Source of the DNA: Caecitellus pseudoparvulus
Lineage: Eukaryota; Protista; Bigyra: Bicosoecida
Assembly (NCBI GenBank): GCA_965644315.1
Contig: CBFFRQ010000020.1
Coordinates: 248,001 to 312,000 of the forward strand
Length of the DNA stretch: 64,000 nt
Direction of reading: 5' to 3'
In this document: piece after piece, positions 1 through 64,000 of the stretch
How the letters are laid out: the number at the start of each line of letters is the position of its first letter
Position numbering within the stretch: the first letter of the stretch is position 1
Made by a program: the position numbers and the translations under genes
Notes under the pieces: model-generated
Databases searched by the model: none
What the model saw: the letters and a program-made list of their open reading frames with translations, nothing else
What the model was told of the DNA's origin: nothing

Positions 1-2870
1 ACTGGAGCCACCACCAACACCTGCATCTGATGCTCCACCTGACACACCCACACTGCCTCCCACGATGCCCACCGCCCCTGCCCCTGTACCGCCATGGCCT
101 GCTTGCACTGACAAGCCACCACTAGTGCCGTTCACACCCCTCCCGCTCACGACGCGCACAGCCCCACTACCACCTGCACTGCTGCCGCTCCCCAGACTCG
201 CTGCACCGCTGGACCCTCCTGAGCTGGAACCGCTGCCCAGTGTGACGCCCCCACTGGCCCCACTGCCGCTGCTACTCACCGTCACATTGCCTGACGCTCC
301 ATGCTCAGACCCACCAGCTACTGCACTCACACTGCCACCAATCACACTGCCATCACCACCGACCAAGTGCAAGGCGCCACCACCCACCGCACCACTGCCG
401 ACCGCCACCTGCACCGCACCGGACTCACTGCCCTCCCCACTCGTCATCATCACACCCCCTGACGAGCCACCAGAGCCGCCACTCTGCACACCCACGGCGC
501 CCCCACTCGCCACACCCACACCATCTGCCCCGATCACCGTGACAGAGCCGCTGCTGCCCTCCAGAGCGCTGCCTGTGACCACCGCTAGAGCCCCCCCTGA
601 CCCACTCCCAGCAGCACCACTGCCAAACACCACGCTGCCACTTGCTTCACCGCCTCCACTTAGCACCGTCACACCACCGCTGCCCGCTGCAGTACTGGAC
701 CCACTCCTGGTGCTGACAAGCCCGCTCGTGCCGTTCACACTTGACCCGCTGGACACCTCAACTGCAGAGCTTGCATCATCGCCCCCACCTCCACGCACCA
801 CGGCTCCCCCACCCACATCACCCCCACCACCAGCCGCCAAAGCGTGACCACCGCCCTGACTCCCGGCACCCGCCTCGACAGTCAAAGACTCTGCTTGCAT
901 CTGCAAGGCACCGCCCGCGCCCTGGCTGGAGCCCACCATGAGCTTCGCGCCCCCCCCAGCAGACCCAAGCGACACGTCGCCCACTTGCCCACTTGCCAGC
1001 AGGACTGCCTCGCCAGCCACCAATGCCGACCCTGATGCCTGGACGCCGATGTCTCCGCTGCCTGCCACCCCTGTGCCGGTGTGCATGGCCAGTCCTCCGC
1101 TGCGCCCCGATGTGGCCACTCCGCTTGCCAACACAAGCGAGCTCCCACCTGCTTGGCTGCTGCCTGCCTGCGCTGCAACACGCCCACTCCTGCCCCCCGC
1201 CCCGCTGATGACAGCGACGCCGCCCCCCTTTGACATGCTCAATGCAAGGCTATCGCCCCCTTGCACCTCCACAGTGCCTGATGTAGTCTTGCCAGGGCCT
1301 GTGCCAATGCGCACCTGCCCACCCTGCCCGCTGGCCCCCGCTGAGCCAACTCCCACCTCCACGCGGCCACTTGAGCCACCAACTGAACCACCGTGCCCGC
1401 TCTCCAGTGTCAAGGCACCTGACCCTCTCGCGCCCTCGGCACTCGTCACTGATACCTCGCCTGTCGTCGCTTCCCGCCCTGACAAGGCTTCAGAGAACCT
1501 AAGCCCTTCACCTTGTAGCGCCAAGACCAACCGCCCCACCACATCGTCGTGCAGCATAGGACCACCCTCTCCACTGGACAGGATAGCACGCAAACTATCT
1601 TGTGCGCTGGCCTGACTGCCCCCTGATGCGATGCCTGATACGAGCGGCAGAGACAAAGCCGCGATGCGGCGCGCAGCCACATCGCTCACCGGCGCCCCTT
1701 GCTGTCCACGAGACAAGGCTTGGACGACAGCCCCCACCACCGTCGCCGGGGCATGCACTGAGCCACGCCCATCAACCGACAGCCTGCCATCTCCCCCTGC
1801 ACTGAGCACCATGCCTTGGCCACTGCCCACAGCCACTGCACCGCCGTCCAACACAGCACCACTGCCAGATACCCCGAGCGCTGTCGAGCCCACACTCAAC
1901 GACCCCCCACTAGACTCCAACACCGACACACCACCCTCCAGTCGCACAGACCCAGTGCCGTGCATGCTGATGTTTCCGCTTGCTTCAACAGCGACGTCAC
2001 CGCCGGACTCACCTCCCCCAGCCACACCAACCACGCTCCCACCACCAGCTACACGTGATGCCCCCGACTCAACCCCCACCACGCCACCGCCGCCAACCCG
2101 CACACCGCTTCCACCAGCCAACTGCAAGCCACCATCAGCATGTGTGCCTACGTCCACATTGCCTGCACCAACCACGCCTACTGACTGCCCAGCGAAAGAC
2201 ACCTCACCCCCAGCACCGCTGCCACTGGCCCCCCCGTGCACACGCACGGCACCACCCAAACCGCCCTCGGCGCGGCCCCCCCGCACGACTGCATCGCCTG
2301 CGTGCACTGCAGCTGCACCGCTCTCAATGGACACGCCCCCGCTGCCATGACTCCCACTGCCGCTCCCCACATCCACGCCACCGGCCCCCACGACGCTCAC
2401 CGCGCCACCCGCCACACTGATGCCGCCTGACTCAACACGCCCCGACCCACTCTCATGTGCAACATCACCACCTGCCCCTGCCTTGCTGCCTCCACCTGCC
2501 ACTTCGATCGCCGTGCCCCTCACATGCACACCTCTGCCGGACACTGCCACGCCGCCCGGTCCATGAACGGCAGTGCTGCCCCCCACAGCACCCCCACCAC
2601 CTGCCACACTCACCAGACCACCCACAGCAGTCCCCGACCCACCCAACAGCCCCACATCACCCGATGCCGTCGACACTGACACATCGCCCGCTGCACTCGT
2701 GCCGCCCCCTGACAGCACTGACACGCCACCCTGGCCCTGCACTTGCATCTCCGTCTGCACCTGCACTTGCACGCTGCCGCTTGCGTGGGAGTCCGCTGAA
2801 GCAAGCGTGGACACTGCCACTGAGCCGGCTGGGCCTGCTGTGGAGCTGCCACCAGCAACGTTGACACTTG
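1..2870. repeat. Fourth (partial) copy D of the 5.26-kb unit, equivalent to 5373-8242
   Basis: Near-identical to 5373-8242 at an offset of 5,372 bp. Confidence 0.95.
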
Positions 2871-5800
2871 TACCGAAAGCCGAGGCATTTTGACCAGCTA
2901 TCAGAACAGATCCCGTTGCTAGCACTCCCTCAGAGACTTTGACGAGCACATGTCCTGATCGATGAGTCCCGCTTGTTGATGAAGCTTGAAGTTTGTTTGA
3001 GGTTGTTTGTGACGCTCCCGTGGTAATGTTGACGTTACCTGTCAAGGCTCTGTGCCCAAACCCAGATGAAAGTTTCAAAGCCGCACCCTTTGTCACTGAC
3101 GGTCCTGTGTGAAAAATCATATCACCACTCACGCTGGTTGAGGCGCCTGTGCGCAAGTACAAGCCTCCCCCCCGAACTTGTGCCTGACCAGGACTGATGT
3201 ACACCCCCCCACTTGCACCGAATGAACTTCCTTGCAAATTTCCTGTTTGCAGAGAAACTTTTCCAGAGATTTGAGCACAGTTGCTCATGAGCGAAATCCC
3301 CGCGGAAGTTCCTCCCATCGCCGTAGCCGCTCCAGTGAGAACAGATACTGTGCCGGATTGGGCCGAAGAGGCTCTGCCTGATCCCACAATTGCAGACTGT
3401 GAGCTTGATTTGCTTGTACCCGACGCAAATTCAATACCTCCACTCCGAGATTCCGCATTCCCAGTCGCAGTGGAGACGAGTCCAGACGCTTGTGCCCCAC
3501 TTGCAGAGTGTATTCTGAGCTCGCTGCCAGTGGTGTTCGGGTTTGAACTTGACCCACTCGATATGTGATAGCTACCAGAAGCTGTCGTTTGGCTTCCTCC
3601 AGTCCCAAGTACTAGATTGCCCGGCACCATTGAAGCAGATCCCCCTTTCAAGTGAACATGGCCAGATGACAAAGCGTTCCCGGATCGAAGAACCACACTA
3701 GTTGACGCGATTTCATGTGCAGTTGAACTAATGGTGATTGGCTGACTGAGTGGAGGCAGTGCTTGTGTCACTTTGTCCGCGCCAACACGAACAATGCCCG
3801 GATACAACGGAGAGCTCCCAGCCCTGATTGAAACTCTAGAGGGTTGCTCTGGAACCCCGGAATCAGCGCCTCGAACAAAAATCGAACCTGGTCCGTCCCC
3901 ACTTGACTCCGACACAAGGTATATGTTTCCACCTTGAACTACACTATCAGAAGTTCGCAAAGAAACATTCCCCGACTCTCCATTGCTCTCACCCGCATAA
4001 ACAAAAACACCGCCAGTTTCAAACGCATCACCCGAACGAACATGCCCGTCTCCCGCGGAAACCAATGCCCCGCTCGTGCTCAGACCCACCTGCCCACTTG
4101 CAACTGCACTGTGATGGCCAGGATCGATATGCTGCGAGGAAACATGCACAACCGACCCTTCAACACTCAAACTGCCACCCACTCCCTCCGCTGACTCACC
4201 AGCACCAGCCACCACGCGCTCACCAGTGCCAGCCTCAAGCCCCACATCACCCCCCACCAAACCACTACCACCTGACACCTGCACAGCTGACCCCATACCA
4301 GCCAGCACGCTCACTGAGCCGCCCACAAGCCCATCGCCACCCTGCACACCGACAGCCCCTGCAACACCACCCCCACCTGCGCCCGACACCATGGCTACTG
4401 ACCCGGCCTGTCCTCCCACGCTTCTCCCCCCCGCCACCGACACAGCACCATGGCCTCGACCAACCCTCGTGCTCACATCACCAGCACCCAGCACTCCCCC
4501 GCCACTGCCAATCGCCACAGCGCCAGACCTGCCCACAGCGCTGTCCCCGCTGCGCACATCCAAGGCCCCTGACGCCACACCACCACCTGACATGCCGGTG
4601 CCCAATGCCACACTGTCCCCGCCCTCAATGCTGACTGACCCACTCTGTTCGCTCGAGCTTGAGCCGCTCACAGCCAACACAGTACCTCCACGCACAGCTC
4701 GGCCACCACCACCAAGGACTCTGACCTCCGACCCCGCAACAGCAATGCTGCCGCCCTCCACACCCCCGCCAGCGGACACAGTCACATGGCCGGCTGTCGC
4801 CCCTTCCCCGCTCACAATGCGGGACTCCCCCCCATCATCACTGCCATCGCCTCCACCGACCCTGACACCTGCCGCACCAGCCAACTCCACACCACCCCCT
4901 GACCCTGCCCACGCCCCGCCCCAACACCAACACTCGACCCAGACAACACAACTGACCCCGACGCCAGGCTGCTTTGCCCAGCACCCACCATGATCGACCC
5001 TGCCGTGCTGCTTCCCTCGCCCACCCGCATGGTCACATCCCCACTTGCACCTTGCCCGGCACCGCTCCCCAGCACAACACTGCCGGACAGCCCCCCATCA
5101 CTTGCACTGCCGCTCCGCACCTGCACACGGCCACCTCCCCCATGCACAGATGCCCCTGCATGTACACTCACGGCGCCCCCAGCACTCCCCACCACACCGG
5201 CATCGCCACCCGCCCACCTCACGCTGCCACCAACGCCCCTCGCCGCCACGCCTCCCCTCATCGCTAGCCTGCCACCAACTCCTCCATCGCTGACACCGCT
5301 GGACACTGTGACACCCCCCCTTCCCACGACACGCACGCTGCCGCCGCTCCCTGCAGCGCCACCAGCAACGACACTGGAGCCACCACCAACACCTGCATCT
5401 GATGCTCCACCTGACACACCCACACTGCCTCCCACGATGCCCACCGCCCCTGCCCCTGTACCGCCATGGCCTGCTTGCACTGACAAGCCACCACTAGTGC
5501 CGTTCACACCCCTCCCGCTCACGACGCGCACAGCCCCACTACCACCTGCACTGCTGCCGCTCCCCAGACTCGCTGCACCGCTGGACCCTCCTGAGCTGGA
5601 ACCGCTGCCCAGTGTGACGCCCCCACTGGCCCCACTGCCGCTGCTACTCACCGTCACATTGCCTGATGCTCCATGCTCAGACCCACCAGCTGCTGCACTC
5701 ACACTGCCACCAATCACACTGCCATCACCACCGACCAAGTGCAAGGCGCCACCACCCACCGCACCACTCCCGACCGCCACCTGCACCGCACCGGACTCAC

Positions 5801-8800
5801 TGCCCTCCCCACTCGTCATCATCACACCCCCTGACGAGCCACCAGAGCCGCCACTCTGCACACCCACGGCGCCCCCACTCGCCACACCCACACCACCTGC
5901 CCCGATCACCGTGACAGAGCCGCTGCTGCCCTCCAGAGCGCTGCCTGTGACCACCGCTAGAGCCCCCCCTGACCCACTCCCAGCAGCACCACTGCCAAAC
6001 ACCACGCTTCCACTTGCTTCACCGCCTCCACTTAGCACCGTCACACCACCGCTGCCCGCTGCAGTACTGGACCCACTCCTGGTGCTGACAAGCCCGCTCG
6101 TGCCGCTCACACTTGACCCGCTGGACACCTCAACTGCAGAGCTTGCATCATCGCCCCCACCTCCACGCACCACGGCTCCCCCACCCACATCACCCCCACC
6201 ACCAGCCGCCAAAGCGTGACCACCGCCCTGACTCCCGGCACCCGCCTCGACAGTCAAAGACTCTGCTTGCATCTGCAAGGCACCGCCCGCGCCCTGCCTG
6301 GAGCCCACCATGAGCTTCGCGCCCCCCCCAGCAGACCCGAGCGACACGTCGCCCACTTGCCCACTTGCCAGCAGGACTGCCTCGCCAGCCACCAATGCCG
6401 ACCCTGATGCCTGGACGCCGATGTCTCCGCTGCCTGCCACCCCTGTGCCGGTGTGCATGGCCAGTCCTCCGCTGCGCCCCGATGTGGCCACTCCGCTTGC
6501 CAACACAAGCGAGCTCCCACCTGCTTGGCTGCTGCCTGCCTGCGCTGCAACACGCCCACTCCTGCCCCCCGCCCCGCTGATGACAGCGACGCCGCCCCCC
6601 TCTGACATGCTCAATGCAAGGCTATCGCCCCCTTGCACCTCCACAGTGCCTGATGTAGTCGTGCCAGGGCCTGTGCCAATGCGCACCTGCCCACCCTGCC
6701 CGCTGGCCCCCGCTGAGCCAACTCCCACCTCCACGCGGCCACTTGAGCCACCAACTGAACCACCGTGCCCGCTCTCCAGTGTCAAGGCACCTGACCCTCT
6801 CGCGCCCTCGGCACTCGACACTGATACCTCGCCTGTCGTCGCTTCCCGCCCTGACAAGGCTTCAGAGAACCTGAGCCCTTCACCTTGTAGTGCCAAGACC
6901 AACCGCCCCACCACATCGTCGTGCAGCATAAGACCACCCTCTCCACTGGACAGGATAGCACGCAAACTATCTTGTGCGCTGGCCTGACTGCCCCCTGATG
7001 CGATGCCTGATACGAGCGGCAGAGACAAAGCCGCGATGCGGCGCGCAGCCACATTGCTCACCGGCGCCCCTTGCTGTCCACGAGACAAGGCTTGGACGAC
7101 AGCCCCCACCACCGTCGCCGGGGCATGCACTGAGCCACGCCCATCAACCGACAGCCTGCCCTCTCCCCCTGCACTGAGCACCATGCCTTGGCCACTGCCC
7201 ACAGCCACTGCACCGCCGTCCAACACAGCACCACTGCCAGATACCCCGAGCGCTGTCGAGCCCACACTCAACGACCCCCCACTAGACTCCAACACCGACA
7301 CACCACCCTCCAGTCGCACAGACCCAGTGCCGTGCATGCTGATGTTTCCGCTTGCTTCAACAGCGACGTCACCGCCGGACTCACCTCCCCCAGCCACACC
7401 AACCACGCTCCCACCACCAGCTACACGTGATGCCCCCGACTCAACCCCCACCACGCCACCGCCGCCAACCCGCACACCGCTTCCACCGGCCAACCGCAAG
7501 CCACCATCAGCATGTGTGCCTACGTCCACATTGCCTGCACCAACCACGCCTACTGACTGCCCAGCGAAAGACACCTCACCCCCAGCACCGCTGCCACTGG
7601 CCCCCCCGTGCACTCGCACGGCACCACCCAAACCGCCCTCGGCGCGGCCCCCCCGCACGGCTGCATCGCCTGCGTGCACTGCAGCTGCACCGCTCTCAAT
7701 GGACACGCCCCCGCTGCCATGACTCCCACTGCCGCTCCCCACATCCACGCCACCGGCCCCCACGACGCTCACCGCGCCACCCGCCACACTGATGCCGCCT
7801 GACTCAACACGCCCCGACCCACTCTCATGTGCAACATCACCACCTGCCCCTGCCTTGCTGCCTCCACCTGCCACTTCGATCGCCGTGCCCCTCACATGCA
7901 CACCTCTGCCGGACACTGCCACGCCGCCCGGTCCATGAACGGCAGTACTGCCCCCCACAGCACCCCCACCACCTGCCACACTCACCAGACCACCCACAGC
8001 AGTCCCCGACCCACCCAACAGCCCCACATCACCCGATGCCGTCGACACTGACACATCGCCCGCTGCACTCGTGCCGCCCCCTGACAGCACTGACACGCCA
8101 CCCTGGCCCTGCACTTGCATCTCCGTCTGCACCTGCACTTGCACGCTGCCGCTTGCGTGGGAGTCCGCTGAAGCAAGCGTGGACACTGCCACTGAGCCGG
8201 CTGGGCCTGCTGTGGAGCTGCCACCAGCAACGTTGACACTTGCACCCGACATCCCAACACCTTGCCCTGCCACAGACAGCGCGCCAGATGCCTCAGCAGC
8301 TTTCCCAGAAGAGACAACCAAGCCCCCCCCAGCATTGGCGCCAGCTGCTGTGCCCACATCGACCACACCACTGACTGAACCAGAACCGCCTTGCAAGGAT
8401 GCCACCCCATCACCATCAGCTGACATCACGATGCTCCCAGCGTCACCGGTACCGGAACCCACAAGCAGCGCTACCCCACCACCGCCTCCCTGCATCTGCA
8501 CGCTCCCATTCGTTGCCACAACGTTGTTTGCGCGGTCGCGGCTTGAGAGCCCGACGCGGCCTTCCGATGCAATGGCTACAGCCCCTCCTGCAGAGACACT
8601 GTGCCCTGCCTGGACCTGCACCCCTCTCATGTACTGCAGCAACATGCCACCCGACGTTCCCTTGCTTGCGCCGCTGTGCATGTGCACTGTACCTGACGAC
8701 AGCCTGCCACCCCCTGTTGTCACCGCCACGCCTCTAGCAGATGCGACGCTGACGTCACCACTGGACAAGGAGCCAAGGGATGTCGCCACACTCAGTCGCG

Positions 8801-11800
8801 CCGAAGCGCCGGAAGTCTGCAGGTGCACGGCACCACCCCTTGCTCCTGAGCCACTTGATAGAGCAATGGTAGATGCGCCAAAGTGTCCTGACCCAGCAGT
8901 CACTTGCACTGAACCACCCTGCACCTGACCACGAGCACCAGCAAAGTGAATACTACCTGTGCCCCCGTCGGCCGGACTAGATGCAAGGCTCACGCCGCCG
9001 GTGTCGAAAGCAGAGCTCGATGACAGGCTGATCAGCCCACTCTGCATCACCGCTCGACCAGATCGCAGCAATGCTGTGCCTCCATAGCGTCCAGCGCCAG
9101 CATGCCCTGAAAACATGCCACTTGCAGATGCTTGCGTTCCAGCCGCGCGAAACTGTACAGACCCACCGTGCGCACCCTCTGCTGCATACACCAGGGCACT
9201 ACCGGGGACGCCCACGCCCCCCGTGCTCCCACCTTTAATGACAACTCTACCAGATCCATCTGCCTCTGAAGATCCAGATGCAACAGAAATCAGTCCAGAA
9301 GCAAGTGCAGTCCCTGTCACAAAATCTACACGCCCACTGCCGGTCGCACTGCCACCCCTTGTCAACACCGCAAGTGCAGAACAAGCACCGATACCTGCGG
9401 ACACTGAGCAGCCGGGCGCACGAACAATTGAAGACCCACCCACTCCCTCCGCTGACTCACCAGCACCAGCCACCACGCGCTCACCAGTGCCAGCCTCAAG
9501 CCCCACATCACCCCCCACCAAACCACTACCACCCGACACCTGCACAGTTGACCCCATACCAGCAAGCACGCTCACTGAGCCGCCCACAAGCCCATCGCCA
9601 CCCTGCACACCGACAGCCCCTGCAACACCACCCCCACCTGCGCCCGACACCATGGCTACTGACCCGGCCTGTCCTCCCACGCTTCTCCCCCCCGCCACCG
9701 ACACAGCACCATGGCCTCGACCAACCCTCGTGCTCACATCACCAGCACCCAGCACTCCCCCGCCACTGCCAATCGCCACAGCGCCAGACCTGCCCACAGC
9801 GCTGTCCCCGCTGCGCACATCCAAGGCCCCTGACGCCACACCACCACCTGACATGCCGGTGCCCAATGCCACACTGTCCCCGCCCTCAATGCTGACTGAC
9901 CCACTCTGTTCGCTCGAGCTTGAGCCGCTCACAGCCAACACAGTACCTCCACGCACAGCTCGGCCACCACCACCAAGGACTCTGACCTCCGACCCCGCAA
10001 CAGCAATGCTGCCGCCCTCCACACCCCCGCCAGCGGACACAGTCACATGGCCGGCTGTCGCCCCTTCCCCGCTCACAATGCGGGACTCCCCCCCATCATC
10101 ACTGCCATCGCCTCCACCGACCCTGACACCTGCCGCACCAGCCAACTCCACACCACCCCCTGACCCTGCCCACGCCCCGCCCCAACACCAACACTCGACC
10201 CAGACAACACAACTGACCCCGACGCCAGGCTGCTTTGCCCAGCACCCACCATGATCGACCCTGCCGTGCTGCTTCCCTCGCCCACCCGCATGGTCACATC
10301 CCCACTTGCACCTTGCCCGGCACCGCTCCCCAGCACAACACTGCCGGACAGCCCCCCATCACTTGCACTGCCGCTCCGCACCTGCACACGGCCACCTCCC
10401 CCATGCACAGATGCCCCTGCATGTACACTCACGGCGCCCCCAGCACTCCCCACCACACCGGCATCGCCACCCGCCCACCTCACGCTGCCACCAACGCCCC
10501 TCGCCGCCACGCCTCCCCTCATCGCTAGCCTGCCACCAACTCCTCCATCGCTGACACCGCTGGACACTGTGACACCCCCCCTTCCCACGACACGCACGCT
10601 GCCGCCGCTCCCTGCAGCGCCACCAGCAACGACACTGGAGCCACCACCAACACCTGCATCTGATGCTCCACCTGACACACCCACACTGCCTCCCACGATG
10701 CCCACCGCCCCTGCCCCTGTACCGCCATGGCCTGCTTGCACTGACAAGCCACCACTAGTGCCGTTCACACCCCTCCCGCTCACGACGCGCACAGCCCCAC
10801 TACCACCTGCACTGCTGCCGCTCCCCAGACTCGCTGCACCGCTGGACCCTCCTGAGCTGGAACCGCTGCCCAGTGTGACGCCCCCACTGGCCCCACTGCC
10901 GCTGCTACTCACCGTCACATTGCCTGATGCTCCATGCTCAGACCCACCAGCTGCTGCACTCACACTGCCACCAATCACACTGCCATCACCACCGACCAAG
11001 TGCAAGGCGCCACCACCCACCGCACCACTCCCGACCGCCACCTGCACCGCACCGGACTCACTGCCCTCCCCACTCGTCATCATCACACCCCCTGACGAGC
11101 CACCAGAGCCGCCACTCTGCACACCCACGGCGCCCCCACTCGCCACACCCACACCACCTGCCCCGATCACCGTGACAGAGCCGCTGCTGCCCTCCAGAGC
11201 GCTGCCTGTGACCACCGCTAGAGCCCCCCCTGACCCACTCCCAGCAGCACCACTGCCAAACACCACGCTTCCACTTGCTTCACCGCCTCCACTTAGCACC
11301 GTCACACCACCGCTGCCCGCTGCAGTACTGGACCCACTCCTGGTGCTGACAAGCCCGCTCGTGCCGCTCACACTTGACCCGCTGGACACCTCAACTGCAG
11401 AGCTTGCATCATCGCCCCCACCTCCACGCACCACGGCTCCCCCACCCACATCACCCCCACCACCAGCCGCCAAAGCGTGACCACCGCCCTGACTCCCGGC
11501 ACCCGCCTCGACAGTCAAAGACTCTGCTTGCATCTGCAAGGCACCGCCCGCGCCCTGCCTGGAGCCCACCATGAGCTTCGCGCCCCCCCCAGCAGACCCG
11601 AGCGACACGTCGCCCACTTGCCCACTTGCCAGCAGGACTGCCTCGCCAGCCACCAATGCCGACCCTGATGCCTGGACGCCGATGTCTCCGCTGCCTGCCA
11701 CCCCTGTGCCGGTGTGCATGGCCAGTCCTCCGCTGCGCCCCGATGTGGCCACTCCGCTTGCCAACACAAGCGAGCTCCCACCTGCTTGGCTGCTGCCTGC

Positions 11801-14800
11801 CTGCGCTGCAACACGCCCACTCCTGCCCCCCGCCCCGCTGATGACAGCGACGCCGCCCCCTTTGACATGCTCAATGCAAGGCTATCGCCCCCTTGCACCT
11901 CCACAGTGCCTGATGTAGTCGTGCCAGGGCCTGTGCCAATGCGCACCTGCCCACCCTGCCCGCTGGCCCCCGCTGAGCCAACTCCCACCTCCACGCGGCC
12001 ACTTGAGCCACCAACTGAACCACCGTGCCCGCTCTCCAGTGTCAAGGCACCTGACCCTCTCGCGCCCTCGGCACTCGACACTGATACCTCGCCTGTCGTC
12101 GCTTCCCGCCCTGACAAGGCTTCAGAGAACCTGAGCCCTTCACCTTGTAGTGCCAAGACCAACCGCCCCACCACATCGTCGTGCAGCATAAGACCACCCT
12201 CTCCACTGGACAGGATAGCACGCAAACTATCTTGTGCGCTGGCCTGACTGCCCCCTGATGCGATGCCTGATACGAGCGGCAGAGACAAAGCCGCGATGCG
12301 GCGCGCAGCCACATTGCTCACCGGCGCCCCTTGCTGTCCACGAGACAAGGCTTGGACGACAGCCCCCACCACCGTCGCCGGGGCATGCACTGAGCCACGC
12401 CCATCAACCGACAGCCTGCCTTCTCCCCCTGCACTGAGCACCATGCCTTGGCCACTGCCCACAGCCACTGCACCGCCGTCCAACACAGCACCACTGCCAG
12501 ATACCCCGAGCGCTGTCGAGCCCACACTCAACGACCCCCCACTAGACTCCAACACCGACACACCACCCTCCAGTCGCACAGACCCAGTGCCGTGCATGCT
12601 GATGTTTCCGCTTGCTTCAACAGCGACGTCACCGCCGGACTCACCTCCCCCAGCCACACCAACCACGCTCCCACCACCAGCTACACGTGATGCCCCCGAC
12701 TCAACCCCCACCACGCCACCGCCGCCAACCCGCACACCGCTTCCACCGGCCAACCGCAAGCCACCATCAGCATGTGTGCCTACGTCCACATTGCCTGCAC
12801 CAACCACGCCTACTGACTGCCCAGCGAAAGACACCTCACCCCCAGCACCGCTGCCACTGGCCCCCCCGTGCACTCGCACGGCACCACCCAAACCGCCCTC
12901 GGCGCGGCCCCCCCGCACGGCTGCATCGCCTGCGTGCACTGCAGCTGCACCGCTCTCAATGGACACGCCCCCGCTGCCATGACTCCCACTGCCGCTCCCC
13001 ACATCCACGCCACCGGCCCCCACGACGCTCACCGCGCCACCCGCCACACTGATGCCGCCTGACTCAACACGCCCCGACCCACTCTCATGTGCAACATCAC
13101 CACCTGCCCCTGCCTTGCTGCCTCCACCTGCCACTTCGATCGCCGTGCCCCTCACATGCACACCTCTGCCGGACACTGCCACACCGCCCGGTCCATGAAC
13201 GGCAGTACTGCCCCCCACAGCACCCCCACCACCTGCCACACTCACCAGACCACCCACAGCAGTCCCCGACCCACCCAACAGCCCCACATCACCCGATGCC
13301 GTCGACACTGACACATCGCCCGCTGCACTCGTGCCGCCCCCTGACAGCACTGACACGCCACCCTGGCCCTGCACTTGCATCTCCGTCTGCACCTGCACTT
13401 GCACGCTGCCGCTTGCGTGGGAGTCCGCTGAAGCAAGCGTGGACACTGCCACTGAGCCGGCTGGGCCTGCTGTGGAGCTGCCACCAGCAACGTTGACACT
13501 TGCACCCGACATCCCAACACCTTGCCCTGCCACAGACAGCGCGCCAGATGCCTCAGCAGCTTTCCCAGAAGAGACAACCAAGCCCCCCCCAGCATTGGCG
13601 CCAGCTGCTGTGCCCACATCGACCACACCACTGACTGAACCAGAACCGCCTTGCAAGGATGCCACCCCATCACCATCAGCTGACATCACGATGCTCCCAG
13701 CGTCACCGGTACCGGAACCCACAAGCAGCGCTACCCCACCACCGCCTCCCTGCATCTGCACGCTCCCATTCGTTGCCACAACGTTGTTTGCGCGGTCGCG
13801 GCTTGAGAGCCCGACGCGGCCTTCCGATGCAATGGCTACAGCCCCTCCTGCAGAGACACTGTGCCCTGCCTGGACCTGCACCCCTCTCATGTACTGCAGC
13901 AACATGCCACCCGACGTTCCCTTGCTTGCGCCGCTGTGCATGTGCACTGTACCTGACGACAGCCTGCCACCCCCTGTTGTCACCGCCACGCCTCCAGCAG
14001 ATGCGACGTTGACGTCACCACTGGACAGGGAGCCAAGGGATGTCGCCACACTCAGTCGCGCCGAAGCGCCGGAAGTCTGCAGGTGCACGGCACCACCCCT
14101 TGCTCCTGAGCCACTTGATAGAGCAATGGTAGATGCGCCAAAGTGTCCTGACCCAGCAGTCACTTGCACTGAACCACCCTGCACCTGACCACGAGCACCA
14201 GCAAAGTGAATGCTACCTGTGCCCCCGTCGGCCGGACTAGATGCAAGGCTCACGCCGCCGGTGTCGAAAGCAGAGCTCGATGACAGGCTGATCAGCCCAC
14301 TCTGCATCACCGCTCGACCAGATCGCAGCAATGCTGTGCCTCCATAGCGTCCAGCGCCAGCATGCCCTGAAAACATGCCACTTGCAGATGCTTGCGTTCC
14401 AGCCGCGCGAAACTGTACAGACCCACCGTGCGCACCCTCTGCTGCATACACCAGGGCACTACCGGGGGCGCCCACGCCCCCCGTGCTCCCACCTTTAATG
14501 ACAACTCTACCAGATCCATCTGCCTCTGAAGATCCAGATGCAACAGAAATCAGTCCAGAAGCAAGTGCAGTCCCTGTCACAGAATCCACACGCCCACTGC
14601 CGGTCGAACTGCCACCTCTTGTCAACACCGCAAGTGCAGAACAAGCACCGATACCTGCGGACACTGAGCAGCCGGGCGCACGAACAATTGAAGACCCACC
14701 CACTCCCTCCGCTGACTCACCAGCACCAGCCACCACGCGCTCACCAGTGCCAGCCTCAAGCCCCACATCACCCCCCACCAAACCACTACCACCTGACACC

Positions 14801-17800
14801 TGCACAGCTGACCCCATACCAGCCAGCACGCTCACTGAGCCGCCCACAAGCCCATCGCCACCCTGCACACCGACAGCCCCTGCAACACCACCCCCACCTG
14901 CGCCCGACACCATGGCTACTGACCCGGCCTGTCCTCCCACGCTTCTCCCCCCCGCCACCGACACAGCACCATGGCCTCGACCAACCCTCGTGCTCACATC
15001 ACCAGCACCCAGCACTCCCCCGCCACTGCCAATCGCCACAGCGCCAGACCTGCCCACAGCGCTGTCCCCGCTGCGCACATCCAAGGCCCCTGACGCCACA
15101 CCACCACCTGACATGCCGGTGCCCAATGCCACACTGTCCCCGCCCTCAATGCTGACTGACCCACTCTGTTCGCTCGAGCTTGAGCCGCTCACAGCCAACA
15201 CAGTACCTCCACGCACAGCTCGGCCACCACCACCAAGGACTCTGACCTCCGACCCCGCAACAGCAATGCTGCCGCCCTCCACACCCCCGCCAGCGGACAC
15301 AGTCACATGGCCGGCTGTCGCCCCTTCCCCGCTCACAATGCGGGACTCCCCCCCATCATCACTGCCATCGCCTCCACCGACCCTGACACCTGCCGCACCA
15401 GCCAACTCCACACCACCCCCCTGACCCTGCCCACGCCCCGCCCCAACACCAACACTCGACCCAGACAACACAACTGACCCCGACGCCAGGCTGCTTTGCC
15501 CAGCACCCACCATGATCGACCCTGCCGTGCTGCTTCCCTCGCCCACCCGCATGGTCACATCCCCACTTGCACCTTGCCCGGCACCGCTCCCCAGCACAAC
15601 ACTGCCGGACAGCCCCCCATCACTTGCACTGCCGCTCCGCACCTGCACACGGCCACCTCCCCCATGCACAGACGCCCCTGCATGTACACTCACGGCGCCC
15701 CCAGCACTCCCCACCACACCGGCATCGCCACCCGCCCACCTCACGCTGCCACCAACGCCCCTCGCCGCCACGCCTCCCCTCATCGCTAGCCTGCCACCAA
15801 CTCCTCCATCGCTGACACCGCTGGACACTGTGACACCCCCCCTTCCCACGACACGCACGTTGCCGCCGCTCCCTGCAGCGCCACCAGCAACGACACTGGA
15901 GCCACCACCAACACCTGCATCTGATGCTCCACCTGACACACCCACACTGCCTCCCACGATGCCCACCGCCCCTGCCCCTGTACCGCCATGGCCTGCTTGC
16001 ACTGACAAGCCACCACTAGTGCCGTTCACACCCCTCCCGCTCACGACGCGCACAGCCCCACTACCACCTGCACTGCTGCCGCTCCCCAGACTCGCTGCAC
16101 CGCTGGACCCTCCTGAGCTGGAACCGCTGCCCAGTGTGACGCCCCCACTGGCCCCACTGCCGCTGCTACTCACCGTCACATTGCCTGATGCTCCATGCTC
16201 AGACCCACCAGCTGCTGCACTCACACTGCCACCAATCACACTGCCATCACCACCGACCAAGTGCAAGGCGCCACCACCCACCGCACCACTCCCGACCGCC
16301 ACCTGCACCGCACCGGACTCACTGCCCTCCCCACTCGTCATCATCACACCCCCTGACGAGCCACCAGAGCCGCCACTCTGCACACCCACGGCGCCCCCAC
16401 TCGCCACACCCACACCACCTGCCCCGATCACCGTGACAGAGCCGCTGCTGCCCTCCAGAGCGCTGCCTGTGACCACCGCTAGAGCCCCCCCTGACCCACT
16501 CCCAGCAGCACCACTGCCAAACACCACGCTTCCACTTGCTTCACCGCCTCCACTTAGCACCGTCACACCACCGCTGCCCGCTGCAGTACTGGACCCACTC
16601 CTGGTGCTGACAAGCCCGCTCGTGCCGTTCACACTTGACCCGCTGGACACCTCAACTGCAGAGCTTGCATCATCGCCTCCACCTCCACGCACCACGGCTC
16701 CCCCACCCACATCACCCCCACCACCAGCCGCCAAAGCGTGACCACCGCCCTGACTCCCGGCACCCGCCTCGACAGTCAAAGACTCTGCTTGCATCTGCAA
16801 GGCACCGCCCGCGCCCTGGCTGGAGCCCACCATGAGCTTCGCGCCCCCCCCAGCAGACCCAAGCGACACGTCGCCCACTTGCCCACTTGCCAGCAGGACT
16901 GCCTCGCCAGCCACCAATGCCGACCCTGATGCCTGGACGCCGATGTCTCCGCTGCCTGCCACCCCTGTGCCGGTGTGCATGGCCAGTCCTCCGCTGCGCC
17001 CCGATGTGGCCACTCCGCTTGCCAACACAAGCGAGCTCCCACCTGCTTGGCTGCTGCCTGCCTGCGCTGCAACACGCCCACTCCTGCCCCCCGCCCCGCT
17101 GATGACAGCGACGCCGCCCCCTCTGACATGCTCAATGCAAGGCTATCGCCCCCTTGCACCTCCACAGTGCCTGATGTAGTCTTGCCAGGGCCTGTGCCAA
17201 TGCGCACCTGCCCACCCTGCCCGCTGGCCCCCGCTGAGCCAACTCCCACCTCCACGCGGCCACTTGAGCCACCAACTGAACCACCGTGCCCGCTCTCCAG
17301 TGTCAAGGCACCTGACCCTCTCGCGCCCTCGGCACTCGTCACTGATACCTCGCCTGTCGTCGCTTCCCGCCCTGACAAGGCTTCAGAGAACCTAAGCCCT
17401 TCACCTTGTAGCGCCAAGACCAACCGCCCCACCACATCGTCGTGCAGCATAGGACCACCCTCTCCACTGGACAGGATAGCACGCAAACTATCTTGTGCGC
17501 TGGCCTGACTGCCCCCTGATGCGATGCCTGATACGAGCGGCAGAGACAAAGCCGCGATGCGGCGCGCAGCCACATCGCTCACCGGCGCCCCTTGCTGTCC
17601 ACGAGACAAGGCTTGGACGACAGCCCCCACCACCGTCGCCGGGGCATGCACCGAGCCACGCCCATCAACCGACAGCCTGCCATCTCCCCCTGCACTGAGC
17701 ACCATGCCTTGGCCACTGCCCACAGCCACTGCACCGCCGTCCAACACAGCACCACTGCCAGATACCCCGAGCGCTGTCGAGCCCACACTCAACGACCCCC

Positions 17801-20800
17801 CACTAGACTCCAACACCGACACACCACCCTCCAGTCGCACAGACCCAGTGCCGTGCATGCTGATGTTTCCGCTTGCTTCGACAGCGACGTCACCGCCGGA
17901 CTCACCTCCCCCAGCCACGCCAACCACGCTCCCACCACCAGCTACACGTGATGCCCCCGACTCAACCCCCACCACGCCACCGCCGCCAACCCGCACACCG
18001 CTTCCACCAGCCAACCGCAAGCCACCATCAGCATGTGTGCCTACGTCCACATTGCCTGCACCAACCACACCTACTGACTGCCCAGCGAAAGACACCTCAC
18101 CCCCAGCACCGCTGCCACTGGCCCCCCCGTGCACTCGCACGGCACCACCCAAACCGCCCTCGGCGCGGCCCCCCCGCACGGCTGCATCGCCTGCGTGCAC
18201 TGCAGCTGCACCGCTCTCAATGGACACGCCCCCGCTGCCATGACTCCCACTGCCGCTCCCCACATCCACGCCACCAGCCCCCACGACGCTCACCGCGCCA
18301 CCCGCCACACTGATGCCGCCTGACTCAACACGCCCCGACCCACTCTCATGTGCAACATCACCACCTGCCCCTGCCTTGCTGCCTCCACCTGCCACTTCGA
18401 TCGCCGTGCCCCTCACATGCACACCTCTGCCGGACACTGCCACGCCGCCCGGTCCATGAACGGCAGTGCTGCCCCCCACAGCACCCCCACCACCTGCCAC
18501 ACTCACCAGACCACCCACAGCAGTCCCCGACCCACCCAACAGCCCCACATCACCCGATGCCGTCGACACTGACACATCGCCCGCTGCACTCGTGCCGCCC
18601 CCTGACAGCACTGACACGCCACCCTGGCCCTGCACTTGCATCTCCGTCTGCACCTGCACTTGCACGCTGCCGCTTGCGTGGGAGTCCGCTGAAGCAAGCG
18701 TGGACACTGTCACTGAGCCGGCTGGGCCTGCTGTGGAGCTGCCACCAGCAACGTTGACACTTGCACCCGACATCCCAACACCTTGCCCTGCCACAGACAG
18801 CGCGCCAGATGCTTCAGCAGCTTTCCCAGAAGAGACAACCAAGCCCCCCCCAGCATTGGCGCCAGCTGCTGTGCCCACATCGACCACACCACTGACTGAA
18901 CCAGAACCGCCTTCCAAGGATGCCACCCCATCGCCATCAGCTGACATCACGATGCTCCCAGCGTCACCGGTACCGGAACCCACAAGCAGCGCTACCCCAC
19001 CACCGCCTCCCTGCATCTGCACGCTCCCATTCGTTGCCACAACGTTGTTTGCGCGGTCGCGGCTTGAGAGCCCGACGCAGCCTTCCGATGCAATGGCTAC
19101 AGCCCCTCCTGCAGAGACACTGTGCCCTGCCTGGACCTGCACCCCTCTCATGTACTGCAGCAACATGCCACCCGACGTTCCCTTGCTTGCGCCGCTGTGC
19201 ATGTGCACTGTACCTGACGACAGCCTGCCACCCCCTGTTGTCACCGCCACGCCTCCAGCAGATGCGACGTTGACGTCACCACTGGACAGGGCGCCGAGCC
19301 CTGATGCTACTCTGCTTGCACCCTGATCGACCGTCTGGATTGCGACAGATCCTCCTGGTCTGGATGATACTGAAGTTCCTGCATGAACAAGTATCGATCC
19401 TCTCTCTTCAATGGACCGAGTTGATCCCGCTTGAAGGTCGATAGACGCGGTGTTGAGCGAGACATCGCCACTTCTGCGTGCCCCGCTACTGGATCTTAGT
19501 GACACTACGCCGGAGCTGATGGAGGCGGCACCAGAACGCATGTCAATCGTAGATTCCGAAAGTAAGTGGAAGCCTGCGCCCTCAGTCCCAGCTCCTCCTT
19601 GTAGATCAACTGCTCCGGATGATGCCACACCGCCACCGCTGGAAACTTGCACCTTTCCTGACCTTTTGCTCGTTCCTGAACCTGCAAGAAGTGCCCCAGA
19701 GTGCAGCTTGGATGCTCCGCTCTGTAGGAATACTGATCCTGATGCTTGAAAAGCAGACCCTGTCGAGGCATTCGTGTTGCCCCCAGCCGCAATGGTAATG
19801 CTCCCGGTCACGACATTGGGCTTTGTCACAACAGAAACGAGTGAAGATGCCACCATGGTGACAGTCGACGATGCTTGCACACGAACAGTGTCCGCAGTAG
19901 CACGCAACACTGCGTTTCTAGCTGAAGCCGCTCCCACGACAAGGTCTGCAGCACCTCGTGCACCTGCCGACTCACTTCGCAGTTGGACTGGGCCTTGGCC
20001 ACGAAGCAGCATCCGAGATGAAGCACCTTTGCCTCCGGACAAAGAAGTACCACGAACTAGCTGCCCTTGAACGCGAGTATGCTGTGAGTGAAGCCCGTCC
20101 TGATCTGGTCGTCCGACCACTACCCACGCCCCCGGCGCCCCCGTTGACCCAACAGCCCCAGCAGTCGAAGGGGACACTTGCACGCTGTCAGGTGCATGGA
20201 GGAAAATGCCACCCGACTTGGACAGCCCGCTCCCAGTCAGTACGCTGACGTTTGAAGCAGTCGCGGACAAGTTTAGGCCGTGACCGTGCAGATCTCTAGA
20301 GTTCGTTCGAACCATCACAGTCCCGAACCCCACCTGAAGTGTGGGTGATTCCACAAGTCCTCGCTCAAATGAGGCCTGAACATCCTGCCCAGATACTCGC
20401 ATTGCTGCCCCGGCAAATGCTCGCAGAGAACCTCCACCCACTGGCCCTGACGAGCCGCGAACATGCACAGATCCTCCCCTGCCGGTCAATGCCGTTCCAG
20501 CACGTATGAAGGTTGAGGCCTCTGTCTCTTTCGTACCTTGGGAGGACAACAACAGCGTGCCTGCGGATTCAAGTGAACCAGCTCGAAACATGACATCGCC
20601 AGGTGCAGCTCCATTGCCTGCAGCAGCCACGATCCCCGAAGCGGACAGCTGTATGCCTCCAGAAGATGCGCCCGAAAGTGTCGTCACTCGAACCGGCCCT
20701 GAACTCTCACTGAATGCCTTGGACTGAAGCAAAACATCCCCTCCAGATAAATCCAGGGCCGCGTTACGCCCCGCCTTGGCAGATGCGGTGATGCTTCCTG

Positions 20801-23800
20801 GTGCGAGGCCACCAGCAAAGAGGTGCACCGAGCCAGGTCGGGTGCCCTCCTGGGCGGCCATCGCAACGCCACTTCTCCCGCGCAGTGCTAGGGTGCTGTC
20901 TGCAGCAAGTGACACGCGCCCGCTCGATTCCTTCGCCTGCCCTGTATATAACCCCACCTGCTCACCGCGAACGGCGGTCTCACTTGTGTTGAATCCCACT
21001 GCACCTGACCGGAAAACAGCCAGGCCACTTGAAACCGTCGCCGCTCCAGACGCAGACTCGATTCGCTTACTTGACAACACAGACATTCCTCCCTTCTGGT
21101 GAGAAATGCCTCCCTGTCCGTGAATGGTCGCACCCAAAACTTGAACACTTCTTTCAGACAGGAAGGTGACATGGCCACTTGCGCCAGCACTGGTCCCACT
21201 TGCAATGGTCACCGAGCCAGAGGCAGCAGTGCTGTTTCCAGATGCAATGCAAATCGAACCACTTTGCGTTGAAGAGTCAGAAGAAAGCTCAACCCGCCCG
21301 GTTGCGAGTCCAGGGCCAGACTTCAAGCGAACAGACTCAGAGCCAGAATCAGAGCTCAGCACTGCCACGTCCCCACTTGCAATTCCACTTCCGGAAAGAA
21401 GGCTGACACCAAGCTGACTCAAATCAGATGTTCCAGAATCAACGCGAATTGATCCTGATTCCAGGCGCAGCCCTCCACCTTCGGGGCCAGGAGCAGTGTG
21501 CGCTTTGATGTTTCCGACACGAACCGTAAGCTCAGACGTGTCCCCAGAAGATTTGAGTGCTGCACTTGAGAGCTCAGTGCCTGAAACTTTGAGTTCCACG
21601 TCAGACGCCGCGGCTTGCAGAGATGCTGAGCCCCGCTGCGCGATCGCGGATAAACTGGAATCTGCTTCGAGGTCGGCTGCGCTAGTTACAGAGAGCTCAC
21701 GCGCTTGGGTAAGGATACTTCGGCCAGCTACTGATGTGCGGTGCAAAGATGACACGGCAATAGTGGCACTTGACACAATTGCGCTGTCTGAGACTACTTT
21801 CACCGAGGAGCCAGCGCTGGCCCTGTCGTGTGGGTCGAAGTTCCCCGCCCCAGAACTGACTTGGATCTCGCCCCCCTTTCCGCCACCTGCCTGAGAAGAA
21901 ATGTGGGCAAAGCTCGGCGAGGACAGAACCACGTCGCCTCCTGCGCTTTTTCCTTTCCCTCCAAGCACGGAAATTTCAGGAGATCGCACTGACACTGAGC
22001 CTCCCTGTACGGGAGACGCGCCCGCGCCGATCAAGGCCGAACCAGAGGCGGAAACCTGCACATCCCCCGCTACACCTTGCCCACCAGGCACAGCAATTGA
22101 AACATTGCCAGCTGCTGCCGCTGCAATACCACTTGCAATATGCAGAGAGCTTGTGGCTGAAGCTGTCCCCGTTGCGAGAACGATGGAACCCGACTCTAAC
22201 GCTTTACCGCTTGCAAGCCGAACTGCTCCAGAAGACTCGCCCTCTGAACTCAAAAGCTTGATGGATCCTCTTCCAGCATCACTTCCTGCACTAATTCGTA
22301 CGTGCCCGAAAGTTGAAGAAGTAGCCCTGCTGAGCCCGCCCGTTTTGGCTCGAATCGCTGCCTGCTGGCCTGTCGACTGAACGACCACCCTTCCGTTGCT
22401 TCCTGCAGTCAAGGACACGCCCGACCCACCCCCTGCGCCAGACTCAACAAGTACGCTTCCTGCCATTCCAGCATCACCACTTCTTGCACTGACACTGCCA
22501 CTTGCGTGGTGGGCGCTGCTTGACTGTGCTGAGATTTCACCAGAAGAAGGAGCTTCGCCTGACCTGACGCCCACCGTGCCGCTTGCAGACCCGCCGCCAC
22601 TTCCCAATGTCATCATTCCAGAAAGGGGTGCACTTCCAGTCAAGCTTGAGATTCGGCCGCTTGTGCTCAGACCTGCACCTGTTCCAAGTGCTACGGCCCC
22701 CGACCTCGCTCCAGGTCCAGACGACACTTGGACACTCCCACTGAATGTCTGCCCACTTCCCGACTCTAGCAGAATGCCACCCGTTGCCAAGTGTGCACCA
22801 CCACTTGAGATGGAAACCTGGCCACTGTCTGCAGCACTGTCCTCTGTTGCGATGAGCAGGTTTCCACCAGGGGAGAAAGAGCTCGCCGAGCCAGACAGAA
22901 TGTGCACGTCGGATGCCGCACTCTCTACGCTCGATCCAGACATGATCGAAACGCCAGAGGCTGCAGAGCTGTGTGAGGACCCTGAGTGAAGCAGCAACCT
23001 GCCACTGGCGTGCAGGCCTTCTCCAGAACCAAAAAGCAGCGAGCCCGTACTCGGACCGGGGCCTGTCTTTATTGTCACTCCGCCGGACGGCGCATGCTCG
23101 GAACTGCCTGACTCGAATAAAATGCTGCCCCCCTTGCTGCGACCAGTCCCTGAGGCAACTCGGACGTCTCCCGCCCGAGATCCTGCCGAGAATCCGCCCA
23201 CCACATCCACCCCCCCAGCCAGACCTGGCGTCGTGCTAGAGAAGTGGCCGCCTGCTCTAAAGAGAACAGAACCACCTTGAGTAGTGCCCGCCCCTGGCAA
23301 GAGCGACAGATCGCCTACAAAGCCATTTCCAGGGCCTGATTGAAGGGAAACATCCCCACTCTCACGGCCAGCACGTCTGCTGACCAGCTCAATTCCACCT
23401 GACGCACGAAGGTTTGAGCTGGACTGAGCTGTCACAAGCCCCGAGTTCAATGCCGTGGGAGTATGGAGTAGGATTGCCCCCGAGCTTGCCTTTCCCGTGC
23501 CAGACGAAACGACAGTGCTCCCCCCGCCGGCATGGCAGTGCGGGCCACTGCAGGAGCCAGCTGAGGAACCCGCCACAAGACCAACATTCCCACCTCGCAG
23601 TAAGCCGTCGCCTGCAGCCAAACTCAGGGAAAGTGGGGCGCTCCCGGCTTCGCTCCCCAAGTGTACTTCGAGTGAGCCGGCAGCGTCACGGGCCAGCCCG
23701 GTCTCCAGAGCTATACCGCCACTTCCCACTCGGAATCCTGCAGCAGGAGCGGTGGTCAAGTTTACCCCAATTCCATGCTGCCCTGCCGCCGTCTGGATGT

Positions 23801-26800
23801 GCACACTGCCGCCGACATCTCCGCCTCTCCCCCCCTCCGCCTTCGTCCGTCCACCTGGCCCCTCAACTGCACCCCCGCCTAAAGCGGCGCTGTGCCCAGC
23901 GCTGGAGAAGCTGACGTCGCCCGCGCTTGCACTCCCCGCTGCCATCCCAGACGTGAACACCAAGCTACTCCCGTCACCAACAGCATCGCCTGCAGCTATC
24001 TCCAGAACCCCGGAGTCTCCGAGAGCTGCCCCTGAAGAGACTTGCACATCCTCGGAGCCTGCTGCGGAAGTTCCACTCTGTATGAAGATGCCACCAGCCT
24101 GCAGTGTTCCACCAGCAGAGGACAGACGGAGCATTCCTGATGCCAGGGAGCCTGTGGGGGTTTGCACGGTGATGGCTGCGTTTTCTTTGGCTCCCTGACC
24201 AGCACCAGCCAAAATTGTGGTGTTTCCTCCAGCCCCTGTCAAGCCTACGCCAGACTGTAATCGAATTGCACCACCGAGACGGTCTCCACTGCCGCCGACA
24301 AGGAGACTGTCCCCTTTTAGCCCAGCTTGCATGAGCAGTCCTCCACTGTGGTCAGCTTCTCCCGTCAGTAGCAAGATGGGGCCGGCCTGCCCGTCGCGGC
24401 TTGCTCCTCCGCGCACAGAGACACTGCCAGACTCAACCGCATCACTCGCGGAACGCAAGTTGACCATTCCGCTGATCGCTGCTTCAGCGGTCATGAATGA
24501 GGCGTTGCCACTCCTACCTGATGTGGACGTCCCTCCGAGCACCAGAAGGCTAGCACCGCGCGAGCTTGGGCCACTCACCGCACCTGCCTCTGCCACTATA
24601 TCACCTCCACGCATGCTTCCCTTTCCTAACAATGCAGACACATCCGCTCCCTGGCGAAGGTCGGCGATACCGCCTAGCACGTGAAGTGATCCTGAGCTGC
24701 CACCCATGTCAGCTGCAGCAGTGGAGACCAACACCTCACCGCTCTCCTGTCCAGTGCCGGACTTGAGAGTCAAGTGCCCGCTGCTCGGTGACGGCCCAGA
24801 TTCGAGTGAAGCTGCAGAGCTAGCGCCATACCCCTGACCGCTTTGAAGGCTGAGCAAACCAGAATCGTCAGCGCTGCCACCCCCCGCAGCAGCGCCAGAA
24901 ACAACGTACACGCGGCCACCTCGCTCTGAGTCAGAGTCTCCGGCGGCAAGCGCAAGGGCGCCACCTGCCGTGGAGCCCTTCGACAACGAATTTCCGGCAA
25001 AACCGTGAAGTGAAGCTCCGGGGGCAGTGGAGCTGTTCCCGGCTCGAAGCGTTACCGTCCCCGCACGAGAACCAGATCCAGAGTTGAGGAACAGGCCACC
25101 TGAAGTCCCGCGCACAGCGTTGCCAGAAGAGGTGCGCACCGCTCCAGAGCTCGTCATGGCAGCCTTGGCAGTGCCCAAGTTTATGTCGCCAGATGCTACA
25201 CCTTGCCCAGAGAGCACCTGCAGCCCTCCCCCTCGCTGGGCACCCGACCCAGCAGAAACAATCACAGGTGCTCCATCCCGCTTCACAGCGTGTCCTGACT
25301 GAATGAGTATCTTCCCGGCAGATGTTGACGATGCATCCCCACTCTCAACAGCGAGGGTACCAGAGGCAAGGAGCGCCTGCCCTGAGCCCAAGGACACATC
25401 TCCCGTACGCCCACGCCCCCTTGTTGGTGTTGACGCGACGTGAACAGCACCAGACTCGCTGGCTTCGCCTGACAGTGCCAGCAGGCTCCCTCCAGAGCCA
25501 GTCGAAGCCCGGCCGCCGGCAAGGCTCACAGCCCCTGCACGGTCACTGAGGCGAGCCAGGCCAGCGCTGGCCCCCCCCACGACGGCCACCTGGCCGCCGT
25601 CGGAGTTTGATGCGCCTGCTGCAAGCCGCACAGCACCACCAGAAACACCGTGTAGAGATGCAGTGCCAGCGGAAACAGTGATGGGGCTGCCCGGACCAGC
25701 AGCACTTGAGCCAGCCAGCAGCTGAACTCTCCCTGCAGCGCCTTGCCCCGTTTCGCCGGATGCGGCCTGCACCCCTCCAGAATTCACCCCCGCCTCACCT
25801 GAGAGGAGATGAACCTGCCCTGAAGCTCGACTGCTTGAAGAAGACATGTTAAATGCCCCTGTCGATGAGCTGCCAGGAGAAGCACCAGTTGTGGCGAAGA
25901 CCATGCCGCCTGGACCAATGCGCGCCCTTCCCGCAGCAAGAACGACCACTCCACCGGACGAAGCTGATGATGCACTGTGGGATGCTCCCCCGTGAATGGA
26001 AACACTACCTGCAGCGCCCGCTGATCCTCCAGAGGCACCTGCCTGAAGCATGAGACTGCCACCAGTGCCTCGCGAGGATGCTGAAGCCCCTGCAGACACC
26101 TGAAGCTGGCTGCCAGTGGATGCTGTCACTTGGCTCCCAACTCTGACGTGCACTCCGCCGGCTTTTGGGCCAGTTCCTGCAGACAGAAGCGCTGAGCCAC
26201 TGCCGAGGGCTCCCTGTGCTTCGCTGGTCATGAGATTGAGCGGCCCCGACGAAGCCGCTGACGAAGAGGATATGCGCAGGTCACCGGACCCACCCTCACC
26301 AGAGAGGCCGGAGTTGACATGCAGGGCTCCGCCTTGGGCTTCTTGAGAGGCACCTGCAGCGAGGAGAGCAGCCCCAGCGGCAGCCAGCTGTGAGGATCCT
26401 GACAGCGCGGTAAACGAGCCAGCAGTGGAGCGCTCTGTTGCACCGGCACGCAAGGCAACTGCACCCGCTTGCCCTTCGTGGGCAGCACCTCCAAGCAGCT
26501 CTACTGAGCCGGCAACAGCTCCCCGGGTCGTGGAGGCACCCGTTTGGAGCACGGCGTCCCCTGTGCTGCTGCCACTGCCTGCACCTGTGACGAGTTGGAG
26601 GGAGCCCGACAGGCCTGTCGCCGCACCCGTGCGAATGGCCACTTTGCCTGAGCTCAATCGAGCTTGACCTGACAGCACGGTGGCAGTCTCAGACGCGGGG
26701 CTGCTGGGACTGGAGCCCAGGAGGAGGGCCCCCGACTCGTGGTCGCCCAGCCCTGTCTTGATGGTGGCCTCCCCCGCAGCCTGCCCTCCCAGGCCAGCAG

Positions 26801-28932
26801 CGGTGAGGATGCTCCCCCCCCTGCCCCCAGCTCCAGCACGCACATGCACTGCAGCTGCTATTGGCGCCGCCCCAGAGGCTACAGTGACACTGCCAGGCGA
26901 TGCTGCTGCGCCGGACTGCACCCTGACGCCTCCCGCGCGAACAGCTGGCGCCGACAGCAGACTGAGGTTGCCGCTCTGGGGGGCAGACCCCGTGACAAAG
27001 CGAAGGTGCCCAGAGCCTGAAGTCGCGCCGTTGCCCGAGGCCAGAGAGATGTCGCCAGCCCTGCCGGAGGCTGCTGGACCAATGGTGTCCCCACCAACAA
27101 TCTGCACGGACCCGCCGGTGCTGCTCCGCCCAGCCACGAGGGTCACGTTGCCTGCTGTGGGGCCGCTTCCCGCTCGCGCCGTCACTGCTCCTTGAGCGCC
27201 CGCCCGGAGCAAGACACCGCCGGCTGCCACGCCGGCCCCAGTCGAAACGCGCACACTGCCTGTGGAAGGCGCGCTCCCTGATGAAAGAGAAGCGGAGCCG
27301 GATGCAGCCGAGGAGCGGGCGGTGCGCACTGCAACACTGCCGGATGAGCCCCCTCCCACTCCCGACGCGAGGGTGGCACGCCCTCCACCCTGACGGGCGG
27401 CACCTGAGTGCAGGCGAAGAGGCGCCGACGCCCCCCCTGACTCACCAGCTCGAACCAGCACTCTGGAGCCTTGACCATGTGGGGAGAGCCCGGCTACCAG
27501 GGTGACAGGGCCGCCTCTGCCGCCGCCCCCGCGCCCGCCTTGCACGAGCAGGTCGCCCGAGGAGGCATTGGCGCGGGCTCCTGCGCCAGGCACTAATGAA
27601 ACAGCACCCTCCGTTGCAGTGACCAGCACGCTTCCACCGGTCGCCGCTGTGCTGTTTCCAGCGACCACGTGGACGTCGCCGCCCACGTGCCGCCCAGCGC
27701 CAGCCTGGAGCTGTGCGTGTCCCGCCGGCGCCTGGTGCTGGCGGGAGAGCAAGTTGGCGGGGGAGGAACCCGCGAGGAGGCTGACTGAGCCTCCATGGTG
27801 GGCGTGCCCAGTGCCGGCGCCGCCCTCCAGCACAATGTCTGCGCTGGCATTGGCCCCCTGGCCCGTGGAGGTCAGGGCCACGCTGGGGCCGGTCACGAGG
27901 AAGCCAGACGCGTTCAGCTGCAAGCTGAACGCGTCAGTGGGGCTGCCCGCAAACAACGCTCCGCCCCCAAGCAATGGGTCTGCGACGATTTCGAGGTCCC
28001 CTAGCACTCGGCTCACTGTGCAGAGCACCGATGGAAGCGGGAGGTGGCGGTGGCAGGAGGCGCGTGCGGGGCACGCCGCAGGTACGCACGGGCGAGCTTT
28101 CTGTCCTGAGGAGGGCATTCGCTTGGTTCAAGTAGCAGTCCATGGTCAATGGACTCCTCCCCTCGGCTTGTGGGACAAGAGGGTTGGCCCCAAGTGCCTT
28201 GCTTGGCTGCGTGGGCCTGGGCGACACACGTAGAGGTCGAGTGACACCAGCCGCACCCGTAGGGGTGCCGCGTGCACGCCTCGCACGTGGCCGCAGCTGC
28301 ACACACATCTGTGCAAGTGGAGGAGTCCAGAGGGTGCAAGGGTGCGCTGCGCCTGTCACCTGTTTACAGGAGGAACGCGCCCGCTGGCTGGGTGCGGAAA
28401 TCGCTCCCTGCACGCCAGCAGACACAACGCCACGGTGCAGGGCAGGAGGGGCCAGCACAGCCCTCACACTGGCCGGAGGCCATGCTCCTTGCTAGGGTGC
28501 GAGTGTGCACGCAGTGAGGACGCACCGGAATCAGCGGGGCACACGGCACCGCCTTCAAAGTACCACTCCGCGCAGGCAGGCGGGGAGGGCGAGCCAGGGA
28601 GAGCCGGCGCAGCCGGTCCGGAAGCAGTTCCAGGCAGGCAGCGCAGAGAGTCTTGGCAGAAGCCGCAGGCGCCCGTTGCAACGCAAGAGGAGCACGTCGT
28701 TCTGTGGCGTGAGCGTGGGTTTTGGTGTGCGGGCGCGCGTGCTGGGGCGTGCGGAGGCGCCGTGCAGGTTCTCAGTGCGGAACTTGCGCAGGAGGTGGCA
28801 GGAGGCACCGCGCACTCAAACGCCGCCCCCGGGCGCGAGGACTCACTCTTGGCTGCAGTGGGCGCGCGCAAGGCTAACGAGGGCCAGCAAGGCGGCTGCC
28901 CTGGTGGCTGAGAGGAAGCCTGGCGGCCGCAT
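1..28932 (-). CDS. Giant secreted/surface protein: signal peptide + 2 PSI-type Cys domains + very long Gly/Ser/Ala/Val-rich repeat region (probable beta-solenoid); 3' end lies beyond the window; 4 single-base frameshifts as assembled
   Basis: ATG at 28932 gives MRPPGFLSATRAAALLALVSLARAHCSQE. Exons 28932-28847, 28701-28526, 28308-28090 and 28015-<1 are joined by phase-compatible GT-AG introns. The ORF-track pieces (3780, 1837, 564 and 1779 aa) join once C5 runs at 17117, 11856, 10156 and 4895 are read as C6. I translated 4174-2871 by hand and found no stop; 2870-1 matches an open part of the repeat. Confidence 0.85.
4175..19291. repeat. Tandem repeat, unit ~5,262 bp (1,754 codons): copy A 19291-14031, copy B 14030-8770, copy C 8769-4175 (truncated)
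   Basis: Near-identical sequence at a 5,261-bp offset (e.g. antisense ORFs at 4990/10251/15512). Identity ends at 19291/14030 on the right and 4175/9436 on the left. Confidence 0.97.
28016..28846 (-). other. Three spliceosomal introns of the giant gene (28846-28702, 28525-28309, 28089-28016)
   Basis: Donors GTGAGT, GTGCGT, GTGCGT and CAG acceptors; all three restore one continuous frame. Confidence 0.75.
28110..28858 (-). other. Two PSI (plexin-semaphorin-integrin)-type cysteine-rich domains at the N-terminus of the giant protein
   Basis: After splicing: CSQETTCSSCVATGACGFCQDSLRCLPG...CAEWYF and CAAAATCEACTRHPYGCGWCHSTSTCV, matching the PSI pattern C-x5-C-x2-C-x5/6-C-G-[WF]-C-x5-C. Confidence 0.75.
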
Positions 28933-29428
28933 GTCAACGTAGAAGCGCGCACAAGCGTGCGTGGCAGCGAGCCGAAACGCGCTGCTCAAAACGCAGGAGC
29001 TGCGCCCTGCCTGCGAGGGCAGGCAAGGGGCGGTCCTGACAATGGGTAATGCAGCAAGGTGGGCCTTGCATGCAAAGGGTGAGTTCATGAGGCATGAACT
29101 GCAAAATGGCCGGCGCGGGGAATGGTGCCCTGCAGGCAGGCCTGACGTGTGTGCTGCAGTGGCGTGGTGCGGAAATTGAGGCGGCACACTCTGAGCACCC
29201 TCCAGCGCACCGGGCGGCAGAGCAGCCTGCAGGGCAAATTCTGGCCTGTCTGAAGCTCGCTGCATGATGCATGCCTGCCGTCACTGCACCTCAGCGCCGG
29301 CCACAAACCGTGAACCAGGCCTAGCCCACCGGGCGAGCTAGCTAGGCCACTTCGAGGCGAGGCTCGCAGCGCCGCGCCCCCGGCGCCACCGACTCCTTGC
29401 CGTGGCAGTGCGCGCATGTCAGTGCACC
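28933..29428. promoter_or_regulatory. Probable bidirectional promoter between the giant gene and ZMYND12-like
   Basis: ~500-bp gap between two divergent start codons; inferred from position only. Confidence 0.4.
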
Positions 29429-30574
29429 ATGGCATCTTCTGCTGCTGCTGCTGCTGCATCGGAGGTGGGGGGGCATGGTGCCTCAGGGCACGGCACCGGC
29501 GTCGCGCAGTCGTGGGCTGCGAAACGGGACGCGTTGCTGGCAGAGCTGGAGGAGCCGCCCCCCGTCGTGGGCAGCGAAGAGGAGCGCGCCAAGCGTGAGA
29601 AGATCGTGGAGGGTGCGCATTTGGCCTTGATTTCCCTGTACCGCAACGAGTCGGCGGCGCTGATGCTGCAGGTGAGCAGGCGGGCGACTGTGCGCGATCC
29701 TGCTGGCCAACTTCCGCAGGGCTCCTCCCCTTCCCCCCGCGCAGGGCGAGCACCGTGAGGCGGTGGTGGCCGCCCGGCAGGCGCTGAAGTTCTCCATCAA
29801 GGTGTACGGCGAGGGCGCCCTGGAGGTGGTGCCTGCGTACCTGCTGCTGGCCGAGGCGACGCTGGGCGTGGGTGGGTGTGCCACCGTCGCTGCGACGCGC
29901 AGTCTGAGAGGGCGCTCACGCCAGCGCTCCCCCCCCCTCGCCCACCCCGCACAGGCAAGCACCACCAAGTGCAGGAGCTGTTGAGCATGGCGAACTGGAC
30001 CGTCGTGCGGGCTGGCGGGCGCGTGAGCCACGGCCTGCGGTCCGCCATGCACCGCAACTTCGGGAAGCTGTTTGCAGCGCAGGGGCGGCTGGAGGAGGCG
30101 CTGGCGGAGCTGGCGCGGGATGTGTACCACTGCGCCCTGCAGGTGGGCCCCGACCACATCGACACGACGAATGGCTACTTCCACATGGGCAGCATCTTCG
30201 CGGCGCAGGGCAAGGGCGACGCCGCCCTCGCCTTCTACGACAAGGTGGTGGATTGCTGGTACAAGTTCTTGCTGGCGGCGGTGGGGGGGGGGGACCCGCC
30301 CCCCTCCCCTGCCCAGGTGGCGGAGGCTGACGCCATGCTGCAGGGCGTCGCCGCGGCTCGCACGCAGCGCCTGGGCCCGCACCACGTGGCGGTGGGGGAG
30401 GCGGCGTACACCCGGGCCCTGCTGCTGGCGTGGGCGGGGCAGGGGGCGGATGCGGCGGACCTGGCCCGCACAGCGCATGCCGTGTACGTGGAGTGCTTGG
30501 GGGCGGACCACCCCAGCAGTGCGGAGGTGGCGGCCTTTGCGGAGGGGGTGGCGGCGGGGGGGGAGGGGGTGTGA
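29429..30574 (+). CDS. ZMYND12: ZMYND12-like TPR-type ciliary protein, apparently without the MYND finger
   Basis: Exons 29429-29671, 29745-29871, 29955-30574. Motifs SEEER, VYGEGALEVVPAYLLLAEATLG, ANWTVV, HRNFGKLF, LARDVY, GYFHMGSIF and FYDKVVDCW match ZMYND12 as I recall it. Confidence 0.85.
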
Positions 30575-30586
30575 CCCCCCCGCCCC

Positions 30587-31702
30587 TCACCCCTCCTCCT
30601 CCTCCCACTCCCCCCCACACGCACTGCACTCGTAGTGCATCGTGGCGCCCCCCCGCCCCTTGCTCCCCCACGTCTCGCTCTTGCCCACATCCCGCGCGGA
30701 GCGCAGGGTGAGCCTGGACACGGCCCGCTGCCCGCAGTGCTGGCAGGGCAGGGAGCAGGGCATGGCGGGGTTGGCGGGGGCGGCGGCACGTGCGGCTCGA
30801 AATGCATCCCGCGTCGCTGCGACGTGGCGTGGGGCCAGGGCGGACGGCGGCAGCGCCACGAGGGCGGTGGGGGTGAGGCCCCCCCCCGTCACCCGCCCCA
30901 CCAGGTCTGCGTTGCCGTCGGCCCGCAGGTTCAGGATGAGAGACTGGGCGGCGGCGGCGTAGGAGGGAGGGGGTGGAGGGGGGTGCCCCCCCTCCCACCC
31001 CATGGGCCACCGCCAACGCGCCCTCCACTGCCACTGCCAGGGACAGGAGGGTGGGGGTGGGGGGGTCCGCCGTGGGGGACCACCCCAGAGCACCCGCCAG
31101 CAGGGCCGCCACCCTCCGGCGATGGGGGGGCAGTGCGGCGCCGGCTCCACCCGACGCTGTGAGGGCCGCGTCGGCGGCAGCCACGCTTTGTGCCGTGGTG
31201 GGGGGGCTGGAGGGGGGGGGTGGTGGGCGCTTGGAGGGGGGGGGCACCGGCCCCTGCCCCGGCAGGCGGCGCTTGCGGCGGGGCAGGGGTGCTGGTGGTC
31301 GGCGCCCGGTGGTGGCGGCGGCGGCGCCGCCCACGTCACCAAAGGTGGTGGAGGGGGCTGGTGCAGACGTGGGTGTGTCGGGCGGTGTGGGTGTGAGGGA
31401 GGCCGCGTGGGCCGCCTCCAGCTCCTCTTGCACTGCTTGGCGCAACTGCTTGTACCACTGCGGCGGGGCAGGGAGCGGAGCAATTACCGCGGCGCCAGGC
31501 AGCGCCGCCCCACCCCACGCACCTTGCGAGCGGGCGTGATTTGTTCCTGCAGCGTAGCACGGTTCAGCACCTTCCACTTGGGCGAATTCACGGGGTGCTC
31601 TGCCGTGTACTTGTGGTAGCAGCAGTAGCAGTGGCGGCCGGCGTACTGCAGTGCAGCAGGCAGGGCGCAGCGGCCCACGGCACACGGCGTCGGCTGGCTC
31701 AT
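30587..31702 (-). CDS. TFIIS-like protein (central domain + C-terminal Zn ribbon); one apparent frameshift near 30985
   Basis: Exons 31702-31523 and 31457-30587. LAVAVEGAL...YAAAAQSLILNLRADGNADLVGRVTGGGLTPTALVALPPSALA resembles the TFIIS central domain; CQHC...YECSACGGEW is a Zn ribbon. Confidence 0.7.
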
Positions 31703-31793
31703 GGCGTGATGGGGCGGGGGGGTGCGATGGTACAGGGGGTGTCCCTGTGCGTTTTGGAGTGTGTTGTGGGCGCTGCATTGGGGTGAGGGGGGG

Positions 31794-34700
31794 TCAGTGC
31801 GTGGGCCCCCCTCCGCCGGCCCACGCTGTGAAGAAGGCACGCCAAGCGGCGGCGTCACCCCCCTGCAGCAGTGCGGCGGCGTCCGCCCCCGCCCGCCCCG
31901 CGCGCACCGCCGCCGCCTTGGAGGAGGGGGACACCGCCCCCGCCGCCAGGCAGGCTGGTGCCGCCGTCGCTGCGGCCAGGCAGGCCAGGAGCAGGGTGAC
32001 GGTGGGGGGGGGTGCCGCCGCCAGGGCCGGCGTGACGAGGCCAGCCAGTGCAGGCACTGCTGCGAGGAGGTGAGGCGCCCCCGCCAAGGTGACATCCTCC
32101 AGCTGCGCGGCCGGGGCCCAGGCGGGGGGGAGGCAGCCCCCCTCCACGGCTGCCAGGAGGGGGGCTCGAGCGGGCATGGCCGTCGCCAGGAGACGCAGCA
32201 GGGTGTTGTGCAGGGGGGCGCCGGGGGTGGTGGTGCGCTTGGACACGGTGGCCAGGGCGGGGCAGGCTGTGGGGGCGCCCGTCATGCCGCAGGGGCGGGG
32301 GGGCGGCAGCGCCACGGCGTCGGGGGGCAGGGGCGGCAGCGGCGGCAGGGGTTCCTGTGGAGGAGGGGGCGTGGCGCACCCCCCCCCTGCCGCCCCACTG
32401 TCCTGGCCCTGAGGGGGGGGTGGCGGCCCGCTGCCCACCCGTGTCAGGCCCTTGCCCAGCGCACAGGCGCCGGACCCGCCCCCCGCCAGGGCGGCCACCT
32501 CCCCCCCCGTCAACGCACGATCCCAGGTCATGCTGCACACCGCCGCAGAGGTGGTGGCCATCGTACCACACGTGCTCGCCTCGTTGACGGGGGCCCCTAA
32601 CCGCCACGCAAGGGGGGGCAGCGGCGCGGCGGTGCCGGGTGGCAGCACAGCCGCCACCGTCGCAGGCACCCCCACCTCCGGCAACGCAGCAAGCAGGGCC
32701 ACCTCGGGGCAGGAGCGGGCATGGGGGGCGAGGGCGGGGGCCGCCGCCGCCACTGCCGCAAGCACACCCCCTGACACGGCGGGTGCAGCCGCCACGCCCA
32801 CCGTCAGTAGGAGCAGGGCCCATGCCCTGCGGGCGGGGGGGGGCGTGTCCGGGTGCGCTGCATGCCCGCAGCAGGCCCGCCACAGTGCCTGCTGCGTGGT
32901 AGCGGGCAGGGTGGCGGCGGCGGCGGGGGCTGCCAGGAGGGCCAGGCGGGCGGGGGCGGCGGCATCCAGGGGGGTGGGGGGGGCACCGCCCCCCCCACTG
33001 ATGGACAGGGTGACGCCGGCCCCCGCCGCATCCAGGGGAGATAGGCGCAGGGTGATGCCGCCGCCCCCCAGGGAGAGCGGGGGGGGGACCCCGCCGCCGC
33101 CCCCCCCCCGCCCCACCTCCGGCGCCAGCACATGCTGCGCTGCCCAGGCCAGCAGGGCGGGGGGCGGCGCCGCACCCCCCCTGCACACCCCTGCCACACT
33201 CACCCCCCCCACCCACGGCAGTGCCTGGGGGGGGGCCGCCGCAGCAGTCAAACCGCCCGCCCACATGCCAGGCGGCCACTGCCGCAGGGCGGCCAGCTGG
33301 GAGGGGAGGGGCAGTGCCGTCCACAGGGTGGGCGGGGGTGGAGGGGGGGTGTCCCGCCGCCCCCCCTGTCCCCCCCCGCCCTACCCCCCACACTGGCTGC
33401 CCACCCTCGCACGGCGGACGGCAGGTTGGCGGGGGGGGCGCCGGCGCACGCAGCTGCCAGCAGGTGCAGAGCAGGTGGCGGCAGGGGGTGGTCCACTGCC
33501 GCCAGGGCTGCCGCCAGGGCAGGGGGGGGCAGGGGGTCCGTCCCCCCCCCCGCCAGCACTGCCGCCAGCACTGCCATGTGCCCCAGGAGGGGGCAGGGGG
33601 GGGGAGGGGGGGTCCCCCGGCCACCCCCCATGTCCCCCCTGCCCCCTCGCTGCCCCCCCCCTGCCTGCACGGCACTTGCAGCCAGGAGGGCCAGGGCGGT
33701 GGGGGGGTGCGCCAGGGCGGGGAGGGGGTGCCGGCACCCCCTCCAGCAGCGCACTGGCGACGGCGGCGTGCAGGGAGGGGAGGGTGGGGGGGGCTGGGGT
33801 GGCGCTGGGGGCGGCAGTGCCCCCCCCAGCGGAGGGGGGGCCGCCGCCGCCCCCCTCGGTGGCGGCGTGTGGGCCCACCCCCCACGCTCGCGGCAGATGG
33901 GGCGGCGGCGTGCCTGCTAGAATGCCAGCAGCAGCGGCGAGGGTGGGGGGTGCGGGGACCCCCCCCACCAGCAGCGCCGGGAGGGGTGGTGGCAGGGTGC
34001 CGCCCCCCCCCTCCCGCAGACTGCGCTGCAGGACGGGTGCCAGGGGGCCTGGCGAGGCGGCCGCATCGGCGCCCATGTCGGCGCCCGTGTCCACTGCCCG
34101 TGCCAGGGCAGTGGACACGGGCGCACTTGTGAGCAGCACAGCCAGTGCGGCGGTGGAAGGCGGCAGCGGCAGCGGGGCAGGCAGTGACCACGCCTCCGCC
34201 AGGATGCGCCGGCTGAGGGGGGTGGCGGCGGCCCCCCCCTCCCGCCCCACCGCCGCCGCCAGCAGCAGGCGCACAGACAGGGGCACGCCGGGGGCGGCGG
34301 CGGCATGCAGCCATGTGCCCAGGGTGGCGGAGGGGGTGGCCCCACCCGCAGCACGGGCGCACACTGCCGCCCACAGGGGGGGTGTGTCCGCCAGGGGGGG
34401 TAAGCCCAGCAGGCCCGCCGCCGCCCAGGTGGGCCCATGCTGCGGGTGGTGGGCCGCCAGCGCCGCCGCGGCCCAGGCGATGGCCGCTGGCAACGCAGCA
34501 GCCAGGGCGGGGTGGCTCGCTGCGAGGAGCAGGGAGAGGAGGGGAGGGGGGGTCAGTTTCAGGGGGTTGGGGGGTGGGCACCCCCTCCCACCCCCACCTC
34601 CCCCAGCACACCCCCCAGCACACACCCCAACAGGCGCGGCGAGCCACCCCCCCTCACCAAGGCGTGCAGCGCCGAGGAGGGGGGGGGTGGGGGGGCGGAC

Positions 34701-37700
34701 ACCCCCCCCCACCCCGCACACGCTGCCACTGCCTGTGGCCAGGGGATCCCCCCCACCACCCGCCCTGCCCGCACCGCCGCCAGCAGTCGCGGCAGGGGTG
34801 AGCCCACCTCCCGCCACGTCGCTGCGACGAGGAGGTGGAGGAGGGGTCCGGGGGGGGGCGGGTCCGCGCCAGACAGGTGCAGGAGCCAGGTGGCCAGAGT
34901 ACTAGGGGGCAGCCCTGCGAAGGTGATGGGGGGCAGGGGCCCCTCTGCCTCGCACACCAGGCGCGTCAACCAGGGGGGGGGGGTGCACTGCCCCCCCACG
35001 CACGCCCACGGCAAGCCTGCCTGCCCCAGGTGCCCCGCCGCCGCCCCCGCCGCCGCCGCCGCCGCCACCACTGCCGCCACTGCCGGCACCCCCAGCACCG
35101 TGGCCGTCTGCTGTGCCGTGGAGGGGGGTGCGCCCAGCCCGCTCGCCAGTGCGGAAATTGCCGCCGGCGAAACCAGCCCCGCCCGCGCCGCCACGCACGC
35201 CGCACGGAGGAACGCCGCCGTGGCGGGGGGCAGGGGGCCCCCGGGGGGCTGTCCCTCCGCCAGCAGGCTCGCCACGGCGGCGGCATCTGTGGCCAGGGCG
35301 GCACACAGGAGCAGGGCTTGGGGGGCAGAGGGCGGCAGAGCGGCGAGGGAGGCGGCGAGGCGGGCCAGGGGGGGTGGTGAGGGGGGGGCGGGGTCCCCTC
35401 TGCCAGGGGGCGCAGGGCCACGTCCCAGGTCCACGGGTGCAGGAGGGGGGCGGGGTCCCCCCCCTCCTGCTCATCCGCTGCCTCCCCCCCGGCGCATCCT
35501 TCGCAGCCTGCAGCGCTGCCAGCAGCTGCGCCAAGGCCTGCCCCGCCTCCCACAGGGGGGGGGGGATGGGGGGGGTGACCCCCCTCATCCACCCCCCCAC
35601 CACCTCCCCCACTGGCGGCGCCAGGGCCAGGAGGGCCTGTGCGTCCCCTGGGGGGGGGGGTCCCCCGCCCCCGGGCAAGGAGGGGGTGCGCTTCAGGGGG
35701 GGGGGTCGGCTGCCTGGTCCCCCCCCCTCCGCCGCCGCCGCCGCCGCCACTGCCGCTTCCAGCGCCGGCGCCAGGCTGTGCGGCAGCGGTGGGCCCATGC
35801 CCCGGCACAGCGCCACTGCCGACAGGGGCAGTGCGGGGATGAGGTGCGCCGCGCAGAGGAGGGGGGATGCCGCCCCCAGTGCGGATGCGAGGGCGGACGC
35901 GGCCCCCTGGCCCAAGGCCAGTGCCAGCCCCAGGGGGGCAGTGTGGGGGGGGGCGTCACCCCCTAGGTACGGCGCCAGACCCAGGCCCGCCCGCAGAGCC
36001 GTGGTGTAGGTGAGGGTGGCGGAGGAGGAGGAGGAGGAGGTGGGCGCGCCCAGGGTGGAGGGGGGGCGGGGGGTGGCGGTGGCCCCCCCTCCCCCGGCCC
36101 CCCGCCCCCGCACTGGCCCTGCGTGCCCGCCGGCGTTTCACCAGCATGCCTCCCGCGCGGGGGCGTTTCGCCCGCGCGGGGGCGGGGGCGGGGTGGGGTG
36201 TCGAGGAGGGGGCGACGCCGCCGCCCCCCTCACTGCCCACGCTGCTGACACTGTTGGAGCGGGGTCGCTTCGTGCCGCCGCCGCTGGCGCCTGGACTGTG
36301 CTGGCGCGAGAGGGGGGGTGGCGCGGCTCCGGCACTGTCCTTGGCACTGGCAGTGGGTGTGCCGCCGCTACCGCCGCCAGCGGTGGACCCCCCCACCGCC
36401 ACCCCCGCCACCAAGTGTGCCGCCAGCGCCACCGCCCGCACCCCCGCCACTGCCGCCCTTCCCTCCACAGTGCCAGAGGTGCCCACTCGGTGCCCGCTAG
36501 CTTGCACCTGCATGTGGTACTGCAACTCCAATGACATGCCACTGCCGCCGCCGCCGCTGGTGCTGCTGCTGGTGCTGGTGCTGGTGGGGGGGCCCCCCAC
36601 CACATGGCTCGTGCTCACGAACACCCCCAGCGCATCCTGCAACGCAGCAGCGCTGGTCAGCGGCGGCTGTGGCGTCTGCAGGGCTGCTAGGGGACTGAGT
36701 AGCCCCAGCAGCAGAGCGGCAGGGGGGAGGGGGGTCCACCCCCCCCCCGCTGGACGAGGGGGGGGGGGTGCCTTCGTCGCCGGGGGGGGGGTGTCCCCTG
36801 GCGCCCCCGGCTTGCATGCGGCCTTGAGGGCTTGCAGCAGGTACACCGTGCTGTGTAGGATGCGGGTGACGGTTTGGATGAGGGGGCGAGTCTGGCCCCA
36901 GGAGCTGGCGGTGCGGGTGGGGTCCATGCCGCCGCCGCCGCCGGTGCCCCGGGGGGGTGCCCCCCCCAGCTGCTCTGACAGTTTGTCATGGATGCGGGAG
37001 GTGCCGGCAGCGCTGGAGCCGGTTGCACTGCCCCCGCGGCGGCCGAGGGAGGTGTGACCCCCCCCCTCCACCCCCTGCGTCTGCAGGGCGTTGGCCACCA
37101 GGATGGCCTGCCGCATGGCCTGCCCCACCAGAAACGCCACGCCGACACATGGGCCCACCCCCGCCGCCGCCGCCACAGAGGCCTGCAACCACGCAAGGGG
37201 GGGGGGCGTGTCGGCCGGTGCTCCCCCCCCCCCTTGCGCTGCCGCCAGGGCCTGGGCGATGTGCGTGACCCGCCCCCCTTGCACCAGCAGTGCGGGGGCC
37301 AGGGCCGACACGAGAGGCATGTCCCCCCCCAGACCATGCGCCAGCAGTGCCCGCAGGAAGAGCGGCGGCGCGGCGTGTGCCGTGCGCGCCAGGGCAGCAG
37401 TAATGCCGCCGCGCCTATCCATGCGCACTCGCACCGCCAGCAGAGCCAGCAGGGGGCCCAGGGTGGGGGCGCTGCCATCCAGCTGCGCCATGGCAGCAGG
37501 CAGCAGGGGCGGCAGCGCCTCCTCGCACTCAGGGGCTGCGGCGCCCACCGCCATGGCTGCTGCCTTCAGGGCGCCGTACCACTTGGGCAGGGCGGCGGCG
37601 ACACCTGGGAGGGCCAGGCACTGCGTCAGGGTGGACAGGAGGTTGGACACGGCGGCGGGGGAGGGGGGGGCGGACCCCGTGGTGAGGCGGGAGAGGGCAC

Positions 37701-38319
37701 GGTCCACCGCCCCCACTGCGGCAGCACCCAGGACGGGGGGGCCGTCAGGGGGGAAGGCGGGGAGGGGGGGTGGGGCACCCCCCCCTCATCCCCCCTCCGC
37801 CCCCCCGCTGCCGCCAGCAACCCCCCCGCCACCGGCCCGCTCACCGCCGCCGCCTCCTCCGCATCCACCCACACGCGGCTCTGCAGGGCATCCCGCAGAA
37901 ACGCCCCCGCCACGCCCTCCGGCCAGGTGTTGCCCTGCGCCAGACTAGCACCCCCCAACCACGCCAACACCGCACAGGCCGCTCGCAGGAGGGCGGGGGG
38001 GGGCGGCGCCGCCTCGCTCCCCGACTCCAACAGCCCGATGCAAGCGTCCACAGCCCCCGTGTCCAGGAGTTCCTGCGAGGAGGGGCGTGGAGGTCGTGTG
38101 CGCCGCTGCGCCAGCCACAGCCCCGCCGCCGCGCCGCCTCACCTCCGCGCAGCCCTGTGCGTCGACGGTGAAGGCGTCCAACGCAGCGTCCAGCGCCTGC
38201 CCCGGCACATACGCCGACGCAAACGCCTGCAGCATGGCAGTCCATTCCTTCAGAGTGCATTCTTCCTGCACCAGTGACTCGGTGTACCGCACCAGGGCGG
38301 TGTAGTCCCCGGCGGCCAT
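31794..38319 (-). CDS. Large Ala/Gly/Pro-rich helical protein with INTS1-like N-terminal part; several homopolymer frameshifts; may be two genes
   Basis: ATG at 38319, intron 38142-38073. WPEGVAGAFLRDALQSRVWVD followed by SNLLSTLTQCLALPGV resembles the INTS1 WPE-x7-D-x-L-x2-R-x-WVD block. Overlapping coding-like minus ORFs continue to a stop at 31794. Confidence 0.4.
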
Positions 38320-38491
38320 ACGGGTGGGGGGCGCTCAAATTCCGCACACCAACCCCACGCTGCCCACGCAACGCGCAGCCCCGCCGCCACGCACAACCGC
38401 AGGCACAGCGCGCTCAGCTCCGGGTGCCGGCGTGGGTCACTGGCATTCACGTGTGTGACTTCGAATTGCCCCCCGCCCCGCGCTGCCGGCC

Positions 38492-39547
38492 TCAGTCGCC
38501 GCCCTCCCCCGCCAACCACGCTGCCAGGCGGGGGCAGCTGTCCAGGCTGCTGTCATTGTCCACCGCCTCGTAGTCCACCCACTGCACATCCCGCCCCTGC
38601 AGGAACCGCCGCGTCATGAGCCGCAGCAGCGCGGCCGCCCTCCCCCCCCCCGGCACCTCCCCCAGCTCCTCATCCACATCGCCGTTCACGCACCCGCCGG
38701 CGTCGGGGGGGGGGCGCCCCCCCCACCTCCCCCGCCCACGGACCCGGCACACGCACACCCATGCCTGTGGCCAGGGGGTCCCCGCCCCCCTCCCCCCTGC
38801 CGAGGGGGGGGACACCGCCCCCCCCTCCTCCCCCAACCACGCCTGCGCAGCCGCCTGGTGGGCCCGCACCTCCCGGGACACCAGCGCTTCCCCCTCCACA
38901 CGCGCCTCCAGACCAGCCAGCAACACTGACGACAGCGTGGGCGGTGACCTGGCGGCGCCCTTGGCAGGGGCCGCCGCGCCGCCCTCCACCGCCGCCGCCA
39001 GGTCGGGCGCCCGCGCCGCCATGGCAGACGGCGAGAAGTACTCCCCTTCCTCCAGCAGCTGCAGCAACTTGGCGGTGCGCCGGCGCCGCACGGTGGTTGC
39101 CGCGTCGCGCGGCGCCACCGCAGCAGCTAGCCGGCCATACTGCGCCGCCACGCCGTCGTCCACCACGGCCGCCGGCGCAAAGAGCGCCAGCTCAGGCGGC
39201 GTCAGCTGCCCCCCGTAAATGCTGAGGAACGTGCCTGGTGCAGACGCTGCCAGGGCCCCTGCCGCAGGGGGGGAGCGGCTGGCGGCGCCGGCGCCCGCAG
39301 GGGGCCCATTCAATTTCCGCACCCCCTCCGCCCGCGCCGCCACCGCCTCCCCCACCGCCGCCAACTGCTCCCCGCTCACCGGCTGTGGCGGCATGTCCAC
39401 CAGCCAGGGCGGCTGGTCCCGCAACACCCTCCGGTTCAGCCGGGCTGTCGCGGCGCCCTGCAGCGCTGCAGTCAACGCGGCAGGGGGGGGCGCTTGCCGT
39501 GCTGCCCCCCCCGCCACCCCCTCCATGAATGCATCCAGCGGGTCCAT
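38492..39547 (-). CDS. CCDC97: CCDC97 (DUF2052) family protein
   Basis: VRRRRTAKLLQLLEEGEYFSPSAMAARAPDL and MTRRFLQGRDVQWVDYEAVDNDSSLD match the two conserved CCDC97 blocks. Confidence 0.8.
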   Translation of the reverse strand: MDPLDAFMEGVAGGAARQAPPPAALTAALQGAATARLNRRVLRDQPPWLVDMPPQPVSGEQLAAVGEAVAARAEGVRKLNGPPAGAGAASRSPPAAGALAASAPGTFLSIYGGQLTPPELALFAPAAVVDDGVAAQYGRLAAAVAPRDAATTVRRRRTAKLLQLLEEGEYFSPSAMAARAPDLAAAVEGGAAAPAKGAARSPPTLSSVLLAGLEARVEGEALVSREVRAHQAAAQAWLGEEGGAVSPPSAGGRGAGTPWPQAWVCVCRVRGRGRWGGRPPPDAGGCVNGDVDEELGEVPGGGRAAALLRLMTRRFLQGRDVQWVDYEAVDNDSSLDSCPRLAAWLAGEGGD

Positions 39548-39654
39548 ACCCCCCCCCCTCCACGGTCCTGCAGCGCGGGGGTGGTTGGTGGCGGGGTCAG
39601 GCGGGGTCACTGCATTTGGCCCGGGGCGGCGGCGGCCACGGCGAAGGGGGGGGG

Positions 39655-42600
39655 TCACAGGCGGGCGGAGGTGGAGCCCCCCTGGAGCCCCCCCCCCCCC
39701 TGGAGCCCCCCCCGCATGCGGGGGCGCAGCCGGGCGGAGGACACCATGATGTCCCCCTCGCCGACCTCAGGTCGTGCGTGGGGTGCTCGGGGGTGGCGGG
39801 TGGCGGCGCCCCCCCCCTCCCCCACCGCCGCATGCACCGCCGCCGCAAAGTCTGCATGCCAGGCCTGGATGGCAGGGGGCCGGGGGGCCAGGGAGCCCCC
39901 CCCCTCCCCTGCCCAGCTGTCCCCCGTCTCGGGGCGGCCCCTCATCCCCCCCTCCTCCTCCTCCTCCTCCCCCCGGGCGTGGCGGGAGGGGCCCCCCCCC
40001 AAGCTGTCCGCAAACACCCCCCTCCCCGCCCGTGACAGGAGCGACGCGTCAGCACCCCCTGCCCAGGGGGCATCGGGGGGGGGTGGCGCTGCACCACCTG
40101 GCTCCCGGGGCACACGCTGCCCAATCACGGCGGTAGGGGCGGCGGCGGCGGCAGCAGCTTGGCCCATGGTGGCGCCACCCCCCCGTCGGGAGGCGGCGGT
40201 CACTGGGCCCATGGATGTCGCCGACCGCCGCAGGGTGCGGCCACCCCCCCGCAAGGAGTAGGTGGAGCCGCCCCCCCCCGCGGCCCGCCCCAAGCGGGAG
40301 GGGGGGTCTCCCTCAGAGGAGGGGGGGGGCGCTACCATAGCTGGCACGCGGCGCCCAGGCCCGCCACCCCCCCCTGCCGCCAACCAGCCCCCCCACCCTC
40401 CGCCGCGTCGAATGCGGGTGCGCGGGTGGTGGACCCCCCTCATCCACCCCCCTGCCCCCCGCCCGCAGATCCTGCAGCGTCGGCAGGGACAGCTTGCGCC
40501 CTAGGATGCCAGGCAGGGGGCCCCTGCCCCCTGCTCTTTGCACCCCCCCTCCCCAAGCACCCGACCCCGCCCCCGGCGCCAGCGTCTGGGTGCGGGTGGG
40601 CACTGCCGCCGCCCGTCCGGGGCGTCGGAAGGAACCCGCGAAGCCCCCCCCTGGGGGAGGTGGACCCCCCTCCACCTGCTCTGCACCCCCCACCCGTCGC
40701 AGGGGGTGTCTCCCCCCCCTGCCCCCCCCTCGTACAGCAACTGCCGCTGGCGCCGCCCCACCTCCTCCGCCAGCAGTGGACCCGACACCGTCGTGCGCAG
40801 ACCCAAGCCGCCTGGCAGCTCCCGCGACGCGTACGCTGTCTGGTACAGCGTCACGGCGGCGTGGTTGTAGAAGGGGTTCCAAGGGGTGCTGGGGGGGGGG
40901 CCGCCCGCCGATGCCGGCGGCCCAGACATGCCGTGGGGGGGGTACGCCGCCCCCCCTGCCCCCCCTCCACGGCCCACCATGGCCAGTGTACCAGGGGACA
41001 CCGGTCCCCCCCCCCGCCCCGCCGTCGCAGCAGCAATGGCCCGTGCCCAATCCTCCTCACTGGCGCTCTGCATGTACCAGGGGGGGGGCAGCCCCGCTGC
41101 ACCTGCGATGGCAGCGGCGGTGGCGGTGAGGTACGCGGGGTGACCCGGCCCCCCCCCGCCCGCTCCCGCTGCTGTGCGCAGGAGCGATGAAGGATCGTAC
41201 GCCCCCCGCCCCCACCCCGGCGCCAGGGTGTACGCGGGGGGGGGGCGCCTCCTCATCCTCCCCCCTCCCGCCATCCACACACCCCCTGCGCCGGCGTGGC
41301 TGCCACCGCCCCCCCGTGCAGCGGCCGCCCGCGCCCCCCCCCACAAACTGCCAGGGGGGGGTGGCGCGCCCCCTCCGCCACCCGCCACAGCACTCGCCCC
41401 CCACCACCCTGCAGCAGCAGCAGCAGCGGCGGATGCGGACGCGGCGGGTGATGCGGACGCCCCCCCTGAAGTGCTTGGGGTACCGGCCCCGGGGGGGGGT
41501 GGCACGGCGCTGCCAGGCACTGCCCAGGAAGCGGGGGGACCCCCCACCCCCCCTCCCCCCTCTGTCGGAGGGGGCCCTGCCCACGTGACACCCCCACCCC
41601 CCTCCACCCCCTCCCCGCACCCATGGCGCCAAGTGCACCAGTGTCCCCACCGCCGCCAACAGACGGTGCGAGGCTTCCCGCACCCGCCGCCGCACCCGCC
41701 CAGCCGCCGCCGCCGCCAACGCAGCAACAAGAGCCTTGGCGGCAGCCGCCTTGGGGTGTGCTGTCCGCCCCCCCTCATCCCCCCCCCTCAACGCAGCGGC
41801 CAGTCGACGCCACTTGGCACGGGCCGCCGCCGCCAGCGCGCCCTGCCACTGAGCCGTGGCGGCGGCGAGATTGAGCACGAGCCAGGGCACGGTGGGGGGG
41901 GCGAGGGGGGGGGCGGGACCCCCCTCGCGCCCCGGCTTGGGCCGTGCACTGGGGGCATAGGGCAGGGCGCCCCCCCCCCCGAACACCTGCACCAACGCAC
42001 TGGACAGGCGGGTGAAGAGACTGGCCTCCCGCAGAGCCGCAGCGCCAGGGGCAGTGCCCCCCGCCACACAGGCCAGCCAGGAATGGCGGGCGGACACGGG
42101 TCCGTGCAGGGCGGCGCCGGCATCCCCCCCCCCCTCCTCCAGCGCCCCCGTCACCGCCGCATGCTGCGCCAGCACCGCAGTGGCGTACGCGCCCAGCGCC
42201 CGCTGCAGCCACGGCGGCTGCTGCCGCAGGGTCCGGGCGATGTCGGCGGCATCCGCTGCAGCCAGGGCGGCGGCGGCATCCCCCTCTGCTCTGGCGTACG
42301 CCGACAGGGCTGTTGCCATCACCACGCCCTTCATGTGGCGCTCCGAGGAGGAGGGGGGGGGGACACCGCCCCCCCCCTCGCCCAGGCGCCACCGCTGCGA
42401 GGAGGGGGGGCGGGTGGGGGCACCCCCCCTATCCCCCCCTCGACTGGCGGCACGGTCCCCCGCCCCCGCCACGGCGCCATATGCCGCCGTGGCCTTGCCC
42501 AGCGTCACCAGCGCCTCCGCCGCCACACCCGCCTCCTGCCCCCCCAGGCTCCAGGACCCCGCCCCCATGAACGCCACCACCACCTCCTCCAACACCCGCA

Positions 42601-44745
42601 CCCGCGCCAGAGTGCTGGACACCACCGCCGCAGACTGGGCAATGGCAGCAGCAGCAGCAGCGGCGGTGTCCCCCCCCGCACCCGCCCCACTCGCAGACAC
42701 ATCCCGCGGCCAGGGCTGGGCAGTGCTGCCGCGAGAGGTGGAGGCGGAGGAGGGGGGACGGGTGGACCCGCCCCCTCCTCCTCCTCCCAGCGGGAAGGAC
42801 CCCGTCGTGGCAGCGCCCAGCGGCATGCCGGAGTGCCGGAACCGCGGCGCCGCCTCCCCCCGCACATCCCCTGCCAGCTTGCCGTAGTCGGTGCTGGGGG
42901 GGCGCCGGCCCAGCGGCGTACTGGCGCGACTGCTCTCGGTCACGTGGTACTTCCACCGCGCCACCTCCCGCTTCAGACGCAGCACCGTCTCAGCCAAGTC
43001 TTCACGGGTGGGCCCACCCCCACCCGTGGAGGGGGAGGAGGAGGGGGTGGGGGACCCCCCCCCCCTCACGTTCAACTCCGCCATGATGGCTGCCAGGGCC
43101 GCCTCCTCCTCCTCCTCGCCACCGCCCTCCCCCGCCACTGCCAGCACTGGCCCAGACACGGCCGTCTGGGTGCCGGCGCTGGATGAGGCGGGGGCGGGGG
43201 CAGGGGCCTCCCACCAGGCACTGCCCCCCACCCCCAGCGCCGAGCCGTCAGCAGCATAGGCGCGTCGGCGGGGGGAGACGGAGGTGGAGGGGAGGGGGGG
43301 TCGACCCCCCCTCGCAGGGGGCGGCACCACCTGCACCCCCACACTGCGCATGGTGACAGCCCAGGACTGCACAGAGCGCAGGGGGGGGGCGGGCGCACCC
43401 ACCCGCCCCCCTCCCCCACTGCCAGTGCTGGCACCCCCCCTGCACCCCCCTCCTCGTCCTCCACACTGGACAACTGCCCCGTCCAGGTGCTGCCAGTGGC
43501 GGTGCGGGGGGGGGGCGGGGCCCCCCCCTCCTCCCCTCCAGCAGCCCCCCTGCACCCCCCTCCCCCCGGCACACTACGCACCACCACATGGGGCACCTCC
43601 ACCTGCACATCCCCCCCCGCGGCGCCCCACTCTGGCGCAGTGGGGGAGGCCACCACCCGCACCCCCCGCGGCGTCACCCGCCCATCCAGGCTGGCGGTGT
43701 CTCCCCCCCCACTGTCTGGGCGCAGGGTGAGGGAGGGGGAGGCGCCCCGGGCAGGGGGCTGCGGCGAGGGGGCGGTGTCCCCCCCCCCCCCTCTCGCCCT
43801 GGGGCTGTCTGCCAGCAGCTCCGCTTGGGGCCCCGCATACCCCTCCAGCACAGACAGGGCAGCGGAGACGGCGTCAGCAGCAGCGCTGGCACCCCCCTCC
43901 GAAGCCGTGTCAGGGGGGGCCGACCCCCCCTCGGAGGACTCGGCACCCCCCCCCCTCCTCCATGTGCACCCCCCCCCCGCCCACCGCCATGCCCTGCAGC
44001 CGCTGCCGTGCCGTCTCCACCGCCGCCACCGCCGCCCGCAGCTCGCGCTTCAACGTGGCGTTCTTGCCCACCAACTGCCCCACCTCCTCCCCCAGCCGCG
44101 CCACCTTGCGCTCCAGCATGGCCGAGTACGCCTCCTCGTCCCGCAGCTGCGCCGTCAGCGCATGCACCGCCCGCATCTCCCGACTCTCCTCCACGCTGCG
44201 CACGGAGCGGGCGGACTCAGAGGTGCCGGGGCGGGCAGGAGCTGGGGCAGGGGTGGACCCGGGGGTGGACAGGGGGGGGCCGCCGCCGCCACGCCGCCCT
44301 GCCCCGGACCCTGCTGGGGCAGGGGCAGGGGCAGGGGCGTCCTCCGCCCCCCCTTGCAGAAACGCCCAGGGACCCCGCCCCGCCGAGTGGCTGGTGGAGG
44401 CGCCCTCGCGGCCACTGGATGAGGTGGGACTGCCCCCCCCCCTGCCACTGCCACTGGGGCGGTAGGAGGAGGAGGAGGTGCCGGGGCGGGAGGGAGGGGG
44501 TGACCCCCCCTCCCGTGGCGATGGCTGTGAAGGGGGGGTGGACCCCCCACCCCCCGACCCGAGGGGGGGGGGCTTGCCTCCCGCCCCCCCCCCTCGGCGC
44601 CGGTCTGACCGCATGAGGGGGCGACCTGACCTGCGCCCCTGCGACCCCCCTGCCCCCCCTGCGACCCCCCCCTCCGCTGGCGCCCGTGATGTCCACAGCT
44701 GACACTCGGCTGGTGGGCGTGCTGCTGCCACCGTCACTGTCCGCT

Positions 44746-44778
<33 letters not shown>

Positions 44779-46969
44779 TCGCCCAGGGCCGACTCCGCCG
44801 TCTGCACTGCCACTGGCGCAAACACTTGCGCCTCCCGTAGCGCCCGCGTCGCCTTCAGCCGCCGCACAGTGTTCTGCAGCTCCCGGATGGACCCCTGCGC
44901 CTCGTACAGCTGGGCCTGCAGAGACTCCACCTCCCCCACCGCCTCCGCCAAGGCTTCCTCAGCACCCCCCTCCTCCCCCAGCGTGCCGCCGCTGGAGCCG
45001 TGGACACCGCCCCCCCCCAGGAACCCCAGGCCGGGGCCAGCGGGGGCGGGGGCAGGGGCGGTGCCCCCCCCTGCCTTGCGCGACAGACCCCCCCCCGGGC
45101 CGTGCGGCGACGGGTGCCCCGCAGCGTGACCCCCCCACACTGACCCCCCCTCCCCCTGTGGACCGCCTGCAGAGACCCCCGACGCCACTGACGCGGAGTC
45201 GTCGCCACCCCCCCCACCCCCTCCCCCGACAACTCCACCGCCCGGTACGCATCCTGCACTGCACTGCGCAGGTCCGCATCCATCAGCAGCTCCACCACCG
45301 CCCCTGCAGCGGACCGCCAGTGCGCCTTGCCCCCCCGCACAGCGGACCTCAGGGCGGTGCGCTGGGCACGCCCCCACGCTGTGGCGCCGGGGCCCCACCA
45401 GGGCTTGGAGGACCCCCCCCCATCCCCCCCTGACGAGGGGCCGGCGAAGGCCCCCCCCACCCCCCCATCAACCCCCCCGTCAATGACACGTGGCCGGGCG
45501 TACCCCCCCCCGCCGGGAGCCGCCACCCCCCCCCCCCTTCAGCCCCCCCCCACCTCCAACTCCGCCAGCAACGCTTCATTCTCCGCCTGTGCCGCCGCCA
45601 GCGCCTCTTGCGCCTCCACCAGCTCCACCCGCAAGTCCGCCACCTCCCCCGCCTGCCCGCTCACACTGGCCCGCAACGCAGCAGCCTTCTCCCGCAGCTC
45701 CACCACCTGCTTGTACCGTGTGTTGGCCTCCGCCGCCAGGCGGGAGATGGCAGCGTGGGCTTCATCCAGGTCCCCCCGCAGGCGGTCCGCCTCCTCCTCC
45801 GCCTCCCGCAGCGCCGTCGCAGCGGCCGTCTCGCTGGCGTCGCTCAGCTTGGCGGTGCTGGCTGCGATGCGGGCGGCCAGGTTGCTGACGTTGCCGGAGA
45901 TGCTGTCTTCCAGTCGGGACAGGGCGGCGAGACTGCGCCGCGCCTCGGCCAGGGCGTCACGGCGGGGGGCGGGGGGGGACCCGGGTCCCCCCCGCCCCCG
46001 CCCCCGGCCCCCGGGGGGCTGGACGCGGACAGGCGCAGGAGGGTGCTGTTGCGCCCGCCCCCCGCTGTGTGTGCGACAGCACGGTCGGACCCCGCCCCGC
46101 CCCCCGCCTCCGCCTCCTCCTCCAACGGCTCCAGCACCCCCGCGGCCAGCAGTGCCTCCGCCGCCGCCATGCGAGCAGCCTTCACCTCCTCCCCCAGCTG
46201 CAAGAGGTTCTTGTAGAACAGCTTGCGTTCCTCGTTGAACAGCGCCACGGTGCGGTGCAGGGTGGCGGCAGAGGTGGAGGCGGCGCCCTCCGCCGCCTCC
46301 ATGCGCTTGGTGCTCTCCTCGGCCCGCGCCAGGCTGCCCTGCACGGCGCGTTTCAGCTCCTTCTTGAACGACCCCAGCATCATGCGGTAGAAACCCGCCT
46401 CACGCTGCCGCACGAGGGTCATGATGATGCCGTGGAAAAAGGCGTCCCGGTCTTCCTCTGTCCCCGTCAACGCCTGCGCAGAGAGGAGGGCAGGGGGGGG
46501 GGAGAGTGACACGCCGTGCATCCGGCGGCTGAAGTGGTCGCACGCGACGAGGGGCTCCCACAGCCCCCTCCCGCCCGGCGCCCGCCACGCACCAAGTCGA
46601 TGAACTTGTCCTTGGCCTCGTCAATGGCTGCTTGAAAGGTGGAGTCCTGCGCCTCCAGCTCCTTGGCGCTGGCCCGCCGTGCCGAGTCCAGCGCCATCTG
46701 CGCCGCACGCGACGCGTCAACGGGTGCGCACGCACAGCGGGGTGCGCCGCGCCCCACAGCCCACGCACCGTGGCTGTGATGAAGGTCTCGTCAAAGGCGC
46801 TGCCGCCAGGCTCCACGGCGCGCAGTGGCTCCTCACCCCGCACCACCATGCGAGCAATGGCGGCGGCAGAGGCAGAGGCGGCCAGGCCCCCCTCCCCCTG
46901 CCGCCCGGGGGGGGGCCTGCCGCTGCCGCTGCCGCCCTCGCCACCGCTGCTGATGGCGGCGCTGAGCAT
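39655..46969 (-). CDS. Long coiled-coil / low-complexity protein of unknown function; frameshifted at G/C runs; 3' end uncertain
   Basis: ATG 46969, introns 46768-46698 and 46592-46474. Heptad-like segments (LREAEEEADRLRGDLDEAHAAISRL, EVESLQAQLYEAQGSIRELQNTVRRLK, REDLAETVLRLKREVARWK) lie in successive frames. Confidence 0.5.
44746..44778. repeat. (GCC)11 microsatellite encoding poly-Ala on the minus strand
   Basis: Read directly from the sequence. Confidence 0.9.
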
Positions 46970-47399
46970 GGTGTGGGCGAGGTGCGCCCCTCAGAACCGG
47001 CACTCTGGCCGTGCCAGCGAGCGGGGTCAGAGTGCACCCCCTGCGACCACACCTCGCAGAGGGACACGAGTGTTGTGTGCTGTGACGAGACACGCCTGCA
47101 CTCGGGCGTGTCGTGGTTTCGTGTCGCATGGACGTGTTTGGCATGCGCGTGGCGCTGCAAAGCGAGGGGGGGTGGCAGGGGGGTGCACTGGGCATCGCTC
47201 GTCCCTCCGTCAAATACCGCACACACACCCACGCGCGCACGCCACCCCGCGCCACCCCTCCCACATTCCACTCCCCTCCACCCCCCCCCTTGCCCCTGCC
47301 CCAGTCCCGTGCTTCGCACACAGTGCTCAGAGCCCACGTGCCGCCCCGGCTGCCCGTGTCGCACCAGCAGCCTCAGCGAAGCGCCAGGCGCCCAGCACC

Positions 47400-48627
47400 A
47401 TGGCCAGCGTCATGCGCAGCATCGAGAGGTTGGTGGCGGGGCACTCTGCCAACCCCGCGGCACTGCGCAGCCCTGCCCACACCACCGCTGATGGCAAGGT
47501 GGTGGCGTACTCCACCGCCAACTCCCAGAAGGAGAGCCCCCTGGCCAAGTTCTGTGCGTGCCGCCCAGCGAAGATGCAGTGCACCTGCTCTCAGACCCGG
47601 CAGTGCCCGGCAACCCGCCCGCGCCCCCGGCCGCACCGCCGCCCCTGCCTCCCTGCCCAGTCATTTCGGGTGGTGTCACCATTTTCTTCGAAACCTTCGC
47701 CTTTGGCCGTGCGTGCTCCCGCCGCCTGCAGGCAGCCACCGGCTGGCCTTCACACACACACCCCCCCCCTCTCAGACTTCCTGGAGATCCTGAAGATCGC
47801 CAAGGTGAGGTGCAGGAGCCAGGGCAGACGCCACCCCCCCCCTGCACACCCCCCTCCTCCCCCCTCCCCAGCAAACCTCCTCCGACTCGTACCCCACCAT
47901 CATCAAGCGCTTCACAGGCAGCAAGGGCCTGGCCGGCACGCTGGACGGCTTCTTCCCCTGGGGCTTCACGCAGTGCCTGGTGAAGGGCTCCGTGTTCGGG
48001 CTGGGGCAGGCCACCGCCAAGTCCATGCTGACGCCGCCGCCCTTCGGCATGTCGGACTCCGCCGCCATGGTGCTGAGCGGCGGCGTGGGGGGCTGGGTGC
48101 AGGGCATCATCATGTCGCCCCTGCTCCTGCTCAAGACCCGTGTCATGACCGATGCCTCCTTCCGCGCGACGGGCGGCGTGTGGGAGACCGCCCTGGCGTC
48201 TGCCCGAGTGGGGGGGCAGGTGGTGGCCAAGGAGGGCGTGGGCGCCCTCATGAAGGGCTCCCCCACCTTCGCCATGAAGCGCTTCTTCGACTGGACCACG
48301 CGCTTCTTCTTCGTGGTGCAGCTGGAGGAGGCACTGCGGCCGGAGCCGGGCGCCGCCCTGAGCCACACCACCCGCATGCTGTGTGGGCTGGGCGGCGGCA
48401 CGCTGTCTGCGCTGGCCACCATCCCCGTGGACGTGGCGGTGGCCACCATCCAGGACGCCAGCAAGGCGGGGCAGAAGGTGAACCTGGTCAAGACGTTCAT
48501 GGAGCAGGAGAACCTGCTTGCATTCGCGACGCGGGGGCTGGTGGCGCGGGTGGCGCACGTGGCCATGACCACCATGCTCATGAAGACGGGCAGCACGCTG
48601 GTGTACGACAAGCTGTTCAGGGAGTGA
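47400..48627 (+). CDS. Mitochondrial carrier (SLC25) protein, YHM2-like citrate/oxoglutarate carrier subfamily
   Basis: Exons 47400-47553, 47661-47708, 47776-47804, 47872-48627. GHFLEILK, GFFPWGFTQCLVKGSV, SPLLLLKTRVMT, IPVDVAVATIQ and RGLVARVAHV are carrier repeats similar to yeast Yhm2. Confidence 0.85.
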
Positions 48628-48670
48628 GCGCCAGGCGCGCCCCCGCCCACTGCAATGCACGCGGGCCAGT

Positions 48671-49698
48671 TCACTCCGGCGCCACGTACACCTTGGGCTG
48701 CGAGAAGATGGCCACTGCCTCGCTCACATCCGCCAGCTGTGCCTCCAGCTCCTCCGCTCGCCGCCGGGCCGCACGTGTCTCCAGCACCAGCGGCAGCCGC
48801 CCCAACTGCGCCTTCACGTCCGCCTCCGCCGCCTGCATGCGCTGCAGCATGGCCACGCGCTCCTCGTCAGGCATGGCCACCAGGCCAGGGGGGCAGGCAG
48901 GGTCGCCTGCCGCCGCTGCTGCTGCCTCTGCCTGCACCTGCCACTCTGCCTGCCGGCTGCGCAGGTATGACGGCACCTTGCCGTACCCTGGCCGCTCCAC
49001 TGCTCTCTTGGGTGCGGCGCGTGCTGGCGGCTTCAGCTTGCTGGCCTGGCTGGCGTTGGCCTTGATGAAATCCACTGACGCCACGCTGCCACTGCGCGAG
49101 CCGCCTTCTGCCACGGCTGCTGCCAGCTCCTCCCGTGTCGGCACGGCTGCTTTGCGGCTGCTTCTGCTGCGCCGGCTGTGCTGCACTGCACTTGGGCCGT
49201 CCGACGCCTTGCTCACGGCGGGTGCCTTGGACGTCGCCAGCGTCACGCCTTCTCCCCGGCGCAGGAACTTGCTCTGGGGACTGCCCCGCGCCGCGCCGCC
49301 ACTGGGCGCTGCGCTGCCTGGACCACCCGTCGCGGGTCTCGTCGTGGCAACTTTGGCTGTTGCCCCGGCGAAGCGCTGCATCTTGAACGGCTCAGGGGCA
49401 GGCTCGCCTGCCGCTTGCTGCGCCGCCTTGCGCTGCCTGGCAGCAGCACGCATGGCAGCGACGTTGGCAGCCATGTGGTTCTTGGGCTGGCCGCCTTGGC
49501 CTGTGCAGCGGGGGGGGGTGGGTGGGTGCATGCTGGTAACGCCAGAAACGCCTCCAGGCCCTCCAGGCCACGGGCACGCTGCACGACTCGCTGCCCTGAC
49601 GCACGGCGGACGGAATCCCGAAAGCCCCGGTTCTCTTGGTTCAGCGCGTCTGCCATGGCAGAGCCTGCCATGAGGCGCTGCCTGTTGACATACGCCAT
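48671..49698 (-). CDS. ENKD1: Enkurin domain-containing protein
   Basis: Intron 49604-49501. PKNHMAAN, FKMQRF, DFIKAN, YGKVPSYL, CPPGLVAMPDEER and AVAIFSQPKVYV. Confidence 0.85.
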
Positions 49699-50286
49699 GT
49701 GGAAGCGAGGCTTTGCAACTGGCTTGCTGCGAACGCCTGCACTGGCCTGACAAGTGCCGGCACCGCAGGCACGAACAGAGGGATATTAGAAGGGGGGGAT
49801 TTGGGCGACAGGAAGGGCCTCGACTTGCTCACTTGCCGTCAGTCTTCCTGTGGGCGGGTGGATATTGGCCATTGGCACAGCACCTTCAGACTGAAACGCA
49901 CCCTGTGCGCTGCTGCGGCCCTAGCACCGCCTCTTGCACAACACTGCGCCAAGAACAGCACGCCTTCCGTGGGATGGTGCGAGCAAGACGCCTGTATCTC
50001 TCCATTTCGAAAGTCTGAGCTGCCAGGTGCACGACTGCGTGCTTGCAGTCAAGCGATAATACAGTGAATTCAAGCGTTTGCCAACTTGCCTGGTCGTTTT
50101 TAGCGATTGCGCCGGATCAACGCGTACATTGTCCCCAAAAACCACACCCCCCTCTCAGTCACACCACATTGCAACTACCCATGTCATGTGCCTGTGCGCT
50201 TCCCCGTCCAGCTGCCCTTTGCACGGCGTGACTGCGCCGCGCCGCACCAGACGCCCTCCGCACCCACCACGCCGGCCGGCTCAGCC

Positions 50287-50998
50287 ATGTCCAGCAGCGA
50301 CGAGGACTTGTCCAGCGCTTCGGGCTCGGAAGCCTCTGGCTCTGGATCGGAGTCTGAGGAAGCTGCCGCGTCTGGTTCGCAGCCCTCCGCCATCTTCGCC
50401 ATTGGGGCGCGGCTGCTGCAAACCATGTCCACGGCGCAGGGTGTCGTGCTGGCTGCAGCAGCCTCTGCGTCTGCAGGTGAGGCATGGCGCCGCACAAGCC
50501 ACACACGGCACGCTGCACTCCCCCCTCCTTGAATCCTCTTTGCCCCATGCAGCCCATGCAGCGGCGGCAGCTGCCGCGACAAGTCAACGTGCTAGGTGCG
50601 AAACGCCTGCCCGAAACGCCGCTGGTCCCTGAGCGGCACCCTCGCGCACTTGCCGGCACGCCTTGCGCAGCGAACAAGGGCCAGGGCCGAGCCACTCTCC
50701 AGCCAGGCACAACGGTCGAGAAAAAACGACAGGGCGGCAAGGCAAGTCCCGGCGGCGCCGTCACCGCCGGGACCGTCTGCCAGCCGTTGCAGCGGTGGAC
50801 ACCGCCACGCAGCCCGTGCCTGCCGAAGCCCTCATGCGGCGCAGCCTGGGGCTGCCAGGCGGCGAGGGCAAGTCCGATGAAGGACTGCTGCTGACGCCTC
50901 GCACCCGTGACGACCTCATCACGGCCGCCATTGCCAAGTTGGTGGGGGGCGGGGCAGGTGCAGGCGGCGAGCGCCGGCACCGCCGACACCGCCGCTGA
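50287..50998 (+). CDS. Small hypothetical protein (acidic Ser-rich N-terminus, Arg/His-rich C-terminus)
   Basis: GCCATG start; exons 50287-50476, 50553-50595, 50671-50998 with phase-compatible GT-AG introns; no recognised domain. Confidence 0.5.
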
Positions 50999-51029
50999 CG
51001 CCGACCAGGTCAGCATGCATTGCGCCGCC

Positions 51030-52118
51030 TCAGTACATGAAGACGGGGTCCGCCACGGTCATGGTGCGCGTCTCTGCGGCGATGGCGTCCCGGACAGCCT
51101 TGGGCAGGCCAATGACGCCCTTGAGGGCAACCGCATCCATGAAGCGGAGTGGCGTGGACACCGCCGCAGCGATGGCGGCATCCACCTCGTCCAGGGGCTG
51201 CGTCATGAGGTGCTGCAGGGGCGTGAGGCCCGCCGCGGCGGCCGCCTGTGCGACGTCGGCCTCCTCCGTGAAGGCCATGTTGAAGGCCCAGTTGGAGCCG
51301 AAGGAGGGGATGTCGGCTGAGTACGGCACGACGTGGGGGAACACGCTGGCCAGGGTGTGGTTGATGACGCTGCAGCACTCGGTGATGTTCATGACGGAGC
51401 CGGGGCCCGACTGCGTCACGAGGATGCCGCCCGGGTTCAGCCGGCTGATGGCGAACTTGTAGAACTCCTGTGTGTACAGGACGTACCCGGGCCCCGCCTC
51501 GATGGGGTCGGCGATGTCCATGATGATGACGTCATACTTGTCCTCGTGCGTCTCCAACCACGCCTTGGCGTCGTCATACTCCACCTGCAGGCGGGGGTCC
51601 TCAATGCACCCGCCGTGCCACTCCGGCAGCTGCTCCTTGCAGATGTCCACCACGACGCCGTCGATGTCCACCATGACGCACTTCTCCACGCCGGTGTGCC
51701 GAAGCACTTCCCGCGCAGTGGCCAGCTCCCCGCCGCCGCCGATGAACACGGACTTCGCCTTGCCGTGCGCCAGCATGGCGGGGTGCACCAGGCTCTCGTG
51801 GTACACGAATTCGTCTGCCTGCGCGCTCTGCGTCTTGCCGTCCAGCACCAGTGTCTTGCCGAACGGCGCCGTGTGCACGATTTGCGCGCGCTGGAACTCG
51901 GACTTCTTGTCGAAGGTGATGGTGTTCAGGCGCATCTTGATGGCCAGGTCGGGGGACACCTCCTCCGTGAACCTGGGGGGGGGGAGTGGCGCCCACAGTG
52001 TGCGGCGTGCCTGTGCAGGCCTGTCCAGAACTGTGCTGGCGCCTCACCAGAAGCCGCTGGTCATGATCTCCGCATCCTTCGCGGCAGTGGACACAGTGGT
52101 GGTCGTGGTGGCAGCCAT
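51030..52118 (-). CDS. Polyamine aminopropyltransferase, thermospermine synthase (ACL5)-like
   Basis: Intron 52047-51973. FGKTLVLDGKTQS, DEFVYHESLVHPAM, GGGGELATAREVLRH, MVDID, DIADPIEAGPGYVLYTQEFY and LNPGGILVTQSG. Confidence 0.92.
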
Positions 52119-52393
52119 GGTGGCAAGTTGGGGCGCCTGTGCAGCGCGCAGGGGCGAGGGGGGGCGTTCCGCAGCTGCGAATCGACAACGCGGTGCGGCG
52201 CCCCTCAATTTCCGCAAACCCAGAACTCACGACGAGGGGCGGTCAGGGGCAGCAGCGCAGAGGGGCGCACAGAGTACTTTACACAGTGCGAGCTGGGGGC
52301 ATTTGAAAAGTGCACCGCGGGCGAGAGTGGCGACGCTGACCCCACCCTGCCGCCCACACAAGCCGCACACGGCACCTCACCGCTTGCTGCAGC

Positions 52394-53967
52394 ATGGCTG
52401 TTGCTGGCGCCACCCAGACAGGCGCGGCCGCGGAGCAGTCGCTGAGACTCCGGCACAGCCTGCAGCGGTCCCTGGAGGTCTTCTCCTCCAACCAGCTCGC
52501 GCCAGTGTCGCAGTTTGCGCCTGGGTACGGTGCCGCTGAGCTGGGCAAATGCCGCACCTGCCGCACCACCGCTGCCCCCCTCCCTGCCTGCACAGAGTGC
52601 AGACACGGGTGCTGACCAAACTGCACAGCGAGTACAATCACATTGTCAGCCCAGCCACGCCACCAGGCGCGCTGGCGGCCTCCGTCACAGTGGGCGGGCA
52701 GTTGCCAACCGCTGGCCTGCTGACGGATGGACGGCCCGCTGGCGCCGGCGCCGGGGGGCCAGCCCCTGACAGTGGCAGCAGCGCCAGCGACGGCTCCACC
52801 AGCAGCGCGGGCGTGGTGGCAGGTGTGGCGGCGGGCGTGGCGGCGGCTTCCCGCCCCTCTGGCGTGGCGGCAGACTCCCTCGTCGCGTACAACCGCATGG
52901 CGTCGCTGGGGGAGGCGGCGGCGGCGTCCTCCACCGCCCTGGCCCGGCGCCGGGCCCACCGCAACGTGCCGCAGCCAGCGTGGCACGCGCCCTGGCGCCT
53001 CATGCGGGTGATTGCAGGGCACACGGGCGCCGTGCGGTGTGTGGCGGTGGAGCCGGGCAACAAGTGGTTCGTGACGGGGGGTGCCGACCGCACCGTGCGC
53101 CTGTGGGACTTGGCCTCTGGCACGCTGAAGCTGACGCTGACGGGGCACATCTCCACAGTGCGGGGCGTGGTGGTGTCGGCGCGGCACCCGTACCTGTTCA
53201 GTGTGGGGGAGGACAAGACCGTGCGGTGCTGGGACCTGGAGGCCAACAAGGTCATCCGCAAGTACCACGGGCACCTGTCGGGGGTGTACTGCTGCGCACT
53301 GCACCCGACGCTGGACGTGTTGATGACGGGGGGGCGCGACGCCACCTGCCGTGTCTGGGACATCCGCACCAAGGCTCAAGTGCACAGCATGGGGGGGCAC
53401 CGGGACACCGTCGCCACGGTGGCGTGCCAGGCCGCAGAGCCACAGGTGGTCACGGGCAGCCACGACCACACGGTGAAGCTGTGGGACCTGGCTGCCGGCA
53501 AGGCCCTCACCACCCTCACGCACCACAAGAAGAGCGTGCGGGCACTGGCCCTGCACCCGACACAGTACACCATGGTGACGGCGTCCCCCGACAACATCAA
53601 AAAGTGGCGCTTCCCAGACGCAAACTTCATGCACAACCTGTCAGGGCACTCCGCCATCATCAACTCCCTGGCCCTGAACCCGGATGGCGTGCTGGTGTCG
53701 GCGGGGGACGACGGCACCATGCGCCTGTGGGACTACGACACCGGGTACGCCTTCCAGCGCTGGGAGACGCAGGTGCAGCCGGGCTCCCTGGACTCGGAGG
53801 CTGGCGTGTATGCCTGCACGTTCGACCAGACGGGCGCGCGCCTCATCACGGCAGAGGCGGACAAGACCATCAAGGTGTACCGGGAAGACCCCACGGCGTC
53901 ACCCGAGTCAGACCCCATCGACATGGCAACGTGGACAAAAGAGTTCCGGGCACTGCAGAGATTCTGA
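52394..53967 (+). CDS. PLRG1: Pleiotropic regulator 1 / Prp46, WD40 splicing factor
   Basis: Intron 52525-52595. [59 protein letters not shown] and [12 protein letters not shown]. Confidence 0.97.
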
Positions 53968-54048
53968 TTCCGTGTCACCAATGCACCCCACCCCTTTTAT
54001 ATGCTGCCAGCCCCGCAACGGCTGCCTGCTGGCGCCCGGTTGGACGAC

Positions 54049-55356
54049 ATGCGGTTTTTGCGCCGGTGGTCCAGTTTTGCAACCCTCACAACCACCTGCG
54101 CTGCTCTCCTCCTACTCAGCGCCCAAGGCAGTGCAAAGCCCACAGAGTCAGACAAACTGATACATGGGAGTCAGTGCTCCCGCCCGTTGCTGCAGCCCAG
54201 CCCTCCTGCGTGCCGCGGGACGCCTGTGCAGTGGCAGGTGCAGCCAACGCAGGAGGCGCAAGGCCTGCTGCAGCTGACGACGGTCGGGCCCTGCGCGTGG
54301 GGCGTGCAGCAGGTCGGACAGGGCGCCTTTCAATTCTTCCTGCCCCTGCCCTGGCATGCTGCGTGGAGTGAGCACTCTCAAGCCCTGCAGGCCACCCTGG
54401 CATGGCACCGGCGCTCGCGTGGCGCTGACGTGCCCGTGTCGCTTGCTCTGCACGGCTGCAGCCTGGCGCCCCTGGCGCTGCAGGCACACCTGCTGGGGGC
54501 AGTGCACATCCTTGTGGCGTGCGCCAGCGACTGCCAGCGACGGGAGATGGCCGGCATGTTCGCTCTGTTCGCGGCGTCGTTCGCCAGCCCCACACCCGGC
54601 ACGCCAGGTGCTGCCCCCGGCCCCCTCCCCCGCACCCGGGACATCCTTGTGCTGCAGTACCAGGAGGGGGTGGATGTGGTGGACACCCTCTCCCAGGGGC
54701 ACGAGCGTGGCGTGTTGCTGCTGGGCCTGCCCCCCTCGCAGGCTGCCCGCGTGAGGGGCGGGTCCCCCCCACCCTGTGCATCCCTGCTGGCCCTGCCCAG
54801 TGACGGCGGCGCCCAGGCCATGCTGTGCATTCGCGACGTGCCCCAACTGCACACGCCCGCTCACGTCTCCCACATCGTCGCCAGGGGGCGGGAGGTGGTG
54901 GTGAAGGTGGTGCCGCAGCAGTACGCGGACATGGGCGCCTGGGCCCGGGAGGTGTGGTGGCTCCAGCGCACAGCTGCCGAGCCGTGGACACCGCCCCTGC
55001 TCTCGGCTGACGCAAGCGACCGCAGCATCGTCATGGCATGGGCGGGGCACCCCCTCAACGCCAGCAACCTCCCCGCTGACTGGCATGCGCAGGGCGCGCG
55101 CCTGGACGCAGCCCTGGCGGCTGCGGGCTGCACGCACAATGACTGGCACGTCGGCAACCTCGTCGTGGGCGACGGTGGCGCCCTGACAGTGCTGGACTTT
55201 TCCTGGGCAGCCCACGGCAACGACAGCACCTGTGGCGGCCTGTGCCCCCCCGCTGCCGCCAAGCCGTACGCCGCAACACCCGCCACCTCCTTCCTCCAGG
55301 CGCTGCAGGACTGGGTATCCAACACACGCCCTCCCCACGGGGCCCACGGCGCATGA
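54049..55356 (+). CDS. Signal-peptide-bearing protein with C-terminal atypical protein-kinase-like domain (Kdo/RIO/Bud32/APH-like fold)
   Basis: Intronless ORF. MRFLRRWSSFATLTTTCAALLLLSAQG; then VVVKVV, AREVWWL, IVMAWAG, HNDWHVGNLVV and VLDFSWA. An in-frame upstream ATG exists at 54001. Confidence 0.65.
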   Translation: MRFLRRWSSFATLTTTCAALLLLSAQGSAKPTESDKLIHGSQCSRPLLQPSPPACRGTPVQWQVQPTQEAQGLLQLTTVGPCAWGVQQVGQGAFQFFLPLPWHAAWSEHSQALQATLAWHRRSRGADVPVSLALHGCSLAPLALQAHLLGAVHILVACASDCQRREMAGMFALFAASFASPTPGTPGAAPGPLPRTRDILVLQYQEGVDVVDTLSQGHERGVLLLGLPPSQAARVRGGSPPPCASLLALPSDGGAQAMLCIRDVPQLHTPAHVSHIVARGREVVVKVVPQQYADMGAWAREVWWLQRTAAEPWTPPLLSADASDRSIVMAWAGHPLNASNLPADWHAQGARLDAALAAAGCTHNDWHVGNLVVGDGGALTVLDFSWAAHGNDSTCGGLCPPAAAKPYAATPATSFLQALQDWVSNTRPPHGAHGA

Positions 55357-55359
55357 GCT

Positions 55360-58300
55360 TCACTCCCCCTTGTGCTCGCCCTCACGCTCCTCCTGCACCT
55401 GCGCAGCGTGCACGGTGGCCGGCGCGCCTGCCCGTGGTGCGGTGCAGTCGCACTTGGACCGCCACAGCACCTGCCGCCGCCCCGCCAAGGAGTACACCTC
55501 CTCCGCGGGGATGGCGATGTCGCCGAAGGACAGGTCCACCACGAAGCTCTGCATGCTGGGCAGCAGGGTGACTTCGCACCAGGTGTGGTCATCCCCCTCC
55601 CGCATCCAGCCGGCACCTTCCCCGCCGCCCCCATGCACTGTGCCCCCCCGGAACTTGACCTCCAGCCCCAGCAGGGCGCCGAACGGCAGCAGCATGGCGC
55701 AGCAGACAGAGGCCTGTGTGTGGCAGTGCCCCTGCCCATAGTGCACGAGGCGCCCCACCTCCGGCCGGCTGCTGCGACCCACCTCCGCGCCCTGGTTCGG
55801 GATGTGCCGGCAGTCGATGACGCCGGTGATGGCAGTCACTGCCTCCAACTGTGCCTGCAGTGCACCTGCATCGCCTGGGCTGGCATCTGCCAGGTGTGGG
55901 CAGATGGTGTCCGCCAGGTGAGCCACGGCCAGCGCCGCCTCCATCACCTTGCCCCGCGTCAGCAGGTCGGAGTACTTCGCCTCCACGCCGTCCTCGAACA
56001 GCACTGCGCCCCGCACGGTCCTACGGAAGCGCGTCGGCTCGTTCAGCTCAAAGACAGCGGAGCTGGGCACGCTGCGCAGGTCAGTGCCCCCCCCCGGCGT
56101 GTCCACTGCCACCAGCATGCGGTGGGGGCTGGCGGGGTCGGGGCCCTGCACCCGTGCGCGGTGTGTCACCGTCACTTTGCCCTGTCCAGGCGGCATGCCT
56201 GCCAGGAAGCGGTCCCCACCCGCCTCCAGCCGCGCAAACACCTCCGTGCGCACCAGCACGCGCCGCCCACGAGGGTACCGCGGCAGGGCCTCCAGAGCCC
56301 CAGACGGCGGCCCCTGCACACTGCACGGCCAAACCCCCCAATCCACCAGGTCCTGAGTACTCACCTCTCCAGGGGACAGCGACGGCAGTGCCCCCAGCAG
56401 CCGCACAGCTGCCGGGCGCAGGGGCGTGCTGGTGAGCAGGTGCTGGTATAGCTCCTTCACCTGCCCCCCCTCCACCAGGCCCCGGAAGGCACCCACTGCC
56501 CAGCGGGTCAGCGCCTGTCCACTGCTGCAGTCAGCAGGCGGCGCCAGGGCCTCTGCAGACAGCGCAGGGCTGCTGGCCTGTGCCGTGGTGGTGGGTGCCG
56601 GGGGCACTGCCCTGCCTAGCCCCATGGCCCGCTCAGCCCCCGCGCCAAACACCAAGTCGGCCAAGTCCTCGTCGTCCGTGGCTGACAGCAGTCCGCACAG
56701 GGCGGGCGGCGCGGTCGGCAGGGCCACACCAGCCCCGCTCGCTGACGCACCGCCCGGTGCGGCAGTCGCCCCTGGCGCCCCCTGCAGCAGTGCCTGGAGG
56801 ATAGCCTCCTCCTCCCGCACAGGCTCGCCCGCGTCGGTGACAGGCTGGGCCTGGGCGGTGCCCGCCACGTCACTCTTGGGCGGGCGGGTGGCAGGGCCAG
56901 CGTCCCCCGCCACCTTCAGCAGCCCCACCACCACCTGCTGCAAGACGCTGTCGTCGTACGCCAGCCCCGCGCGAAAGGGGCCTGCTCTGAGCTTGGTGAG
57001 GGTGCCCTTGGGCAGGGCGCGGACAATCTTATTCCCGACCGCCATGGGATGGTTCTGGTCGCTGGTCATCCACATCACTGCCACCGGCACCGACACCTTG
57101 TTCAGCGCCACCACCGAGTCTGTCCAGTTGGCATGGTACACGCACGCCGCCCTGACCAGGCGGGCCTTGGCGGGGCGGGAGGCCAGTCCGAGGGCCAGGC
57201 TGCCGCCGAAATCAAAGCCAAACACCACCGCGCGTTTCTTGGGCGTCACGCCAAACGCCGCCAGCACACTCTCCACGCAGACCAGCGGGCCACCCTCACC
57301 CCACATCTTCTCCGTCCTGCCGCTGCACCTGGGCACGGCGCGCGAACCGGAAAAACCAGGCAGGTCAATGCCCACGACATGGAAGCCCCGCTCAGCCAGG
57401 GCCCGCGCCTCTGTGGCCAGGTTGCTGGCGCCGCAGCCGGAGCCATATCCGTGCAGCAACACTGCCACCCGCTGCCCCCACGCGCCGTTGTGGTGCACGC
57501 ACAGCTCCCCTGCTGGCGTCGGCACGTACTGCACCTCAAACTGCTGCCAGCACTCCGCGTCCGCCTCGGCCCCCATGGTGAAGGCGGCGCCAGAGGCGGG
57601 TTTCCCCGCACGTCGCCCGCGCAGGTCCAGCGTCGCCGTTTGCACGCGGTCAGCATCCCGCAGCTTGCCTGCAGCGCCCCCCCCCGACCGTGAGACATTG
57701 TTCACTGTCTTGTTCACGACCCGCTTGGCCACGGACCCGAAGCGCAGCGTGCGGGTGGTGAAGCCGGCGTGTTCGCTGGACAGGCTTGCCGTGCACAGCA
57801 GCACTGTGCGGGCGTTGCCGCCGAGGGAGTTGGACAGGAGCTTGGTCAGGGTGGAGTTCCGGTAGGGGACGAAGGGTGCCTTGTCGGCCAGCGCGTCAAT
57901 GACTGCTTTGAGGTTGAACAGGCTCAGGTTGATGGCCTTGCTCTCGCTGTGGTGCGTGTCGCCGCCGCCCGCCATCAGCACTTCCGCGCCAGCCAAGTCC
58001 ACGATGTTCAACTCCGAAATGCGCGCCTCGCCGGTGTCGTTCAGGGCTGTGGCAAGGGTCATGCGGAAGATCGTGTGGGACCGGCTGCTCTTGCCGTGCA
58101 CGTAGCTCTCCCCCATGCGCTTGTTCGCGCTGCCGGCAGCCAGCGTCCGCAGCACGGCATGCCGGCTGCTGCAGCTGACCTGGGTCAGCCCAGCAACCCT
58201 GAACGCGCCGTCAACTTCCCGAACTGGCAGCGCCGGCTGAGGTGCGGCGGTGGACGCCTCGGGGCACAGTAGGTCTGTCACGCCCTCATTGTACACCTCC

Positions 58301-58786
58301 ACGAAGGATGCCGACAGCAGCATGCGGGCGCGGCCAGCAGCCTGGGCGGCAGCGAAGAAGGCAAACGCCTCATCCAACACGTGCTTCATGACCCCCCCCG
58401 CCTGTTCCCCGTCTTCCCCCCTGTGCCCGAACATGGTGAAGGTCTTGCCGGACCTGGGCGGCGCGGGAGGTGGACGTGGAGCCAGGCAGCGCAGGGGAGG
58501 TTGCTTGTGCGCCGGCCGGCCCGCAGCCTCACCCAGTCTGCCCAAAGGCGAACACGGTTCCATTGAATCCCGCAAGCCACGACCGGACACAGTGCCTCAC
58601 CGAGCCCGCGTACACATCGGCGTTCGTCGCGTCAGGACCGTACACCTGACTGTAAGTCCGGTGTTTGGAGTCTGGGCCCCCACTCACGCCACATGCCGTT
58701 GTCTGCCATGGGGGGGAACAGGGCGCCTCGCCAGAAAACAGTGGTCTGAACCGCACTGCCACTTGGACGGCATCTGCTTGGGGCAT
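55360..58786 (-). CDS. Kinesin motor domain fused to an alpha/beta-hydrolase domain and a C-terminal transglutaminase-like domain (~1,115 aa)
   Basis: Exons 58786-58533 and 58453-55360. Kinesin: VAVRFRP, GQTGSGKT, VEVYNE, SSRSH, DLAGAE, INLSL, VPYRNSTLTKLL. Hydrolase: LLHGYG, IDLPGF, GFDFGG, DQNHP. C-terminus: GHCH, DHTWCEV, VVDLS. Confidence 0.85.
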
Positions 58787-59742
58787 CGTGGGAGAAGCGC
58801 CGGAAAGTGCCGGCCCACCACGCCAAACAAAAACCGCAGCGCACCAGGCGTGCAGCCAACCTAAATGCAGCACGATGAGCAAGTGGAGCAGCAAGCATTT
58901 CGATGAGCACGTCTTGGACTCTTGAACGAGTGTGTTATGGGCCCTTTCCTCTCTAGTCAAAAAAGCTGACAAGGCAGCCTCGGACACTCCGAGTGCTGCC
59001 TCAGCCTTTGCTGTCGGGGTGTCGAATTAGCGTTTGGGCCGTCTTCTTTCTTGCCAAGAAAAGGTTGCCCATTGCTGTGGCCCCGACGATGGACTGCCAC
59101 ATCCGTGCTTTGTAAGGCTCGTGCAATGCTCGCCGTTGATGTCCCTCGCAGTGGGCACCAACCGTAGCACCCGGCAGGTGCTTGCCTCCCACGGCCCGCG
59201 GACCACTACACCGTGCGTGCGTCGCGCACAATGCAGAGCACTACAAAGCAATCACCCCCACGATGCCCAACGTGCGGTTGGGCAAAAAGCGTGCGTTCCT
59301 CACTTGTGCAAGCAAAAACGGAAGCTGAACTTCTCGTCTCCCGGGGTGTCGAGTTAGCGCTGCGTACCGTCGCCTGTCTAGTCAAGGCAAGGTTGTACTT
59401 GGCTGTGGCCCCGGATAAGTGACCTCAGTTCCAGCAAAGTATATATATACCAATGTAAAGGGTCGACCCCCCACCAATCCAGTGGGCGACGTCCTGCTCG
59501 ACAGCTCTCCTTGCAGGGGCCCAGCCCACAACAAAACCCCCTCAACTGCTTGCACAATTTGCGTAGTGTTGTATTCATTGCGGTACTTGCACCCTCACCA
59601 CTGCCCTGCCTCGTGGAGGGGTGTGCCATTGCTTGCGGATTTTGCTCGAGCAAGACAGGTGCGAGGCACGTTCCCTAGCTACGTATTGGCGCACCTGGAT
59701 CAGCTGTGTTGGAAATAAGCGGTCTCCGTAACACTTGGGACT
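58787..59742. promoter_or_regulatory. Divergent intergenic region between the kinesin fusion and MCM10
   Basis: ~950 bp, visibly lower GC, includes GTATATATATAC near 59439; inferred from position. Confidence 0.35.
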
Positions 59743-62700
59743 ATGTCAGGAGCAGCAGATGCCCTGGGCGATTTGCTGGGTGAGCAGCGGCGAGTGTGCT
59801 GGCGTGCGTGTGGCTATTTGAATGCACCTCTCCCGCCCGGTGCCCAGCCGAACTGTCGGACGAGTCCGAGCAGGAAGCAGAGGCAGGGAGTGACCCACCC
59901 AGCAGCTCAGGAACTGGCTCGTCAAGGGCCCTCGTGGACCTGGGCGCCAATGCCGCCCCCCAGCGCACAGGGGTGCTGCCCAGCAAAGCAGCTCGGCACG
60001 CGGCGCCCTTGCCAAGGCAGCCGGCGCAGCAGCAGCAGCCGCAGGCGGGGGCCCATGGCGACACCACCGGCAGCGTGGAAACAGAGCGCGTGTCTGGCTT
60101 CCGCCTGCGTCAGCGCAAGGTGTCGCAGGCGGAGATGGACGCGGGGCTGGTGGGGCGCACCTACCTCTCCCTGCGCAAGCTGGCGCGCATGACCGTGGGC
60201 GCTGTGGGGGACGTGGCGGCGGGCGGGGAGTGGCTGACCATCGGCGTCATCGAGACGTCTCGGGGCGCCCGGGACTCTGCCCGTGGCAACCGCTTCGCGT
60301 CGTGGGTACTTAGCGACTTCACGCACTCTGCCACGGTGCTGCTGTTCGGCGCCGCCTGCGGCACCTTTGGGGCGCTGTCCCCAGGGCACGTCGTGCTGCT
60401 GTTCGCGCCCAAGGTGCTGCCGTCCAAGTCTGACCCCACGGCCTTCAGCCTGGCCGTGACGGAGGAGCACCAAGTCACGTTGCTGGGGCGCAGTGCAGAC
60501 TACGGCACCTGCGCCGGCACACGCCGCGACGGCCAGCCCTGCACCGCCATCGTGAACACCTCCACGGGGCGGTTCTGCAGGTACCACATGGCTGCCGAGT
60601 TCAAGCGCCTGGCGTCGGGTCGGGGGGCCTTCTCCTCCTCCGCCTCAGGCGGCCTGCGCACGGTGGGGGGCACCCGCCGCGGCAACATGTCAGCGGGCGC
60701 GTACTCTCGAGAGGCCTTCGCCGTGGCTGACATGTCCATGGGGGCAGTGTTCTCTGCAGGCGCCAGCGGGGCGGGGCGGGGCGACGCGCCAGTGCCCCGG
60801 GGCGCGTATGGCGGGCAGGTGGGCAAGGCTGCCACAGCCATGCGCGCCCTGCAGAAGAAGGTGCGGACAGTGGCCTCCCAGGCCCCCGCCGCGTCACGTG
60901 GCGGGGGGGCAGTGGCGCTGCGCATCGCACCCGATGGCTCTGCCCGCGCCCCGGGCATGGCCAGCAGGGGGGTGGGCCCACATGCCGCACCCCGGCGCCC
61001 CGCCTCCGCCGCCGCTGCCCACCCCTCTCGGGACTCCAAGGCCACGCAGGGTCTGGTGCAGGCTGCCCGGGCGAGGGGGGGCGGTGCACAGGCCCTGCGC
61101 CGCCCAGCGCCGCGCTCTGGGGGTGGCGGAACAGGGGCCATGCTGGCCCGGGTGTCTGCGGCGTACAAGCGAGGGGGGGAGGGGCGGGCCGTGGCTGGGC
61201 GAGTGGCGGATGCACTCTTGGACTCGGCACGCCCCCGCAGTGCCGCCGCCCCCCGGCACATGTCACGAGGCGTCAGCCGGGCAGTGGCGGCGCTGAACGC
61301 TGTGCGGGGCGGGGTGGGTGTCCTGCACCTGGACGACGACGACGACAACAACCCTGGTCGCAGCGCGCGCCGCCTCATGAGCACGCTGACACACGGCATG
61401 TCCACGTCCCAGCGCCTGCAGACGGTGGCGCCCCCCGCAGCCAAGCACTCGGCCTTCCTGGAGTCGCTGGATGCGGCGCGGGGGCGGTGGGCGACAAGGG
61501 GTGGCGGGGGGCGGCCCCAGTCACCCGCACCCGCACCCGCACCGGCCGCCGCTGCCGCACCTACCCCTCACAGCCGACACCATGCACAGAGCAGGGCCAA
61601 CCCCCCCTCACAACCTGCGAGGGCACCCGCCCCCCACACGGCGCGTGAGGTGGCGCCTGAGCCCCCCCCTCCCGCCAGCCCCAAGGCCATCCCCCACTTG
61701 CAGTCACGGTCGCAGAGCGACTTCCTCGCAGCGGGGCGGAGCGGCCACTTGGAGGCGCAGGCGTGGGCACAGCGGGCGCTGGGAGGCGGGGCAGACTGTG
61801 CGCCTGAGCAGCCGGCAGCGGCACGCGATGCGCTGGGGGCAGCGCTGACGGGGGATGCAGCTGGCCCAGGTCCACGCCGACCCCCCCCCCGGGCCGCCGC
61901 CACCACCACCACCTTCTTGGCTGTCAACACGGCCCGCGGCCAGCAACGGGAGGTGCTGGCTTCCCGCGTGCAGCGCTCGAACACGCCCTCCCCGTCGCAG
62001 TGCGACGTGCTGGACCTGGACGACGACCAGTGCCTGGCCGCTGCCATGGCTGTCATGGATGCCCTGCCCCAGCACGGTCACCAGCGACCGCCCACGCCGC
62101 CTGGGCGAGATGGCGGGGCGACACGGCAGCAGGGGCCCCCTGCATCGCCCCCCCGCCGCCGCACCAAGTCTGCCCCCCGTCGCCCCACACGGCAACCGCG
62201 GCAGCCGGCTCCCTCCCACCCCCGCCCACAGCAGCCTCAGCGGGCAGACAAGGTGCCAGCCACAGTGGCTGCCTCCTCCCGTGCCGGCGCCATGTTGGGC
62301 CTGCACTCTCGTGTTGCCCCGGGCTCCACCCTGGTGCAGGTGCGGGGGGGGGCGTCCCCGCCTCCTGCCCCCCCCTCCCAGGCGCCGCCACCCCCCGCCC
62401 GCCATGGACCCCACACACTGCCCGCCAAACCCCGCCCCTTGGCGGCCGCCCCGCCTTCCGCCGGGGACATGGTGGTGCAGCGGGGGCTGTACGGGCCCGG
62501 GAGGGGGGGGCAGCCCCCCCCCTCCACCTCCACCACCGCAACGGGCGGTGTCAAGCGGCCCCGGCCAGCCGACGCGGCCCTCCTACGGCGCCTGGCAGCT
62601 GAGCGAGGCAAGAGCACGCCGGCAGCCCAGGCCAAGGCGCCGCGCCAGGCCGGCGCCATGGGCCCCGGCAGCTTCCTGCGCACAGCCAGCGCGCCAGATG

Positions 62701-63158
62701 GGCAGTTGACCGCCGCTGCCGCCGTGAGCATTGCCGAGGCGGCCTCGTCCATGGAGGGCGAGGCGTCAGCGGCCCGTGTGGAGGGCGTGCTGGCTGGCTT
62801 CTCCCGTGCCGAGCGCCTGGAAGCCATGTTCGAGGCGGCGCCCACGATGCGCAAGGTGCCAGTGTACCAGTGCCTGACCTGCCGCGGGCAGCCGTGCACG
62901 CTGGCACCGCCGCCCCTCTGCCGCTCGGAGGGCCACAACGTGCAGCGCAAGACCAGGAAGCAGTTCGGGTTCCGCTGCACCTCCTGCAGCGCCTTCCTGG
63001 CCACCTGGACCGCCGCGCTGGCCACCCCCTGCCGCCGCTGCGGCTGCCGCTCCTGGCAACCCGCCCCCTTCCTGCACCTGCACAAGGGCCTGGCAGATGT
63101 CAGCCACACTCAGCTCTCCAGCACCGGCGGCGAGGAGGTGCGCTCCCTGCGCCAGTGA
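59743..63158 (+). CDS. MCM10: DNA replication factor Mcm10
   Basis: Intron 59780-59847. SGFRLRQR, WLTIGVI, WVLSD, LLFG and the CCCH finger DYGTCAGTRRDGQPCTAIVN...FCRYH; C-terminal Cys/His clusters. Confidence 0.9.
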
Positions 63159-63197
63159 GACCCGGGGCCGGGGGCCGGGGGGGGCTGCCTGCCTGCA

Positions 63198-63896
63198 TTA
63201 CAAGTCGGTGGCCCACGCCAGCAAGGCATCCAGCTCTCCCTCCCCGGGAGACTCCCGCCCACTGCTCGAGCCGGGGGACTGCCCCCCAGGGGGACCCGTG
63301 CGGGGACCCAGGCGCAGCACGGACAGTGCCGCGTCCACTGCTCCTGGCTGCCCCCCCCCCGCCTCGCCAGGGGGCGCAGGGCTGTCGGGGGTGGCCTCAG
63401 CCGGGGCGGGCGCCGGAGGTACCACCGCTGCGGCTGGTGCAGGGGTGGGAGCGGGTGCCTGCAGCGACAGCAGCGCATCCAGCCGAGCCTGCAGCGCCGC
63501 TTGCGTCGCGGCCTGGGCCGCCAGCTCCTCACGCAGGGCACGCTGCTCTGCTGCCTGCTCCGCCAAGGCCCGCAGCAAGTCAGGGTTGCCAGCTGGTTCG
63601 TCTGGGGGGGGAGCGGTGGAGGCACCCCCCCCCGCAGAGCCAGCAGCACCCACTGCCTGGCCTCCGTACAGCGCCGCCCTCCTGCGCACCTGTTGCAGTG
63701 CCGCGGAGGGCTTCACAGCCCTTGCATGGCGCTGGGCCAGTGCGCCAGACCCGGCTGGGTGCGGGTCGGCCTGGCCTGGCCGCTGAGCATCTGCGGCCTG
63801 CTCCAAAGCATACGCCCGCGGCTGGACACGGGTACCCTGGGCCTGCATGGACCTGTGTCCTGTGGGTACCCGCGGCAGGCGGCTAGCAGCTGTCAT
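63198..63896 (-). CDS. Hypothetical protein with a short coiled coil; true start may lie beyond the window
   Basis: GCCATG at 63896; LLRALAEQAAEQRALREELAAQAATQAALQARLDALL; ends ELDALLAWATDL; convergent with MCM10. Confidence 0.55.
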   Translation of the reverse strand: MTAASRLPRVPTGHRSMQAQGTRVQPRAYALEQAADAQRPGQADPHPAGSGALAQRHARAVKPSAALQQVRRRAALYGGQAVGAAGSAGGGASTAPPPDEPAGNPDLLRALAEQAAEQRALREELAAQAATQAALQARLDALLSLQAPAPTPAPAAAVVPPAPAPAEATPDSPAPPGEAGGGQPGAVDAALSVLRLGPRTGPPGGQSPGSSSGRESPGEGELDALLAWATDL

Positions 63897-64000
63897 GGCG
63901 AAGGCGGCGTGGGTGGCCCACTGCGGAAGGGACCCTGTCAGGCTCGGGACTGGAGGCAGGGGGCGGGGCCCGGGGCGCCGCCCGGTGCCAACGCGGGCAG

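What the first reader, a model, noticed from the sequence alone, without database searches (positions are those of the whole stretch)
1..28932. Giant (>=9,500 aa) secreted protein: PSI head on a very long Gly/Ser beta-solenoid-like body
Seen: a signal peptide and two PSI domains, hidden in three small exons the ORF track misses, are spliced to a >28 kb exon built from hundreds of imperfect [SG]G-x-[VI]-x-[VIL]-x-[SAT]G units, with several N-x-[ST] sequons near the start. No stop is reached inside the window once frameshifts are corrected. Known: alternating hydrophobic strands with Gly/Ser turns typify beta-helix/solenoid adhesins, and PSI domains occur in eukaryotic surface proteins. Inference: a long rod or fibre acting as an adhesin or as a structural element (stalk, lorica, scale, extrusome or defensive coat).
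Basis: partly seen in the sequence, partly recalled or inferred. Interest (0 to 1): 0.8.

Follow-up and report, generated by a model that had tools for sequence, protein, structure and literature searches.

The report
Giant self-cleaving fibre protein gene
The window holds the first third of a roughly 30,000-codon gene of a marine flagellate for a secreted fibre protein that carries phage-type self-cleaving folding domains, so it is probably the precursor of micron-long three-chain surface fibres, a kind of protein known so far only from one recent preprint on other protists.

Summary
On the minus strand, three small GT-AG exons encode a signal peptide and two 8-cysteine PSI domains. They join in phase to an exon that fills window 1-28015.

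It runs about 63 kb further left, to a stop at contig position 185336-8, giving about 91.6 kb and about 30,400 codons.

Six frame breaks all lie in near-identical repeats. The four inside the window are G5 versus G6 runs whose sister copies are in frame, so they are probably consensus errors.

The body is made of 14-15-residue Ser/Gly-rich units (S-G-x-V-x-L-x-S-G...). It has no Pfam or PDB sequence match.

Just left of the window, the same frame holds two intact Peptidase_S74/ICA domains with the Ser-Lys dyad and a fold like the MYRF ICA domain. Four degenerate ICA remnants sit at the same slot of the 5.26-kb repeat inside the window.

Relatives with the same PSI-body-ICA layout exist in oomycetes and in an unrelated 48%-GC eukaryote. 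The same genome has at least one more such giant gene, which this scan had already noted.

My best reading is a precursor of a trimeric, ICA-chaperoned, probably glycosylated beta-helical fibril. Its closest relative in kind is the alveolate TLP-12 glycofibril. The fold of the body and its expression remain untested.

The parts
28847..28932 (-). Exon 1: ATG, signal-peptide-like leader, first Cys of PSI-1; ends in phase 2 before GTGAGT
   Evidence: Read directly from the sequence
28702..28846 (-). Intron 1 (145 nt, GTGAGT...CAG)
   Evidence: the frame is kept across the junction
28526..28701 (-). Exon 2: PSI-1 (C-x6-C-x2-C-x5-C-x2-C-x5-C-x21-C-x10-C, counting the Cys of exon 1)
   Evidence: Pfam PSI E 0.033, below the cut-off; Cys pattern read directly
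28309..28525 (-). Intron 2 (217 nt, GTGCGT...CAG)
28090..28308 (-). Exon 3: PSI-2 (CGWC motif, 8 Cys) plus linker
   Evidence: Pfam PF01437, 29.3 bits, E 1.1e-6, above the cut-off
28016..28089 (-). Intron 3 (74 nt, GTGCGT...CAG)
1..28015 (-). In-window part of the giant exon 4. It continues about 62.7 kb left of the window to the stop at contig C20:185336-8.
19292..28015 (-). Unique N-terminal fibre body. It starts SRVLGDLEIVADPLLGGG and is built of 14-15-aa S/G-rich units.
   Evidence: Orthologous start in L026, BLASTP E 1e-15. Purifying selection.
4175..19291 (-). Near-identical tandem higher-order repeat, period 5261/5260 nt (about 1,754 codons). A further copy at period 5372 covers window 1-8242.
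   Evidence: Exact 40-mer offsets; search of the window's own genome
2871..4174 (-). In-frame unique cassette that replaces part of one repeat copy
17117..17121 (-). Frame break 1: C5 run (G5 on the coding strand). In-frame sister copies have 6.
11856..11860 (-). Frame break 2: the same site in the next repeat copy, C5
10156..10160 (-). Frame break 3: second slippery site, C5
4895..4899 (-). Frame break 4: second slippery site in the next copy, C5
17376..17633 (-). Degenerate ICA-like remnant (86 aa, no Ser-Lys dyad), copy 1
   Evidence: hhalign against the ICA family profile: probability 87% over the last helix. Weak colinear BLASTP, E 0.038. Same slot in the repeat as the intact ICA domains.
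12115..12372 (-). Degenerate ICA-like remnant, copy 2
6855..7112 (-). Degenerate ICA-like remnant, copy 3
1483..1740 (-). Degenerate ICA-like remnant, copy 4. The next two slots, about 3.6 and 8.9 kb left of the window, hold intact Peptidase_S74 domains.

Best explanation
Window 1-28932 is the 5' third of one minus-strand gene of about 91.6 kb (about 30,400 codons).

Domain order:
- signal peptide;
- two PSI domains;
- about 10,600 residues of 14-15-residue Ser/Gly/Ala/Val/Thr-rich beta-strand units;
- an ICA (Peptidase_S74) domain, 1,650 more residues, and a second ICA domain;
- about 17,800 more residues, which include roughly 90 copies of a 153-residue (10 x 15) repeat;
- a Cys-rich end domain of about 230 residues and a Pro/Ser/Thr tail.

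Proposed mechanism (inferred). The protein enters the secretory pathway. Three chains are brought into register by the ICA domains, which template the folding of the upstream repeats into an intertwined trimeric beta-helix. The ICA domains then cut the chain at the Ser of S-D-R-R-I-K through a Ser-Lys dyad. This would give pieces of about 10,690, 1,757 and 17,940 residues, which are probably heavily glycosylated. The products would be thin extracellular fibrils a few hundred nanometres to over a micron long.

The cellular role is the least certain step. Candidates are a surface or flagellar hair, a coat, or an adhesive or prey-capture fibril.

What is shown: the gene structure, the PSI and ICA domains, the repeat periodicity, the conservation, and the paralogues. 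What is inferred: trimerisation, cleavage, glycosylation and location.
For: Gene model:
- The exon junctions are in phase with canonical splice sites.
- PSI-2 passes Pfam's cut-off.

Extent of the gene:
- Open frames of 3,783, 1,875, 602, 1,848, 11,619, 6,613 and 4,499 codons abut on one strand, from contig position 276127 to 185339.
- GC drops and no frame continues after the stop.

Frame breaks:
- The four in-window breaks are G5 versus G6 runs. Seven of the 11 instances of these sites are in frame.
- An unplaced contig of the repeat unit (C156) is open over 1,791 codons.

ICA domains:
- Two Peptidase_S74 domains lie in the 11,619-codon frame (E 1.7e-25). Both carry S-x4-K.
- The closest solved sequence is the MYRF ICA domain (E 2e-6).
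- The AlphaFold model built with a 136-sequence alignment gives pLDDT 95-98 over the ICA domain.
- Foldseek's best match is MYRF ICA 7dc3 (TM 0.73, rmsd 1.9 A, E 2e-8). Next come the phage GA-1, T5 and K1F ICA domains.

Body:
- Period 13-15 residues; the motif is 50-100 times enriched over shuffles.

Conservation:
- Purifying selection and no indels in another strain.
- 179 relatives at E <= 1e-3. The named ones are oomycetes.
- A 48%-GC eukaryote contig has PSI-PSI, the same body start, S/G body, three ICA domains and more S/G body, all contiguous.
- Phytophthora infestans has S/G frames spanning more than 14 kb around PITG_01491.
- Paralogues lie on C214 and C85.

Precedent for the mechanism:
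- The TLP-12 glycofibril is a trimeric triple beta-helix of roughly 20,000-residue alveolate proteins made of short S/G repeats with an ICA domain (bioRxiv 10.1101/2025.09.30.679562).
Against: - No RNA data exist, so neither the splicing nor expression is shown.
- The body fold is not shown. Monomer AlphaFold gave pLDDT 45-70 with little regular structure for the 255 residues after the ICA domain, and 33 without an alignment.
- About 17,900 residues lie downstream of the last ICA domain. The classical C-to-N templating model does not cover them.
- Six frame breaks exist in the assembly. If they are real, the gene is broken.
- Copy numbers of the 5.26-kb and 459-bp arrays rest on one assembly.
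- No anchor or localisation signal was found beyond the signal peptide.
Confidence: 0.6

Rival explanations
1. One reading: one chain folds alone into a very long beta-solenoid rod that acts as an adhesin or structural element. The ICA domains play no part in folding the body.
For: The pattern of alternating hydrophobic residues with Gly/Ser turns and the 14-15-residue period fit narrow single-chain beta-helices or beta-rolls too. Most of the body lies far from any intact ICA domain.
Against: - Intact, conserved ICA domains with the catalytic dyad recur in every relative examined.
- In all solved cases these domains serve trimeric fibres.
- Monomer AlphaFold did not give a confident solenoid.
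- No known beta-helix repeat family matched.
Confidence: 0.15
2. The body is a largely unstructured, mucin-like Ser/Gly/Thr-rich glycoprotein thread. The ICA domains only trimerise and cut it. The regular period reflects glycosylation spacing, not beta-structure.
For: The composition is G 22%, S 19%, A 13%, T 9%. The AlphaFold confidence for the body is low. Some fibrils in the CryoSeek preprint have linear, non-beta peptide cores held together by glycans.
Against: The conserved V-x-L / V-x-V pairs in each unit and 12% Val are typical of buried beta-strands, not of mucins. The ICA-bearing precedent, TLP-12, is a beta-helix.
Confidence: 0.12
3. The locus is a decaying pseudogene or partly an assembly artefact. 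On this reading the frameshifts are real, or the arrays are mis-assembled, and no 30,000-residue protein is made.
For: There are six frame breaks. The arrays are near-identical over 5.26-kb and 459-bp periods, which long reads may not span. A leftover contig, C156, carries the same unit. No RNA evidence exists.
Against: - All breaks lie in repeats, where polishing fails. Four are one-base homopolymer differences whose sister copies are in frame.
- Open frames of 11,619 and 6,613 codons are not expected in a decaying gene.
- The unique part is under purifying selection and free of indels in four data sets.
- Neighbouring genes are intact.
Confidence: 0.08
4. The G5/G6 runs are a real slippage switch (phase variation or programmed frameshifting) that sets how much of the fibre is made.
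For: All four in-window breaks fall at just two equivalent sites of the repeat.
Against: Runs of 5-6 G are the commonest site of long-read consensus errors. The other two breaks are not at these sites: one is two 1-nt insertions and the other a messy indel. I know of no precedent in protist nuclear genes.
Confidence: 0.03

Closest known systems
TLP-12 glycofibril proteins of alveolates (e.g. Amoebophrya A0A8J1ZHD7, 19,853 aa; CryoSeek preprint, bioRxiv 10.1101/2025.09.30.679562)
   Same: Both are giant protist proteins of 20-30 thousand residues. Both are made almost wholly of short Gly/Ser-rich repeats and carry an ICA domain. TLP-12 forms an extracellular fibril whose solved core is a three-chain triple beta-helix with a thick O-glycan shell. 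Its function is unknown.
   Different: - The unit here is 14-15 residues (S-G-x-V-x-L-x-S-G...), not the GSxxSx7 dodecapeptide.
- The ICA domains here are internal and periodic (two intact, four degenerate), not a single C-terminal one.
- This protein has a PSI-PSI head and a Cys-rich tail domain.
- The lineage is stramenopile, not alveolate.
MYRF (myelin regulatory factor) ICA domain
   Same: It is the closest solved ICA domain by sequence (E 2e-6) and by fold (TM 0.73, rmsd 1.9 A). In both proteins the ICA domain is internal, with the Ser-Lys dyad at i and i+5. In MYRF, cleavage frees an N-terminal trimer.
   Different: [quoted passage not shown] It has no secreted repeat fibre.
Phage tail fibres and tailspikes with a C-terminal intramolecular chaperone (K1F endosialidase, T5 pb1, GA-1 neck appendage)
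   Same: In these proteins the ICA domain trimerises, templates an upstream triple beta-helix and then cuts itself off. They are thin trimeric fibres.
   Different: Phage proteins are about 1,000 residues long with one terminal ICA domain that is discarded. Here the chain is about 30 times longer, eukaryotic, secreted through the ER and spliced. After cleavage, each ICA domain would stay on the N-terminus of the next piece.
Trimeric autotransporter adhesin heads (YadA-type 14-residue beta-roll repeats)
   Same: The repeat length is similar, and so is the style: a short hydrophobic strand flanked by small residues. Both are trimeric fibres used for adhesion.
   Different: No Hep_Hag, YadA-anchor or other autotransporter family matched. 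Those proteins are bacterial outer-membrane proteins without ICA domains. The resemblance is recalled from memory and is not a tested relationship.

Membership tests
Peptidase_S74 / ICA-domain proteins | Match to Pfam PF13884 above the gathering score | tested here: met
   Two domains lie in the same 11,619-codon frame, 3.6 and 8.9 kb left of the window. Scores are 89.5 bits (E 1.7e-25) and 52.2 bits each in the six-frame search.
Peptidase_S74 / ICA-domain proteins | Catalytic Ser-Lys dyad (S-x4-K, as S-D-x-R-x-K) | tested here: met
   Both copies read FSF-S-D-R-R-I-K. The family consensus is SDxRIK. The four in-window remnants lack the dyad.
Peptidase_S74 / ICA-domain proteins | ICA fold | tested here: met
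   AlphaFold pLDDT 95-98 over the domain. Foldseek matches 7dc3 with TM 0.73, rmsd 1.9 A and E 2e-8, followed by 3gud, 4uw8 and 3gw6.
Peptidase_S74 / ICA-domain proteins | Trimerisation and autocleavage | not testable with these tools
   This needs a multimer prediction or biochemistry.
PSI (plexin-semaphorin-integrin) domain | Pfam PF01437 above the cut-off and the 8-Cys pattern | tested here: met
   PSI-2 (exon 3): 29.3 bits against a cut-off of 23.1, with 8 Cys and the CGWC motif.
PSI (plexin-semaphorin-integrin) domain | Second PSI domain (exons 1-2) | tested here: inconclusive
   Exon 2 searched alone gives 15 bits, E 0.033. The 8-Cys spacing is complete only if the Cys of exon 1 is counted. 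The joined sequence was not searched, by rule. The orthologue has two such Cys modules encoded contiguously.
TLP-12-type glycofibril proteins | GSxxSx7 dodecapeptide repeat | tested here: not met
   The period is 13-15 residues, with consensus S-G-s-V-x-L-x-S-G-a-[GS]-x-x-[SG]-[SG].
TLP-12-type glycofibril proteins | Giant protist protein of short S/G repeats with an ICA domain | tested here: met
   The ICA domains are internal here, not C-terminal.
TLP-12-type glycofibril proteins | Trimeric triple beta-helix core with a dense O-glycan shell | not testable with these tools
   The monomer AlphaFold result for the body was of low confidence. No multimer tool or glycan data were available.
   Body pLDDT was 45-70 with an alignment and 33 without. 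There were no Pfam hits over about 14,000 residues and no PDB sequence hits. A weak model does not exclude the fold.

The most novel reading that the evidence does not exclude
Stramenopiles (bicosoecids and oomycetes), and at least one other eukaryote lineage, may share an undescribed class of micron-long extracellular fibres. Each would be made from polyproteins of 5,000 to 30,000 residues in which phage-type ICA domains recur at fixed intervals. The ICA domains would act as serial folding nuclei and cutting sites, so that the spacing of intact versus degenerate ICA slots sets the length of each fibre segment. Such fibres could be the still unidentified fine hairs or terminal filaments of flagella, or the adhesive and prey-capture threads of these cells.
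Probability: 0.2. Interest if true: 0.85.

Novelty: new variant of a known kind. Interest (0 to 1): 0.7.

Why it matters
If the frame breaks are errors, this is one of the longest protein-coding genes on record, at about 30,400 codons and in the range of titin.

It also extends a phage and MYRF folding device, the self-cleaving ICA chaperone, to the serial assembly of huge secreted fibres in free-living flagellates and in oomycete pathogens.

It gives a sequence and a genetic handle to a class of environmental glycofibrils that cryo-EM has only just begun to see, and whose producers and functions are unknown.

It also shows that current annotations chop these genes into anonymous fragments. 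An example is Phytophthora infestans PITG_01491, which is annotated together with a neighbouring 2,616-residue gene.

Tried and rejected
- Word-indexed protein searches gave nothing useful. The N-terminal 1,460 residues and a 393-residue ICA tile returned no hits, and the ICA alignment returned only 11 unnamed hits. The exhaustive HMMER search was needed.
- Single-sequence AlphaFold of the ICA tile failed (pLDDT 33).
- ESM Atlas look-ups were uninformative for the body start (unnamed clusters; nearest named one DUF2345 at 0.77) and for the C-terminal domain (no hit).
- Pfam found nothing in the C-terminal 887 residues or in the ICA-like remnant.
- PDB sequence searches with two body tiles found nothing.
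- No RNA run holds the stretch, so the single read-laying run could only show DNA colinearity.
- I considered a link to the Phytophthora large peripheral vesicle glycoprotein (Lpv, over 400 kDa; PMC3869178). It remains an untested lead.
- Literature searches for PITG_01490, PITG_01491 and the assembly accessions found nothing.
- The organism was not identified by my own tests. Earlier notes call it a bicosoecid-like relative of Cafeteria. Its size (30.6 Mb, 215 contigs) does not match the four published Cafeteria assemblies.
- The spliced (joined) protein was never built or searched. Exons were searched apart.

Full report
**What is in the window**

The window is G000:C20:248001-312000. On the minus strand the ORF list shows frames of 3,780, 1,837, 564 and 1,779 codons that abut between 28118 and 4812. 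All are rich in Gly, Ser, Ala, Val and Thr.

Upstream of the first frame, the three minus-strand reading frames of 28100-28960 show a start codon at 28932. It is followed by MRPPGFLSATRAAALLALVSLARA|HC, which has a basic n-region, an 11-residue hydrophobic core and A-x-A. Two Cys-rich modules follow in two other frames.

Canonical introns connect the pieces:
- GTGAGT...CAG at 28846-28702
- GTGCGT...CAG at 28525-28309
- GTGCGT...CAG at 28089-28016

The codon phase is kept at each junction.

Each exon was searched on its own. Exon 3 is a PSI domain above Pfam's cut-off (29.3 bits, E 1e-6). Exon 2 is below it (E 0.033), but together with the Cys of exon 1 it has the complete 8-Cys spacing. I did not build or search the joined protein.

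**The gene is far longer than the window**

I fetched the contig leftwards. The same strand carries further open frames of 11,619, 6,613 and 4,499 codons, down to a stop at contig position 185336-8. After that stop GC falls to about 55% and no frame continues.

From the ATG (contig 276932) this is about 91.6 kb. With 436 nt of introns removed, that is about 30,400 codons.

The far end has these parts:
- roughly 90 copies of a 459-bp (153-residue) repeat, with 366-bp variants;
- about 1,000 unique S/G-rich residues;
- a domain of about 230 residues with 8 Cys;
- a Pro/Ser/Thr-rich tail.

There is no hydrophobic anchor. The C-terminal domain has no Pfam or Atlas match and no paralogue in the genome.

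**The frame breaks**

Six breaks separate the frames.

The four in the window are single-base differences at two sites of the 5.26-kb repeat. The coding strand has G5 at window 17117-21, 11856-60, 10156-60 and 4895-99. It has G6 in the seven other instances, all of which are in frame. These include both sites on the unplaced 5.4-kb contig C156, which is open over 1,791 codons.

The other two breaks lie in the 459-bp array. One is two 1-nt insertions. The other is a small messy indel.

Other long frames in the window are unbroken. I therefore read the breaks as consensus errors in repeats that short reads cannot polish. This is an inference.

**Is it coding, and is it real DNA?**

Four DNA data sets from different studies hold window 23600-29500 colinearly, introns included, with no indel inside the gene. 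Two of them span at least the 5′ 3.6 kb of it in one contig, and a third is broken into short contigs. One of the four comes from a strain that differs at 65 sites.

Of the 40 differences listed for that strain, 21 are synonymous and 23 fall at third codon positions. The replacements are mostly conservative. That is the signature of a translated frame under moderate purifying selection.

No RNA run holds the stretch, so neither expression nor splicing is shown.

**The body**

The hydrophobic pattern repeats every 13-15 residues, and exactly every 15 in the 153-residue array.

Anchored units give the consensus S-G-s-V-x-L-x-S-G-a-[GS]-x-x-[SG]-[SG]. The composition is G 22, S 19, A 13, V 12, T 9, L 6 per cent.

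Nothing in Pfam matches about 14,000 residues of the body. Nothing in the PDB matches two body tiles by sequence.

**The ICA domains change the reading**

I confirmed them.

- The 11,619-codon frame holds two Peptidase_S74 domains (E 1.7e-25).
- Both begin ...PQVFSF-S-D-R-R-I-K. This is the Ser-Lys dyad, with the spacing that I recall (not checked here) from MYRF and from phage endosialidase.
- The closest solved sequence is the MYRF ICA domain (E 2e-6), followed by a phage long tail fibre.
- With a 136-sequence alignment, AlphaFold models the domain at pLDDT 95-98.
- Foldseek ranks MYRF ICA first (TM 0.73, rmsd 1.9 A, E 2e-8). The ICA domains of phages GA-1, T5 and K1F follow.

The two Ser codons are 5,271 nt apart, which is the period of the in-window repeat. 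At the equivalent slot of each in-window copy sits an 86-residue non-repetitive insert (1483-1740, 6855-7112, 12115-12372, 17376-17633). It aligns to the last helix of the ICA profile (hhalign probability 87%; colinear BLASTP E 0.038). It lacks the dyad.

So the gene has six periodic ICA slots: four degenerate ones in the window and two intact ones just beyond it.

**Relatives**

An exhaustive HMMER search used a 1,063-residue tile around the first ICA domain. It found 179 proteins at E <= 1e-3 and 85 at E <= 1e-10. Most are short fragments that carry the ICA domain, and many of them also carry S/G-rich units.

The named ones are oomycetes: Aphanomyces astaci and A. euteiches, Achlya hypogyna, Phytophthora infestans PITG_01491 and Nothophytophthora. 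There is also a EukProt entry and two short contigs labelled as archaeal MAGs.

In P. infestans, S/G-rich frames span more than 14 kb around PITG_01491, up to a gap. They are annotated as a 2,616-residue gene and a 392-residue gene.

A 48%-GC eukaryote contig (GCA_024449685.1, locus L026) has the following in one line, without introns between them:
- two PSI-like Cys modules;
- the sequence NRVVGNLLVEADPLWGGG, which aligns from residue 1 of our exon 4 (BLASTP E 1e-15);
- 1,500 residues of S/G units;
- three ICA domains about 370 residues apart;
- more S/G units.

This is independent support that the PSI head and the body belong to one protein.

Within the same genome, contig C214 holds at least two more ICA domains in open frames of 9,046 and 14,013 codons, with a similar body. 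I judge the ICA domains about 60% identical by eye; no alignment was computed. Contig C85 holds a 45%-identical copy of the body start.

This scan had already noted the C214 gene (s1-661137, s1-661112). The same kind of gene has therefore been found before, on other DNA of this genome.

**How it most likely works**

In the solved phage cases and in MYRF, the ICA domain forms a trimer, nucleates the upstream triple beta-helix and then cuts the chain at its own first Ser (PMC3742443 and PMC8326128, listed).

A 2025 preprint solved an environmental glycofibril, TLP-12. Its core is a three-chain triple beta-helix of Gly/Ser-rich dodecapeptides under a thick O-glycan shell. The authors traced it to alveolate proteins of about 20,000 residues with a C-terminal ICA domain.

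By analogy, I propose that this protein is a secreted precursor. Its chains trimerise at the ICA domains and fold into an intertwined beta-helical fibril. They are then cut into pieces of about 10,690, 1,757 and 17,940 residues.

Each 14-15-residue unit would add one to three 4.8 A strands. The pieces would then measure roughly 0.35-1, 0.06-0.17 and 0.6-1.8 micrometres.

These steps are inferred. Monomer AlphaFold left the 255 body residues after the ICA domain at pLDDT 45-70. That neither supports nor excludes an obligate trimer.

What folds the 17,900 residues downstream of the last ICA domain is not explained. The Cys-rich end domain is a candidate.

The cellular role is open. The protein is secreted, has no anchor, has N-glycan sequons near the head and is very rich in Ser/Thr. 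These features fit a surface or flagellar hair, a coat, or an adhesive or capture thread. I give no more than about 0.3 to any one of these.

**Comparison with what is known, and novelty**

It works like a phage tail fibre or TLP-12. It carries genuine ICA and PSI domains.

It fails the defining repeat of TLP-12, having 14-15 residues per unit against 12, and it differs in three further ways:
- the ICA domains are internal and periodic;
- it has a PSI head;
- it belongs to a different lineage.

I file it as a new variant of a known kind. I found no paper on the oomycete or bicosoecid members.

**Limits**

- The organism was not identified by my own tests. Earlier notes call it a bicosoecid-like relative of Cafeteria.
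- Array copy numbers rest on one assembly.

Noticed in passing
G000:C156:1-5373 (locus L009): An unplaced 5.4-kb contig is a 99-100% identical copy of the 5.37-kb repeat unit. It has C6 at both slippery sites and one open 1,791-codon frame. It is probably a leftover of the unresolved array, so the true copy number may differ from the assembly.
   Followed up: partly
G000:C214:42497-51560 (L022, L023) and G000:C85:9003-9254: A second giant gene carries at least two intact ICA domains (about 60% identical to those of this gene) in open frames of 9,046 and 14,013 codons. A 45%-identical copy of the body start lies on C85 in a 3,194-codon frame. The genome therefore has a small family of these genes.
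   Followed up: partly
window 29436-29457: A CTG/CAG trinucleotide run lies just upstream of the gene (poly-Gln on the minus strand). It differs in length between data sets: one run has an extra CTGCTGCTG at 29438, and several contigs end there.
   Followed up: no
L026:5176-5178 (GCA_024449685.1 contig JAANST010975565.1): The orthologue's second PSI module is interrupted by a single in-frame TAA (C-A-W-C-S-*-Q-S-T-C). The gene caller therefore starts the gene after the PSI head. It may be a sequencing error or a real break. Frame changes also split the body into three called genes.
   Followed up: no
P0054 and P0015: Two short contigs deposited as archaeal MAGs (Methanosarcinales; 'archaeon') encode 'tail fiber domain-containing proteins'. 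They have the same ICA type and S/G units as the eukaryotic family. They may be mis-binned eukaryotic fragments.
   Followed up: no
window 1-28000 versus 30000-46000: The giant gene has 58-68% GC and a strong strand skew (GC skew down to -0.48 on the plus strand). Its neighbours reach 75-80% GC. The Gly/Ser/Val codon usage of the repeats would explain the skew.
   Followed up: no
L027 (P. infestans DS028119.1:1906220-1927568): The annotated genes of 2,616 and 392 residues (PITG_01491) look like pieces of one S/G-rich gene of more than 14 kb. It has a PSI-like '...DAPCP' end upstream and runs into an assembly gap.
   Followed up: partly
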